Source: Epithemia pelagica
Lineage: Eukaryota > Protista > Bacillariophyta
Reading direction: 5' to 3'
DNA: 64,000 nucleotides
Assembly: GCA_946965045.2 (NCBI GenBank)
Contig: OX337238.1
Location: 186,001 to 250,000 of the forward strand
The position numbers were made by a program, and so were the translations under genes. The notes beneath the pieces are model-generated. The model did not search any database. It saw nothing but the letters and a program-made list of their open reading frames with translations, and was not told where the DNA came from. Of this stretch, positions 1-64,000 are shown piece after piece (the first letter of the stretch is position 1; each line of letters starts with the position of its first letter).

Positions 1-1658
1 TGGTCGACACTCATGGCACTGGCACTGGCAGTCTGCGATTGATTGGGACGACGATTGCGACAATCCCAGGGGCGTCGTCCTTGTCCATCATGGTAGTCGC
101 GATCCCGCTTGTATCGTCGTTGGGTCGTAATCACCAACACGACACCCAACAAACACAAGCCGACCGTGACACTAATCAAAATGGCTATGACCATGACCGA
201 TTGTCCGTCATCTTCGTCGTCCTTCTTGGAGGTTTGACCCAAGTGCGTAGGATTTTGAAAGGCTGAATTGTCATCGTCCGTTCCAGTCGTCTGGTCGTCC
301 GTGGTGTCTAGAGTTTCGTCGTCGTGGACCGTTTCGTGAACGACGGCCGACAAGGCCAATTCTTCCAGTATTGTGGGAAGGACCAACTCCACGACGGTTT
401 CAAAGGCCGTGTCAATGCGCTCCGTCAGCGTTTCGAGAGTCGTGCTGGTTTCCAACTGTCGTTGTCGAGTGCGTCGTCGTACTGTAGTTGGTGGTGGTTG
501 CACATAGACACGGACTTGAAACTGACCCGCCAGTTCCCAACAGTCATTGTCTCCTGCAGCTGTTGTGGCACAGGGTCCCACGACATAATCGGACGACGAC
601 GACGATTTGAGCAATTCCAATTGCATCCAGTCTCCTGCTGGAGCATCGTTGGCACACAAGACAGTGGCCACGGCGTGTTGCAGGAGCGCATGTCCCTCAT
701 GGGCCAAAGTTTGCAAAATGGTCGCCACATCCTCTTGGTTGTCAGTGGTGGGTGAATTCACCCAATAGGCATAGGAAATGGTTTGGTCCTGTCCCAGACT
801 ATAGTCAGTGCCAATGTCCCGACGACAGGTATGCGAGACGGTAGTCTGGGTATCGGTAGTACTGGTCAAGACGTCAACTCCAAAAGGATCCACAGACGGA
901 GGCGACGACGACTCGACTTGAGTCGAGGAAGGCGTCGACGACGGAACCGAGGATGGGGTGGCTGTGGGCGCGGCAGTCGGAAGCTGGGATGGTGCTGCAC
1001 TGAACGTAATGGTGGCTCGCGTGCCATCATCATTTGTGGAAGGCGTGGACGACGGGACGGAACTGGTCGGAAGAGCCGTCGTGGGAGTGTCGGTCGAGGG
1101 TGCCTGCGTTGTGGTGGGCATCGCCGACGGTGTGGACGACGGAACGGCTGCAATCGTGGGTGCCGCCGACCGCGTCGTTGTGGGGACCAGAGATGGTGTT
1201 GTCGAGGGACTTGTAGTTGTTGTTGTAGCGGGCAAGGACGGAGGCGTCATTGGCGCCATTGTCGGTGTGGCAGTGGGGGATGCCGTGGGATCCACTACCA
1301 ATGACACGGTCGGACTGGGTGTGGTTGGACTGGGCGTAGTAGGACTGGGTGTTGTTGGACTGGGCGTCGTGGGACCCACGGTTGGATTGGCCGTCGGTGC
1401 GGGTGCTGTAGGTGGTGGAGTCGACGCCACAGGTGCCGGGGTCGGAGGAGAAATGGGTGCAAGAGTCGGAGCAGCAATGGGTGCCGGGGTCGGAGGAGGG
1501 GGACTGGAACTCGGAGATGCCTTCTTTACTTGTGCGTGAGCCGTTTGGATGGATATCATGCCTAGTAGAGCCATCAACAACACCATGGTTGGACGTTGTC
1601 GTTGTCGTCTTGGTCGAACGGTGGAACTTGTTGTAGTGGTTGGGTGGACAGAATTCAT
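1..1658 (-). CDS. Mucin-like Ser/Thr/Pro-rich type I membrane protein, 3' end runs off the window
   Basis: Hand translation of the minus strand is open from ATG 1658 (or in-frame ATG 1586) to the window edge. It shows a signal-peptide-like MVLLMALLGMISIQTAHAQ, long PT/PS repeats (TTPSP x4), a Cys-containing globular part, then a hydrophobic VMVIAILISVTVGLCLLGVVLVIT followed by basic QRRYKR. It is absent from the ORF track, presumably because there is no stop inside the window. Confidence 0.8.
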   Translation of the reverse strand, partial: MNSVHPTTTTSSTVRPRRQRQRPTMVLLMALLGMISIQTAHAQVKKASPSSSPPPPTPAPIAAPTLAPISPPTPAPVASTPPPTAPAPTANPTVGPTTPSPTTPSPTTPSPTTPSPTVSLVVDPTASPTATPTMAPMTPPSLPATTTTTSPSTTPSLVPTTTRSAAPTIAAVPSSTPSAMPTTTQAPSTDTPTTALPTSSVPSSTPSTNDDGTRATITFSAAPSQLPTAAPTATPSSVPSSTPSSTQVESSSPPSVDPFGVDVLTSTTDTQTTVSHTCRRDIGTDYSLGQDQTISYAYWVNSPTTDNQEDVATILQTLAHEGHALLQHAVATVLCANDAPAGDWMQLELLKSSSSSDYVVGPCATTAAGDNDCWELAGQFQVRVYVQPPPTTVRRRTRQRQLETSTTLETLTERIDTAFETVVELVLPTILEELALSAVVHETVHDDETLDTTDDQTTGTDDDNSAFQNPTHLGQTSKKDDEDDGQSVMVIAILISVTVGLCLLGVVLVITTQRRYKRDRDYHDGQGRRPWDCRNRRPNQSQTASASAMSVD

Positions 1659-3753
1659 CTTGGTTGGAATCGTTTTTTTATGACTTGTGTGTGTGTGTTT
1701 CCTTTCTGGTTTGGCTCGGTTGTTTCTTTCGTTGCGCACCTTTTCGGATGCAATGAATGAGAGTACAAGAGAAGGACTGGTTGGAGATTGGTCCAAAATG
1801 GTAAATTTCGACAACGAGAGGAATGGCGCCAAGTGAGAATCGGCTAGTTTTCAATTGCTTTGGTGCATCCATTCTCTGTCCCACATTGTGTATCGACTCC
1901 TACGTACAAGAATATTGTCCACTTCCCCCATTTTTGGGAGAATTTCCAGTACCATATGTGATTGCACTATAGACATAATTGTACGATGATCCGTTTGCGC
2001 GCAAGGCGGCCGTTCGCCAAGGCTCGCGGGGGAGCCGTTGAACAAAAAACTTGGTCCGTTGCCATCAAACGGACCAAAAAATGTTGTGGTCCGAATTTGA
2101 CGCGCCATTGGTAACATATATATTTTTCTTTTTTTTTGGCCACTCCCTCCGAAAATTGTAGTCGTTGGAACCGTTGACACCAAGAATCTTGGGCGACGAC
2201 CGAGGACCAGCTTGCGAGATTCGTTCTTGTGCTCTCCATCCGTGAGAGGGCCAAACCAATCGTCAATCGTAGCGAACGTTCATTTTTGTTCTCAAAGTAC
2301 ATAGACAACGGCTCTATTTTTTGGAAATTCAAAAAAAGTCGTAGCTCTAGAAATTTCGCCAACCGACACGCAACGGATTCCCAAAAAACAATTGACCATA
2401 GTCTCTGCCCGCCATTGGGTGGCCATGGTCCAACGTTTCGTTCGAGTGAAAAGGAATGAAGGAATCTGAAGGAATAGGACAACATCCATCGCTTTGTTGT
2501 TCTTTTTTTGTTTAGAAGAACAACGGTGTACCTCCAAATCCTCCTTCACACACCACCAAATAATATGGTGTGTCTACCAACCTAGAGAGAGAACGATGGA
2601 ATGTTTGGTGTGGTCGCTCTCTTTTGGAGAAGTGCAATTCCAGCCACGCTCTTTACTCAGACCGCAGACTCACCACACGCACCCCCAAAAAACTCTGTCC
2701 AGCCACAATAAGAGGAACAACTCCAACAACCAGAGTGAATCTGTGTGTCTCTGCTTTCTCTCTAGGTTAGACAACGAGCAAGGTATGTCTGGTGGTTTCC
2801 AAGAATATATAATGGTGGTCCGAACCTGTACATCACGAATCGAGGAGGAAGAAAGGTACAATGCATAGAGATTATATTGAATAGCTATCCTCCGACGGAA
2901 ACCGTGCTGTAGCGGCAACCGCGGGCGATAGGTCGCTTTTCGATCGCGTTAGAAGACAGGATCGAAGAGAAAAGAGAACCCGAAGGGATTGTGAGAAAGG
3001 CGAAACCAGAAACCATTAGCATTTGGGGGAATAATGGGCGTAGAGAACCGAGCGTTCTACGAATACGAATTGATCAAAACTAGGCGTGATGGTAAGATTT
3101 CGCTTTCATTGATTTTGAACATATCGCTTAAGGAACCGCTCAAAAGTGAGCATGACGTACCACAAGGACGGATTTCCCGACCACTTTGTGAGCAAGCAAG
3201 AAGTGGTTGCTGGCTGTACCACGTTGATCTTGCTTTGACACTTTGAGAGATGCAATAGCACCGTCCGACGACAGATTCCCCAACCAGCAGCAAAATAGTG
3301 TTCAAGTATAGTTTGTATAGTACAAATCGATCTATATAGAATATAGTCGGGGTTAGCCCATCGATTATTCAAAACTCTATGTAATGTTGATATCGAGAGA
3401 AGAAGAAATAAAGAAATAATTTTATCAACAGAGAGAATAATGATTCCTCGTTTCCCTCGTCATCGTCCAAGGTGTTGGATCTAAAACACTTGTTGTGAAG
3501 AAGAAACCAACACTCCACTGCAGGTCTCTCTGTGTGACAAAAGGAACGAGAGACCAAGTCGTCCGTCCTGAAACGGAACCAAAGAGGCCCCAATCTAGCT
3601 ATATAGTTAGAGGAGACCAAACAAGAGAGAGAGATCGAGATCGAGAGAGAAAGAAACGAGGATCGTTGAAAAGAGAGGAACGACAGCCACCAAAAGGCGC
3701 GCAGCAGCAGCAGCAGCACCAACAACAACATCAACTCGGAACGAATCTCCACC

Positions 3754-6700
3754 ATGACTCTGCCACACAAGACGACGAACAAGAATGACAACGATGACTT
3801 GTTGGCGGCTGCGACCCTTGGAGATGCTGAACACCACCACCTGGACCACAACGACAATTCGTCTAGTAGTAGTTACCATTTACTGGATGTGTTGGAGGGA
3901 GCGGACGCATTCTCTTCTTGCTTCAGCAGCAGCAGTAGCAGTGACGAGGAAGAAGATCTTACCACGACGTTGGAAGGCAGCAGCGGTCGGCATTCCCATG
4001 CCTTTTTCTCCTCTTCCTTGTATCCTTACAATTCAAATTCTCAGTCCTCCCTTACGAAACGCAAACAACGCAAACGAAAAAAAGCAGGGTTCCGACACCC
4101 ACAACCATCAGGACTCTACAACGGCTTCCGAAAAAGGATGATACATTTTCCTGGTGGCATCGATGGATGGTCGTCCTGGCCTTGCTGGCTGTGGGCAGTC
4201 TCTTGTCGTGGCAAACCCATCGTCGCTTGACGCAACAAACCGTCGATCGGGCCACGACCCAATTTTACGTCTTGGCGAACAAAGTCAAGGATATTCCCAC
4301 CAATCATTTTCAAACCATGATGACAGAATGTCAAGCGCTCAGTCGCACCATTTCGGCGCAATTGGGAACGAACCACAACTCTACCCATCACAACCGGACC
4401 TTTCCCTTTGTCACGGTGCAAAATTGGGAATTGTATGCCAGTCAAGCCCGACATCGGAGTGGATCCATTGAATTTATTACCCTCAATCCGTGGTTGTATT
4501 CACCAAAAGATATTCAAGACTTTAATACCTATGCCAATCAACACATGGAAACCTGGCAACGCCAAAGCATTCAACAATATCGACAATTGAATCGACCGCC
4601 CACCAAAAAGACAACGAACTCATTCACCACCACTACCGATCCTTTTTCCATATCCGACGGCACCAATCATAGCCATACTCCTCCTCCAGACCACGACGAC
4701 GACAACTTTGTCATTCGGACCAATACCTTGGTCCATGTCACGGATCCCAATCAACCCTGGTTGCAACTCCCCTCTACCGGCGAGTCGGGAGAGCCAGCCC
4801 TGCCCGTCTGGATGCAATCGCCACCGGCCCGGGCCCTATCCTCCTTTACCAATCCCTTTGCCACATCGTCAAACGACGAGGGAGATGGGGATGAAACCAA
4901 TGGACCACCACCACCTACCAACAACAAAAACAATAATACTAACACGACGCGGAGTCCAGGGACGGGCCCGCCTGCGGAGGCAGTGGCAGCCGCCGCAGCA
5001 GCCTCGTCTTCTTGGATCATGTCGGACTTGTATCCCTTTTGGAAATATTCCACACAAGCCGTCATGGCCACACAAGGTACGGATATATATATCGTCACAG
5101 AATGGGAGGATCCAGACCCTTTGTGGAACACCAATTTTTGGAACAAACGCACTCACCCAAACCTGTCGTTTGTTTGTGTGTTTGTGTCGCTGTTGCTACT
5201 CTTGTTTGTTTGTCTTGTTCTTTTTCTTGCTTGGTGGTTCCTTCGTTGTACCAACACAGAAACGGTCTTGGGTCCCATGAATGTGGAAATTGGCCGACGC
5301 ATGGATTTTATCGTGGGAGATCAAGCCCATACCGATTTTCATACCCGATTGCATGGCAACAAGAAGCAGGGCAATATCAAAACATCGATTCAAGCCCATG
5401 GAACCTTTTATACACCCGTGGCCAGTCATTGGGCGCCGCCACCACGAGCACCACAACCACAGAATGACACCACTACAAAGACGGAAATTGGGGCCATTTT
5501 GGGTGGCATTTTTGCCTACGATGTCTTTTTGGTCAATATCTTGCCCAATGGGATTCGAGGCATTACCGTCGTCATCACCGATACCTGCAATGCCTCCTTT
5601 ACCTACGAACTCGATGGAAATGAGGTACGGAGGAACGCAGATGCCAACATGAATGATATGGAATGACACACCAACTGACCGTTTTCGTCCACTGTTTTGT
5701 TCTTTTGGTCCTTTCTTCATACTTTTTCGTCTTGGTCAGGCCACGCTCCTTGGTCCAGGAGATTTGTCCGATTCGAACTATGCCGATTTGACCTTTGCCA
5801 TTCATTTTGACGATTACTTGTATGCCAATCCAAAAATCATGCAAAACGTTCCCGGTCAATGCAGTTGCACCTTCCTCGTCACCCCCACGGCATTGTACAT
5901 GCAAGACCATGAATCGTCCATTCCCATTAACTTGTCTCTGGTCATGGCCACAATTTTTGGGGTCATGGTCCTTTTCTTTTTCATCTACGACATGCATGTC
6001 CAACGACGCAATACCAAAATGGTGGATACAGCGGCTCGTACGGGAGCACTGGTATCGTCCATTTTTCCACTCTCGTCGGTGCGGGAACGATTGTTGCATT
6101 TGCGAGATCCTGCCAATGTGCACGGCGACGGCGATCCAAAACAGGACAACACCAACGACAACGCCCAAGGCAATGAGAGTGGTGCTGGATTGTCCTTGCA
6201 ACCCACCAAAACACATCTCAAAACCTATCTGGCCAAGGCCAGTGACAATCCCTACAATGATTCCGAACTCATTTTGGCGTCGAAACCAATTGCCGACTTG
6301 TTTACGGAAACCACCATCATGTTTGCCGATATTTGTGGCTTTACGGCCTGGAGTTCGGTCCGGGAACCCTCACAAGTATTCACCCTGTTGGAAACAGTCT
6401 ATCAGGCCTTTGATGTGTAAGTGCTTGCAGAGACTGGCGGCCAGTCTCTGCAAATGTAGAGGACAAGCCATTTTGTGATAATGTTTTCTCACCAGTACTC
6501 TCATCCTTGGATCGCATCGTGGACAGAATTGCCAAGCGTCGAGGGGTCTTCAAGGTGGAAACTGTGGGAGATTGTTATGTGGCCGTCTGTGGCCTACCAG
6601 ATCCCAGAAAGGACCATGCCGTTGTCATGGCCCGATTTGCGCGGGAATGCATGAATCGAATGAAAGAGCTGACCCGGAAACTCGAAGTCTACCTCGGTCC

Positions 6701-9079
6701 CGATACAGGAGATTTGGGCATGCGTGTAGGAATTCACAGTGGACCAGGTACGTTTGTGAAACCTTTGGTGTCCTGATATGGTTTGGTCCACGCTTTTGAA
6801 ACAACACTCATGACCAATGCGCGATTTACTGGTTTTGATAACAACAATGTACTTGCTTTGATCGTTTCTATGCTACAGTCACGGCTGGTGTCCTGCGCGG
6901 AAAACGCTCACGGTTTCAATTGTTTGGGGACACAATGAATACCGCTTCGAGAATGGAAAGTACCTGTGAAGTGAATCATATTCAAGTCTCGGAGGAGACT
7001 TCCAAGTTGCTCACATCTGCGGGGAAAGAACACTGGCTTGCTCCGCGCGACCAACCAGTCCAAGCAAAAGGCAAAGGCATTCTCACTACTTTTTGGCTCA
7101 AACGAGGCTACAATTCTGGAGATCGGTATTCCGACGATGGGGGGAATTCCTCGTCGCACGACTTTGGAACCTTGTCGTGTTCCTACCTTGGTTGTGACTT
7201 GTCCTCGCGCAAGACCACACGTCTCATTGACTGGTACGTGGAGGTTTTGTCTTCGCTGTTGAAACAAATTGTGCGAAGAAGAAGGGTCATGGGTAAGGAT
7301 GTCGAAGACGAGGAACAACGCAGTCAAATCTGGGATCAAGAGGCCACAATCACGGAAACCCAATCAGAGGGAAGCACCACCACCATTATGGATGAAGTGC
7401 AAGAAGTCATTCAACTTCCGCGAAACAACAATCCCAAGTTGACTCGACGGCGAAGCACCATGAACTTGATGCTGTGGTCGTCGAGAAAAAACAAATCGTC
7501 TAGATCGCTTCAAATGCGTAGAACCTCAATGAACTCAAGCAGTGGCACAACAGAGGCTGGCCTTGAAACCCGACCACAATTGGCGCGCTGCAGGAGCACT
7601 ATGAACTTACGACAGGCGCGTCGAAACTCTTTAGAATCAAATAGTGGCACGAATGCTGGACTTGAAAGCAGACCACAGTTGGTTCGTCGAAGAAGCACAA
7701 TGAACCTTCGACAGGCGCGGAGAAACTCCATGAAATCAGCGAGCAGCGAGGATTTGGAGCTTCGAAACAGACCACAACTTACTCAACGAAGAAGTACCAT
7801 GAACCTACGCTCATCTCAAAGTTCCCTGTCAGATAGCAGACCACAATTGACTCGAAGGAGAAGTACAATGAACTTACGGTCATCCCAAAGTCCGAAGTCA
7901 GACGACATTTCCAGCAGACCTGAGCTTGTGCGAAGACGAAGCACTATGAACTTGAAAAGCTCAAAGACAGGACAACCCCGGCGGAAAAGTTGTCTACATA
8001 CTACAGCATCCTCTTCGGTGGATAACGATGACCTTCCCGAGCTTGTTTCAATGGAACTGGAGGTCTTTGTAACGAATATTGCCGCAATGTATCGAGGAAA
8101 TCCGTCCCACAACTTTGAGCACGCCTCTCATGTTGCCATGTCGGTCGTAAAGTTGCTTTCGAGAATTGTTGCTCCAACCGAAGTTGATTATGACAACTCG
8201 TCGTGTAGGAAAATGAAGCAAGGACGTGGATCAACCTTACATGACCATACCTACGGTATCACATCTGACCCTTTGACGCAGTTTGCGTGTGTCTTTTCCG
8301 CTCTTATTCACGATGCCGACCATCCAGGAGTACCAAACTCTCTGCTTCTAGAAGAAGAAAATACGTTGGCTTCCCGATACAAAGGGAAAAGTGGGGCGGA
8401 GCAAAACTCTGTTGCCTTGGCGTGGAACCTGTTAATGGAAGACCGGTTTCGAAACCTTAGAGCCATTATCTATGTGTCGGAGGAGGAACTCATGCGATTC
8501 CGTCAGCTCGTCGTAAATTCGGTCATGGCGACAGACATTGTCGACAAGGAGCTAAAAGCTTTGCGGAACGAGCGATGGGATAAAGCATTCAACGACAAAA
8601 CACCGTCAAATGAAGACGAGCAAGTTTCATTGAACCGAAAGGCGACCATTGTGATCGAGCATATCATTCAAGCGTCGGATGTGGCCCATACTATGCAGCA
8701 TTGGCATGTGTATCGTAAATGGAATGAGCGCTTTTTCAAGGAATGCTACCAAGCCTACAAAGACGGTCGGTCCGAGCGAAATCCCTCAGATTACTGGTAT
8801 AAGGGAGAACTGGGATTCTTTGACTTTTACATCATCCCTTTAACAAGGAAACTGAAGGATTGCGGAGTATTCGGTGTATCGAGCGACGAGTATTTGGGAT
8901 ACGCGCTCAAGAACCGCCACCAATGGGAACTGTTTGGTCAACAGCATGTGGCTTTGATGGTTGAGCAGATAACATCAAGTGAAGCAGCATTTGAATTGAG
9001 TCACTTGTCAGCCGACGCATTGGAGGATGAGCTGTTTGTGACAGAACCAGGTCAGTGTGAAACCAGGGCGTCGTCTTGA
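3754..9079 (+). CDS. Membrane guanylate/adenylate cyclase fused to an HD-type cyclic-nucleotide phosphodiesterase (GC/PDE), multi-exon, apparently intact
   Basis: Inferred exons 3754-3985, 4045-5076, 5260-5624, 5740-6416, 6527-6747, 6879-9079, all GT-AG and joining in frame. Class III cyclase motifs: FADICGFTAWSS, KVETVGDCY (Glu, guanylate-type), LFGDTMNTASRMES. PDE motifs: HNFEHASHV, IHDADHPG, MATD, QASDVAHT. Two TM segments flank an extracellular domain. Exon 1 is the least certain. Confidence 0.9.
7438..7992 (+). repeat. Coding repeat (RPQ)LxRRRSTMNL x6 in the cyclase-PDE linker
   Basis: Six RSTMNL copies in the 6920..9079 translation, plus RRTS, RRNS x2 and RRKS. Confidence 0.9.
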
Positions 9080-9683
9080 TCATGTGCCTAAAAGTCGCGT
9101 TGTCACGTCAAAATGAGAGCGACATGAAAAGAAAAACCTCAAGAATGCTCACAAAAGACGACCAGTGCAGCGGATATTACGACACAGCCTTTTTGTTGCA
9201 AGAAGTTCTTCTAACATTGTTAATTTGGAATATATTCAAGTCCGTTGCCTTTCATTCATGTGGAGTATTCATAACCCTCCATCGAGCATGAGGTATACAT
9301 GATAGAGGAGTATGTTTCACCAGAAGTAAGATAGTTGTCGGTTTTTTCAAATTTTTCTAGGTAGGAGTAGGTAGGTTCATGAAACTTGTCTATGTGTATA
9401 CGTTCTCCTATATATAAATATATATACATAGCATCCCAATCCGCTTTCCAGCATCTGTTGTTCTCTGGTTGGGGGAATCGAAAGCAGATCCCAAACGTTT
9501 AGCTGCGCGGAGAGATGATGATTCTCATTCCGGTGAAAGTAGTAGTGTACCCACTGCAAACTGTCGTCATAAGCTTAAACAGAACTCGACGGGGCAATAT
9601 TGAGGTCTTCGTTAAAAAACATGACTACTACGAGTACCTACTACCCCTCCTCTCACTCCTCATACTTCATAGGAGTAGATAAT

Positions 9684-12373
9684 ATACCCCCAAGCAGGGG
9701 TGAGTCCAGTCCCGCGTGTCTGAATGCACGATGTGCATTCTCCTTCTCACCCCCTTGGCTCGACCTGGTCGCTCTCGACATTGATACAAATTTCATTCTA
9801 CCTTTATCACTCCTCATCGTGCTTTTCGCTACTCACACCCCAAAATAGATAAGCCCAAAAATTTTCTGTAGGTCAAAATTTTATTCTAGTGTAGCAATGC
9901 AAAATAGCCCGGGAAAAGAAAAAGTAGCACTGACAAAAAGTAGCACCTACAGAAAAACCTAGAGCGCGAAGCACCAAAGACAAAGACCGAGGAGAACCAA
10001 AAGCAGACGAGCCAAAGGACAAGGCAAAACGGACAGGAATGGACGGAGGTTCGCAACAATCCACCAACACCAACAACGGACACAGAGGACAAGAATGCAT
10101 CCTCCATCCTCCCGGAGGCCAGAGGAGGACTCACCGTGGTAGACTTTCCCATTGCGTTCATGATGAGTGCTCTGTGTTGTTGTTTGTTGTGTCGTGTTAT
10201 CATGAGGCTTCGTAGGTAGGACGTAGATTTCTCTAACAACTCGTACTAGAAGAAGGACGCCTCGGCGTTTGATTGGCATGTAATAAATGAGAGACTGATG
10301 TATTTAGAGAGCAAGCGTTAAACTTCATCCGATGTTATCCGATCTAATGACTTAAGTGACTGGGTCATTTAGAAACAATGAAAGATTACCTAGTGTCACG
10401 CCGCGCGTTTGGCACGATTCCTCGCGACAAAGGAAGCATACATAAGTTTATTGCCCCGGGTGACTCCTCGTCGTTGGGGCACTTCTCGGGGCGTAACTTC
10501 TCGTCGGGCTATAGCTTCTCGTCGTGGACTGCCCCTCCGATCCGCTTTCGCGGATCTACGGAGGGCAGTCCACTCCTCGTTGCTATAGCCCTTCTCGTCG
10601 TTACTGCCCCTCGTCGTCCCAAACTTCTCGTCGTCCACCCTCAGCAATAAACTTAGTTATACTACCTCCACACTCCACACATCCATCACGGTGGTGGAGG
10701 TGCAGTGGTATCCAAACGACCTACAACATGTCTTCTTCTTCCCACAAACGTCGGAAGCTTTCTCGCAAGCAAGTCCGAGTAGCCTATGAAGCTCAAGTTC
10801 CATCAAGATAGTCCGTGGCATCTGCAAGAGAACTCCTGTGTCCAAGGCCCGTTCCTCCTCAACCCCTGGCATCGCATACTTTCGTCCTCCTCCCTCCGTT
10901 GCCGTTAGTGGTATTGAAGCCATAAGTGCCAACGCCCCGTATGAAACTCCTTTGGCAAACCGACAGGCACAACAACAACAATCAAGCACACTTGTCAGGT
11001 CGGAACCATCCACATTTCTTGACAGCGCTGCGGCCAGTTCTTTATCCACTCTTCCATCCGATCGAAGCCCCCTCGTCGCCAGTGATGACGACCAAGACAA
11101 ACCAACCGAGTACGCCCGAGACGTGTTGTCGTCCTCACCTCAAAGTGTCTTGTGTCGTGGATTGTACCGATACGTCGTGCGAGAAATTAAGCTTTTGTCG
11201 TTGCAGTGGTAGAGGAATTGCCAGACTCCTTGGAAAGCACTGATGACAAGGATGCAAGCCTTGTTCAAGTATGCCGATCAACAATTGGCCGTGGTCAACG
11301 AGAGACAACAAACCATGTCCCGTTGGGAACGATCGCTCATGGAAGGAGGCATTGCGGGCAGCAACAATGTCAATATTCAACAAGAAGCGGCTGAAGAAAT
11401 GGCTGCCCTCCTTCAAGTTTTTCAGGGCTATGTGGTGGATTAATTGTCCATGGTACCAGCAAACAAACGATGGTTTGCCTTGGCCTTTTTTGCCGCTGAA
11501 TTGGCCGATCTCAAAGCTGGCATTCTCGAACATTGTTGGAAGTGACGGATAGTGTTGAATGATTGCGGCACCCAAATCTGTCTTTGGGAAGGGAACGGAG
11601 GTCGAATACCTATGGAACGAATAGTAGAGTATGAATGGTGTGGTGGAAGATCCCGAATTGGTGGTGGACGATCGAACTGGAGAAGAATTTTTGCTCACGA
11701 CAGTGACCTTTGAGGATGACGGTTCAACGCACAAAAAACTCTCTCGACCGGAAGAAAAGGCACGATGGAGACCCACTCGAGGGCGTTTGTAGGAATCATG
11801 GAAAGCTAATAGCATACAAATAAAATTACCATTGATTCATTGTTTCCCACAATGCCATTCGTATACGACCAGAGATTCATTTCGAACAAACACATCATCT
11901 GGACCGGCCATGGCTCCTACGGTTTTGCATCATTGGCTTGGGAACAACAACACTAACTATATTACTAACTCATTCCGATTGGAGCGAGAAGGATGCGACG
12001 GAAGCGATGTAATATTGCCGTTTACGGAAGAGGGCGATGGATCTTCACCTTCCTTGTTGTTGTTGCGAAATGGGGTGTTTTGCTGGTTGTCCATGCTTGT
12101 GGATGGACAATTGAATGCAACACCAAGTATGCAGAAGTGTTGTTGGTAGTATGGTAAAGCTTAGAGGGGCTTGGGTGTAGTTGGAAAAGCTTCAAGGCGG
12201 ATGAAATCGACCTCACTTGTTTGGCACCGTGGTGGATGCGTTGAGGTGAAATGCAATTTGTATCAATGTCGTAAAATTGCCAATTTTGGGTGGGCGAGCC
12301 AAGGGGGTGAGTAAGAGAATGTACCTTTAGATACGACTTATGTGCGACCTGGACTCACCCCTGCTTGGGGGTA
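9684..12373. mobile_element. Non-autonomous Mutator-like (MULE) element
   Basis: ~120-bp imperfect TIRs with three conserved blocks (TACCCCCAAGCAGGGGTGAGTCCAG; CTCACCCCCTTGGCTCG; CGACATTGATACAAATT). Flanking 9-bp direct repeat GTAGATAAT at 9675-9683 and 12374-12382. No transposase motifs seen inside. Confidence 0.75.
10460..10640 (+). repeat. Degenerate short repeat with CT(T/C)CTCGTCG core
   Basis: About 6-7 copies of the core at irregular 15-30 bp spacing, inside the MULE. Confidence 0.55.
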
Positions 12374-12392
12374 GTAGATAATTGGGCCTCTA

Positions 12393-12843
12393 CTGTATGT
12401 CATAAACTTAATCCAATGCAAAACTTAGAAATAATTCCAAAAAGTAGAGCTTAAGTATAAGATCACGACTGCTACTGAATGACTTAGACGCACAATGACC
12501 AGCTGTGAATCACACGCCAGCATATTTTATACAATATACAAAAATGAATATGTTAATTAGTTGTTCGCGCCGTATTCTCCAAAGACCCCCAGACACTTCT
12601 CTAAATAACAAAGAAGGTTGTGTAAATAATAATGTCACGGGGAAGGCATACGATTCAGAATATTCATGTCTGAATATTTATAACCATTTTGATTTCAGAA
12701 TAAGTTTACGACGAAAGTTCATGAGCCGGGGCCTACCCCCGGACAAATTTCGTCTCAGATTTATCTCAAATCTAAAATGCTCAGGTTATGGGCTCAAATT
12801 TTAGTGCCGGTTGGGATTGAGATTTGGGGGTTACGACATACAG
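12393..12843. mobile_element. MITE with TA target-site duplication (Tc1/mariner-like)
   Basis: TA|CTGTATGTCATAA at 12391 and TTACGACATACAG|TA ending 12845. AT-rich non-coding interior of ~450 bp. The empty site would be the palindrome CTCTAGAG. Confidence 0.65.
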
Positions 12844-13784
12844 TAGAGTTCCATTATGCAACAAAAATAGCATCTATGAGTACAACTCCTATCAAAAGAG
12901 TACAAGAAACGAAAAGATGATATAGACAGGCAACTACTCCTACGACTCCCATAGTTCTAGCTAATCCTTGCTCATGATCAATGCTCTACTTCCTAGAGAC
13001 AAAGCAATCATTATGTTTTGTTTTTATCTGTGTTTTTTCTGATATCTAGGAGTAGTCCGCTAGAAAACTATCCGTTAACCCTAATGTGAGATCTATCGTA
13101 CAGGCATGCGGAAGTCTTGCGTACCGCGATCAGTTATTGTTTTACTCCTATATTATTGTCCTTTGTTGAGTCCTACTCTTTCCTGCATGAATACTTGTAA
13201 CTTCAAAGCTTGAATAGGATCAGAAAGCGAAAAGACTTGTTTCTGGTTGGGCTCTTGTCTCACTGTAGCACAAATACATCTAAGGAAGGAACGGTACGCC
13301 AGTTTATGGCGGTTTAATTATCGATAAGAAAGCACCCCTAAGCGCATCCTACTAGAATCATCCGCGCGCAGGACACGCGCACACCTACAAGAACACGCGC
13401 ACACCTACAAGAACATGCGCATGGCCCTTCCTCACGTTATTACTAAAAATGTGCTTTCCAGAACCAGCAAGCGCATGACCCACATTTCACCAACTTCAAC
13501 ACCATGCACAGTCAAGAACCAATAGTCATCACATCCCTCCACCTTCATGCACAGTCAAGAACCAACAGTCATCACATACCCTCCTATGTATGCACTCATC
13601 CTTGATTGTGTCACATCACCATCATGCGCATTACTCCAGCATCAAGTGCAAGCAAGTTGAACACAGTGCATTTAACTAACACCATGCACACATTCCCACT
13701 AACAACCAGCGAATGAATGGAACACAATACATGTAGCTATATAGGAGTAGTATATGAAATGAAACCAATTGTCACTCTGATCAA

Positions 13785-15777
13785 TCACTGCCATGACCGT
13801 TTTCGTGGCCTTTTAGAAGGCCTTGTCACAGCATCATCATCTGCATACCCCATTCGAGAGCGATATTGCCCATTGAGAAACATCATGAACCAGATACCAC
13901 GGTCGCCTGCTCTGTCTTCACGAGCGATTTTCTCTTCCATATCCTCAAAATAGTCCATACCATCCTCATTCATACATCGACTTGAGTTCCAACTGCCTGA
14001 ATATTTGAAGCGAGGATACCTTGCTGAGGATGTATCAATCATTTGATCAACACCATTTTCATTGTACCACCTTGGATTTAATTCAAATAGTTTCGCCTTG
14101 AAAGTGGTCTTGCCCATGTGAGTCCACACATCCCAGCAATCCACAAGGATGGTCAATATGAACGCCTCGTCACTTGAAGTGAATAACTTCAAGGCCTTTT
14201 CGCAATGTTCCTTTCCCTGCTGCTCAGTGTGGTCACCAAAATTGAAATCAATCACGGTTTTATGCATATTCTCACCATAGACACATGGACCAAACAATTG
14301 CAAGAGATATGAATAGGCATAGTTGTCACACTTCTCTCCTCTCAATAACAGAAATTCTTCCAGGGTAGGCATTGGCCCAAAGTCTTCACAGTCGTTCAAA
14401 AGGCATGGATACCTCCGCTGGAAATTACTGTCACGCCATAGATCAAGACCCACATGTTCTAGATTCAGCAACAAATTATCTCACATCTCTTTATGAGAAG
14501 ACGACGTGATGAACCAACACATTCACTCTTCGATTGACACTTACTTATGAATGCTTTTCGCATGGAAGCCAGAACATTTGATCGTTTGCTTCGGAACTTG
14601 TCAAGCATATAAGGTGAATGTTCAATCCACCACTCCTCTTGTTGTTTTGTATCCGTAATACCTTTGCCTTTGAAATAGTGCTCAGTAAAATATGTTTTGC
14701 CATACTTCCCCCAAAGACCATTCGGATCTGCCTTAGTATCTTCGGACATGGAGAAATACTTGACATAACGCCATGCCACCTTCCGAACAAATGTATCAAA
14801 GAACTTCTCCGATACCACCTCAGGCTTTTTCTTCGGCTTTTGCTTCTTACTCTTGTCCTTTTCAACAGACCCTTTGTGTGTAGTGGATGTTACAATCGTA
14901 CTTGTCGGGCAAGATGATTGATTATGGTATACTGTTCTTGTCTGTGTTTCCTGTGCCAACTGATTTTGAATATCGTCTTGTAGAAGAGTTTCCATCGCCT
15001 GATCAGGCCCTGTTGTTAGCAAAGTAGATGACGAAGATGACGACATATCCGAAAGGGAAGAAACGTCGTTAGCAAAGGTATCACCTGATGCATTCAACCC
15101 ACAAACACCCCCGTCATTAGAGCCGTCTCACCGACAAATTGTCCTCCTCCATTTTGTGCATCTAACAACTTACTGACAAGTCCTCCAGCAGGAAAATGTC
15201 TTTCATTAGGATCAAAATCATCTCCATCATACTCACTGGGTCCATTGCTCATATTCTGCAATGCTCGTTGCATTTCAGGTCCAGTGAGAATATTTACACC
15301 GACGTCGTCTTCCTCCATGTTATTAACTGCCGTGTTTGTTGGTTGCGCAAAACCAGATGATGGTTGTGTTCTCAGCCCACCCTGTTCATTATTGCTATCA
15401 TCTGCTGAAGTCACATCGGCTCCATCTCTTTCTGAATTTGTTGCCTGCTCCAAAAGATTACCACTCCCTTCCACAGTTGTGCCTTCTTGTGCTTGTGCTT
15501 GATCGTTGTTCATCGAGATCTGTTCCTCTTCTTCCTCGTCATCAGAACTATCTTCTTGGAGTACTAAACCTCCATTGGCTGCTGCAATAAGAGCATCTTT
15601 GTTTGTAATTGTCCCGTCCTTGTTAGGAAGATTCTCTTTATTTCTTGTTGCCACTGCTGCCAAGATGCTTCTTCGTTGTCGTTCAACCTCTTTCTGATTA
15701 CTTCCATAGTTTGCATTTCGGACTGCTAAGGGTCGACGCCTCGTTGGAGCTGCATTTCTGGTGGTGACTCCTGCCAT
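13785..15777 (-). CDS. Transposon accessory protein of element 1 (three inferred exons)
   Basis: ORFs 15094..15777, 14465..15097 and 13785..14474 join through GT-AG pairs (GTCG|gtgaga...catcag|GTGAT; ATAA|gtaagt...ctag|AACATG). The C-terminal part has LFTSSDEAFILTILVDCWDVW...KYS, a motif I recall from CACTA-associated ORFs. Confidence 0.65.
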
Positions 15778-16341
15778 CGTTTATCTTGGATGCTCCGTCT
15801 GATTTATGACAAGGATATGAACAAGAGCAGGGTGACAACAAGTCCTCTGATGGACAACTATTCAAATTCAAATGCTGGAATGCTCCATGTTTGAATCATA
15901 AACTCCGTGTTTGAACGATGGTCCTTTGGAGAACGTATGAAGATGAGCATAGGTGGTTTCAAGTACATCATACTTGTCAGATGGAACATTGGTGCATGGG
16001 TTTGAATGATTGTCATTTCCTTTCTAATGTCGACAGTGTAGGTATCCTCGGCATTGACACAGTGTTTGAATTCCAATCGCTACTATCACCGTTGGTATCT
16101 AACCCGGCAGGCTGGATTGGATTAAGTAAATACACACGACCGTTTGAAAATATTATGATCCGTTCATGTACATAAGCGATTTTCAGTCGCTTTTATGCAC
16201 CAACGTCGGCCGATCCACCCAATGCGGAGAAATTCTGATATATGCCACAAGATTGACCACCGATGTCTCAATTTGCAGAAATCGATTACAGAGCATTTTT
16301 CATTCCAAACCAAAATCTAAAACCACCAGCATCGTACCATC

Positions 16342-19300
16342 ATGGGCCAGCGTCGTAAAGTAAAAAAGAAGTCGCGAAAGAGATGCTCAAATACAAGCCA
16401 ACAAGAGGAGTCCTTCATATCCTTTCAAGTGTGTCGTTTCTGTCAATCACGTTTCGATGCAAGAGGAATCAGCCGTCACGAAACAGTTTGTGAATTGAAA
16501 ATGAACACACAAAGGAAATGGCCAAATGTTGGCAATGACAACAATGATTGTGCCAGTAATATGAATGCTGATCCAATGAATATTGATATCATGGACGATG
16601 AAACCACTATTCCGCATGCTGACCCACCAAAAGCATACTATGTACCTGGTGATACAGATAATATTATTCTGCGCAACAGCAAGGAGTGCCCGGTTGATTT
16701 TCCTGCGTTCCTTGATAGAGATGGGAAGCAATTGAAACTTCATAAACACGATGCAGCCTTGGTCTCACTTATGATGTTACTTCGGAAAGCTGGTTGCCCC
16801 AAATATTTGTACAATTCGATCCTGGCATGGTCGAGTGACACATACTCAAGATGCGGTCCTGGGTTCTTCCTGGACAACCATTCAAAGAGGAAAACGTTCA
16901 TCGAAAAGTTTTCTACCAAAGGTTTCAATTATCCCAAGGCAAAATTTTTCCCGGTACCAATGGAATTCACCCAAAAACAGGGTGTGGTTGTACCAGAGAG
17001 TGAGAAATCAATAACAACACCAGTATTTGATTTGATCAGTCAACTACAGCGTGTATTACAAGATCCCGATGCAACCAAGAAAGAAAATACGATCCTCGAT
17101 GATGACGATCCGTATCGTCCATATGTTCCAAACAAGCACATCCAAAATATACAAGACGGAGAAGTATTTCGGAAAACAGTGGAAAAATATAGAGATGATC
17201 CAGATGCCTTCGTGGTTGGTCTTGTCTGTTATATGGACAAAACACATGCAACAGGGGATGGAAGATATACATCGGAGCCTGTTGTAATGGTGCCATCTTT
17301 TCTAACGGAAACACAAATGAGGAAAGCAAGGCAACAGATCATCCTTGGGACTATTACAGACATGGAAAGAAAATCATCGGCGGCAAAACATATCCTCGAT
17401 AAAGGGACTCCTTGCCGAAATTATCATGCTCAATTGACTAAGATCCTCGAAGGTCTTGTCAGTATCCAAAAACAGGAAGGTTTATGGATGAAACTACGCC
17501 TCCATGGGATTATCAAAGTTGTCCGTTTGATATTGCCAATGATTGTTGTCAAAGGAGACGGGAAGTCTCAGGATAACCTTGCAGGTCGGTATGCCTCGCA
17601 TCATCCAAGTGTTGGAAGACTATTATGGTGTTGCAACATTAAACCAAGGGATAGCCGATACCCATGGCATGAATGTTCTTATATCAACGCTGCAAGTACA
17701 TACAAAATGTGCTTGAATGCATTGGGTCTTAATGAAAATCGAGAAAAACTGACTGAACAGGATGTTGATTACCAAGAGAGAGACAATGATACATTTTCGA
17801 CTTTGACTGTTCCTACCTGTTTGAGCACATCGCAAGTAAGTCAAGAAAATAGCAGAGATGGAGGGGTCAATACCCTTGTGTCAGCTGCAAAAACCCAATT
17901 GCATGACATGGGACAATATGCAGTCGATCTTTGTTTTTCCAAGGTTTACCTGGGTGAAGGAACCAATTCTGAACATGGGATTTTCTCGGCCAGTAGTTGT
18001 GATGTTCTTCATACATTGAAATCTGGGATAATGAGATACATCATGATTGACTTTTTCACGTTGATGACAAAAACTGAACGGGCCATGTTTGATTATGTCT
18101 ACAATTCAATCTTTCGGGCAAGTAGACAGACTGTATTCTCGTATTCATCGAAACTTGGATATCCCGGAACATCATTCTCGACCGGGATCAGTAACCTGTC
18201 AAAAGTAACTGCCAATGAGTGGGTTGGGATCATGTTTGCTTCAGCAGCTCTATGTGCCACTGCCAGAGGTCGCCTTATATTTGCGAAGAATATGGCAAAG
18301 AAATGGAACAAGGTGGTTGCGGAATGGAAAAAACGACAAGCAAAGCAAACATCCAAAACCACCAACAAGACATGTCAAGTGGACATGGATCAAGTGCAAG
18401 AGACAAGTGAACCTATTGCTGACAATGAAGATGATACTCCACCAGATGAAGAGTACGAACGTACACGTCTTGATGATGATGATAGTGTTGACATTGATAT
18501 CACAGCTGAAACTGTTTTTGATGATGACCCAGTTGCTTACAGGTCTATCTGGGATGTTGATGAGCGGGAACCATACATAGACTTCCTGCATCTATTCGAG
18601 ACTCTTTTGTGTTTCAACAGCTGGATTCGTATGGATACATTCTGGGAAACAGACCCAGACTCACAAGAAGGACAAACAACAGCTTCTAAGTCTCTCGAAT
18701 CAGTGCGGATTTTGATGGATGGCATCAGGAGATATGCACCCAGGCTCGATAAAAAAGGCAAATTGATGTCCAACGGGTGGATGATACCAAAATTCCACAA
18801 TCTCATACACATTATACAACAGATTCAGAATTTTGGACCAGCACGACTGCTTGATGTGGAGTCAGAGGAAAGTAATCACAAGGAAATTGTGAAATTGAAT
18901 GCAAAAACGGTACAGAAACGTGGAAAAGGAATTTTTGAGTCGCAACTTGCAGAAAATATCTGGTGGATGCAAAGCTTGGAAATGCTGCAGGAAGCAACAG
19001 GTCTTGAAGAAGATCATGTCACCTTTCTCCAGGAAGGGAAGTCGCCTTATGAAATAAGGAGAAAAAAGGGATCCCAAAACCAACTCCCTACCACATCAAC
19101 CTCAAATAGTTGTGGAACGGTCATAGTAGTATCCATGACCAGAGAAAAATGTTTGATTCCAGTACCTCACACGAACGTACATACTTCTGGTGATAATCAA
19201 GACCAGTCATCAAATGAAATAGAAAAGGATCTTCCGTCTCCATTGGGTATGTCGATTCAAGTTCCAGGCACGACCAGAAAAGAACAAGATGGATCAAACC

Positions 19301-19785
19301 GAAACCAGACGAGTAGTGTACACAGGCGATTGACAGCAGCACCACACGAGGAGGATGTGGTATCAGTGAATATCGAATTCCATTCCAAAACAAATCATGA
19401 CATGACATTGCCACAGTTTTGTAATCACTTCTTTCGATTACATTACAAACGCTTTTTTCATCATATAGACGGGATGAGTGATGATCCAACAAATGAGACT
19501 TCAACCACACTGGAATTGTTCGGGAGCACAGAACTTAAGTTCGAAGACCCCAGGATAGGAAATATACGGGCTCATCCGAATTATCAAAGCGAGGGGCCAT
19601 GGAGAGATTGGGTGATGGCTAAAGTTCCAAAGAAAAAAAGGAAACCTCTTGACGAGGTATACAACCAACCTCTCGGAGAATTTGATTTAGTTACAATGTC
19701 TGGGCCGTGCGCAACATCAAAGAATGGGCTTCCGAATTCAATGAAAGTGCCCGTGACAATCTCGAGAAACGCTGTAATGAAATGA
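16342..19785 (+). CDS. Plavaka-family (CMC/CACTA-related) transposase, 1147 aa
   Basis: N-terminal CRFC...H...C finger. Motifs VCYMDKTH...EPV, VKGDGKSQD, CDVLHTLKSG, KFHNLIH...FGP...ESEESNHKEIVK and a C-terminal RAHPNY..GPW.DW. The ORF is uninterrupted. Confidence 0.8.
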   Translation: MGQRRKVKKKSRKRCSNTSQQEESFISFQVCRFCQSRFDARGISRHETVCELKMNTQRKWPNVGNDNNDCASNMNADPMNIDIMDDETTIPHADPPKAYYVPGDTDNIILRNSKECPVDFPAFLDRDGKQLKLHKHDAALVSLMMLLRKAGCPKYLYNSILAWSSDTYSRCGPGFFLDNHSKRKTFIEKFSTKGFNYPKAKFFPVPMEFTQKQGVVVPESEKSITTPVFDLISQLQRVLQDPDATKKENTILDDDDPYRPYVPNKHIQNIQDGEVFRKTVEKYRDDPDAFVVGLVCYMDKTHATGDGRYTSEPVVMVPSFLTETQMRKARQQIILGTITDMERKSSAAKHILDKGTPCRNYHAQLTKILEGLVSIQKQEGLWMKLRLHGIIKVVRLILPMIVVKGDGKSQDNLAGRYASHHPSVGRLLWCCNIKPRDSRYPWHECSYINAASTYKMCLNALGLNENREKLTEQDVDYQERDNDTFSTLTVPTCLSTSQVSQENSRDGGVNTLVSAAKTQLHDMGQYAVDLCFSKVYLGEGTNSEHGIFSASSCDVLHTLKSGIMRYIMIDFFTLMTKTERAMFDYVYNSIFRASRQTVFSYSSKLGYPGTSFSTGISNLSKVTANEWVGIMFASAALCATARGRLIFAKNMAKKWNKVVAEWKKRQAKQTSKTTNKTCQVDMDQVQETSEPIADNEDDTPPDEEYERTRLDDDDSVDIDITAETVFDDDPVAYRSIWDVDEREPYIDFLHLFETLLCFNSWIRMDTFWETDPDSQEGQTTASKSLESVRILMDGIRRYAPRLDKKGKLMSNGWMIPKFHNLIHIIQQIQNFGPARLLDVESEESNHKEIVKLNAKTVQKRGKGIFESQLAENIWWMQSLEMLQEATGLEEDHVTFLQEGKSPYEIRRKKGSQNQLPTTSTSNSCGTVIVVSMTREKCLIPVPHTNVHTSGDNQDQSSNEIEKDLPSPLGMSIQVPGTTRKEQDGSNRNQTSSVHRRLTAAPHEEDVVSVNIEFHSKTNHDMTLPQFCNHFFRLHYKRFFHHIDGMSDDPTNETSTTLELFGSTELKFEDPRIGNIRAHPNYQSEGPWRDWVMAKVPKKKRKPLDEVYNQPLGEFDLVTMSGPCATSKNGLPNSMKVPVTISRNAVMK

Positions 19786-20029
19786 AAGAAAGATTGAAAC
19801 AATCTGTCAGCAATTCGACCTCATGATCATAATTTGCCTCTATGGGGGGTTGTCACATACCAGCACTCCCCTCCTAGCCTCCCCCCCCCCCCCCCAACCG
19901 TACGCGAGCCGACCAATTCAACTCAGAGTGTCACACACAAATTGGATGAAATAGTAGATACTTTCCATCGTTTTCCAAAAGTCATCCTCAGTCTTCAGTC
20001 AGTTAAGCTATTCTACTCCTCTTCAAACA

Positions 20030-21157
20030 ATGATCAACCCATACAAATCGAGGAAGAAAACAGTTCCACCCTTGGTGGTCAAACCAAACTTTCCAGTCAC
20101 AAAGATACCTCCATCTAATGAAGAAATGATGATCAACCCATATGAGCTAGAGGAAATAGGGACCCCAATGGTCAAAACGCACTCTCCAACCCCGAAAACT
20201 TGCGACGGTGAACATGACAAGAAGCCACCGCCTGCGTCCAAATCAATAATCAAATGTCATCCACTTCCTTCTTCTAAGCTTGATACCAAGGAAGAAGAGG
20301 AGAAGAAACTACCACCAATCAAGCGCCCATCGTATCAGTTGATCCCAAACCCATATAAGAAGAAGCTCAAGGTTGCCGATCCATCTACTATTCCAATCTT
20401 GCTATTGCGTGACTCTCCTCCGATGTGTAAACCAAGAGCAAACCGAGATAAGCTGCATCTCGAAGTTATTCGGTTCACTGAGCTTGTCAATAAAATCTAT
20501 GGATCCAATGATGTTCCCCCAGAGCCAGTCTGTCCTTGGTGTTTTGTAACCGACAACCTTTCAACAGATCGTAGACTTACAGGAAAATGTTGGCATCGCT
20601 TTGGTAAATCTCTCTCATGTGCCGATTGTTGTTATGGTTGTGGAGTGCCCATGAACGGATGTGATTCAGGTGGGAATGAACGTTGTTGCACCGAAGCCCT
20701 GTATATCCATGATTCGATGAATATCACACGCGAAGAATCAGACATAAACAAGGTTCCATTGGTGTGTAAGTCTTGCTTAAGGCCATGCAATTCTTATTCA
20801 GAATGCGTCTTCTCGCATGGTTGTTGGAACTCTTGCAACAAGTACTTCGTCTGGCGATTCTGTCATATTGCTGGACGGGCGTTGGTGTACGCACAATTGA
20901 AGCCCAATTGCAAAGGACCAGGCACGATTCCCAAACATGCACAGGATATTATCAAAAACGCAACAGAGTTGATGTACAACGAACTGCGAGATCCGATGGA
21001 GTCTTTTCAGTACACATCTCCATTTTGTCATGTTCTTGACCAAGACTCCTGGTCTAAATGGCTTGTCTCCATGTCTTTCGGTCGATACTACAATTACATG
21101 CCGTTCTTCCGTCATTGTTACACAGCCTTGATGTCTTCATCGAAACCATTGTATTAA
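20030..21157 (+). CDS. Cys/His-rich protein of unknown function (paralogue A)
   Basis: 375-aa ORF. The N-terminus is Pro/Lys-rich with INPY repeats. It has CxxC clusters and the motifs NKYFVWRFC, WSKWLVS and NYMPFFRHC. Confidence 0.7.
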   Translation: MINPYKSRKKTVPPLVVKPNFPVTKIPPSNEEMMINPYELEEIGTPMVKTHSPTPKTCDGEHDKKPPPASKSIIKCHPLPSSKLDTKEEEEKKLPPIKRPSYQLIPNPYKKKLKVADPSTIPILLLRDSPPMCKPRANRDKLHLEVIRFTELVNKIYGSNDVPPEPVCPWCFVTDNLSTDRRLTGKCWHRFGKSLSCADCCYGCGVPMNGCDSGGNERCCTEALYIHDSMNITREESDINKVPLVCKSCLRPCNSYSECVFSHGCWNSCNKYFVWRFCHIAGRALVYAQLKPNCKGPGTIPKHAQDIIKNATELMYNELRDPMESFQYTSPFCHVLDQDSWSKWLVSMSFGRYYNYMPFFRHCYTALMSSSKPLY

Positions 21158-21218
21158 ACAAAGACTCGACTTCTTCCAAAGGCAAACTGGGAACAGATAA
21201 CAAGATTTATAATATATG

Positions 21219-22271
21219 TCAATGATCATTACCATCCATATTTCCACGTTCCAACTCCGCCGTCTCAGCCATTCTTTCGAGACAATTACGGAAGCACCTG
21301 ACAAAAAGTGGCATGTAGTTGCGAAAACCAGCCGTAGAATGAGGCAACGAAAGCAACCATACTGCCCATGTTTTATCAGATGCTCGGGCATAATCGTATG
21401 GGGCACAATCGTTATCATCAAAATAGAAACGGGATCGCAATTCCTCAAGCCAAACGCTGCGGACAATAGTAAACATTGGCCAGGTGATTTGACGGGGAAA
21501 GTTCACACCATCGTAAAATGATGTTATTTGAAAAGTACGCGCCACAATATGGCGTATGAGCATACAGAACTGCCACACGAAGTGCTTGTTCTCAGATTCC
21601 ACACAGACACTGCATGAATCCAAATCTGGTTGTGGAATCCCAAAAGGTATTGAGCGTTCGGGAATTCGGAAACATTCCCTACACACCTGACAATGAAATG
21701 TTGGATGCCTGTGGCGGTGACATAAGTTACAACGCATCAAAAAATTCTGCTGCCAGATAACCGAATAATCGAGATATGCCGCACGTGTTACCACTGTATT
21801 ATTTCCATGATTGCACTGGTGATGTGGTGTGGGACGACCAAGGATAACACAGTATGGACAGAGTTTCTCACCTCTAAGCATTTCGTCCACCAACCGTTTG
21901 AATTCAGTCTGGATTTCATGACCGACACGCATCTCTTCTCTGAGTTGTTCTATGACTTGTGGTACATCTTCTTCTTCATTATCGTAATCAAAAAAGATCC
22001 TCCCAGCGTCCCTGTAACAAGGCCGATCATTCACTTCCAAGTTCCTGTCGTTGATCGCCTGCATTTCTCGTCGTCGTCTACGTTCCCGAACATAAAAATC
22101 TTCTTCCTCCGATTCATCTCCCGATTCATCCTCCGGTTGGTCCTCCGGATTGTCAGCCATTCTGTTTGCAGTCTCCTTCTCTTCGTTTTGCTGTGAATGC
22201 AAATACCTGTACTTGTTGCTTCTTCTTTGGATTTTTATGAAACCTCTGCTGTCATATGAACGAGAGTTCAA
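21219..22271 (-). CDS. Cys/His-rich protein of unknown function (paralogue B)
   Basis: 350-aa ORF with an acidic N-terminus, CPYC and the motifs NKHFVWQFC, WAVWLLS and NYMPLFVRC, collinear with paralogue A. Confidence 0.7.
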   Translation of the reverse strand: MNSRSYDSRGFIKIQRRSNKYRYLHSQQNEEKETANRMADNPEDQPEDESGDESEEEDFYVRERRRRREMQAINDRNLEVNDRPCYRDAGRIFFDYDNEEEDVPQVIEQLREEMRVGHEIQTEFKRLVDEMLRGEKLCPYCVILGRPTPHHQCNHGNNTVVTRAAYLDYSVIWQQNFLMRCNLCHRHRHPTFHCQVCRECFRIPERSIPFGIPQPDLDSCSVCVESENKHFVWQFCMLIRHIVARTFQITSFYDGVNFPRQITWPMFTIVRSVWLEELRSRFYFDDNDCAPYDYARASDKTWAVWLLSLPHSTAGFRNYMPLFVRCFRNCLERMAETAELERGNMDGNDH

Positions 22272-22752
22272 CTGGAAATAGATCCACGGATAACCGATCG
22301 GTCGCGTTTGTGTACAGAAATCGTCACACTATACTATTCACTGTGAGTATTACCACATACTGTGAGGATAAGTGTAATCATTCCCAACATGGTCGCGTTT
22401 CACTCGCTGGGCTGACCTATCGGTGTGGCTTTGCAAAATTCCATTGACATGGAACAATGACATGCTTCTAGAACTTGAATGGCTCCAAATTTTCGTAGAG
22501 ACCATTTGGGTATCATTTGCATGGACAGTAAAGGCTCTGAACTTGTCTATCATCAACCAAAAGACTTGCAATAGACCCTACCGGTGTGGTGTTGCCGTCG
22601 TCCCAAAATTCTATGGACATGGAGCAAAGACATGCTTCTAGAACTCGAATGGCTCCAAATTTTCTAGAGACCCTTGGGGTATCATAGGCATTGATTGATG
22701 GTAGGTAGTGGTTTTGCTGACAGGTGGACATGGTCTTGTATATTAGAAATCT

Positions 22753-25700
22753 CTATTCGTCACTAGATTTCTGGCCCGACGCCAAGCCTCCAATTTCATG
22801 AGAATTGTCATCCTCGTTTTGTGTTACGGTAGCACTCAAAGATCTTGCATTTGTGCTAAAAAACCAACCAATCGTATGATTTCCCACATTCTTGTCTTTC
22901 GGTGGTATGGAGTGTGTATGGACAGATGTTCCATGTCTGATGATTCTCCCGTCCCATGCGATCGCAATGCCATGGAATAACCGGATACAAAGCCCATGAT
23001 AAGTCTTGTCCTTATGCTTTATAAGGACGTTGGGAAGGACGAAATACCAATCGTTGGTGCTGCCCGGGTTGGTTTCTGTCCAGATTGTAAAGGACACTGA
23101 TGCATCATGAATATCATAGTGGCTTGCATTCATCAAATCGCAACTCAAAATGATGGATGATGACACACCCCTTTCGTTTCCTCCCAATTCGTTTGGGACA
23201 TCCAAACCGAAGTTTGTTTCCAGGTGTCTGAAAGCCGATAACACACCAGGGAATTTTCTCTCACAGAATCGCCGAACACCTCCACAGATTTTTGGCAATA
23301 TATTCATCATGTTTGGAGATATTTTGAAAAGTTTGTCAGAAAAGAATGTACTTCTGCCACCCGTTTTTGTGCACACACCAACAGATGTCATAGTCCCCAT
23401 ATCACCATGGTTACACCTTGCATTGGCTGATCTCTCTAGTGTACCGCTCTGCGCGAAGTGACATGACCTCTTGTGTAACAATGAAAGTAGGTTTTTGTCA
23501 TTTTGCTGAAGTGTTGTCACTTTGACATGGCTGATGGTTTCGTTTTTACCCGCGTACCCACGTGTCCGAACAATGAATGTTGTATCTTCTCCGGTTTCCC
23601 TTACATCAAACAGGAGCGGACGGACTGAAGTATCAGGCGGAGGGGACAGGTTTCTATACAATGCTCCATGGACGTACTTTCGGCATCCAGTCTTATTAGC
23701 ACTGGCTTTATTCAGCAGTGTTTCACGATACCACACTCTAAGAGAATGTTGGTCATTTGGTGTCATTTTGGGTCTGGACTTTTCACTTGTATAATGATCA
23801 GGGGCCCAAAGTGGAGAACCACTTTCGACATCAGACGCTTGGTAGCATTCATGGACAACTCTCTTTGCACTTTGTGTCCAATCAATACACCAACACTTGA
23901 CAACCTTTTTGAGGAATGCCCCACCACTTGGTTGGCCGTCGGAATGTCGTAAGCGCAGCCAGGATATAGGTAGTGCTACCAAAGATGAAGTGCATTCCGA
24001 TGTTGCATACCCAGTATTCATTATCATTGCCGAAGTATAAAAAATACCGGCCAAAGGGATGATAACGATCACGTCATGGAAAATATGGTCCATACAATCA
24101 TCACAGTTTTTCTTGGATGTGCGACAATGGGAGATTGTATCGTCAAACGCAGACCACACGGTTTTGGGGTGTTTCCGATGTCCCTTATGTTGTTGACAGC
24201 GATTCAGTACACATTCTACCAAGAAGGCACATGGAGACCGGGTTGTTAAGAACTTCGGGTCACATTCTGTCACATGAAGCTTGTTGTCTTCGAAACAACA
24301 ATGGCTTGCTGGATCTTCCGTCACCTCACCAACCATGTCTTTCATTTGTTCGTACATGTTAGGTAATTTTCCCATGATTGTCTGGAGGTCTGTTGGTGTG
24401 ATGTTGTAGTCTTTCAGAACCTTTGTATAGCAGATGCCAAACACTCTCCGATCATCATTGCTACTGAGACAGAGTGATAGTAAGTCGCGTAGTTTTTTTG
24501 CTACCTTGTCCATGTCAGGAATTCCAAAAAAACACATTTCTGTATGATCGGATTCATTTGGTTTGGAGAATTTTGTCGTCAAATGGCTAGGTTTCTCAGC
24601 CTGTCGTCTCATATACTTCTTCATCGTTTCATGTGTTAGTGTCAACTTTGATAGGCCCTCTTGTCGTCGTTGCTTGTTCGTGGGTAGTCCCCTGGATGAA
24701 CCAATGGTCTTACATCCTTTACTTTTCCTTTCCGGTGAAGTATTTTGTTCGTCAGTATCGTCATGATTATCGTGTATTGGAGACTCGTGAATCTCCTTCG
24801 TACCTCGTTCGTCTTCTATGCGCTGATCCGTTTGTGCTGTCGTGTTGATGCTACTTCCCTTGTTATGGTCGTTTTTTGTCATTTGGTCATCGTTGTTCTT
24901 TTTGCTACCTTTTTGTTTGTCGGTACTATCCTTTCCTTCTTTGGTTTGTGTCGCATCATCTTGGTTGACACTGTCATTGTGACAGCTAGACGGATTATCA
25001 CTGTCAGGTGCGTTGTTGGCATTCTTAGACCCGTCACATTCCTTGCCCTTTTGTTTGTCTGTAGAACCATTGCCATCTCTGCTTTGTATCTCTTCCCCTT
25101 GTCCACATTCATCTTGGTGACTGGAGGTTGCTTTCTGACCGCTCTGTCTGTTCCGATCATCCCTCTCCTGATTGTCCTTGGAATTCCAACCAAGTTTGGA
25201 TAGGCCATCCTGCCCTCCACGACTCGCTGTAATGTGATGAATGTCCTTTTCTCCCTCTCTACGAGGTGATTGATTTGGTTGACTATTACCTCTATCAGTT
25301 GAGGGACGGTTAGGCTCTCTCTGACGGGTACGCCTAGAATGATCGTTGTGTCCAGGATGACTGTCTCTAAGTGACAAATGGTGCCTGGAATGTTCGTTGT
25401 ATCCAGGGAATCTCTCCCAATCCATCGGATGTCGATTAGACCATTGATTGTGGCTATCTCTGTATACCGAATGGTGCCTTGTATGTTCTCTTGAATGTTC
25501 GTTGTATCCAGAGAATCTCCTCCAATCCATCGAATGTCGATTAGACAATTGATTTTGATTATCATGTCTTCTTTTTCTATCCCGGTAAGTGTTTTCCATG
25601 ATTTGATCTCTTCTCCCTCTAGACTCGTCTTGGTGGTTATCATGGTATCCAGGTTGGTCTTGTCGTTCAATGACTCCTCTTCTAGTTTGTTGGTTATCTT

Positions 25701-27978
25701 GATCGAAATGTGAATGACGAGACCCATGATAATCTGATGTATTAGATCCTCTCGATCCTGGATGATCATCATTGAATCGATTCTGTCCATGCTGACAATA
25801 CACTGGCCTGTCATGTTCAGGTTGCGAACCCCACTCATTTGTTCTGGGGCTTCGAGCTGTCGACAGGACGTTGTTCTGATTCCGTCCTCCCCATAGCCCA
25901 TATGGATTCTCTCTCTTGTCCTTGGTTCTTTCGTTATCATGTTGGGTTTGCTCTGTTCTATGTCTTTCTTCAGGCAGCTCACTCCGGTTACCCCAATTCG
26001 CAGGCATTGCAACGGAACGTGATGAGTTATTTCCTCCCCGTTGCTGGAATTTAGGCTTCTCACCATCTGGTGACTGATAGATTGCTTTGTGTTCAGAAGG
26101 ATGAGTATATGTTCTTTGAACAGAACGTGTCATAGGACAGAAGTACAATAGACTTTGAATATCCTGGCTGCACACCATACATGTGTTGTGGCCCCGCTGC
26201 ATCCAATCTCCAACACATTCCCGACAAAATGTATGTCTACAAAGAAACAGTTCGCAATCCACTTTTCTGGTCATACAAATCGAACAAACCTCGGGCTTGT
26301 ATTTTGTCTCACCTCCTCTTTGTTCTAGTGTTGACGGCTTGTTACTCACAGGTGATTTTTTTGATGATTCTTCAGGGCGTCCCTCAATCGTAGTTGTAGT
26401 GTCTTCGACTGTTTTCCTATGTCCCTCTTCAGGGAATCCCTCGCTCGTAGTTGTAGTTTCTTCCACTGTTTTCTTGTGTCCCTCTATCTTCTCCGCACCA
26501 AACATGTGGATGTTACTCTTGATCTTTTGTCCACACTGGGGACACCATACATTATGATACTTGAACCGTATTCGTAAGCAATTTCCGTGAACCAGATGTC
26601 CACATGGGATGAGGGTACAGACTTCGCTGTCTGTATCTGTTTTCAATGCCCTGTTACAGCATACACAAGAATCTGGACAATATACAACGGTCGGTAGCAA
26701 TCGATTTATATCTCTCTTGGAAAGTTTGGAGTCAAGTAACACCTCCTTGGGTTCTAATCCCACCTTCGGGCACGGTATGAACAATATGTCACCATCCGTA
26801 GTCCACGTCTCTGAACACCCACCATCAGATAGATCGACGTTCTCCGTGTATTCGTATTTATCGGTACCACGTGAAAACCCCACTTCAACAGGATCGTCGT
26901 CGCTGTTGCCATCGAAATTGTCAGGTCCCAACACCAAAGGAGAAATCGAATTGCCACCAACAGCATGCTCTAGTCCTCTCGAAAATTCATTATTGTACCG
27001 TATTTGATTACTCGAAAAACAATTGGATATCGTCATACTCATGTCTATCTGACCTTCTTTCCGACCCGGGTTTGGTCGACTACTCATTATGTTTCCAAGC
27101 ATTCTGATCACAATAGCTTGTGGCATTGGCTTTGGAGTATCCTTCTTAGGTTCTGGCATTTTCACAATGCGATATCGCCACTTGTTACATTCCTTGTTTG
27201 TATCATGTATTGTCTCATCTTCTTCCACTAATGATGGGTCATAACATAGACTGACAGGCGGGGCACCTTTTGACGTATTGACCAGGTCCCATTTCCGTAG
27301 TACATGACGCGTCGTTCCTTCCCAGTATTGGTCTGATCGATTATGTATTGGTTCGTAGATATGAAGTATCTTTTTGTCGATTTCGAAAGCCAATAAAGCT
27401 GGGTCGCTGACATCAGTTGCTGTTGTCAAGGCAATGATCGCCAATATCAGTGTGTTCGGATCCTGTTGTCTCCATGATGACATAGGAATTTTCTTAGGAA
27501 ATGGGTTCCTGTTTGCTTCATCAAATGTTACTTTGTCAACATATACTAGGTTCTGATGGTTGTGATGGACCATCAATTTCAAACAAGTATAGAAAGATTC
27601 AATCGGCATGCCCGTCCTTGAAGTGTTGTAGCAAAGATCTCTCCGACAATGTCTATGTGGGATATGCAAAACACGCGTTGTAGGGTCCTGGTCATTCATC
27701 AACCCACTGTAAGACATGCATAGTGTGCACCTAAATAATGTCTTGATTTTGACATGCGTGTTGTCCTTCCCCATACTCTTAGCATACTGGGTTGCTAGCT
27801 TCATGGCCGACTTGATGTTCTCGTTGTTTCTGTTAGTTTGTTTTTCCGCGAACTTGTCTAAGTAACCGTCACCAATGTTGTCGATGGATTCATTCGAGTC
27901 CCATGAGTCTTTTCTTCTCTTCTGGTTTACTATAGGATCAAGAACGTGTGGAATTTCAATGAAAGGCGGTGGTACCAC
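22753..27978 (-). CDS. Multidomain protein: RING-H2 + RING-HC + C-terminal TET/JBP-like 2OG-Fe(II) dioxygenase fold
   Basis: 1741-aa ORF. RING-H2 CVCC...CGHLVHGNC...CPQC (~26540-26668). RING-HC CSIC...CRHTFCREC...CMVC (~26170-26290). C-terminal NASHYDIHD (HxD, ~23113-23121), WYFVLPN, GLCIRLFHGIAIAWDGRIIRHGTS (distal His ~22933). The true start is uncertain because the ORF begins at GTG. Confidence 0.72.
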   Translation of the reverse strand: MVPPPFIEIPHVLDPIVNQKRRKDSWDSNESIDNIGDGYLDKFAEKQTNRNNENIKSAMKLATQYAKSMGKDNTHVKIKTLFRCTLCMSYSGLMNDQDPTTRVLHIPHRHCRRDLCYNTSRTGMPIESFYTCLKLMVHHNHQNLVYVDKVTFDEANRNPFPKKIPMSSWRQQDPNTLILAIIALTTATDVSDPALLAFEIDKKILHIYEPIHNRSDQYWEGTTRHVLRKWDLVNTSKGAPPVSLCYDPSLVEEDETIHDTNKECNKWRYRIVKMPEPKKDTPKPMPQAIVIRMLGNIMSSRPNPGRKEGQIDMSMTISNCFSSNQIRYNNEFSRGLEHAVGGNSISPLVLGPDNFDGNSDDDPVEVGFSRGTDKYEYTENVDLSDGGCSETWTTDGDILFIPCPKVGLEPKEVLLDSKLSKRDINRLLPTVVYCPDSCVCCNRALKTDTDSEVCTLIPCGHLVHGNCLRIRFKYHNVWCPQCGQKIKSNIHMFGAEKIEGHKKTVEETTTTSEGFPEEGHRKTVEDTTTTIEGRPEESSKKSPVSNKPSTLEQRGGETKYKPEVCSICMTRKVDCELFLCRHTFCRECVGDWMQRGHNTCMVCSQDIQSLLYFCPMTRSVQRTYTHPSEHKAIYQSPDGEKPKFQQRGGNNSSRSVAMPANWGNRSELPEERHRTEQTQHDNERTKDKRENPYGLWGGRNQNNVLSTARSPRTNEWGSQPEHDRPVYCQHGQNRFNDDHPGSRGSNTSDYHGSRHSHFDQDNQQTRRGVIERQDQPGYHDNHQDESRGRRDQIMENTYRDRKRRHDNQNQLSNRHSMDWRRFSGYNEHSREHTRHHSVYRDSHNQWSNRHPMDWERFPGYNEHSRHHLSLRDSHPGHNDHSRRTRQREPNRPSTDRGNSQPNQSPRREGEKDIHHITASRGGQDGLSKLGWNSKDNQERDDRNRQSGQKATSSHQDECGQGEEIQSRDGNGSTDKQKGKECDGSKNANNAPDSDNPSSCHNDSVNQDDATQTKEGKDSTDKQKGSKKNNDDQMTKNDHNKGSSINTTAQTDQRIEDERGTKEIHESPIHDNHDDTDEQNTSPERKSKGCKTIGSSRGLPTNKQRRQEGLSKLTLTHETMKKYMRRQAEKPSHLTTKFSKPNESDHTEMCFFGIPDMDKVAKKLRDLLSLCLSSNDDRRVFGICYTKVLKDYNITPTDLQTIMGKLPNMYEQMKDMVGEVTEDPASHCCFEDNKLHVTECDPKFLTTRSPCAFLVECVLNRCQQHKGHRKHPKTVWSAFDDTISHCRTSKKNCDDCMDHIFHDVIVIIPLAGIFYTSAMIMNTGYATSECTSSLVALPISWLRLRHSDGQPSGGAFLKKVVKCWCIDWTQSAKRVVHECYQASDVESGSPLWAPDHYTSEKSRPKMTPNDQHSLRVWYRETLLNKASANKTGCRKYVHGALYRNLSPPPDTSVRPLLFDVRETGEDTTFIVRTRGYAGKNETISHVKVTTLQQNDKNLLSLLHKRSCHFAQSGTLERSANARCNHGDMGTMTSVGVCTKTGGRSTFFSDKLFKISPNMMNILPKICGGVRRFCERKFPGVLSAFRHLETNFGLDVPNELGGNERGVSSSIILSCDLMNASHYDIHDASVSFTIWTETNPGSTNDWYFVLPNVLIKHKDKTYHGLCIRLFHGIAIAWDGRIIRHGTSVHTHSIPPKDKNVGNHTIGWFFSTNARSLSATVTQNEDDNSHEIGGLASGQKSSDE

Positions 27979-28060
27979 ACCATCACCTGTCTCCTCATTT
28001 CCCTTGTTTATGGAAGCACAACGTCTCTAAGACAAAGAGATCAATCATTTTTGAGATTGT

Positions 28061-29227
28061 CTAATCCTTCTCGATTCTTGGCAAGTCGCTCGAACATCTT
28101 ACCTCGTTGTCTGCGGTTTTTTCATTGTCGTCGCTTATAATCTTCCTGACCTCTTCCACACGGTCTGATTTGAGGGCGACTTGGTTCGACGTTGTAATGG
28201 AAGTTGGTAGTACTTGTTCCTTTCTCTCGTCAGTAGGATCATTACCAGCCACGACCTTCTGTCTCTTTTTTGCCGGCGAGTCTGTACTCCGACGTTGCAC
28301 GGCAATTTCTTTCGATTTCCTGGCAGACAGTAACTCTTGTTTTTCTATATAAACCAGTAGATCGTAGAACATACCGCCATCGTCTCCGTTTCTTCCATAT
28401 TGTACCAAAGAATCTCTTTCTTCAAGGTACATCTTGAACCATGTGTCAGGCATCGTATACAACAGTGCTTTCTCCATTTGGATATTGGAAATCACGTCCA
28501 TGTTCTCGTCCGATGTCGATTCTGAGATGAAACGGTGTATGGCCACCATATGTTCGATAACCCATGCGATTTTACCAACAGGTACGAGACGCGGTTTCCT
28601 GTAAAGGGAGGAATCATCTAGAAGGTATCGTTTCAATGCTTCTCCAATCCCACCGATCCCCTTGCGTGTCTTCTTAGAGACTAAGCCATGAGAGGAAAGA
28701 AATCTGATAATGGTTTGTCTCAGATTCTCAGCACTGTCTATCACTGTCGTCCCAAATGCCTGATTCCAAATATTGGAAACAGGACTGTAGAGAGTCTTTT
28801 TGAACAACAGTCGAGCAACCATTGGAGTCAACTTGTCATCATCATCCATCTCGTTCTTAATTCTTGTGAAACAGAAAACGGAGTGACAGATGATATCTTG
28901 GAATGCAGGCGAATAACAGATTGGTAGGAATATCTTCACATAATGGCCGTCATGTGGTACCTCCACTGTTGTCCATTTTCCTGATTTGTCTTGGAAAACA
29001 CTTTCATACCAATTGAGGACACTTTCGTATGTAATGGGCATAATACCGGTGTAGTGAGATTCCTCGCTTGTGTGTGTTCGAAGTGTATGATTGGTACCAG
29101 AAACAGTCATAGTCGACACGTCCTTTCTTTTGTTTCGCACTTCATCATTCATTGAAGAAGGGTCACCAGGATTCTTGGCGGTCGGTGGCTTTTTGTAGCG
29201 AGGGCCCTTGATGCGGTTGCCCGCCAT
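28061..29227 (-). CDS. Hypothetical protein (388 aa) inside element 1
   Basis: Long ATG-initiated ORF with globular-looking composition; no recognised motif. Confidence 0.6.
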   Translation of the reverse strand: MAGNRIKGPRYKKPPTAKNPGDPSSMNDEVRNKRKDVSTMTVSGTNHTLRTHTSEESHYTGIMPITYESVLNWYESVFQDKSGKWTTVEVPHDGHYVKIFLPICYSPAFQDIICHSVFCFTRIKNEMDDDDKLTPMVARLLFKKTLYSPVSNIWNQAFGTTVIDSAENLRQTIIRFLSSHGLVSKKTRKGIGGIGEALKRYLLDDSSLYRKPRLVPVGKIAWVIEHMVAIHRFISESTSDENMDVISNIQMEKALLYTMPDTWFKMYLEERDSLVQYGRNGDDGGMFYDLLVYIEKQELLSARKSKEIAVQRRSTDSPAKKRQKVVAGNDPTDERKEQVLPTSITTSNQVALKSDRVEEVRKIISDDNEKTADNEVRCSSDLPRIEKD

Positions 29228-29676
29228 TTTGTACTTGTCACGATGCGCTTTTTGTGTAGCGTCTTTGTTTCAACAACAACAACAACAAGGGTAGTCGAGG
29301 AAGCGCTTTAATTGTAGCGTCTTTGAGACAACCTTGTGTACTTGTCTAAACAGTAAAAAGTGTGCGCTGAATTGTGTAGCGTCTTTGGTTTGGTCCTGAA
29401 CTCTGGTGGTAACAAAACAACAACCAAATCGAAGGAATACACTACGACGCGCTTTATATGTAGCGTCTTGTTCGTTGTGATCCAACAATCGGTGCCAGAA
29501 TTTGCTACTCCAAAACCAGGGGTTGGTTGGTTGTCCAAGCAATCTCGCGACAAGAATAGAACAGAAGCAACTGGCTACCACCGTGTCACACTGCTTGCTT
29601 TGGGTCTGTTCTATTCAAGTCGGAGTATCACGAGGACAGGAGGGTTCTTGATAAACAATCTAACAGATAGCCCGAA

Positions 29677-30560
29677 ACCGCTTTAATTGTAATAGCGTGA
29701 TTGGAATGAAGGACAGAGCTGAGTGAAACAAGCAACAATCAGACAGATGCCCCAAGCCGCTTTAATTGTAGCGTGGTGATTGGAATGGCAGAGCTGCAAG
29801 ATAGTGCAAGTGTCAAAGATAGGACAAATGTCGACAATATTTCGAATGCTCTGGTGGTCGTTCTTCTTCTTGGGTTCCTCTTCTTCTTGTTTTCCTGTTG
29901 TAGCGGTTTTGGAGTGAAGGTCGTGGTTGAAAGGAAGCAAGCAACAATCAGACAGATGCCCCAAGCCGCTTTAGTTGTAGCGTGATTGGAATGGCAGAGC
30001 TGCAAGATAGTGCAAGTGTCAATGTCTCGAATGCTCTGGCCGTGCTTGAGTTCCTCTTCCTCTTCTTCTGGTGCAGCGGTTTTGGAGTGAAGTGTTGTAG
30101 CGGTTTTGGAGTGAAGTTTGTGGTTGAAAGGAAGCAAGCAACAATCAGACAGATGCCCCAAGCCGCTTTAGTTGTAGCGTGATTGGAATGGCAGAGCTGC
30201 AAGATAGTGCAAGTGTCAATGTCTCGAATGCTCTGGCCGTGCTTGAGTTCCTCTTCCTCTTCTTCTGGTGCAGTGGTTTTGGAGTGAAGGTGGCTGAAGA
30301 GGAAGCAAGCAACAAAAAGGTGGCTGAAAAGGAATCAAGCAACAATCAGACAGATGCCCCAAGCCGCTTTAATTGTAGCGTGATTGGAATGGCAGAGCTG
30401 TTAGGTTGGTGAAAGAAGTTGGATAGGTGAAAGGATTGAAAAGGGAATCTCGGCAGAGAGAAAGCAAGCAACAAAAAGGTGGCTGAAAAGGAACCAAGAA
30501 ACAATCAGACAGATGCCCCAAGCCGCTTTAATTGTAGCGTGATTGGAATGGCAGAGCTGT
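29677..30560 (+). repeat. Subterminal tandem array, ~160-210 bp unit
   Basis: The core CAATCAGACAGATGCCCCAAGCCGCTTTA(A/G)TTGTAGCGTG occurs at ~29736, 29945, 30142, 30343 and 30502, with a partial copy at ~29678. Confidence 0.9.
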
Positions 30561-32439
30561 TAGGTTGATGAAAGAAGCTGGATAGATAATGGGATTGAAC
30601 AGGGGAATCTCGATAGCGTTGGGTGATCGATTGCTGTTGTTGCTGCTGCTGCTGTTGTTGTTTGTTGTGGTGTGTTGGGTGGAGGTGGAGGGAGATGAAT
30701 GAGCATCGATTCTGGTGGTCGTTGATTGTTGAATGACTAGTATGCTAAGTTGTTCGGTTTTGTTCGATGGATCAGAGTGTCGAGTTGGTAATCCCCGCGG
30801 TTAGGGTGATTGGGAAGGAGGATCCATCTGAGACATTCTTTGGGACATCCATGTGCGTCAGTCTTTCTGGCAGCTGCTGTGTGATGTGGTGGGAGTGGAA
30901 ATTCGTGATTCAAAGGTGAGGGGACAGACGCTTGCGCATGAGGGTTGCGTCATGCGCGTCTCGGGGGGGTCGAGCGCGCCAGATAGTTGTAGTGCGCATT
31001 ATCGGAGTGTGGCGCGCGTTATTCGTGGTTTGATCGCGGGCTTGTGCGCATTAAAATTGTTGCATGCGCGTGATAGTCAGCTCGATCTCTAGAACTAGCT
31101 AGAGAAATGTGCATTGTTAGACCTAGATTTGCAGATTTAGTTGGGAAAGCAGGATTATAGTTAAAAACTGCGCATATAAAAATAAACTGCGCATAAAAAA
31201 TTTTAATTCGGCGAATTTTTTCTAGAAATTCGCTTTTGGGGGTGGAAATCAAGCGCCAGGGCCCATTTCCCTCCTTAGATGTAGTGCCATCACCGTGAGT
31301 GTTTGCAGTTTTAACACAGAGGCACGCATCCGATCAACCTGTCCGGTCACTTTTTCCTCTGCACACAATTTGGGGATTTTTATTCAATCATCGAGTAGCA
31401 TGAGTATTGTCAGTGAGGAATCCTTGTTCTTGGAAAACGACCTCCACGGGAGGAGTGGAGGGAAGATTCCAGTGATCCTACCTATCATACAGGCGACGAT
31501 GAATACGAGAAAGGCCAGGAATCGCACAATGAGGTTCAGCAAGTTCGACAAATGACCAAACGTGAAACGAGACGAATTCGCATTTGGCGATTGGTGTTGG
31601 GAACTGTCATTTTAGGAGCAGGGGCGTTGGTCTCATGGTTCACCTATCAGTATCTGGACGATCAACTCAAGGACGAGGCTATTGATAAGGTACGATCGAA
31701 AAGAAGATAATTGTTGCCTAGCTTTGAGAGTGGGATTCGTCTTGCCATGACTTTTACTCGCTATTTTGACAAACTTGAATGACCGCTTGATTCTCAAAAG
31801 TCCTTTTTCTCTCTTTGTCTCTGACATCCTCTTTCTCTCTCTTTTGAATTCTATGTTTAGTTCAATGTCTTTTCTCTCACCATTGCGCAAGTCTCTAAGA
31901 TGCATTTTGGCAACATGTTTGAAGCTTGTCGGTCTTTATCGTTTTCCATTACGGCCCAGGCTTATGCACAAAACTCTACGTTTCCCTTTGTGACCGTAGA
32001 AAATTGGGAAGTCCAAGCTCGTGAGGCTAGGTTACGGGGCAACGTGGAAGTCTTGACTTATAATCCCTTGTTGTCGGATACGCCCACGATCATGGCATTC
32101 AATGCCTATGCAAGACAGAACTCCGATTGGCAACAGGAAAGCATCGAAGAATATAAAAAATTGACTCCGGCCATCCGCAATGTTACATTTCCAGTCAGTA
32201 CCGATGCCTTTGTCTATACACTGGTCGATCCCTCCAAACCCTGGATCAAAATTCCTTCCATGGGCAACCCAGCTGCCCTTCCTGTGTGGATGCAATCACC
32301 ACCACCTCAACGAGTATCGTGGATGATGGCCGACTTGTATTATCTCTTTGGCAGGTATGCCGATACCATGATGTTGGTGGGAGGTACGTTTTTAGTTTTT
32401 TTTACTATAACGGTGTGTTATTAGACTACGGGTTACGCC

Positions 32440-35400
32440 TCAGCGGTAGGCATGCAGAGGAGCGGTGGTACGGCGGTATCCGGGAAGAATTCCGAGAGGG
32501 ACCGGGGGGGAGTAGATTGGTGTCACTGGAGCATAATTTGTAGTTGCCAGGTTGGTCATTTGAGTGGCCCGGGATCGTCGTTGTGTAGCCGAATCCCGGA
32601 TGGCACTGATTTGGGTGTTAGCATGGATGGCGAGGGCGGAAATGATGGCATGAGAGAGCGAAGCCTTGGCGTAATGGGAGAGGGAGAAGATGTTGGCGTC
32701 ATGGTCGCGGAATTTGGTGGCGGTGTTTGCTCGGTCGAAAATGTGGTGCGGTGCGCGGTCGAGTTGTTGGTACAAGGCGTATGCCGCCAGGTGTTGGATG
32801 CTTCGTGCCGGCGCCTTTCCGAAGTGAGGGTTTGGCCAGGATGGTGGAACGGCCGTGGAGAAAGGGTGTGGGTGTTTGTCGGGGTGGAAGAGGAGTGTCT
32901 GGGCGAACGAACCCAGCGATCCCAAGTGATCGACGGTGAAGGGTACGAGGTAAACTCCGTTGCGGAGTAAATGTTGGGCGGTGCCGGGATCGCGACAAAA
33001 TTTCGCTCTTGCGGATTCTTGATGCGTCCTGGATGCAGCGGCGGCGATGGAGAGAGGGTCGGACGGGTCAAGGGCAAGGTCGGCTTTCTGTGGTGGCGGG
33101 ACGGTTATGTCGATTGCGGCATACGAAAAAGGCTCGTTGGGGTGAGGTTGAGCAAGTCGGAGGCCCACGTCGGCGGGGCGGATGTTGCGGTTGTGGTCGG
33201 GTGTCAAACCAGGCGGTTCAACGTGGACATCGTGCGGACCGTCGACGACTTTGGCGGGCGGTGCCGTGTGTCGCAGCACGTCGTAAAGTGTGTCGCGAAT
33301 GGCATTGGAGAGGGCAGTTTTCGACGCGGCCGCACAATTGAACAAGTGGTCCCCTTCCGGGTCAAGGAGTCGCCGGGCAGGGCATCGGCATTTGGAGTCG
33401 GTAGTTGTGGTGGTGGCAACAAACAAGGGAATGCGGAGTTTCCGACGAATTGCCCTGCGGAAGACAGGGTTGGCCAAGCGGAACCGGACCGAGGGTCTTG
33501 GCATGTGGATTGCCATACTCGTCATCGGGGACAACAGGGCCGGTAAGTGGATGCGGTGTGCCGCCGGTGTGATTTCAAACAGGTTGGGAATGACGTGTGT
33601 TGTCAGTATGTGGTGTGTCTGACAACGGTGTGTTGTGTGGTCGAATCGTTGTGGGGTGACGATGGCCGCGTCGGCGTACTCCTTGGTCAGGAGTGCGAGG
33701 CCACGTCGAAACTGTGTCAGCCGTGAGTTCTCACTCTGTTCCCAGTTGTGGAATTGGCGACGGTGGGAAGGTGGGATCGGGGTGTCTTTGGATTGGGCCA
33801 ACCGGATTGCCCGAGTGGTTTGTGTCAGGAGGCACGGGAACGCTAAAGCTGCGGCGTGGTGGTAACCGAGGCCACCCAGACGTTGAGGGAGGGAGGCTAG
33901 GAGTGGTGCCATGGGTGGGATGGCGGATCTGGGCGTGGAAGTCAGTTGGGCGAGGAACGTAGCAATCAACCCGTCGACTGCCTCTGTGGTGGGGCTGGTC
34001 CATAGGCTGGTCCGTTGGTTGGGTTGTGGGTGGGCCTGTGCGATGTCGGTAGGAAGAAGGTGGAGCAACGCGGGGACTGCGGAGTATTTAAACAAGATAC
34101 TCCGTGTCTGCAGGTCGTCCAAGTGTCGCAGGGTTGCGGTGTCTTTGGTGATTTTTTCAATGCGCTTCTGGATGAAGGATCTAGCAAAGGGTTGGGAGCC
34201 GATCGGTTGGCCGAGAAAGCGGGCTCCCGTGGTGATTTCGGCGTCGTCAGGGTTGTTGGGGGAGAGGCGAGCCAGGGCGGCTTGCAAGCGTGCTTTGTTG
34301 TGGGCGGAAAGAGTGTTGCGGGGGGAGGCGCCGTTCGTCGCAGTGAGAATTTTTGTTTTGTTGCAGTTGAGGTAAATTCCGAGCGGCTTTCCAAGTTCGG
34401 AAAACCGTTGGATGAACCATTCCAGGTCGTTGTGTGGGAGGCACACAGAGGTGTCGTCCATGATAGACGCCGTGTGTGCCAGCCCTCCGTGGTTGTCGTC
34501 GGATGCCGCGCCGTTTTGTTGTCGTTTGTGTGCTCGTTGGGCTTGTTCCCGGTTGAGTCTGGTCGTGAGGCTGAGTAGGACCAAGCAGGCGAAAAGGGGA
34601 CTCAGAGGGCAGCCCTGTGGGCAACCTTCCTCCTGGTCGATCGTTTTGGGTTCTCGGTTGTCATCAAAGTACCATGATTTTGTTGTCTTTCTGGTGAGCA
34701 GGTCATACAGTGGAATGAGCGACGCGGTTGCCTCATTGTCCGCCAGTATGGTTCGCGCTGCTGTCCTGGAGGTGTTATTGAACATGTTGTGTAGATCCAA
34801 CATGATGAGACCGCGGCTTGGTGGTGTTGGTTCTGGGTTGTTGGATTGTTGGTCTGGCCGGTGGATGTATGTTTCCACGTCGGCCGCTGTGGTCTGGGCG
34901 ACGAAGTCCACCCCTCCTGAAACCTGGATGCCATACTGGCCACCTTTCAGGAGGATGGGGGTGATTGCTTTGGCGGTATGGACGAGCGCTGCTTTCGCCG
35001 CGACTCGGCGCCATGCTGTTCCGATGCCGATTGGGCGGAGTCGTTTCAAGTGGGAAGGGTCCTTGTGGAGGGCCAGAAAGTAATTACTGGCGAGCATTTC
35101 TTGCACGGCTGGTGGGACCTGGCCTGTGACGATTTGTTGAAGGACCAGTTTAATGGTGTTGAAGTACGGTCTGGTGGCGTCGCTTGCCGCTGTCGTGCAG
35201 TGTAGTGCCATTGCTATGAGGGCGTCGATGCACGTGGCAAACGGCCCTGAGGCCGTCCCTCGTTTCATCTGGTGCAGTGCTGCTTCCAGTAAGGTGTCTT
35301 CCAGTTCGATGGTGGGTGTGGCCGTTGGAGGTGCTTGGGTGGCCCGTTGGTGGCGTGTGCCTGTTGGTGGGTCCCGTCTTGGCGGGAACAGTGTGTTTTT

Positions 35401-36313
35401 GATTGCGTCGATTCGGTCCGGGGTCAACGTGGCGGTGGGCATGTGCGATGTAAGTCGCTTGTAGGCGAGGGCGTAATTTCCGAGGTTAGCAGCTTGCTGT
35501 GCTGCTCGGATGATTGTTGGTGGGGGGTCGGTTGTTTCCTGTATTCCCCATTGTTGCCGTTTTCGTTCTTGTTGTTGTTTTTTCTTGGTTTGCTTCTGGC
35601 TCTTCACTGGGAGTGGCTGTGGGTTCCAGACTGTGTCGTACAGTTCTTTGATGCGGCCTGTTTTGAACAGTGCTAGCCGTGTTTTGAGGGCGTCGGAGTA
35701 CGATCGGTGTACCGTGTTCTTGATGGGGGGCGAGAAGGAGGGGCTCGGCCAGAAGCAGGAGCTTCCAGAAGCCCCTCGGGTCGATGTTCCACTGTGGGGG
35801 GTTGTCGTCTTTGAGGATGGAAGTGTGTAGCTCTGGTGTGGCTTCTAGGGTCCAATTCGCGATTGTGTGTACCGTGTGGAAGTATTCTTTTCGTGCCGGT
35901 GCTTTTAGTTGGTGCCATGTTGTTCGTCGAAAAGGTGGTGGGGTTGGGGCAAGAGTGTGCAGGAATTCAAAACTCCGTTTCCAGTTTGTTTGTGTGTCCG
36001 TTGAGGCGTGACGGTAGGTGTTAAACACTAGTTGAAGGTTTGTGTTCTTTCTACTATGTTTTGTTGTTATGTGTTTCTGGAGGTGTCCTTGGGATGTGTA
36101 GATGGTGTCTGTGGTGTCGCACTTGGTGCATAGGTGGTATCCGTGCTTGGCTCGGTATGATGGTGGCATGTAGTCGGTTGGTTTGGATTCTTTGTGGGTT
36201 GCAATGATGTGTTCCTTGAGGGACGCATGTGGTCGGGTTGTCAGGGCCGGCACTGTCCATGTGCAGTTTGGTACAGGACAGCGTCGTGGTGGTTGTGCTC
36301 TTTGGGCACTCAT
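32440..36313 (-). CDS. Retrotransposon ORF2: zinc fingers + reverse transcriptase + CCHC + restriction-like endonuclease; one frameshift
   Basis: N-terminal CPVPNC..H...H and CTKC..H...H fingers. RT motifs LRPIGIG, QYGI, LDLHNMFN, GCPQGCPLSPL, SIMDD, LGIYLN..KT, FLGQPIG. C-terminal CRC...DHLFNC, RPAD, AIDITV, PFTVDHLG. The 36313 and 35607 frames join if the G6 run at 35725-35730 is G5 (...LLAP|IKNTVHRSY...). Confidence 0.85.
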
Positions 36314-39300
36314 AGGGCGTCTTGGCCCTGGTCGTCATGCGGGACCACATGGCCGCACTGCACATAACATACCATTTGTTTAAGCATTGATTACCATATT
36401 CACATCTATACCACTGAATAATATTCTCGCTCACCACCGATCCGCGAAATGGCTTATTCAGAATGTGCTTTTGCCTATTCACATCAACATGTTACTTAAT
36501 CAAACTCTATTCACTACAGTAAAACTTATTCAGAATCGACTTATTAAATCAGTATCTCCTATTCAAATTGTTATTCAACAATATCAATATTATTCAATAG
36601 TATTATTCTGAATTGGACACAAATTGTCGTCAACTTTTATTCAAAAGGGTCATGTTGAACACGGTATTACTCACCGATGAACTGTTGAATAAGACACCCA
36701 ATTCCAAATTTCTAACAAAGTTTTACACTTCGACACAAAACTTGACACGAAGACCATGCTGATCGCCGTCTCTACAAGGATGGTTTTCAAAGCACCACAC
36801 ACGTTTTTCTGTCTACAAACCTGCACACCAAAAGTCTATAAGGTAAACTGACAACCACAATTTATTTCTTAGATGAATCTTTTGTTGATCTACGCGTATG
36901 TCGTGTTCGAGCTACACTAGTCTCTCCACTCTCTGCGACAAGGACCGAATAACATGCTGCACAATACGCGAAATCACATGAGTGGTCATGTTTCTTCGCA
37001 TTGGGACAACACATAACCGGGTTCCTCGAATTCACCTTGATTCCACCATCGATACCAAACATCTTGTTACAACACAATCGCTGGCACTGTTTTGGCCAAT
37101 GTGGATTATGCATATAATATGATGGCGTAAAATACGATGATACGTCTTCTGGCACAAAACCGGATAAAACTGTATGGTCACACTTCGCTTCTCCCTGAAA
37201 TAAGAATCACACCGGTTAGATATTACCCTCCCACAACTGAAATGATTTTTTCTCTTACCTCATTCTCGGAAGATAAATTCTTTTCACCATTACCACTGTT
37301 TTTGCCATTTGCATCTCCATGTCCTTGTTCCTGTGGAACCTCAACACATGGTCAGTTAATCAATTTCTGTAACAACACATGATATACCAGTGTGTTTTCG
37401 TTCCTTACCTCCTCATTACTCTCTTTCTGCTTCTCCGGACTAACAATTATCATGGTTTCAACGACATGATTCTGAATCCTTGGACCTTGTTGGGCAACAG
37501 TTCGTTTGACAACTCTGTTCCCCCCTTCCTTCCTGTTCTTCTTATTTTGTCGTGTATTCTTTGCTGGCGAATCTTCCATACGTGCCCTTTTTGCTACATC
37601 AACACCTGAATCTCTGCTCTCCTGGCTTGTATCATTCCTTGTTGTGTTCTCACATGGTAGAGAAGTACTCCTGCTCCCCCCGGATGTCGTTGTTCCAGTC
37701 ATAATATGTTCTGGTAGAGTAGCACTCCTACTCATACTCTGTTTTGGTAGAGTAGCACTCCTACTCACCCCGTCCATGTTCCTGCTCTTGTCCTTTTGGA
37801 GGTTGGTAACGAACGGCTGACCTTCGTTGCCCCCGTCCTTCCTGTTCTTCTTATTTTGTCGTGTATTCTTTGCTGGCGAATCTTCCAAACGTGCCCGTTT
37901 TGCTATATCAACCCGGGAATCTCTGCTCTCCCGGTTTGTATCATTCCTTGTCGTGTTGTCATATGGTAGAGTAGCACTCCTGCTCCCCCCGGATTGACCC
38001 GTTCGTGATGATGGAGTATCATTGTTACTCATACTTCCATTCTTTCGCACAAACAACACAGAATAGTAATTAGAATTGAACAACCAAATGGAAGAGTAGT
38101 TTTTTCTCTTACCTGTGAATCATCATGGGCATTCGAGTTTATCATACCCAGCACAGACTGATGTGCTATATTTTTTTTCATAGATTGCATGACACCCAAC
38201 GGGACGACTGTCTCACAATCTGTGTTTTGAATGGCCATTTCTACCTCATTTCCAACGGCGTCTTCCATACCTGGAGAAAAGAGTGGTTGACTCATCAAAT
38301 CTGCAACTTCCACGACGGAAGTATCACAATCTGGTCCCTCATTTTCAGCAACTTCATTCCCATGGCATACATTGCTTTCTGTAGTATTAGGTGGGGCCTT
38401 TTTGGCTCTCTTCTTGGTATTCTTATTGATTGAGCATTCACCCTCAATATGGGCGTATAGCTCCGTCAGAAAAGAATCATCCACGTTCACACCCAACTTA
38501 TCGTAAAGAAAGTTTCGTGTTTTTTCCATGCTCTCCTGATTGCAATTAATAAACAACGACCAACATGAGTAGACTTAGAACAGACTTAAAAGGATAATTG
38601 TTTCGGCAAAAACTTACCTGGTTCGGACCTTCATCATTCCTTTGATCGTCCATTGTTTTACGTGTAACCACATAGTACATCTCTCTTGGCTTGAACCAAT
38701 ATTTCACATATTTGTTCTCGTTTGATTGCCCCTCTGTAAGAGAGACACTCCACCCTGCCTTTTTCAACATTGGGATCATTATGCCCCCAACAGTCTGTGA
38801 CTTGGCAGACCTCCCCACAGCAGAAAAGCCACTTCTATCCGTCGGACTGTTTCTTGTTCTCTTGTTGTTTTCGTTAAACTGTGGTTTGGTTTGCTTCAAC
38901 AAATACATCTTGTTCTTATACAGCCACTCATCGATCACAGTAGCCAACCACGAACGATCTCGGTGAAATTTATGAACCAATTCATATACCGCTTGTTTAT
39001 TATCCTCGTTGTAGGGAAGGTGAATCAGATAGTCACGGATATCGGATAACGTAACTGGGTGTGACGACCTTCCAGGCATCAAGATATTCTTCTGGCGTGC
39101 AACTTGACGAAAACCATCTTTGAGTTTGCTTACAACAAAGGTTCGTAAACTGTCTCGCGTTGCCTGAATTTCCAACAACATTGCCCGACCATCAGGCATG
39201 CTCCTGTCGCTCAAACCATCCGTTCGACGATTTTTTCGATACGGCCATAGTCGTTCTGCTTCCTCTTCTGTATTTGGATTACATCCAGTCAGCGGGTGGA

Positions 39301-42300
39301 AATAGTCCTTTGGATATGGGAGAAAATCCGCCGGTACTAAGTACTGATGAGCTGATGGAACATCGTAACTGACCGCACCAGTATTGTTCTCAGAATCACG
39401 TTGCACCGATCCGTTCACTCTCTCGTCGATTCTGGCTGCCACCCGATGCAGTGGATTGCTTTCCGCTGTCACACCAACTTCCATCGTCGTTACAAGATAC
39501 CCTGTTGATACTGATTAAGCACTTTTGCCGTGGTCCACAGTGTGGAAGTACAACCTTTCTACCCAACGGAATGACTTTCTACCAACCAGGCAGACTCCCT
39601 TATCCGTGACCGGCCTTGCTCTAGAAATAAATATTTGAATTTTTACTAAATACGTACTTGAAATATCTATATTGAATATTCCAATGCTCAGTGACTGATC
39701 ATGCGTCCACTTCCCTGCAACCCTCACTCTTTTCTTCATAGTCAAATAAATGAAACCCCGGCATGCGTCTTTTACCCACGCCAGCACACCCATGTCACAT
39801 TCAAATTCAAGCGTCAATCACGAATTGCATCTGGTCCGTGATTCACTGACTAATAAGATCACGACTAGAGTCAAGATCACGATTACCACTGGTCGCTCTT
39901 TCCAGTCGCTAAAAATGAGTGTGGATGGAAACCTTGCGCCATGGACGACAAATCGTATCCATTTTTTCATTGAAGTGGATGTGGAGCACCGAATCATCCC
40001 TGTTTGCCTTTGCGCACCTCAAAGCTAAATTTTGGCATCGATGGACAGAACTTTCCAGTGCCCTAAGTGTTGCCAAAGTACCCCAATTAGCCTCCATCCC
40101 AATGGACCAACCAATTACTGCAACGGTTTGTACCACGGCAGGTGTCAGAATGAATGTTGTTCTAATGCCAAAATTCCATTTTGGGTATGTCTTCCATGTC
40201 TGAACCATCAGGTGGCGCACACTGGTGGAGAGAAGGGCTATATACCTCAATGGAAGGCCCTAAATCGACATGCACAGTCGAAATTTCATCGAAATGCCAT
40301 GCAAAAATGGTTGGATACAACCAATATTCCCGGTTCCCATTGTCCTTCTCATGGCAACAACACTATTTTTCAAGGGGAAGATGAGGAGTACGAAATGGGA
40401 GACACGGAAGAGGCCCAAAATGGTTGTTTCGATCCACTCAACGGAAGAGACTCTGCGCCCAACCAAGATACACCGCTATTGTCATCACTATCGGAAGACA
40501 CCCTGAGATCAATGGGCTTCGCTGATGGCTCAAAATCTCCCTCCTTCATATGGCAAAACATGAGAGCCAATGGTCATGGATTAAAGTACCTAACTTCAAA
40601 AGCCTTTGGACTTCAGCCGGATGAAGTAACTTGGGAAGAGGCACAATTTTCTGTTCTCATGTCGTCGCTGTTGATTGAGCTATCGGGAAACCAACGCCGT
40701 TTGTTGGCCAACATCCTATTACTGGCAGGGAATGCTCCAAACCCTTCCCTGTCAATTTTCAAACAGACAAGATTGCCCACGTCGGTTGAGGATTTTGACA
40801 GATTCTATCTAAAAGGCAAAAACTCTTTCATGCAAAATCTGCCAATTCCAGTCGTTCGGAAAACACCAGATGGTCTGCATTCCTATGTTTCTCTTGTGGA
40901 TTTGGTAGCTAATGAATTTGGGAAAGCCCAGGAGTTCGACGACTTGAAAATTTCCGCTCGGATCGTTTTGGACGACTACGACCGTGTCCCTAACGTGGCG
41001 GCTACACCCCATGGTCGCAAAGTATTACTTGAGTTACAAGAATCGCCATCACAAGATTCACAACAAGATCAATGTGAGTTGCATCTCTGGTTACGGGAGT
41101 GGAGAGATGATTTCGACCCCAATAACACGAAATCCTCCCGTAACCAGGTTTGGGTGAATACATTTACGCTTGGTTCTTGTGATTCTAACCAAAATAGTGG
41201 AGCAACAACTTATTTCATGGGACTTGGAGCTAAGGGCGACGACCATTCATCAGTGGAAAAGGCACTCTTAGATGAAATGCAAAAATTCAATGCGGCTGGT
41301 CATAAACTCTTTCACGGTGGATTGAAGCGAATCGTGCATGTAAAACTCGGTAAACTTGTAACTGGAATCGATCGCCCCGAACGCACGTCCATGTTTGGAG
41401 TAGGAGACCACAATGGAACTTACTCTGTATGCTGGGGTGTGGCAACGAAAGTGGACGAGCTACAGAAAGAAAACAAACTACCCGCTTGTTCCAAATGTCG
41501 ACGGAAACGACTAAATCATCTGGGGATTATGAAACAAGGTCAGGATTCAAACAACAATCAAGGCTGTATATCCGACTGTCAAAACTGGAATTTGTTTGAA
41601 CCAGGCTTCAAATTTGCTACACCGAAGAACTATCCAACAATATATGACAAGTCCTCAGGTGCTCCTAGACCACCAAACCTAAGGCCAATCTTTAGTAAGG
41701 AAGATACTTCTGACAAGCGAAACCACCCTACCCAACATGGAAACACGAGGGTAATCAAGCAGGATGGTAAACGACAACGCAAGGATACATCTGTGGATCC
41801 ACAAAATTATCTTACATCTGTGGAACTAAGTATTCCATGGCTGAAGCAGGCAGTTATCTTCGCCCATCACAACGTCCGAACAACCAATCCGAAGCAAGGA
41901 AGGTCGTCTAGGAGTTATTGGACAAAAGGCAATTTGAGTGCATACCTACGGACTTGTGGTTGTACCAATAAACTGATCGATCAAGTTTACCTGTCGGCCA
42001 AGAATGGAGATCAAGTACCAATATTCCCTGAATCATGGCGTGACTCTTCAGGTATGCAAAGGTGCCATTATGCACCTATGCATATGGTTTTCTTGGGGAC
42101 CATGAAGACTGTCCTAGAGTTAATATTTGCGTGGATGAGTCGTCACGAATCTCTTGCCACAATGGGAAAGCAATTGAACAAGTATCTAACAGACATAAAA
42201 CTGCTTCGATGTTCGCGATTTTTTGCAGCACAACCTCTATCAACATCAAGTTGGGGAACTGGTACTTGGGTCAGTGAGAATTATCTTTTCTCAGCAAGGT

Positions 42301-45300
42301 TCCTTAAGTTTTTGTTAACTTTACCATGTTTCTCCAACCACAGAATGTTACGTCGGGAAGGAATTCAAAAAGAGCTCAAGGTTGTAAGACGATTCATTGA
42401 TTCCTTAACCGTCGCCATTTCATTGCTCATGTTGAACCAGAAGACAATTGCTAACCTGCAACAGGTGGTCGAGGTGTATTTGGATTGTCTATATGACATG
42501 GAGAACATCGAGTATGTCGCAAGTCAAGATGATTCTTCATTAGACGATACGTCCTCGACAAATAAGAAGATGAACAACATCATGAAGAGTAACTCCTTGG
42601 GATTGTTAGCTGTAACGAGGTTTCATAATGAAATGGGACCTGCCACACTTCATTGGGAAGGTGGCTTCGCAGGCGAACGGAAGATCCAGCAAGTGAAACC
42701 AGCATTGTCTATTAAGAGGGCAACTGTTGATTGGACGAAGCTTACGCTAATGCGCATGTACCAACATGATGCGTTGCATTATTTACAAGACCTTGCAGAT
42801 TTGCCTACCAAATCTGGCAGAAACAGGTTGATGGACGGAATAATTAAAGTTTATTCCCGGGAAGATTATGGACCAGACAAACTAGAGATACAGAGAAGAC
42901 CAATTTCTTGTATCATCGGAAAGGATGGGTTGTCTGTTCATATTGTTGTTTGGGATAGGACTACTTTGCAGCTACGAAAGGTCATATTTGATGACCGACA
43001 GGGAACCATGGTTGCCTGTATGTGCTGGGTGGCACCGGTCAAGTTAGCACCAGTGTCGGTGATATATGATTCAATGGATGATCTGTTAAATAGTTCTGAC
43101 TACCGAGAAGCTGGTTTATTACTCCCAATCATGGAAGAAGAATCAAGGGAATATAAGAACCAGTTCTTTTCTATCGGAAGTTCATGGTCACAGCGACTGG
43201 AAACAGGAGATTATAGTATTCCTCAGCTACAGGGACGATTATATGGTGATTGGCTTTAACTAGTTCTCGTTTGTTGGCATTCGTAAGTTATCCGGTAGCA
43301 AGGCCCATGCTTGAACTCTTGTAGAAAGCTTCTGTGTTTTGCAAAGAAATCCCTTTGTCTTTAGAAGGCATAGAACGTTTGTTGTTCGTCGCATATTGAA
43401 ATTTGGTTGGTTAATCACTTCTGTATGGAAGAATTTGGAACTTTTCCAATCATGGATTGAGGCGGCATCGATTAGGAACAGTATCACGGTATAGAGCGCT
43501 TGACGGTCGTCTTCAATATCATCTTGCTTGATGAATGGTGAACACGTCGTCCAATTTAAAATATCTGACATGGTTTTCTTGTTGACGATTTCTTTGTTCC
43601 AAGTGGGCTCGGAATTCGTTCGGATGAAGTCGATTGGAGTATTGTTTAACAAAGGGAGGAGTCTGTTCTTTGTACCCTGTCTAATCCCTTGAAGGCGACG
43701 AGGAACAAATATGACAAGTCCTTCACCCCAATCATCCCCTGATGCGTTGTTGGGTAGGATTTTCTGCAAAACCTTTTGTCGGCGTGAGTTGATTTGTGAT
43801 AGGCGTAGTACTACCTCTTTGAAGTAACGATAGGGCTCTGTGACATCAATAGTCGTAGAGGCACCACGAACGCCCATCAAGGCACGTTGTTCAGAGAGTA
43901 CAGAACGATACGACGAACCACATAGAACCATACCGCATTGAAACCACTTGCCCATTGTTATATAAGCCACGCGACTGGTGAATTGTTTGGGTTTGGTAAT
44001 CGTCAAAAGCATCGATTGACATCGACCTCCAGTCAGAATTTCATCCACAATGATGTAGAAACCGTGGCGTTTGGAAATAGCTGCGATGATAGATAAAGCG
44101 CGGTCACTTAGGACACTGCCATTTGAGGCCAGCATCAGCTCCAAGAATAGTGTTGTAATGGGCTCACAGATGCACGTCTGGTATATACAACGGGCATGTA
44201 GAACACGGAGGCATTCATCTTCGTAAATTGCCAAGGTATCTGGAGAAATAGTACCGGGGATGTGGTATGGGAGGGGAATTGTATGTTGCTTGGAAAACTT
44301 GGAAATATCTTCAGATTCTGGGTGTGCAACAAAGGATGGTCCGTCGTTGATCTGGAACGTCGTTGTGGTCCAAGACTGTAGTGGTCCTTGGTCTCCTGCT
44401 ACGTAGCTGCCACAGGCGACGAGGACCGTAGAGTTGTTTCCTTGACAAAGACTGGTGATAGCATAGAGATTGGCGTCAGAGCCGTTTGGTGTCAACTTCT
44501 CAAACGAAAATCTTCCTTGCGTGACGTCGACGATCGAATGTTTCAGCGCTTCGCCAGTTTGGTAATCATCTTCACTGAAGGCAGTGTTGTACTTCCTCTT
44601 GTACATCGATTGGTCTATTAACACAAACGTCTTGCCCCAGTTATTTGCAAGATCATCCGACATGGTTTTCCATTAAGGGACAGAGATAAGCAGGGAAGGG
44701 TCGTAGCAACTTGGAGATGTGATGTAGTAGGTCAATGGTGGAGGTTGCTCCATTTGACATACGAAAGCATTGGTAGACCACAAGATGTTGTGCTTGTTGG
44801 TGTCTTCGGAGAAGTAATTGGTTCCGAATGTCTTGGCGAGGGTCTCGCGGGGAGATTGTGAGCGTGCCGGGGTAGAAGAATGCGCGCATTTCGGTTTATA
44901 ATAATTAAAGGCACCTTGTCCGGCGTGGCATATGAGGAACTGTTGGTAGCTATTGGTACGTTGGTGGAAATGAGTTTGGAAATTTGAAGTTCTAAAACTA
45001 TATCTACAAAATGAAAGGAATTTAAAATTCCATAGAGTGGGAGATCTACTCTATGAAGGGAGACTGCGAATGACCGTCTACAATATGAAATGAAATAATA
45101 TCTATAATCTGAAATAATAGAAAGTTTCAAATTCCATAGAGTAGGAGATATACTCTATGGAGGGAGACGGCAAAGAAATGATTTGAATATAGAACGCAAG
45201 CCTCTCTATAATTTGAATGTGTGTGTATCTGGTGCGCAATCATCACCCACACGTCTAATACATCGTTTAGCAGCACAACTTCTTGTTTTCCTCTGTGCAC

Positions 45301-48300
45301 AAAGCAAAAGGAGAAGAGGTAAACTGTATTGGAGAGAACACCGTGAAAATGTCCGTGGATATCAACATGAAGAAAACATCCAACAAATCATGGAACATTG
45401 ATTACTTCTCCAGGATGGCGGAAATCCCTGAGAAGATCCCAACAAAAATCGTATATTTCTTGGCTCTGTCTGAAACGGATCGAAAGAAAGGCTTTGAGTT
45501 TTTGTTGGCCACAATGGTGACAGCATTGGGAGATTCTCGAAAGAAGTCCGATTTCAAGGAATTAAAAAAGGAGGAGGACCGTGTTTATGGCTTACCGACA
45601 TTCGTATCTTCAATGAGTGGTGGTGTTAACAAGTGTGGTGATGGGATGTTGCTCGTGCAGCGCCAGTTTTATAACGTGGGATTTAATCCCAAAGCGGAGT
45701 CCCAAATCCAGTTGGGAAGCGACTTTCGGGTTCGGAGTGCGTTTCTGATTGTGGTGGGAAACAAGGTTGTGGGAAAGTTTCAGATGCTGCATCGGGAGAT
45801 CTTCCATATCGAGGAAGACGGTTGTATGACGATCAAGTATTGTGATAAGTGTGATCCAGAAGATTATCCCAGGGAAATCTTCAAAATGTTAAACGTGAAT
45901 GTGGAGAATGCCTTTGTGGCAACGACTTTGTACGGTGTGGATGAAAATGGGCGTCCTGCAAACGATACGCTTGCGATCTGTACGACAGATAACAAAATGT
46001 AGACACTATGTGATTTGTATTGCTGTATGTAGTCCCTCTCATCTCTCGTCAACCTTTTGTTCCTTCATTTATCATCACAAAGCTTTTTTTCTCTCTCTCT
46101 CCTCATCTCTCTCGTCGCGTATGTGTCTCGTCGTCTTTTTCTGTGTTGCAATCTTTATTCACAATGATAGATTTGAATAAATCTTCTTAAACAGAATGTT
46201 TCGTTGCTTTACTCAAATACGGTAGGATTGCATTGAATGTTGATAATTCAGAAGATAGTGTTCTGATTACGACAGTGATCAGTATGGATTGCGGAATAGA
46301 GCCCTTAATCAAACTGTAATGGTGATTAAAAATTACGAGATAAAAAAAGAGAGTAATCAGTAGCAAAAATTCTGAATAAAAATAAAACAACAGGGAAAAC
46401 TGTTGTTCAGTAGCAAAGTGATGTGCAGTGCGGTGCGGGGGCCGGCGACGGTGGGATCGTCAGTCTCGATCAAGGACTGTGCGTAATCCCACGCGTCTTG
46501 CGCGTCTTGGTCGGTGCAGAAAGACCGAATGTCGTGGAGGTACCGCTGGATGTCCGGCAGTCTCGACGGGTTATGGGTGCGGACGTAGTTGGCTATTGTT
46601 TCCATTTCGTTCGCTGTTGCTCCGGACTGGGGGATGTCCGTGTCGTCGTCGATCAATGGTTGGGATCCGTCGGTGCCTTCCTCGGTTTCCATGGCGTCGT
46701 CGTCGAATTCTGCTTCGTCGTCGGAATGTTCTGTGTCGCTTCGCTTTTCTGCCAGGGGCGAGAATTGGTTGTTGTTGGCGGTTGGTTTGGTGTTGTCTTC
46801 TCCGGTGGTTTCGTGTGGCGGCGACCGGAGGTGAGGGGAGTTGGCGACTACTTCCTGCCAGTTTGTTCCGTCGTCGTATGGATCGTTGTTGTCCTGCCAT
46901 GGTCGTTTGTTCGGTGGTGGTGTGCCGGGGGGGCTGGTGCGGGTCCTTGTGTCGCCGCGGCTTTGTTCCTCGTCTGTTGGTTCGGTGTATTCGTTGTGGG
47001 TCCTGTCTGTTTGGTTTGTGCGTCGTCGTAGGATCCTGGTTGTGAATGCAACGAGGCGGTTGGTGTGGCTTCCTGTTGATGGGCTGTGTGGGTTGTTGGC
47101 GTCCAGTGGCCTCGGTGGCGACGCGGCCATGGCGGCCATGGTGGGGAGCAAAATGTTGTCGGGGAAGTTCTCGTGTTGTCGAATGGAAGTTGCGTTCAGG
47201 TGATGTGTATCCGGGGTGCGTCGCAGATATAACGTGTAGGATTCGGGGTCAGGGTCGGCGTTTGCATACTCTGGAAAGAGTCCGGCAAATTCTTCCATGG
47301 AGGCTAGTTGGTCCCAGTCTTCCTCGGTTGCTTCCAAGTTTATTGGGCGGAGACGGATCTTGACGCATGCGTTGAAATGTTGGTCAAGATCTTTGAGTGC
47401 TTCCAGTGTTGTGGTCCTGGCAGCTTGAGTCTTTGGCATCGGTAGGAGTTGGATGCAGTTGTCAAACCAGCAGAGTTCCTGGTTTTGGTTGGTTGTTTGA
47501 TGTGCGTTGTAGGAGCGCATCAGGCTTTCGAAGTTCAATCGCGACGAGGCGGCGATGTAGATAACGGGGACTTGTCCGCGCTGTTTCGACTTCAGTTCTC
47601 CGCTGAAGACTCCTGCGCGGCATCCAATGTGGTTGTGGAAATCAAGCCCTTGAAGTTTGTCGGGCAAGTGTGGGGTGAGGAGGTTCCGGATGGTTGTGGC
47701 CAAGTTGACCAGGCTGCGGCGGTGTTTGAGTGCTGAGGCTGGAATGCCTGCCACGATGCCGTGTGTTTCGCATGCGCGGTTGTTGCATGCCGGCGTGTAA
47801 ATGTTAATTTGGTCAAACCTGGGGTTGACCGTCGGGTTTGATTGTGGGGTGCCGTTTCGTAGCACACATTGGTCGCCCCTTTCGTCAAACTGGTAGTCGT
47901 CCCGGTGGTGACGATGCCAAAGTTGGGTGACCAAGCGGAGGCCTTGGTCCATGAAGACGTCGCTGTCGAATTGGTCGTTGGTTGGTGCCGGTGAGAGGGT
48001 TACGTGGAAGGAGGAGGTGTGGTTCCTGGTTCCGCGGCTCGTCGTTTCGTTGGTGTTGTTTTGGCGTGGTGGGTTTCGGGGGCCTTGTTTCGTTTCAAGA
48101 AAGTCCACTCGGTGAACCTGCAGACTCATTGGGTCTTCGCCCTGGCGATGGCTGTGGTGGGCGAGGATGTCGCTGATGTGGTCTTTGATGGATTTCTCCG
48201 TGAGGCGTGGGAGGGATGACTCCACTTGTGGGTTTGCATGGTGCACCACTGCCACGTGTAGGTGGATGAGGATGCTCGGGGCTTCTTTTTTGGGGCCTGG

Positions 48301-49523
48301 TTTGGGCGTCAGGAGGCTTTTGGCCGTCGTTTTCGTGGGCCGGTATGGGTTTCTGGTGGTCGGGGTTGCCGCCGTCTCGTTGTTGTCGCCTTCATAGTTG
48401 TTGGTTCCTGTGTCATCCTCGTTGTGGTTGTTTGTCAGGGTCCTGTGTTCTCCGTGGTGGTTCGGTTCCGTGGTGGTGTCTGGGTGTTGTTTTTTCTGGG
48501 TTTTAAAGGTGTTTTCGTTTTCGTTTTTCTGGTTTTCGTTTTTCTGGTTTTCAATATTTTTGTGGTTGGTACTGTTGTTGTGGTCGGTCTCGGTGGTGGT
48601 TTCAGTTGCGTGGTGACGGTGGTGGACGGGGGTGATGGTGACGGTGGCCGTGGCTTGGTCGGTCAGAGCATGGTGGTTGTTGTTGTTTGCGGGCGGGGAG
48701 GCGCGGCCTTTGTTGGTTGGGCGACTGACACGAGCGGGCGTGATGGTATGGCTGGGACGGAGGGGGGGGGGGGGGGGGGGAAGTCTTCCCGGTTTGGGGA
48801 TCCAGGGGTGTTGGCCCTGGCTGCGACTTGGCGGCGTGGAGGCTGCTTGCTGTTGGTTGGCTTCGAATGGAGTTGCATGGTTTGGGTTGTTGGCTGTCGA
48901 TGGCTGGCGTCTCTGCTGGAGGCTTGGGGCAAGTTCTGGGTTTCCCGAGAAATTGTGAGGGGTTGCTGAGGGGATTGGACATTTGGCAAGTGCCTTGGGG
49001 AGTCTTTTGGTTTTCCTGTTGGGCGTAGGTTGTCTGCGTGGGTTGTTTGAGTCGCAATGGTTCTCGTCGGGATTGGCTGTTGGGTCTTTTTTGTCTCTGA
49101 CGGTGTGGGTTTTTGTTCGGTTGGTTCAAAGGCGACGTGTTGTGTCCTTTCGTTGGGCTTGATGACTGTTTGGTTGTTGTTGGCCAAAAATGGCGTGGGT
49201 TTTGTTCCCCCTTTGTTGGTTTGGGCCCGAGGCCGGTCTGCCCTTCCCCCGGGGTTGGGCGTGACGGTTGTGGTGGTGTGGTGTCGACCATGGTGGTGTT
49301 TTGCGTTGTCTCTGCTTCGCGGATTGCGGTTTCGGAGACCAGAGAGTGTTTGCATGACGGGTGGTGGAGTCGCCGTGCGTGTGGTGTGCCTTTTCGGGAC
49401 CAGCGGAGGTGCAGGCTTGGTGGTCAGCTGGTTTGATCGTGGGGATGCCAATGGGCAGGAGTGTGTGACCGATATGGCCCATGGCGGGTCCGCGCTTTCC
49501 GCCCAACCGGACGGGACCGTCAT
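36310..49523 (-). CDS. Retrotransposon ORF1 (~1050 aa, no recognised domain), interrupted by element 2
   Basis: ATG at 49523, with a one-base shift in the G19 run at 48762-48780, then open to 46431. After the insert is removed it reads ...AGPRTGHVVPHDDQGQDAL* with TGA at 36310-36312. Confidence 0.7.
36862..39484 (-). CDS. Multi-exon accessory gene of element 2 with a C-terminal Cys-rich finger
   Basis: ORFs 38546..39484, 38029..38556, 37352..38083 and 36862..37155 lie in series, with visible splice pairs (GAG|gtaag...ttcag|GGAGAAG). The last exon has CQRLCC...CCPN...CDFAYCAAC. There is an internal ~170-bp duplication (37520-37690 vs 37835-37995). Exon junctions are only partly resolved. Confidence 0.55.
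40041..43259 (+). CDS. CMC/CACTA-like (Plavaka-related) transposase, ~1070 aa
   Basis: N-terminal CPKC...C...C...CLPC...H finger. Motifs WRDDFDPNNTK..RNQVW, IDRPER...H...CW, MHMVFLG..K and MGPA..HWEGGFAGERKIQ. It lies between CACTG termini. It is very divergent from the element 1 transposase. Confidence 0.72.
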   Translation: MDRTFQCPKCCQSTPISLHPNGPTNYCNGLYHGRCQNECCSNAKIPFWVCLPCLNHQVAHTGGEKGYIPQWKALNRHAQSKFHRNAMQKWLDTTNIPGSHCPSHGNNTIFQGEDEEYEMGDTEEAQNGCFDPLNGRDSAPNQDTPLLSSLSEDTLRSMGFADGSKSPSFIWQNMRANGHGLKYLTSKAFGLQPDEVTWEEAQFSVLMSSLLIELSGNQRRLLANILLLAGNAPNPSLSIFKQTRLPTSVEDFDRFYLKGKNSFMQNLPIPVVRKTPDGLHSYVSLVDLVANEFGKAQEFDDLKISARIVLDDYDRVPNVAATPHGRKVLLELQESPSQDSQQDQCELHLWLREWRDDFDPNNTKSSRNQVWVNTFTLGSCDSNQNSGATTYFMGLGAKGDDHSSVEKALLDEMQKFNAAGHKLFHGGLKRIVHVKLGKLVTGIDRPERTSMFGVGDHNGTYSVCWGVATKVDELQKENKLPACSKCRRKRLNHLGIMKQGQDSNNNQGCISDCQNWNLFEPGFKFATPKNYPTIYDKSSGAPRPPNLRPIFSKEDTSDKRNHPTQHGNTRVIKQDGKRQRKDTSVDPQNYLTSVELSIPWLKQAVIFAHHNVRTTNPKQGRSSRSYWTKGNLSAYLRTCGCTNKLIDQVYLSAKNGDQVPIFPESWRDSSGMQRCHYAPMHMVFLGTMKTVLELIFAWMSRHESLATMGKQLNKYLTDIKLLRCSRFFAAQPLSTSSWGTGTWVSENYLFSARFLKFLLTLPCFSNHRMLRREGIQKELKVVRRFIDSLTVAISLLMLNQKTIANLQQVVEVYLDCLYDMENIEYVASQDDSSLDDTSSTNKKMNNIMKSNSLGLLAVTRFHNEMGPATLHWEGGFAGERKIQQVKPALSIKRATVDWTKLTLMRMYQHDALHYLQDLADLPTKSGRNRLMDGIIKVYSREDYGPDKLEIQRRPISCIIGKDGLSVHIVVWDRTTLQLRKVIFDDRQGTMVACMCWVAPVKLAPVSVIYDSMDDLLNSSDYREAGLLLPIMEEESREYKNQFFSIGSSWSQRLETGDYSIPQLQGRLYGDWL
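43260..44663 (-). CDS. Class-III PLP-dependent aminotransferase-fold protein (transposon cargo)
   Basis: The motifs NGSDANLYAI (cf. SGSEAN), GSYVAG (cf. xYHG), LFLELMLASNG (cf. EPxxG), IIVDEILTGGR (cf. DEVQTGxGR) and ITMGK (Schiff-base Lys) occur in the expected order. Confidence 0.78.
   Translation of the reverse strand: MSDDLANNWGKTFVLIDQSMYKRKYNTAFSEDDYQTGEALKHSIVDVTQGRFSFEKLTPNGSDANLYAITSLCQGNNSTVLVACGSYVAGDQGPLQSWTTTTFQINDGPSFVAHPESEDISKFSKQHTIPLPYHIPGTISPDTLAIYEDECLRVLHARCIYQTCICEPITTLFLELMLASNGSVLSDRALSIIAAISKRHGFYIIVDEILTGGRCQSMLLTITKPKQFTSRVAYITMGKWFQCGMVLCGSSYRSVLSEQRALMGVRGASTTIDVTEPYRYFKEVVLRLSQINSRRQKVLQKILPNNASGDDWGEGLVIFVPRRLQGIRQGTKNRLLPLLNNTPIDFIRTNSEPTWNKEIVNKKTMSDILNWTTCSPFIKQDDIEDDRQALYTVILFLIDAASIHDWKSSKFFHTEVINQPNFNMRRTTNVLCLLKTKGFLCKTQKLSTRVQAWALLPDNLRMPTNEN
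45030..45160. promoter_or_regulatory. Two copies of a spaced palindrome CCATAGAGTA-N7-TACTCTATGG, 104 bp apart
   Basis: The copy at 45134-45160 is perfect and the copy at 45030-45056 has 8/10 arm pairing. Both sit in a ~50-bp direct repeat in the divergent intergenic region. The regulatory role is inferred. Confidence 0.4.
45349..46002 (+). CDS. Hypothetical protein (~217 aa) inside element 2
   Basis: ATG-initiated open frame with globular composition; no recognised motif. Confidence 0.55.
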   Translation: MSVDINMKKTSNKSWNIDYFSRMAEIPEKIPTKIVYFLALSETDRKKGFEFLLATMVTALGDSRKKSDFKELKKEEDRVYGLPTFVSSMSGGVNKCGDGMLLVQRQFYNVGFNPKAESQIQLGSDFRVRSAFLIVVGNKVVGKFQMLHREIFHIEEDGCMTIKYCDKCDPEDYPREIFKMLNVNVENAFVATTLYGVDENGRPANDTLAICTTDNKM

Positions 49524-49752
49524 TTTGCGGGTTTGCTTGCTGGTTTTCCGACGCCTTGGGTTCGGTTTCCGTTCTAACAGGCGTCTTGGTGTACTTCACT
49601 TGATGGTTTTCTCGACAAGGACTTTTTGGTTGCTTCGTTTGTTTACAAACGCTCGGTCTGTTAGCAAGAATTTGTGTCGTGTCGCTTTTGGGTCACTCCT
49701 GATACTCTTTCTGTCGTTCTTTGGTCTCACTTTTGGTTGGGGGATTCTGGAC

Positions 49753-52700
49753 CAAGGATGCTACTGTGACGACGTCACGATTGACGCACGTCACGTGACG
49801 AGACGTAAAATTGACGACGTCACGTCCGGCCATCAGGCGGTGACAAATGACGGGAATGAAAAAATGTGACGGGAAACAAAAAATCTTTTTTGGATCTTGT
49901 CGTCAAACAGAAATGGCGAGAAACGCACAAAAATGGCATAAAAACATGATCCAAGGAATACACAACAATCAACCATTGATGATCATGAATGATCATTCCC
50001 TCAGAAGCCAAGAATAAGAGAGCAGGAAGGAGACCACGACCAAGATGCCTTCAGATTCGGACGATGACGACGAGCCCTACGAGTACGTGCCGGAATCAGG
50101 AGGAGGAGATGACGACGACAACGACAACAACAATGAAGCTACGGGGGAAGAAGAAGCGACAGAGACAACAACAGAGCAGAATCCTAACAACGGGAAAAGG
50201 AAGGGGGGTTCAAGAGGAGGCAAAAGCCGAGCCCACAAGGCCAACGAAGAAATTTACAAAAACTTCGTAGAAGTTGGGCGACGAAGTGGCGGCAACTTGT
50301 ACGTAGTCTGCTGCCATTGCAAGTTGCACTACGAAAGAGAACTTGAAAAGTTCAAGAGCCATCAATCCATTGGTATGCCACCAAAACCAAAAGAGATGCG
50401 CAAGCGCCCCGATAAGTGCAAACAGCACCTCAACAAGTGTCGAGCCTTTCAAAACCACATCAAGGCATCGCGAAGTACAGAAGTGCAAGCACAACCACAG
50501 CCACCTATTGATACTATTGCAAGGAGAAGTGTACAGGGAGGTTCCATTAGTAGCTACCTCACTACAAGTCCAGCAGAAGCAGAGGCCACATCGAATCTCA
50601 AGCGACCACCACCCCACCCATCTTCTTCATCGTTGTCACTGGGCATGAAAAAGCCTGCTCTCAGGAGCAGGATGGAAGAATACTTCAATGCTTCTCCGCC
50701 TCTTTCAGAAGCCGAGCAGAAAGAACTCAACAAGTTGGTCCTGGAACTTGTTATCGACTTGTCAACTGGCTTTTCCGTAGTTAAACGACCGTCTTTCCAT
50801 CGTCTTCTTGATTTTCTTCGTCCACAGTCATCACGAGCTCTGAAAGGGCGATGGTGGCTGTCGGAAAAGATATTAAATGATCGATACAACAAGGCCTTGG
50901 AGAATCGCAACAAGTCCATCCTTGAAGCCTCTATGCAAGGCCACCACTTCGGCATCGTGGTCGATGGCTGGGAAATGATAAACAAGGTACACATACAAGG
51001 TGTAATGGTCAAGGCAGGACCAAAGTCATTCTTGCTATCAACCTACAAAGAAGGCGACACTCACCATGCATTGGCAATCGCTAAGGTATGGGAGGAAGAT
51101 ATCCTGCGAACGGATACTCTACGACCTTATGCCCACAAGGTGAAATACTTTGTGTCCGACAACGCAGGACAGTGTGCCAGAGCGCGCCGCATCCTATCTT
51201 TGCGCCACCCATATATTCTCTTCCACAAATGCTAGGCTCACCAAGTGAATCTGATGGTGCGCCATCTTGTTCAGACTCCTCAATTCAAGGATGTGGCGAA
51301 CAAGGCCATAACCGCAGCAGCAAAGGTTTCTAAGTCGTCGTCCAAATGGTTGGTGCGGCTCCAACAAATCTGTCGTCGAACATATGGAAGCAAAGTCGCA
51401 ACAACCATCATGACAGTTGGCGACACCCGTTGGAACACCATTCAGGGGTGTTTTGCATCACAGCTTCGCATTCGCAAGGCTTGCAAACTCTTCGTGGCAG
51501 AGTATGGAGATGATGATGAATTCCCCAATGCTTGCAAGGCATGGGAAACAACAGATTTCTTCCACTCTCTTGAGGAAGCAGAGTACCTCGTGCGCCCATT
51601 TTGTGATGCATCATTCCTGATGCAACGTGAATGCAACACCCTTGCCGACGTTTTCCTGATGCTTCTAAACTTGTATTTGCATGTACTTGACTTTGTTGGA
51701 AGTGAGGATCAAATTGGGCATCTTACCCTGGATTTGGGAGAACGATGGGCGCAATGTGAACAGCCACTTTATGTTCTTGCCTTTGCGCTTCACCCAGCTT
51801 ACAAGGAGTATGCCGTTCACGTCATTGCGTTCAACGAGTATTCCAGGGGCTCATGGCCTGCAAACCGAATAGCAGTGCTGTCGAGTATGCGATTGGCGTG
51901 GGCAGCAGGTTTCTATTGGGAGAAGCACGAGCTCAGCGCATACAGTGGTAAGAGTGACCCGACCAGTGTTCGCAAGCTGCGCATCGAACGAAACAACCTG
52001 GTCATTGCAGTGCACAGGTACCTCACGAACCACCCTTTGCGTATTAAATTTACTCTACCATATGATCCGGAGATGTTCCCGAGCATTGTGGACTGGTATC
52101 TTGAGAACAGAGCCTGTGGCGAAGCTTTCTGCAGGTTTGCCGCATGGATCTTGGGCGCTCCCGTTCAGAGTGCTTCATGTGAGCGTCTTTTCAAAGACTT
52201 TGCTCTTTTCAATACCAAGTCCAGAAATCGACTTTTACAGGCTAAAATGGAGAAGTCGACGCTGATAAAGCACGACATGCAAGTTGTGTATGGCAGTGAT
52301 GACACAGATACTACTGGCCATGGAGGTGGAAAGAAGAAAAAGCGATTCAAAACAACTAACCAACATCGTAATCGCATTGTATCCGCGACGGAGTACCCAA
52401 AGACAACAGAGGAGAGTACTGGAGAGGCTGCTGGGAATCGTGACGAAACAGCAGGCGCAGCAAACAACAATGAAGAAGAGGATGTCCAGGAAATAACAAA
52501 TGAACAGCTACGCAGTGAGCAGCGTGTAGAGAGAAGCACAGGCGGCCAGCATAATGATGAAGAAGAATATGACAGCAACGACGAGTTTCTGGCCATCAAC
52601 ATGGCAAGAACGTCGCAACAACAAGACACTAGAACTGGAACTGGAACTACAACAGAAACTACAGAGACAGTGACAGATATGGATGACAACAATAATGCCA

Positions 52701-53425
52701 GTGGGAATGCCAATACAAGCGATACACAATTGGGACCAGAGATGCAACAATTGTTAGATGCAATCCAGTCGTCGTTTCCTGATGATGAATCCCTGTACGA
52801 TGAGGATCCTAATGACGGTACGGGCTATGAAAATGAAATGCATGATCCCATCGACATAGAAGAATTGGATGGTGACAGTGATGCTGGAAGCGTTGTTGAT
52901 TTTGTTGCAATGGCCCGTGAGAACGCAGCTCGTCTACGAACGGAACATTCTCCGACTCGGGCTGGTCGTGCTGCGCAACGGGCAGCTGCAGCTGCAACAG
53001 AACAACTACAGCCTGGATACGACGAAGACCCACCAGAGACACGCTCAGATACATTGGAGCCTTTGCCCAGTGAAAATCTTAAGAACTTTGCTCAGGAGGA
53101 CAAGCGATACTTTAGTCGGAAAGACTATGTGAGGCGGGATAAGTATTTGCTTGCAGAATTTATCCTCGGGAGAGACGGAATGAAGCTTCCGTCCATTATG
53201 GGAGCATTCAAACACCATTAGCAGACACCAGAGACCATTCTATATTATATTTATGCACCAAGTTAGTCAATACATGTTATTTCCATCATACATCCATGTT
53301 GTCTTAATCAATTTCCCAAAGGTGACGGGAGTGACGGGAAAAACCAGACGGGAACATATTCCCGTCACTATTTGACGGCGACACGTCACGGTTGTGGCCC
53401 GTGACGTGACGTAGTAGCAACCTTG
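49753..53425 (+). mobile_element. hAT DNA transposon (3,673 bp)
   Basis: TIRs CAAGGATGCTACT and AGTAGCAACCTTG. Flanking direct repeat TCTGGAC at 49746-52 and 53426-32. TGACG/CGTCA subterminal motifs at both ends. It encodes a hAT transposase. Confidence 0.9.
50045..53221 (+). pseudogene. hAT transposase with one in-frame TAG
   Basis: BED-like CCHC...HLNKC finger. Motifs IVVDGW, FVSDNAG, HKC*AHQVNL (TAG at 51233-35), TRWN and SASCERLF. The two ORFs are in the same frame. The C-terminal tail is long and acidic. Confidence 0.88.
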
Positions 53426-53552
53426 TCTGGACCTCACGTTCATCTCACTTTTCTATTGTGTGCTTTTTTATCACGATGGCGACGATGTATCTATCAATTG
53501 GTTGATGATTTGACCTATGATTGATGGTGTTTTCTCGTTGTGTTTGTTGCCA

Positions 53553-53583
53553 TGACTGACTGACTGACTGACTGACTGACTGA
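53553..53583. repeat. (TGAC)n microsatellite in the host intron
   Basis: About 7-8 perfect TGAC units. Confidence 0.9.
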
Positions 53584-56500
53584 TGCGGCTTCTTTTTTCA
53601 CAATGACTTCTTCTACCACTATTACTACTAGAAATCATGCTGGGTGCCATGACCTTGAACCTGGGAAGCAATGCCGATTTTATTTTGGGAGAAAAGGCGC
53701 ATATTGAGTACCATGCCGCCTTGCATGGGAACAAGACCACGAACAATCGCACAACGGCGGTTCAGGCCCATGGGAATTTGTTCATCCCTGTTTTTTCACA
53801 TCCAACGACCCCCAACACGGACAAGTCTCAACCAGCCCCCGAAATTTCCGGTTTGATTAGTGGTATTTTTGGATACGATGCCTTATTGGTGGATATTTTA
53901 CCCAATGGAATTCGAGGTGTTCGGGTTGTTATTGTCAATAATTGCAACCATTCTTTTACGTACGAATTGGATGGCAACGAGGTACGTTTGCGTGGCCACG
54001 ATAACGGATGATTGCGAATAGATCTCGAGACTCACACTGCTTCCACTTCATTTGGTTCGTTTTCTTGACTTTGCTTCACAGGCTACCTTGTTAGGAGAAG
54101 CTGTCTTGTCCGACAAGAACTATTCGCAGTACACGAAAGAAGTCGATTTCAATGAATTCTTGTACGAGAATCCTCAAGTCATGGCTGAAACACCCTTTCA
54201 TTGCTCGGCCAAGCTACTGGTTTCACCGACACCATTGTATATGGAAGACAACGAGTCCCATTTACCTTTTATTCTAGCCATTGTTGTGGGTGTCATTTTT
54301 GGTATCATGGGATTGCTCTTTGTTGTCTATGATGTCCACGCTCAAAAACGCAATCACAAAATGGTCCATACCGCCGCTAGGACTGGTGCCATTGTCTCAT
54401 CCTTGTTTCCCTCTACCTTTCGAGATCGCCTTGATCATGCCTTGCTCGATCATCGTCGTAACAGCAATAATACGAATGCGCAAGGCAACAAGAACAAGGC
54501 AATGACACTGACCAATACGACAAGCACAGCAACGGACCAGGGAAGCAGTGGCGACAAAGGTCAATGGTGGCAGGAGCAGTGGCTTCTCCTTGAAACAAAC
54601 CAAGACGCATCTCAAGACGTATTTGTCGTCCTCATCGCATCACCAGAACAACAAGAAGAACTGGCAGAAGGATGACGATTATGATACTGAGATGATTTTG
54701 ACCACACAACCCATTGCCGATTTGTTTCCCGACACCACCATTATGTTTGCTGATATATGTGGCTTTACGGCATGGAGTTCGGTACGAGAACCTTCTCAAG
54801 TATTCACACTGCTCGAAACGGTCTATCGTGCCTTTGATGTGTACGTATTCTATTTCATCACTAGATTGAGAGTGGTTTGAAGCGAGAATGATGACGAGAT
54901 GTGCCTATTCGTGATCTCACTGATGCTGTGGTTGCTTTGTTCTCATGTTGTGGCTTATCAAATCCAGTATTGCCAAGCGTCGTGGTGTCTTCAAGGTGGA
55001 AACGGTGGGTGATTGTTATGTCGCCGTGTGTGGTCTCCCCGATCCACGACGCGATCATGCCATGGCCATGGCACGATTTGCTCGCGATTGTTCCAATCGA
55101 ATGAATGAGTTGACCCGCAAATTAGAACTTGTCTTGGGACCCGGCACCGGCGATTTGGCCATTCGTGTGGGACTACACAGTGGTCCTGGTACGTTTTGTG
55201 CGTGTTGAGTTTGTTCTCTTGTCGTGAAAGCTTTATTCATCATTTGGATGTTTCTTGGTACACAGTTACGGCAGGCGTCCTTCGAGGTGAACGATCTCGC
55301 TTTCAGCTGTTTGGTGACACCATGAACACGGCCTCTCGCATGGAAACGACGGGAGAACGAAATCGCATTCAAGTTTCAGAAGAGACGGCAAAGTTATTGA
55401 CAACGGCTGGCAAAGAACATTGGTTGATTCCTCGTGAACAGACTGTGGAAGCCAAGGGGAAGGGAACATTGACCACCTATTGGCTAAAGAGATCCAACCT
55501 GCAGTCTGGAGACCGGTATTCCGATTCTGGTGGTAATTCGTCCTCCAATGACGACTACGCAACTGCCTTGCCATCCTCGTCCGTCGAACCAGACGCAGCA
55601 CTCAAACAAGAACGGCTGGTGAAATGGTTTGTAGAACTTTTGTCGTCCTTGCTGGAACAAATTGTGCAACGACGTCAAGTGTTGGGAGCTAAACCCCGAA
55701 CTTGCGATGGACCATTTACGCCTCCGAGGCCGAATTGACACGATTCCGTCATTTGGTGGTGAATTCCGTCATGGCCACGGATATTTTGGATCCACGACTC
55801 AAGGAGCATCGCAATGCGCGTTGGGACAAGGCGTTTCAGGACCAAGACGAAAGAACCGCAAAGAAGGAGACCGAAGAAGAACGCAATGTCCTGTTGAATC
55901 GAAAGGCTACGATTGTAATTGAACATTTAATGCAGGCCTCCGATGTGGCCTACACCATGCAGCATTGGCATGTGTACCGAAAATGGAACGAATGTTTCTT
56001 TGAGGAATGTTATCAAGCATTTCGACAAGGCCGTGCGACAACGAATCCGGCCGATTACTGGTATCAGGAGGAGCTCAGTTTTTTCGATAGCTACATTATT
56101 CCCCTGGTCGAGAAACTCAAAGAATGTGGCGTGTTTGGTGTCTCGAGTGACGAATATTTGGGATATGCGCTCCAAAATCGAGCTCAATGGGAACGACTTG
56201 GACCACAGCTTGTTGCTGTAATGCAGGAACGCATGGCAAATAATGTGCAGGAGCAACATCGCATTGGCTTTCCTCTGGGCCGGATCCCTCAGACGGACGA
56301 AGGTGCAACGCACTCGGGCGGCGAGGTTCATCATGCCGAAGCCACTGCCATGGCAACAAAGAACAGAACAATCGACTAGAAAAGAGGTGGAAGTTGAAGA
56401 ACTATTTGTCCAATGTATAGCTTATAAGATGATCGTCTAAAACAAAATAATTTCTAACCAAACTACCACAGTCCCTGTGTCAGGGGTGGAAAACAGCCGC

Positions 56501-56941
56501 ATCGCGAAGCGCGCTGGACGAGATCAGGTCGGGGGTATAGTGGCAGAAAACTGATCGCGCGTTCTCAAATTTGCGCTATACCAGGTATAGCGCTGCTCTG
56601 TTATGTCTCCGATTGGTGATATGTCTAGATCTGCGAGATCGGTGCTTCTTGTTTGGAGTCAAAATTGTTCATCTATTAAGGATTAGGAACAAGTATACAT
56701 AGGAGAGAGTATATGGAGAAAGAATTCTATGCGGTAAAATGCAGGTAGGGTAGTTTTCTCTTTTCGTTGGGCATAACCCGCAACGCAAGAGATGGGTTCC
56801 AAGCAAGCGTTGATACTCCACTCGCGATATAGCGTTGATGTGTGAGAGATTTGCGTGAGTACAACCTGGCTTAATGGTTGCTGGATTGTCACTCTGGCAC
56901 ACTCATACAAGGAAACATTCACATGACAGTTCGTTTGCTTT

Positions 56942-57503
56942 CTATTCATGAGATGCCTCTCCGGCACCTTGTTCCGGAACGGGTGAGGCAAGATGTTTGG
57001 GTGGACTTGATGTGGTTGTGGCCACCGAGTCATGAGGACTGACCGAAACGGCATCACTGGCATTCATGTCCTTGTCTTCCCCATGTTGGAGTGTTCCACC
57101 TCCCTGTTTCTTTTTCTTTTTCAACAGATTCATGGAGTCCGACGGGAATGCCGTACTAGTATTCGAGGAGGAGGAGGACGTTGACGTGGTGGCGGTGGCG
57201 GTCTTCCGACTGGTGGGTTCTTCACGGTCCATACTGGTGGAATCAGCCGGTGCTGCTGTTGTCGTCGTTGTCGTGAGGGGTGGTGGTGGCGGTGGTGATT
57301 TGGGTCGGGAAACCTTGGGAGTGCGGGGTGCCACGTCTTGTTTGACTTTGGAGGAGGAGGATGACTTCTTTTTGTGGTGGTGATGAGGATGATGACTATT
57401 GATACTACTTCCGTTGTTGCTCTTTCGTCGTGATTTGCCACCATGAGAGTGGATTTTGGTCTTGCGTCGATGCGATCGATGGTGTTGCGTACTGCTATCA
57501 TCG

Positions 57504-57536
<33 letters not shown>

Positions 57537-59872
57537 CATTCTTCTTCTTCTTCTTCTTCTTCTTCGTCGTCGTCTTCTTCCTCGAGCAATTCTTCATCAT
57601 CTTCCTCGTCGTCATCGTTCCAATTGCACAAAGCTTCAATGGCTTCCATGGCATCGTGTTCGGCCATTTTGAGTGCATATTGGCGACAGGGCCGACTGGC
57701 CTTCATGGACTCTTTCCGAATCAGCAACCATCCTTCTCCGGTATTGCTCAATCCATCCACCGTCGTGGAGGCGACATTGGTCAAGACAATGCGGCGATGT
57801 TTTTCACACAACAAACCGCCACGAGGACAAATGTGCATTTCCAAGCCTCGGACATGGTCCCGATCGGCCACGACCCGCAAGGACGTATGGACATCGTCTT
57901 CGGTGACACTCTTTTTGTGCGAGGAAAACAATTTGGTCACGGCTTCCATGTATTCGGAATCGTCCAAGGCATCCTTGACCAATTCCATACATTCGTGTCG
58001 GATTTGTGCCATTTCTTCGGAATTCCACCAGAGTTGCGATTTCAAATCTTGGGGAAAGGACTGTGTTGTATGCTGTGACGATAGGGAAATGCTGCGATCC
58101 ATGGCATGGGATCGACTGTTCTTGTTGTGGTTGTTGTGGTTGTGGTTATTATTGGCATGAGAAGATTCTTGGTATTGTTGTTGCAATTGTTCCAATCGTT
58201 CTTGTTGTTCTTGCAAGGATTGCAATCGATGATTGGTGACAATGTGAATCGTGGGTTCGGACGAGAATCGAACCTTGGTCACTGGCCCTCCCGTGGTCAT
58301 GGGTGGTACGGAAATGGTCGACAAGTCGCCGGGCGAGGCTGTCCAGGCTTCGTCCTCCTCAATCGTAGTGCCGCCCGCACCGAGTGGTCGTGTCTTGAGA
58401 TTGGGTGTGATGGGATGCTGTGCCGCTGTATTTGTACTGTCTCTCCAAGGATTGTACTGACTTCCAAATTGCGCGGTGGAGGTTTGGGACGACGATTCGA
58501 CTGTGGGGGCCGGAGAGGGTGGTGCCTCTTGAAGATGGGAATGGGTTTGGTGGTGGTAGTCATTGGAACGGTGGTGCGATGGTTGGAGTCTTGCACCATT
58601 GGTACTTGTACTACTGCTTCCGGTGCTGCCCCGACGACAAAAGGGATTGACAAAATTTTCCTTGCGAAACAAGCCTCGATGTTTGCGTTTGGTGGGAGGA
58701 ATGTGATCTTCTGAACCAGCATCCATTGTGGCAGTATTAGTAGTAGTATTTTCAATGCCCGGTCCCAGGGAGGATCGTCGATGGGGCACCTTGGGAGGAC
58801 TGTTGCTGTTGCAAGTATCCATCCTGGTAGGGTCAGGGGGAACTGGTTGTTGATGATGTTGGGGACTGGGTTCGGTCGCCGTTCCAACCATGAGTTCCTC
58901 TTGTCCAATCGAAGCTCGTCGCCGTACGGGTCGGGGAGGTTTCGCATCCGGATTGGGACCAAAGGATCCTCGACGATAGGCCGTTCGGGGGGAGGGTTGT
59001 TTCATGCTGCTTGGTACCGATGTTGCTGTTGTTGGTGTTGTAGGAGTGGCATCCTTGGTGACGGGAGACGGAGAGGAGGGACCTGGAGTTTCAAGTGTTG
59101 AGATTGTCGTTGACTCCTCCTTGAGTGTTTGTTGTGGTTGTTTCTTGGAGGGTTTGCAAGACGAGGAAGACTCTTGTTGTTGTTGTTGTGGTTGCTGTTC
59201 TTTTTTGTTACTAGTAGCAGTGGAGGAAGACGGAGGAACCGTTATTGGGGAAGGATTCGGCGTGGAAGGACTGGATGTAGTATTGTTGTTGTTGTTGGCA
59301 CTATTACACGTTTGCATGGAATCTCTGCGAAACAGCGATCGTCGTGACACGGCAATGGCTTGAGCCGAATTGGCATTGGAGGGCGATGGCATGGATAACA
59401 AAAAGGACGACTCCTTGCTGCCATCCTTGTTGTTGTTGTTGGGAACGCCCGAGGCGGTGGAGGATGCCGTGGATACGGTGGAAGTGGAAGAAATGTGCGT
59501 CAAGGAACTCCGCCGTTGAAAAAAGGATCGTCGCGAAGCGGCCGAGGATGGTGCTTGTTGTTGTTGTTGTTGTTGTTGCTGTTGGTGTTGCAAACTAAAG
59601 GACCCTCGTCGTTGCAACAAGCGTCGCTTCGAAGAAAAGGAGGCCACCAAGGCTGGATTGGGACCATCGGAATCGGCCGTTGTGGTGGTTGTGGAAGTTG
59701 TATGGTTGTGAGTTCCAGCCGAAAGGGAGGGTGACGATTGCGAATGATGATTGTACGAACGACTTCGAAACAAGAGCGATCGCCGACTCAAAGACGAATT
59801 CGAATTCGAACAAGACGAAGAGGTGGCCGCCACTGCGGTTCCTCCAGGGCCGGTCATGGTATCTGGTTCCAA
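56942..59872 (-). CDS. Low-complexity protein (976 aa) with a central-to-C-terminal conserved-looking domain
   Basis: Single long ORF with poly-Q/S/T/D/E tracts. The segment VRFS...LWWNSEEM...RGLE...YA..MAE.DA.EA resembles a common diatom domain of unknown function (from memory, not searched). Confidence 0.8.
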
Positions 59873-59970
59873 TTGTGTATATATATGTGTGTGTTGGTGT
59901 CGGGCTGTGTGGTTGTTCTTGGTGGAACGTTTGGGATGGTTTGGACTCGACCACTCCCTTGTTTTACGCT

Positions 59971-60255
<285 letters not shown>

Positions 60256-61186
60256 ACTCCAAACAACAAGAGCTAGTAGTAGAGAGACTTGATTAAACAA
60301 CAACAAACCAAACCCAAGAGACGAAAGAATGGAACGCCCCGGTGGGTGAAGGCCCAATCCGGGGAAATCAGATTGGTTGGGATCGGTTTGGTGGGGAAAA
60401 ACACTCCAAGAATCGATAAGCCCCAGTCCGTTCCTGTCATTCTGAGTCATTGAAATGCTGTAGGATATTTTGTAGGGATACACAATGTCCCTGCCATTTC
60501 CTAATACTTGTACCGTCGATACAATCTAATCGTTGAATGAACGGGAAGTAGCGACTACTGCCCCAAGCCTCCAAGACATGGCATTGTGACTGGTTGCATT
60601 CATATTATTATTAGCGGAATGATACAGCAACTCTTTTTGTCGTTTGGTTTATGATTGGAAGTTGGACCATTGCCAAATCCCGAATCTTCAACACGCGACG
60701 GAGAGAGAGAGCATACCATTCTGTTTTCGTTTTCAATCATCCCTTGTGTGTTGGTTGGTTGCCATGATTCGGCCTGCAGGGTACTATTCATGACTCTTAT
60801 TGCTCTAGGTAGTACTGGCACGGTTCAATGAGTGTGTGAGGATTGTCGTTGTTGTTTGGATCAATGTTCCATTCGCCTCTCCCACCACAACCACAGCCAT
60901 TTTGTCGTACCCCTCTGTGTCCATCCCCAAACGGGCCCAAACGGGAATCTCCCACAGAGAGACACACGCTACATGTGTGTGTGTGTTGGGAGACTACAGT
61001 CTACTGGAACGCTTTTTTTCCGTGCGGATTCCTTGTTTCAAAAAGGAGCAACAACAACAAGAGTCGAGTGGGGATATCCGGGAGATCCTTCTTTGGGGGG
61101 ACCGTCCACACCGCCAAGACACCGTTTCATGTGGTAACGAGAAAGGCAAAAGAATAATGCCTATTACAGAAGCCAACACAAACCAC

Positions 61187-61685
61187 CAGGGTGACCGGAG
61201 TCTAATTATACCCTCACTGTTAGACCCGGTCTAATTATACCCTCACTTTTAGACCCGGTCTAAAAGGGTATAATTATTTTAGACAGAGGTCGGGTCGAAA
61301 ATAAAATTTTTAGACTCTTAACCTTAACCCTTCAGTAGCGCCGCCACCACTGCGCGAGTACGAGACCGTTCTGCATTCATCTCAATGACATCTCAATGAA
61401 CAAAGTAAGGTCTCAGTTATCCTCTCTCATGCTTAGAGAGTGCAAGAACAATGTCATCCATACCACCCAATAACTTCGATGATGAAGCTATGAGGTCCTC
61501 TGGATGTGTTGTCATAGACAATGCTCGCTCCTAGTAGCTGGCTGTCTAGGGCTAGGGTTATTGCATCGTCGTACAAAACCACGGTGAGATTTTAGACCCT
61601 GTTTTAGACATTTTATACAGTCTAAGAGTACTTTTAGATTTATGTTAGACCTGAAATATTTTAGACTGTCTAAGCGGTCACCCTG
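61187..61685. mobile_element. hAT-type MITE (499 bp)
   Basis: TIRs CAGGGTGACCG and CGGTCACCCTG, flanked by the direct repeat AAACCAC. Subterminal GTCTAA/TTAGAC motifs include a 29-bp tandem pair at 61200-61257. Confidence 0.8.
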
Positions 61686-62647
61686 AAACCACCGCAACCA
61701 AAAAGATCTTTGGTGTCCAGTCTTGTTGTAGTAGTAATTTCGTTCCAGAAGCCTGCGTTTGCAACCGTATACGAATCGATGTACTATACATGATACTATT
61801 TTGTATCCTCTCTTCTTGCATGTGTATGGGGCAAGATTCGAGAGGAATACTCGAATTCCCGATTCCACTTGGGAACGGCATACCATGTCCTGATATGTGG
61901 TTGGTGGTCCCCCACAAAGTGGCGCCAACCAGAAGGGCGAGTCGGTTTTCATTCATCCTCATGGTCGGGACCTTTTTCTCGTCAGTCCCTACCAAAACGG
62001 ATGAAAGCTCTTTGCGTGCGACCGATCAGCGAATGATGGAGAGGAGTTCGACCCAGGGACTAGCAATCCCTTTGTTGCCTGGTGACATGGCTCCATCAAC
62101 AACAAGGGTAACCTTACGAGTCTTTGATGATGGGGGTGTTATTAGATCCATCTCTCGACCATACTGGCCGTTGCCGGCAAGGCAATGAATCCCCAGCACT
62201 AAACTGGCGGAATCGACCCAATCCATAGTGTTTAGTAAAAGGAGAAACCATGCCCGGTCCATTCCAACATGTTGTGTGGTATGGTTCCATCACGACACGA
62301 CAAGGTGACAAACTCTCTCTACTTGGTCCATAGAGATAAAAACACTGCCCTTGTGGAACGAATCCAGGTGTTTTAGAATTATAAAGTGTGAGGTTCATCT
62401 TGGCTGTTTCGAGAAACCATACACATTAGAGAGGTGGTGGTGGTGGTAATCTTGTAGCACCCTTGTGTTACCCCACAAGGGCTGGTAAAAGTGGCCATTC
62501 ACGACAGGGTCGTCGCAGAATGGGTCTTGGTGGTGGTCGTTTTTTCTGTTCTTCTTCTTCTATCGCGTCATGTTCCTTGTCCTCGTAGTAGTCTTGAGGG
62601 TCCATACTATAATTTATCATATTCGTCGTCTTGAGGGTCCATACGGT

Positions 62648-63640
62648 TTACTTTTTTTCTTCTCCCAACTTGCCAAACATGTAGGAAAAGAGGGCACCAA
62701 CCAAGAGGGATCCGGACAAGGCATTGCCAATGGCCACGGGAATCAAGTTGCGCGTCAAGGCTTGCCAGACCGTGACGGGTCCGCCACACAAGAGTCCCGC
62801 GGGCAACAAGAACATGTTGGCGACGGAATGTTCAAAGCCAATGGCGACAAAGGTGGAAATGGGCAACAAGATACCAAAATACTTGCCTGTCAAATCCTTG
62901 GCTTGCATACTCAGGTAGACGGCCAAGCAGACGAGCCAGTTGCAAAGCATGGCGCGGACAATAATGGGTCCCAAGGGAATGCTCGTCTTGTTAATCAACG
63001 TCTTGACGGCCAAATCGGCCGATCCGCCCGACAAGACACCGGAAAAGCGACACAAAACGGCAAAGAAACTGCAGGCAATCAAGTTGCCCAGGAACGAAAG
63101 AGCCCAGGATCGGGCCAATTTGCCGACAGTCGTTTTCTTTTCGCAGACCGCCGCCGTCATGTAGGCCGTATTGCCAGTAAACAATTGTCCGCCGGCTTGC
63201 AAGGCCAACAAGAGATTGACGGGAAACAAAATGGCAAACATGAGTTTGCTCAAACCGGGATTCAATTCGGCGACACCGCCCATGTTGCCGGAAATGGCCA
63301 AACTCAACATGCCACCCATTCCGACATAGGCACCGCCAATCATGGCCGACACGAGCGTCTTCATTTTGCTCATGTTGGAATTGGTGGCACCCTTTTTGGC
63401 CAAGATTTGAAAGGCCGCCGCCGGTGTTTCAATCATGGTGATTTTGTCGTAATCAATCTCCGGAACGACCGTGGCCGGGGCGGCAGTTGCCGAATTCGTG
63501 GAAGGAGTGGCCGAAGTCACATCGGCACTGGCCACGTGCAAGGGACGAACAAACAGGGACGATTTGGTGGCGGGGGAAAAGGCCGCAACACCACTCGACA
63601 ATGCCGCCAAGGCAATCACGGAAGCAGATTTCACAAACAT
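62648..63640 (-). CDS. NAR1: Formate/nitrite transporter (FNT family), likely plastid nitrite transporter
   Basis: FNT motifs GGQLFTGN, LCNWLVCLA, FVAIGFEHSVANMF and GNALSG, with about six TM segments. The signal peptide ends VAA-FSP (ASAF-type) and is followed by a Ser/Thr/Ala-rich transit peptide. Confidence 0.9.
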   Translation of the reverse strand: MFVKSASVIALAALSSGVAAFSPATKSSLFVRPLHVASADVTSATPSTNSATAAPATVVPEIDYDKITMIETPAAAFQILAKKGATNSNMSKMKTLVSAMIGGAYVGMGGMLSLAISGNMGGVAELNPGLSKLMFAILFPVNLLLALQAGGQLFTGNTAYMTAAVCEKKTTVGKLARSWALSFLGNLIACSFFAVLCRFSGVLSGGSADLAVKTLINKTSIPLGPIIVRAMLCNWLVCLAVYLSMQAKDLTGKYFGILLPISTFVAIGFEHSVANMFLLPAGLLCGGPVTVWQALTRNLIPVAIGNALSGSLLVGALFSYMFGKLGEEKK

Positions 63641-64000
63641 GATGATGATCGAATGGAAACTATAGACGAAAAAGCCTACTTAGGGTGAGTGAGACCGAAC
63701 AACAACAAAACGACCGGAATGGGTTTGTGTGGTACGTACTAACCTTGACACGAAATGATGTCTCGAAGCGATTTCGAAGGAGATCAACTCGGTGCAGGTT
63801 TCTCTGTCGAGAGAGTCTCTTTTGCTTCTCATTGAGAAGCGATGGGGGATGGGGCGTACGACAAGACCGAGGGCGAACTCACCTTCCATCTTCCGGTACC
63901 CAACAGGTGTGTGTCAGACGGAAAGAGGGATTTTGCTTAACAATCTAGTCCTGTTATGACACGAAGACATGTCGTATTCGGATTTTGTGTTTAAGCAATG

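Follow-up and report, generated by a model that had tools for sequence, protein, structure and literature searches.

The association of TET genes with fungal transposons of this kind was reportedly first noted by Iyer et al. in 2014. TET-positive PlavakaB transposons are known in Agaricomycete fungi (Agaricus bisporus, Gymnopus confluens; Kojima 2025, PMC12730594), and the PlavakaB type is defined by 5'-CATCA..TGATG-3' termini and target-site duplications of 2–3 bp (PMC12730594). Giant Plavaka elements of 17.4–19.1 kb have been described in the red alga Bostrychia moritziana (10.1101/2025.02.11.637652). The window, which is the whole 64-kb stretch of DNA analyzed here, contains an element of 18,005 bp (positions 13277–31281) that we compared with both systems. 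The best explanation overall, and a probable one, is a giant element of the Plavaka lineage with a RING-TET cargo gene of anti-silencing function; in this judgment the identity of the element is weighted above the mechanism.

The element shares with the fungal TET-positive PlavakaB transposons a Plavaka-type transposase, duplications in the 2–3 bp class, CATC...GATG termini and an internal gene for a TET/JBP dioxygenase, which has been proposed to let the element escape silencing by methylation. The two systems differ in several respects. First, the host here is a diatom-like alga, and the termini read CATCT rather than the fungal CATCA. Second, the transposase has diverged beyond what the Pfam model recognizes. 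Third, the TET domain here is the C-terminal part of a protein of 1700 aa that also has an extra N-terminal region and two RING fingers, whereas the word 'RING' is absent from the fungal paper (PMC12730594). Finally, the element is far larger, with four additional conserved ORFs.

The Bostrychia elements are of the same size class and likewise combine a Plavaka transposase with a multi-gene accessory cassette including a 2OG-dependent oxygenase, and tandem repeat arrays adjoin the oxygenase gene in both. However, in PAG1-3, the Bostrychia cargo, SET accompanies an N6-adenine methylase and a 2OG oxygenase accompanies ParB. None of the ParB, methylase and SET domains was detected in the element here, where the oxygenase is fused to RING fingers. 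According to the sequence-only reading, made before this analysis, such a fusion is not known to have been described in a bounded diatom element, and we found nothing in the literature on TET-carrying Plavaka in diatoms and nothing on the RING fusion. TET-carrying Plavaka (fungi, PMC12730594) and giant Plavaka with 2OG-oxygenase cargo (red algae, 10.1101/2025.02.11.637652) are already published, so the novelty holds only narrowly, for the RING fusion and the host group.

Element ends and subterminal regions

The termini of the element read 5'-CATCT...AGATG-3' and lie within 15-nt terminal inverted repeats, CATCTAAGGAAGGAA on the left (13277–13291, + strand) and its partner on the right (31267–31281, − strand; reverse complement CATCTAAGGAGGGAA), which are complementary at 14 of 15 positions. 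Similarity to six other copies begins at the left repeat. The dinucleotide TA stands on both sides as a 2-bp target-site duplication (13275–13276 and 31282–31283). The matching ends that had been read from the sequence are thus present, but they are not of the CACTA type: the 'CACTA' at the right end is made up of flanking bases, the 2-bp duplication and the first base of the element. The element had been placed at 13272–31286, and its true ends are located five bases further in on each side. The ends and the duplication fit the PlavakaB type most closely, with a duplication of 2 bp and termini that differ only in the fifth base (CATCT..AGATG).

Both subterminal regions are rich in GCGC and TGCGCA. 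The left region (13292–13776), a putative protein-binding region, includes a 20-nt direct repeat at 13375–13394 and 13395–13414, and the first 500 bp of the element hold seven GCGC, whereas most 500-bp stretches of the interior have 0–1. In the right region (30777–31266), the terminal 500-bp bin holds five TGCGCA and ten GCGC compared with about 0–1 elsewhere. Further in, an array at 29246–30612 (+ strand; repeat families D1–D4) contains the 16-nt quasi-palindrome CGCTTTAATTGTAGCG nine times on the same strand, compared with 0.32 matches expected and none elsewhere in the window. The copies are partly placed within tandem units of about 160–210 bp (29725–30612). The motif contains a CpG, and the array may be a protein-binding site.

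Copies of the element

Six copies elsewhere in the same assembly are 98–99% identical and have their ends in common, whereas the Bostrychia copies are mostly degenerate. In copy L001 the similarity to the window stops exactly at the element ends, and the same ends were found in five further copies. Including the window, the seven loci are located on different contigs with unrelated flanks and sharp alignment borders, and the copies range from 18.0 to 18.6 kb. A 2-bp duplication of its own is seen in six of six copies (TA, TG, GA, TG, TG and GA). The differing flanks and the separate 2-bp duplication of each copy argue against segmental duplication as the origin of the copies. The window copy is a young copy of a giant cut-and-paste DNA transposon. 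Five of the six other copies hold the RING-TET ORF between the same termini, which agrees with the earlier reading that the element carries this ORF; L001 is a deletion derivative without the RING-TET gene.

In one assembly we found clusters with 53 transposase and 47 RING-TET members; the latter is a 90%-identity cluster, all within that assembly, and many of its members are fragments. The host genome contains about fifty copies of the element, a count that may include both haplotypes. The element is also present at high word depth in the DNA contigs of three runs, all three of which are DNA assemblies; no RNA run turned up.

The transposase and the Plavaka lineage

The transposase ORF of the window (16342–19785, + strand) encodes 1147 aa and is truncated at its C-terminus, compared with 1285 aa for the intact form in other copies. 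Compared with all other copies, the window copy lacks 373 bp at 19686, a deletion that costs the protein its last 170 residues; up to aa 1115 the protein keeps the register of the intact form and is identical to it, after which an out-of-frame tail follows. Because of this truncation, any mobility of the window copy is probably supplied by intact sister copies.

Searches of the window transposase against the Plavaka model of Pfam, even in protein pieces, gave no direct match. Its relatives connect it to the model: six environmental proteins (L013, L015, L023, L024, L026 and L030) pass the PF18759 cut-off, scoring 28.5–35.4 bits against 26.3, and are in turn linked to the window transposase directly or through its family profile, for which the E-values are at or below 1e-38. 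L013 aligns to the window transposase with 165 bits in phmmer. In addition, the family and the Plavaka-positive relatives retain D299 (in a DKT motif), D406 (in a GD motif) and E843. The Atlas neighbours of the transposase are Plavaka clusters at 0.97, and its structure prediction has a pLDDT of 32, too low to model the fold. By transitive homology to PF18759 and its DDE residues, the ORF is a DDE transposase of the Plavaka lineage, which belongs to the CMCT clade, and the Plavaka-like character assigned to it by the sequence-only reading is borne out through relatives that match both.

The EnSpm/CACTA group is often taken to include Plavaka or to stand next to it (PMC12730594; 10.1101/2025.02.11.637652), and some Atlas neighbours of the transposase carry Transposase_21, so that the element could be a canonical CACTA/EnSpm transposon instead. 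We consider this hardly credible. The termini are CATCT...AGATG instead of CACTA/CACTG, the duplications are 2 bp and not 3 bp, and the relatives match PF18759 and not PF02992; neither the window transposase nor its relatives gave a match to Transposase_21 (PF02992).

The RING-RING-TET cargo gene

The cargo gene (22753–27978, − strand) is an intact ORF of 1741 codons, as originally claimed, which belongs to the cluster of 47 members and has zero stop codons in all six copies compared. Its N-terminal region (aa 59–430; 26689–27804, − strand) gave no match in Pfam or PDB sequence searches. The Atlas feature neighbours of this region are mostly Peptidase_C48 (0.91, with 155 shared features, which is below the reliable range), and we treat a relationship to this family as a lead only. 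For an Ulp1/SENP (Peptidase_C48) N-terminus, the region gave no PF02902 match, and no HW...D...C pattern was seen in its translation.

Both of the RING fingers seen earlier are upheld. RING finger 1 (aa 438–482; 26533–26667, − strand) follows the RING-H2 pattern; its zf-RING_2 match (E-value 1.4e-5, 25.7 bits) is just under the curated cut-off of 27.3, and its C3H2C3 ligand pattern is complete. RING finger 2 (aa 565–609; 26152–26286, − strand) is of the C3HC4 type and passes the Pfam cut-offs for both zf-C3HC4_3 (E-value 2e-7) and zf-C3HC4 (E-value 3.9e-6). The RING fingers are followed by a low-complexity basic and polar linker (aa about 640–1110; 24649–26061, − strand) with direct repeats D5, D8, D9 and D14, and a 48-nt in-frame length difference between copies is located at 25034.

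The TET/JBP-fold domain occupies the C-terminus (aa about 1234–1741; 22756–24279, − strand), with the HxD motif at 23113–23121 and the distal histidine at 22933–22935. The HxD...H motif pointed out previously corresponds to the triad H1620/D1622...H1682, which is invariant in the alignment of 48 homologues; three arginines (R244, R332 and R492 in the numbering of a 552-aa piece) are nearly invariant and are candidates for the residue that binds 2-oxoglutarate. The predicted structure of the domain, a confident model, matches TET2, NgTet1, CMD1 and CcTet best, with a clear gap down to the AlkB and FTO enzymes. The fold therefore matches nucleic-acid dioxygenases first, in line with the original suspicion of a TET/JBP relationship. 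Compared with human TET2, Naegleria NgTet1, Chlamydomonas CMD1, Coprinopsis CcTet and kinetoplastid JBP1/2, the domain shares the double-stranded beta-helix, the extra elements of the family and the HxD...H iron triad, but the sequence identity is just 8–14%. The characterized enzymes also differ in their own context of CXXC, helicase or J-binding domains, where the protein here has RING fingers. At the level of sequence, Pfam Tet_JBP (PF12851) gave no match in the window protein and matched one of the 48 homologues (E-value 0.003), and a TET-family sequence profile gave no match among PDB chains; the Atlas feature neighbours of the domain carry PF12851. Judged from the model and the triad, the domain is a predicted Fe(II)/2-oxoglutarate dioxygenase of the TET/JBP fold whose iron site is intact. 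We hold the structural identity of the element and its RING-RING-TET cargo with high confidence.

Selection differs between the parts of the protein. Among copies found via intact proteins, in pairwise comparisons that are non-independent, the TET domain has a pN/pS of 0.16, the transposase one of 0.19, and the N-terminus plus RING fingers one of 0.59. The TET domain is thus the most constrained part of the protein and about as constrained as the transposase. Purifying selection on both the transposase and the cargo indicates that the cargo serves the element, and the invariant triad together with the low pN/pS of the TET domain argues for a working enzyme.

Proposed function

The copies also carry a record of their decay. 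Among private C>T/G>A changes, 100 of 214 are located at CpG, while CpG accounts for 17% of C/G positions. This enrichment suggests that the element copies are methylated by the host, and it implies that any protection from methylation is incomplete. We tentatively favour anti-silencing via oxidation of 5-methylcytosine by the TET domain, with doubts that slightly outweigh our confidence. In this mechanism, the host would CpG-methylate the element copies, as read from the CpG-biased decay; the TET domain would oxidize 5-methylcytosine on the element and so initiate demethylation, which would sustain its transcription and mobility. Ubiquitin-ligase activity would come from the RING fingers, and its target would be either the RING-TET protein itself or a factor of chromatin or of methylation maintenance.

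A more specific form of this mechanism is possible but rather doubtful. The RING-RING-TET protein would be a transposon-encoded, self-targeted epigenetic eraser that couples 5mC oxidation to ubiquitin signalling and is recruited via the CpG-containing CGCTTTAATTGTAGCG array and the GCGC-rich subterminal regions. If so, it would act as the functional opposite of maintenance factors of the UHRF1 type, and a giant DNA transposon would stay active despite repeat methylation by the genome. Arabidopsis VANDAL encodes VANC, an anti-silencing factor that acts on the element's own sequence motifs, where methylation is lost. The likeness to this system, which is cited in the Bostrychia preprint (10.1101/2025.02.11.637652), is in the possible mode of action only and not in ancestry; VANC is not an oxygenase and VANDAL is of the Mutator type, whereas enzymatic base oxidation is proposed here.

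The dioxygenase may instead modify another base. CMD1 is a 5mC glyceryl-transferase, CcTet is a 5mC/6mA enzyme and the JBP proteins are thymine hydroxylases. Since the nearest structures span these activities as well as the 5mC oxidases, the fold does not reveal which substrate is used or which product is formed. Thymine hydroxylation as in JBP, addition of glyceryl to 5mC as in CMD1 or removal of 6mA as in CcTet would mark the element DNA or nearby chromatin, for example for transcription or target choice, instead of erasing silencing; we regard this as unlikely.

The fusion of two RING fingers and a large N-terminal region of no matched fold to the dioxygenase domain, and the motif array that adjoins the cargo block as a putative protein recruiter, would also suit a role as a protein that takes part in transposition or manipulates the host in a way that has nothing to do with methylation. 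For example, it could use ubiquitin to remove a chromatin or repair factor where the element excises, with the dioxygenase domain as a DNA-binding or regulatory module. Such a module is difficult to reconcile with an iron-binding triad that is invariant across 48 homologues and with a TET domain so much more constrained than the N-terminus and RING fingers. Moreover, L001 spread or persisted without the RING-TET gene, so the gene is not needed in cis. This role is therefore quite improbable.

Gene order and accessory ORFs

The arrangement of the genes is conserved beyond the element itself. In a second family, L002, the gene order is the same, including RING and TET, with identities of 52% for the transposase and 42% for TET. 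In the metagenome relative L010, with 24% transposase identity, a TET-profile ORF is located directly behind the transposase. These relatives bear on whether the cargo could be a passenger that currently has no function, a host RING-TET gene captured once and amplified passively. The cargo-free deletion derivative L001, the many fragments in the RING-TET cluster and the restriction of the three runs to DNA assemblies would all be compatible with a passenger. However, RING and TET stand at the same position in a family with 42–52% protein identity, a TET ORF adjoins the transposase even at 24%, the TET domain remains at a pN/pS of 0.16 across copies, and the ORF is intact in six of six full copies compared. 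A passenger is thus very unlikely, and a cargo that serves the element is the preferred reading.

Three consecutive ORFs of 229, 210 and 227 aa (13785–15777, − strand) are divergent from the transposase, have pN/pS values among the copies of 0.27–0.37 and match no Pfam family. In L002, L008 and L009, homologues of the ORF at 13785–14474 are found upstream of the transposase and in divergent orientation to it; this ORF is a partner gene conserved with this lineage of transposases. Behind the transposase are two Cys-rich ORFs that are weak paralogues of each other; together with the RING-TET gene and a 388-aa ORF they make up the cargo block. The first (20030–21157, + strand, 375 aa, pN/pS 0.21) matches no Pfam family and shows 40% identity to its counterpart in L002; the second (21219–22271, − strand, 350 aa, pN/pS 0.30) also has a homologue in L002. 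Lastly, the ORF at 28061–29227 (− strand) matches no Pfam family; a gene of 388 aa is predicted there in all full copies, with a pN/pS of 0.25.

Element boundaries and state of the copies

The window element is a real, bounded and recently amplified giant transposon of PlavakaB-like type. A repeat search of the window gave an imperfect inverted repeat of 17 nt at both element edges. Such a repeat alone could be due to chance, and other copies were therefore sought. At 90% identity, the cluster containing the transposase ORF has 53 members and that of the large ORF has 47, all of them from a single ENA assembly. We compared the window copy with six further loci, each on a different contig. Five of the six are 98–99% identical to the window over the entire element; the sister copy L001 shows the same identity (98–99%) but lacks 22510–28168, which is the entire RING–TET gene. 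Among the copies with readable ends, the alignments all break off at one and the same pair of positions, which places the element at 13277–31281 (18,005 bp). Its ends form a 15-nt inverted repeat, CATCTAAGGAAGGAA and CATCTAAGGAGGGAA. Just outside them, every copy with readable ends carries its own 2-bp duplication (TA in the window, then TG, GA, TG, TG and GA), for which the chance expectation is 1 in 16 per copy. Private substitutions number only 22–91 per copy over 18 kb; thus, the family is young. Parts of the element are also present in marine biofilm and sediment metagenomes; these, with an Atlas neighbour cluster labelled Bacillariophyta, are the basis for calling the host diatom-like.

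The sequence-only reading had described CACTA-type ends. The 'CACTA' of the right end is actually composed of flank, duplication and the first base of the element, and the real termini read CATCT...AGATG. The features of a canonical CACTA element, namely CACTA ends, 3-bp duplications and PF02992, are all absent. PlavakaB is defined by 2–3 bp duplications and the termini CATCA..TGATG, and every fungal TET-carrying Plavaka belongs to it (Kojima, PMC12730594); the ends of the window element fit this definition except at the fifth base.

The two main ORFs are as they had first been read: one of 1147 aa on the plus strand (16342–19785) and one of 1741 codons on the minus strand (22753–27978). Several additional ORFs of 200–390 aa accompany them. 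The window copy lacks 373 bp at 19686 that are present in all other copies. Up to residue 1115 its transposase is in register with, and identical to, the intact form of 1285 aa; an out-of-frame tail of 32 residues follows. Relatives conserve the 170 C-terminal residues that are lost here, so the window copy is probably non-autonomous; its RING–TET ORF is intact. L003, another sister copy, has a shortened right arm that stops at element position 17936. It lies beside genes encoding RVT_1, RNase H and rve domains (L003:3686–7060 and L003:7189–8084) and is probably broken by, or abuts, an LTR retrotransposon. At the rebuilt empty site the junction is spanned only by a 115-codon ORF, which we do not read as a disrupted host gene.

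Transposase lineage

Pfam searches, run with all accessory ORFs and with the transposase both entire and cut into four, gave nothing meaningful, and neither single-sequence nor profile searches of solved structures matched the transposase family. A structure prediction from a six-sequence alignment was unusable (pLDDT 32). The protein-language-model neighbours in the Atlas, which serve as a lead and not as a test, are Plavaka clusters (0.97) followed by Transposase_21. An initial homologue search by words returned only the cluster of the transposase itself; with words taken from the core region, it found five relatives at 27–52% identity, none with a Pfam match. Scanning metagenome contigs with the transposase alignment pattern yielded 21 more distant loci, and six of nine long ORFs from these loci pass the curated cut-off of PF18759 (Plavaka). 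The Plavaka-positive ORFs also match the window transposase (phmmer up to 165 bits) and the transposase family profile (E 1e-38 or better). The candidate catalytic residues D299, D406 and E843 are kept throughout the family and its relatives, as is the C-terminal motif HPN...W.DW.

The RING–RING–TET protein

The final 552 residues of the large ORF have 655 homologues in a representative library, and H1620, D1622 and H1682 are invariant across a 48-sequence alignment. Sequence methods reached no named family with this domain, and TET-family searches of solved structures gave no match, whether by single sequence or by profile. The AlphaFold model of the domain is confident (pLDDT 85, pTM 0.86). 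In Foldseek it places human TET2 at the top (E 1e-10), then CMD1, CcTet and NgTet1, and among Swiss-Prot models JBP1/2, CMD1 and TET1–3 lead. Structural comparison scores are 19.3 for TET2 (297 aligned residues), 16.1 for NgTet1, 15.7 for CMD1 and 15.4 for CcTet, followed by ALKBH3 at 11.9 and FTO at 11.4. Neighbours by shape in the Atlas are clusters from basidiomycetes and Bacillariophyta, together with phage Tet_JBP and PF20515, a Tet-like family of fungi. The TET/JBP-like dioxygenase first read from the sequence thus stands: the structural matches are led by TET2 and other TET/JBP enzymes, and they point neither to a non-nucleic-acid dioxygenase nor to a domain devoid of the DSBH fold. The predicted enzyme class is well supported by the fold, which does not specify the modified base.

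Upstream of this domain, RING 2 (aa 565–609) is significant and over the Pfam cut-offs, and RING 1 (aa 438–482) has a RING-H2 pattern with a score slightly below the cut-off. The linker at about residues 640–1110 is repetitive, basic and polar. A homologue search with the N-terminus and RING region found its own cluster only; by this method, no relative of the RING–TET fusion is detectable beyond this genome. Pfam detects no RING in the long TET-domain homologues P0057, P0002, P0039 and P0040. The N-terminal 430 residues have no sequence match in Pfam or in a single-sequence search of solved structures. Atlas neighbours of aa 59–430 (26689–27804, minus strand) are mostly Ulp1/Peptidase_C48, at a similarity (0.91, 155 shared features) too low to trust, and no Ulp1-type catalytic His/Cys motif is seen there; the region may be a protease-like module that has degenerated, or the lead may be false.

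Cargo linkage and coding constraint

The RING–TET ORF lies inside the same termini as the transposase in five of the six other copies, as the sequence-only reading required of a genuine cargo, and it belongs to the element. The order of genes is also kept in a second, related family of the same assembly, L002, at only 52% transposase identity: the partner gene (the small left-arm ORF, 13785–14474, minus strand), the transposase, a Cys-rich ORF, a second Cys-rich ORF and TET. The L002 TET is 42% identical to that of the window, and a RING finger precedes it on the opposite strand. A more distant locus, L010:684–6734 (metagenome contig JFJP01051089.1), encodes a Plavaka-lineage transposase with 24% identity to that of the window. 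The ORF directly downstream of it is convergent and 821 aa long; it matches the TET-family profile at E 2.7e-46 and lacks a RING. This transposase–TET pair shows that the linkage extends beyond this genome.

The partner gene has homologues at L008:781–1047 and L009:838–1047, upstream of and divergent from the transposase, an arrangement that holds even at 27–41% transposase identity. This conserved placement suggests that the partner gene encodes a second core protein of the transposon lineage, in a position like that of a DNA-binding helper. The contig parts available for L008 and L009 hold no TET gene, and the 1018-aa neighbour ORF of L008 is unrelated to the TET profile.

The values of pN/pS are 0.16 for the TET domain, 0.19 for the transposase, 0.21–0.37 for the other ORFs and 0.59 for the N-terminus with the RINGs; they are rough, being drawn from six or seven copies that were found via intact proteins and compared in non-independent pairs. 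Even so, they argue against the genes being passive passengers.

Signs of methylation and putative function

Deamination of 5-methylcytosine is expected to leave C>T/G>A changes biased to CpG. Among the private substitutions of the window copy and its six sisters C>T/G>A is dominant, and 100 of 214 such changes (47%; seven copies) are at CpG, a context comprising 17% of C/G positions. This excess suggests that the element copies are methylated. The CpG observed/expected ratio of the family consensus is 0.80. The subterminal regions are rich in GCGC/TGCGCA. A 16-nt quasi-palindrome with two CpGs occurs in nine same-strand copies from the cargo block to the right end, against 0.32 expected, and nowhere else in the window. 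Given the CpG decay, the motif array and the parallel in red algae, the RING–TET protein may act on the element's own methylated DNA, and a putative anti-silencing function is the most likely reading.

The search for runs that hold element sequence found three, all of them DNA assemblies (contigs reach 509 kb), and no RNA data. A few 'joints' derive from single short contigs and are not introns. No known RNA families were found within the element.

Comparison with known elements

In fungi, TET/JBP genes are found inside Plavaka and many other DNA transposons, and RING is nowhere mentioned in the paper that describes them (PMC12730594). Red algae carry giant Plavaka elements of 17–19 kb with a three-gene cassette including a ParB-2OG-oxygenase, and tandem repeat arrays adjoin the oxygenase gene there, much as the motif array of the window element lies beside its cargo block (10.1101/2025.02.11.637652). 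A full-text literature search found no paper tying Plavaka or transposon-borne TET/JBP to diatoms. Since the fungal and red-algal elements are already documented, the kind of element is known, and novelty lies in the lineage of the host, the fusion to RING fingers and the Cys-rich and 388-aa genes carried alongside.

Transposon-borne TET enzymes have so far been known from fungi, and red algae have an oxygenase cargo of related type. The young family described here, with about fifty copies in a diatom-like alga, carries the strategy to a third, distant eukaryotic lineage, in which the transposase and the TET domain are similarly constrained. The RING–TET fusion is a new architecture that would link base oxidation with ubiquitin signalling. 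Full copies, the truncated-transposase copy of the window and copies without the RING–TET gene form natural controls, with which the question whether a mobile element can reverse host methylation enzymatically is open to direct test. The family could, in addition, be a source of a compact and divergent TET enzyme for study.

Neighbourhood in the window

Two ORFs of some 1000 aa each, at 40032–43259 (plus strand) and 56942–59872 (minus strand), match no Pfam family above the cut-off; the latter gives a sub-threshold CDC45 match (E 2.5e-4, 19.9 bits vs a cut-off of 34). Neither these nor the other large ORFs of the window are similar to the element transposase. Immediately right of the element, a 1055-aa ORF (32440–35607, minus strand) matches RVT_1 (E 2.7e-7); thus, the transposon adjoins a retroelement. 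To its left, at 6920–9079 (plus strand), lies a host gene with the end of a guanylate/adenylate cyclase domain and a cyclic-nucleotide phosphodiesterase domain. The flanks are higher in GC than the element (0.54 in the right flank vs 0.44 inside).

What the first reader, a model, noticed from the sequence alone, without database searches (positions are those of the whole stretch)
13785..44663. Shared chassis with a swappable cargo slot in two unrelated CACTA-type elements
Seen: both elements run multi-exon accessory gene (-), a ~550-570 bp divergent gap (15777/16342; 39484/40041), transposase (+), then convergent cargo (-) and an outer orphan ORF (28061..29227; 45349..46002). The transposases, termini (CACTA vs CACTG) and subterminal motifs (GCGC vs TATTCA) differ. 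Inference: diatom CMC elements may form a class of cargo-carrying giant transposons in which enzyme genes occupy a defined slot, conceptually like fungal Starships.
Basis: partly seen in the sequence, partly recalled or inferred. Interest (0 to 1): 0.8.

Follow-up and report, generated by a model that had tools for sequence, protein, structure and literature searches.

The report
Transposons with built-in enzyme genes
The window holds two real, recently mobile cut-and-paste transposons from unrelated families, and in each the supposed swappable "cargo" enzyme is a fixed gene that has evolved together with its transposase; the idea of such elements is already published for fungi and red algae.

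Summary
Both elements are real and I mapped their ends to the base.

- **Element 1:** window 13277-31281, 18.0 kb, at least 10 copies at 97-99.6% identity. It has CATCTAAGG... inverted ends, not CACTA, and a 2-bp target duplication.
- **Element 2:** window 36356-46430, 10.1 kb, with one 99.7% twin. It has CACTGCACAT ends and a 2-bp duplication.

The listed gene order exists, but element 1 has two extra ORFs before its enzyme gene, and the outer ORFs point in opposite directions.

- **Transposases:** transposase 1 is Plavaka-type. Transposase 2 belongs to an unclassified family with CACTA-like features.
- **Enzyme genes:** the "cargo" is a RING plus TET/JBP-fold dioxygenase in element 1, and a class-III aminotransferase-like protein with its catalytic lysine intact in element 2.

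Neither enzyme gene swaps within its family. Each sits beside its transposase at 10-14 diverged loci in this genome, diverges in step with it, and is under purifying selection.

Exchange appears only at deep divergence. A metagenomic CACTA element pairs a type-2 transposase with an element-1-type TET gene, in a different position and orientation. So modularity is partly supported, while a shared chassis, a defined slot and the Starship analogy are not.

Earlier notes of this scan already described both families on other DNA of this genome.

The parts
13277..31281 (.). Element 1: 18.0-kb Plavaka-type DNA transposon. This copy lacks 372 bp at 19686 and 48 bp at 25034 compared with the ~18.4-kb full-length copies.
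   Evidence: Megablast against 10 genomic copies at 97-99.6% identity; similarity stops at these bases.
13277..13291 (+). Left terminal inverted repeat, CATCTAAGGAAGGAA. Flanked by a 2-bp target duplication (TA in this copy).
   Evidence: The duplication matches in 6 of 7 copies that have both ends.
31267..31281 (-). Right terminal inverted repeat (reverse complement CATCTAAGGAGGGAA).
13785..15777 (-). Element 1 accessory gene: three abutting ORFs in three frames, probably three exons. No known domain.
   Evidence: The last ORF is conserved upstream of, and divergent from, the transposase at 10 or more diverged loci.
16342..19785 (+). Plavaka-type DDE transposase, 1147 aa here and 1285-1292 aa in intact copies. 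Predicted catalytic residues are D299, D406 and E843.
20030..21157 (+). Cys-rich ORF of 375 aa, a paralogue of the next ORF. Function unknown.
   Evidence: A homologue occupies the same position in relative L034.
21219..22271 (-). Cys-rich ORF of 350 aa. Function unknown.
22753..27978 (-). 1741-aa ORF. It contains a second RING-like Cys/His motif near residue 438 (seen by eye only), a C3HC4 RING at residues 565-609, a long low-complexity linker, and a C-terminal TET/JBP-fold dioxygenase with HxD at 1620-1622 and H1682.
28061..29227 (-). Conserved 388-aa ORF of unknown function, inside the element.
   Evidence: present beyond the TET gene at 10 or more diverged loci.
29896..30612 (.). Tandem repeats with periods of 197 and 159 bp near the right end.
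36356..46430 (.). Element 2: 10,075-bp DNA transposon with CACTG termini. Its 2-bp target duplication is CG here and TA in the twin copy.
   Evidence: Removing it together with one duplicated copy leaves a 912-aa open frame in the host retroelement.
36356..36365 (+). Left terminal inverted repeat, CACTGCACAT.
46421..46430 (-). Right terminal inverted repeat.
37352..39484 (-). Element 2 accessory gene: three abutting ORFs, probably three exons. No known domain.
40032..43259 (+). Transposase 2, 1075 aa, of an unclassified DDE-like family. It has an N-terminal C2H2-like zinc finger. Candidate catalytic residues are D359/D360, D447 and E876/E883. CSKC lies at 486 and HYAPMH at 679.
43260..44663 (-). 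Class-III aminotransferase-like protein of 467 aa, tail to tail with the transposase. GSDAN lies at 61, DEILTGGR at 207, and the candidate PLP-binding lysine is K239.
45283..46002 (+). 239-aa ORF of unknown function, inside the element. Conserved in some relatives only.

Best explanation
The window holds two independent, recently active cut-and-paste DNA transposons.

**Element 1.** It is a Plavaka-type element of the PlavakaB kind, with CATC... ends and a 2-bp target duplication. Its DDE transposase presumably recognises the inverted ends, possibly helped by the GCGC-rich subterminal repeats. Its fixed companion genes are a spliced accessory gene, two Cys-rich ORFs, a RING plus TET/JBP-fold dioxygenase, and a 388-aa ORF.

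**Element 2.** It belongs to a second, unclassified transposase family with CACTA-like hallmarks: CACTG ends, a 2-bp duplication, and TATTCA subterminal repeats. Its fixed companions are a spliced accessory gene and a class-III aminotransferase-like protein.

**Nature of the enzyme genes.** In both families they are core genes of the element. They are inherited with the transposase and kept under purifying selection. They are not exchangeable cargo.

**Inferred, not shown.** The TET-like enzyme probably oxidises methylated bases to counter methylation-based silencing, as proposed for fungal elements. The aminotransferase-like protein serves the element in some unknown way. Over deep time such enzyme genes have moved between transposase lineages.
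For: **Mobility.** Precise ends, inverted repeats and 2-bp duplications are seen in many copies with different flanks. Removing element 2 leaves an uninterrupted host ORF.

**Plavaka identity of transposase 1.**
- An exhaustive search found 1425 relatives.
- 5 of 8 full-length relatives hit PF18759.
- The termini and duplication length match PlavakaB as described in PMC12730594.

**TET fold.**
- Foldseek's top hits are TET2, NgTET1, CMD1 and CcTet, with E from 2e-8.
- Z is 18.0 to TET2, against about 10-11 for AlkB and FTO.
- The HxD...H residues are nearly invariant.

**Aminotransferase fold.**
- 10 of 10 homologues hit PF00202.
- The family profile hits taurine and GABA aminotransferases at E 1.6e-4.
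- K239, D207 and E208 are invariant across 30 sequences.

**Fixed companions.**
- The order accessory(-), transposase(+), TET(-), 388-aa ORF(-) recurs at 10 or more loci. Identities there are 58% for the transposase, 47% for TET, 38% for the accessory ORF and 29% for the 388-aa ORF.
- The order accessory(-), transposase(+), aminotransferase(-) recurs at 13-14 loci with 38-65% transposase identity.
- Mantel r is 0.78 with p 0.002, and the maximum-likelihood trees are congruent.
- dN/dS is 0.06 for the transposase, 0.09 for the aminotransferase-like gene and 0.05 for the accessory gene.
- The transposase/aminotransferase pair is also present in four foreign contigs.

**Deep exchange.** L036/L037 is an 11,982-bp element with 22-bp CACTAG... 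inverted ends. It holds a type-2 transposase (family HMM E 1e-43) and an element-1-type TET gene, and has no aminotransferase-like gene.
Against: - Transposase 2 has no statistically supported link to any named superfamily. Pfam gives no hit, hhalign against Plavaka gives E 0.3-0.5, and the AlphaFold model is poor (pLDDT 47), with no Foldseek match.
- Neither enzyme reaches its Pfam family threshold directly.
- No activity, transcript or splice evidence is available.
- The window copy of element 1 has a truncated transposase C-terminus, so this copy may not be autonomous.
- The co-phylogeny rests on 8 loci.
- In L031 the transposase is far more diverged (22-27% identity) than its aminotransferase-like gene (37-45%). 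This could reflect either an exchange or a rate change.
- One copy of element 1 (on C16) has unequal flanking dinucleotides.
Confidence: 0.8

Rival explanations
1. Both elements would be versions of one common chassis with a defined slot, downstream of the transposase, into which different enzyme genes are swapped. They would form a Starship-like class of cargo carriers.
For: - Both elements share a similar (-,+,-) layout, a 2-bp duplication, CA-type ends and subterminal repeats.
- Type-2 transposases carry either an aminotransferase-like or a TET-like gene downstream.
- The TET-like family occurs with two unrelated transposases.
Against: - The elements share no homologous protein.
- No cargo variation is seen among 10 or more and 14 loci.
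- Element 1 has two extra ORFs before the enzyme gene. In L036 the TET gene is co-directional and lies 3 kb away, with two ORFs in between.
- The accessory gene changes sides in L028, L032 and L033.
- The gap length is not conserved.
- No tyrosine recombinase is present.
- The orientation match alone has about a 1 in 4 chance.
Confidence: 0.12
2. The enzyme genes would be host genes picked up passively, as in Pack-type transduplication. They would have no role for the elements and simply ride along.
For: Gene capture by DNA transposons is common. Neither enzyme has a demonstrated role in transposition. Deletion derivatives of element 1 that lack the TET gene still have intact ends.
Against: - The ORFs are intact at most of 10-14 loci across 40-60% protein divergence.
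- dN/dS is 0.09 for the aminotransferase-like gene.
- Catalytic residues are invariant.
- The same pairing occurs in other organisms.
- Every genomic hit longer than 150 residues to the aminotransferase-like gene lies next to a type-2 transposase; only three short fragments do not.
Confidence: 0.05
3. The two families would descend from one ancestral CACTA-related element whose genes have diverged beyond recognition. The similar layout would then be inherited rather than coincidental, and only the enzyme gene would have been replaced.
For: - Protein-language-model features place both transposases nearest to Plavaka clusters, at 0.96-0.97.
- hhalign repeatedly aligns the D1-to-D2 region collinearly, pairing D447 with D406.
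- Both elements have 2-bp duplications and CA...TG ends, which are traits of the clade defined in PMC12730594.
- L036 also has a divergent multi-ORF gene upstream of its transposase.
Against: None of the alignments is significant (E 0.3-0.5). The accessory proteins show no similarity. The language-model result is only a lead.
Confidence: 0.35

Closest known systems
PlavakaB transposons encoding TET/JBP dioxygenases in Agaricales fungi (Kojima 2025, PMC12730594; association first noted by Iyer et al. 2014, as cited there)
   Same: Element 1 has a Plavaka-family transposase, a 2-bp target duplication and CATC... ends (CATCT here, CATCA in the fungi). It also has a TET/JBP-fold gene inside the element, which is too diverged for Pfam but recognisable by structure.
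   Different: The host is a diatom-like alga rather than a fungus. The dioxygenase is fused to RING fingers in a 1741-aa protein. Four further conserved ORFs are present.
Giant Plavaka elements of red algae with the accessory genes PAG1-3 (Bostrychia moritziana preprint, bioRxiv 10.1101/2025.02.11.637652)
   Same: The size class is 17-19 kb. A set of accessory genes is conserved alongside the transposase, and one of them has a 2OG-oxygenase domain. Tandem repeats lie next to the accessory genes. The accessory genes are reported to move between transposon families.
   Different: The red-algal cassette is a DNA methylase/SET protein plus a ParB-oxygenase protein. No such domains were detected here. 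Homology between the two accessory sets was not tested.
CACTA/EnSpm, Mirage and Chapaev superfamily
   Same: Element 2 and the L036 element have CACTG or CACTAG ends, short target duplications, subterminal repeats and a second spliced gene. Between the candidate second D and the E they have a CxxC motif and an H(4)H motif.
   Different: There is no significant sequence or profile match to Transposase_21, Plavaka or any solved structure. The duplication is 2 bp, as in Mirage, rather than the 3 bp usual for CACTA. The aminotransferase-like partner gene appeared in no paper in my searches.
Fungal Starships
   Same: Only the general idea of a mobile element carrying non-transposition genes.
   Different: Starships use a tyrosine-recombinase captain, are tens to hundreds of kb long, and carry cargo that varies between copies. 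The elements here use DDE-type transposases, are 10-18 kb long, and have invariant gene content.
VANDAL transposons of Arabidopsis with the anti-silencing protein VANC (cited in the Bostrychia preprint)
   Same: This is the proposed functional analogy: an element-encoded protein that counteracts DNA-methylation silencing of its own family.
   Different: The superfamily is different (Mutator) and the protein is unrelated. The function here is only inferred.

Membership tests
Plavaka (element 1) | Transposase homologous to the Plavaka family (PF18759). | tested here: met
   The direct hmmscan gave no hit. Relatives found at E 1e-50 to 1e-59 by exhaustive phmmer do hit PF18759 in 5 of 8 cases, up to 46.9 bits against a cut-off of 26.3. 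Membership therefore rests on transitive homology.
Plavaka (element 1) | A 2-3 bp target duplication and CATCA...TGATG termini (PlavakaB, PMC12730594). | tested here: met
   The duplication is 2 bp in 6 of 7 copies. The termini are CATCT...AGATG, matching 4 of 5 bases.
Plavaka (element 1) | [quoted passage not shown] | tested here: inconclusive
   H819-x3-H823 is invariant just before E843. The conserved cysteines form CxC...C rather than an obvious CxxC.
CACTA-related clade (CMC/CMCT) for element 2 | 5'-CA...TG-3' termini and a 2-5 bp target duplication. | tested here: met
   The termini are CACTGCACAT...ATGTGCAGTG. The duplication is CG here and TA in the twin copy, and removing the element leaves a 912-aa open frame in the host retroelement. 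The related L036 element has CACTAG... ends.
CACTA-related clade (CMC/CMCT) for element 2 | Significant sequence or structural similarity of the transposase to a known member. | tested here: not met
   Pfam gave no hit for six family members. hhalign against the Plavaka alignment gave E 0.31-0.53. The PDB profile search hit only zinc fingers. The model has pLDDT 47 and gave no Foldseek match. Only language-model features point to Plavaka or Transposase_21.
CACTA-related clade (CMC/CMCT) for element 2 | [quoted passage not shown] | tested here: inconclusive
   CSKC at 486 is kept in all members that cover it. HYAPMH at 679 is kept in all but the most distant member. These are short motifs, read by eye.
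TET/JBP dioxygenases | A double-stranded beta-helix fold closest to TET/JBP members. | tested here: met
   The model has pLDDT 74. Z is 18.0 to TET2 (293 residues aligned) and 13-14 to CcTet, CMD1 and NgTET1, against 10-11 for AlkB and FTO.
TET/JBP dioxygenases | An HxD...H iron-binding triad. | tested here: met
   H394, D396 and H456 of the 515-aa fragment are at least 90% conserved. These are residues 1620, 1622 and 1682 of the full ORF.
TET/JBP dioxygenases | A match to the Pfam Tet_JBP model or to a solved TET by sequence. | tested here: not met
   No Pfam hit. The PDB sequence and profile searches returned nothing.
TET/JBP dioxygenases | Oxidation of 5-methylcytosine or thymine in DNA. 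| not testable with these tools
   This needs a biochemical assay.
Class-III aminotransferases (PF00202) | A sequence match to the family. | tested here: inconclusive
   The window protein scores E 0.036, below the cut-off. Ten of 10 homologues score E 2e-8 to 8e-3, and one is above the cut-off. The family profile hits taurine and GABA aminotransferases at E 1.6e-4 to 1.4e-3.
Class-III aminotransferases (PF00202) | The PLP-binding lysine and the DE-x-x-TG aspartate. | tested here: met
   K239, in the motif T-x-G-K-W, and D207/E208/T211 are invariant in 30 sequences. The assignment of K239 rests on the motif; the HMMER alignment is offset by a few residues.
Starship elements | A tyrosine-recombinase captain (DUF3435) at one end. 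| tested here: not met
   No such domain was found in any ORF of either element.
Starship elements | Cargo that varies between copies of one element family. | tested here: not met
   Copies differ only by internal deletions. The enzyme genes are constant across diverged loci.

The most novel reading that the evidence does not exclude
A widespread, unclassified family of CACTA-ended transposons in diatom-like protists would need an element-encoded enzyme partner. The class-III PLP enzyme (most lineages) and the TET/JBP dioxygenase (the L036 lineage) would be alternative modules doing the same job on the same transposase backbone. That job might be chemically altering DNA bases or chromatin so that the element escapes silencing. 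This would make a PLP-dependent enzyme a new kind of transposon anti-silencing or DNA-modification factor.
Probability: 0.2. Interest if true: 0.8.

Novelty: new variant of a known kind. Interest (0 to 1): 0.5.

Why it matters
The result replaces an attractive but wrong picture, a shared chassis with a plug-in cargo slot, with a testable one. Two unrelated transposon families each keep their own enzyme gene under selection for as long as the transposase itself has been diverging. This argues that the enzymes work for the element.

TET-carrying Plavaka elements were so far reported from fungi, and oxygenase-carrying ones from red algae. Finding a young, multi-copy family in a diatom-like alga extends that pattern to another major lineage. 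The organism's identity was not verified here.

I found the obligate pairing of a transposase with an apparently catalytically intact aminotransferase-like protein in no paper. It is the more surprising half of the finding. The one foreign element that pairs the same transposase type with a TET gene suggests the two enzymes may be functional alternatives.

Tried and rejected
- **Whole-element search.** A DNA search of the genome with all of element 1 returned too many candidates to score, so I used proteins instead.
- **Fetching more copies.** Synteny at most diverged loci therefore rests on hit coordinates, not on sequence I inspected.
- **Word-based search.** The protein search with transposase 1 found only its own cluster.
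- **Classifying transposase 2.** Direct Pfam, PDB sequence, PDB profile, three hhalign runs with progressively deeper alignments, AlphaFold plus Foldseek, and an hmmsearch against 150 Plavaka relatives all gave nothing significant. RAG1 appeared only at rank 6 with E 0.38, on a poor model.
- **Accessory proteins.** Pfam found nothing for the accessory proteins, for the Cys-rich ORFs, or for the 388-aa and 239-aa ORFs.
- **Accessory-gene homology.** Deep homology between the accessory genes of the two elements was not tested by profile. I held only one degraded diverged copy of the element 1 gene.
- **Spliced models.** I neither built nor searched a joined spliced model.
- **Organism.** I did not verify that the organism is a diatom.

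Full report
**What is in the window**

The window is G000:C11:186001-250000 of a 60.5-Mb, 23-contig assembly.

I searched the genome with the two long ORFs. There are at least 11 near-full-length copies of the first at 96-99% protein identity. There is one identical twin of the second, plus many diverged relatives of each.

I fetched ten copies of element 1 and three relatives of element 2 and aligned them to the window. This fixes the ends as follows.

- **Element 1** is 13277-31281. Its inverted ends are CATCTAAGGARGGAA, and its 2-bp target duplication matches in 6 of 7 copies that have both ends.
- **Element 2** is 36356-46430 and is 99.7% identical to its twin on C16. Its ends are CACTGCACAT, with 2-bp duplications CG and TA.
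- Deleting element 2 and one duplicated copy in silico leaves a 912-aa open frame across the junction in the surrounding GC-rich retroelement. This confirms a precise insertion.

**Checking the observation**

Phase-compatible short introns with GTAAGT or GTAAGA donors exist at each ORF junction of both accessory genes. That supports "multi-exon", but without RNA evidence.

- Element 1 does not end in CACTA.
- Both "outer orphan" ORFs lie inside the elements.
- Element 1 has two additional, mutually paralogous Cys-rich ORFs between the transposase and the enzyme gene.
- The outer ORFs are on opposite strands.
- The ~560-bp gap is not conserved in relatives, where it ranges from about 320 to 920 bp.
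- No protein of one element resembles any protein of the other.

**The proteins**

*Transposase 1.* It has no direct Pfam hit. An exhaustive HMMER search found 1425 relatives, and 5 of 8 full-length relatives carry PF18759 Plavaka. Invariant D299, D406 and E843, together with H819-x3-H823, fit a DDE core. Kojima 2025 (PMC12730594) describes PlavakaB elements with 2-3 bp duplications and CATCA...TGATG ends, and states that all TET-carrying Plavaka elements are PlavakaB. Element 1 fits this description. The window copy lacks 372 bp at 19686, and its transposase departs from the intact 1285-aa protein after residue 1123.

*The TET-like domain.* I aligned the C-terminal 515 residues of the 1741-aa ORF with 15 homologues. 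The fold has pLDDT 74. It matches human TET2, NgTET1, CMD1 and CcTet first, with Foldseek E from 2e-8 and Z 18.0 and 13-14. AlkB and FTO score about 10-11. The HxD...H residues are conserved. Pfam finds only a RING finger upstream.

*Transposase 2.* It stays unclassified. Language-model features point to Plavaka or Transposase_21, which is only a lead. hhalign against the Plavaka alignment is collinear over the D1-to-D2 region but not significant. The AlphaFold model is too poor to use. The family does have conserved WxDDFDP, DRPE, CxxC, H(4)H and WEGG..GE motifs, and a weak N-terminal zinc-finger match.

*The aminotransferase-like protein.* This 467-aa protein has 160 homologues. Ten of 10 tested hit Aminotran_3. 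The family profile hits taurine and GABA aminotransferases. The candidate PLP lysine and the DE-x-x-TG motif are invariant.

**Is the cargo swappable?**

Not within the families.

*Element 2.*
- The aminotransferase-like gene lies directly downstream of the transposase, and convergent with it, at 13 further loci with 38-65% transposase identity.
- The accessory gene lies upstream and divergent at 14.
- All matches longer than 150 residues lie beside a transposase; three short fragments do not.

*Element 1.*
- The order accessory(-), transposase(+), TET(-), 388-aa ORF(-) recurs at ten or more loci. Identities there are about 58, 47, 38 and 29%.
- An intermediate lineage is more similar in all genes at once.
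- One locus on C13 has the TET and 388-aa block inverted.
- Among young copies of element 1, the only differences are internal deletions, two of which remove the RING-TET gene.

*Co-divergence and selection in the element 2 family.*
- On eight loci, transposase and aminotransferase-like distances correlate, with Mantel r 0.78 and p 0.002.
- The trees share all supported splits.
- Between two sister lineages, dN/dS is 0.06, 0.09 and 0.05 for the transposase, the aminotransferase-like gene and the accessory gene.

**Other organisms**

- Four foreign contigs keep the tail-to-tail transposase/aminotransferase pair. In three of them the accessory gene lies on the aminotransferase side. Gene order is therefore not a fixed chassis even within this family.
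- The most distant of these, L031, has a far more diverged transposase than aminotransferase-like gene.
- An element-1-type TET gene (P0005, found on 22 contigs) lies inside an 11,982-bp element with 22-bp CACTAG... inverted ends. That element's transposase belongs to the type-2 family (HMM E 1e-43, and no Plavaka match), and it has no aminotransferase-like gene. Here the TET gene is co-directional with the transposase and 3 kb away, with two ORFs between them.
- Enzyme genes have therefore moved between transposase lineages over deep time, but not into a defined slot.

**Comparison with what is known**

- TET-carrying transposons of eleven lineages, including Plavaka, are described in fungi, together with transfers of the TET gene between lineages (PMC12730594).
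- Giant 17-19 kb Plavaka elements are described in red algae. They have three conserved accessory genes, one with a 2OG-oxygenase domain, and these genes are themselves mobile between transposon families (bioRxiv 10.1101/2025.02.11.637652).
- My paper searches found nothing on such elements in diatoms, and nothing on an aminotransferase-type transposon gene. That is absence from one library only.
- Starship features (a tyrosine recombinase and variable cargo) are absent.

**Earlier notes of this scan**

Notes and follow-up reports on other windows of this genome already describe both families. They report Plavaka with a RING-TET gene, and a CACTG element with an aminotransferase-like gene. I read them after my own tests. 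They agree with my results but are not independent evidence.

**Limits**

- All functions are inferred.

Noticed in passing
window 31900-36355 and 46431-49900: This is a GC-rich (55-57%) retroelement on the minus strand, with a 1055-aa ORF carrying a reverse transcriptase domain (32440-35607). Element 2 is inserted into its upstream ORF. Removing element 2 joins 35486-36313 and 46357-48255 into one 912-aa open frame.
   Followed up: partly
L036:142-12123 and L037:427-12397: A metagenomic 11,982-bp element is present in two samples at 99.9% identity with different flanks. It has 22-bp CACTAGAAAATGAGAGCACACG inverted ends. It carries a type-2 transposase, a TET-like gene related to that of element 1, and a divergent multi-ORF gene upstream of the transposase.
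   Followed up: partly
L031:10001-15044: An aminotransferase-like gene (38% identity to the window's) lies tail to tail with a 1139-aa transposase. That transposase is only 22-27% identical to the rest of the type-2 family and sits on a very long branch. This is either a rate change or an exchange of the enzyme gene between lineages.
   Followed up: partly
L028, L032, L033: In relatives of element 2 from other organisms, the accessory gene lies beyond the aminotransferase-like gene instead of upstream of the transposase. In this genome the 239-aa ORF occupies that position.
   Followed up: partly
G000:C3:466296-499999: This is a transposon-rich stretch. An element-2-type locus lies next to an element-1-type locus whose transposase matches occur three times in tandem within a 2730-aa open frame. 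A homologue of the 239-aa ORF lies just beyond.
   Followed up: no
window 20030-22271: Two convergent Cys-rich ORFs (375 and 350 aa) are paralogues of each other, at 29% identity over 111 residues. They have no known domain. A homologue of the first occupies the same place in the diverged relative L034.
   Followed up: partly
window 29896-30612 and 45021-45217: Tandem repeats lie near the right end of element 1 (periods 197 and 159 bp), and between the aminotransferase-like gene and the 239-aa ORF of element 2 (period 104 bp). The red-algal Plavaka report also notes repeat arrays next to an accessory gene.
   Followed up: no
G000: At least 15 further TET-like genes in this genome, at 34-38% identity (for example C2:4855233, C7:2231248 and C5:855144), were not linked to either transposase family in my searches. 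Their contexts are unknown.
   Followed up: no
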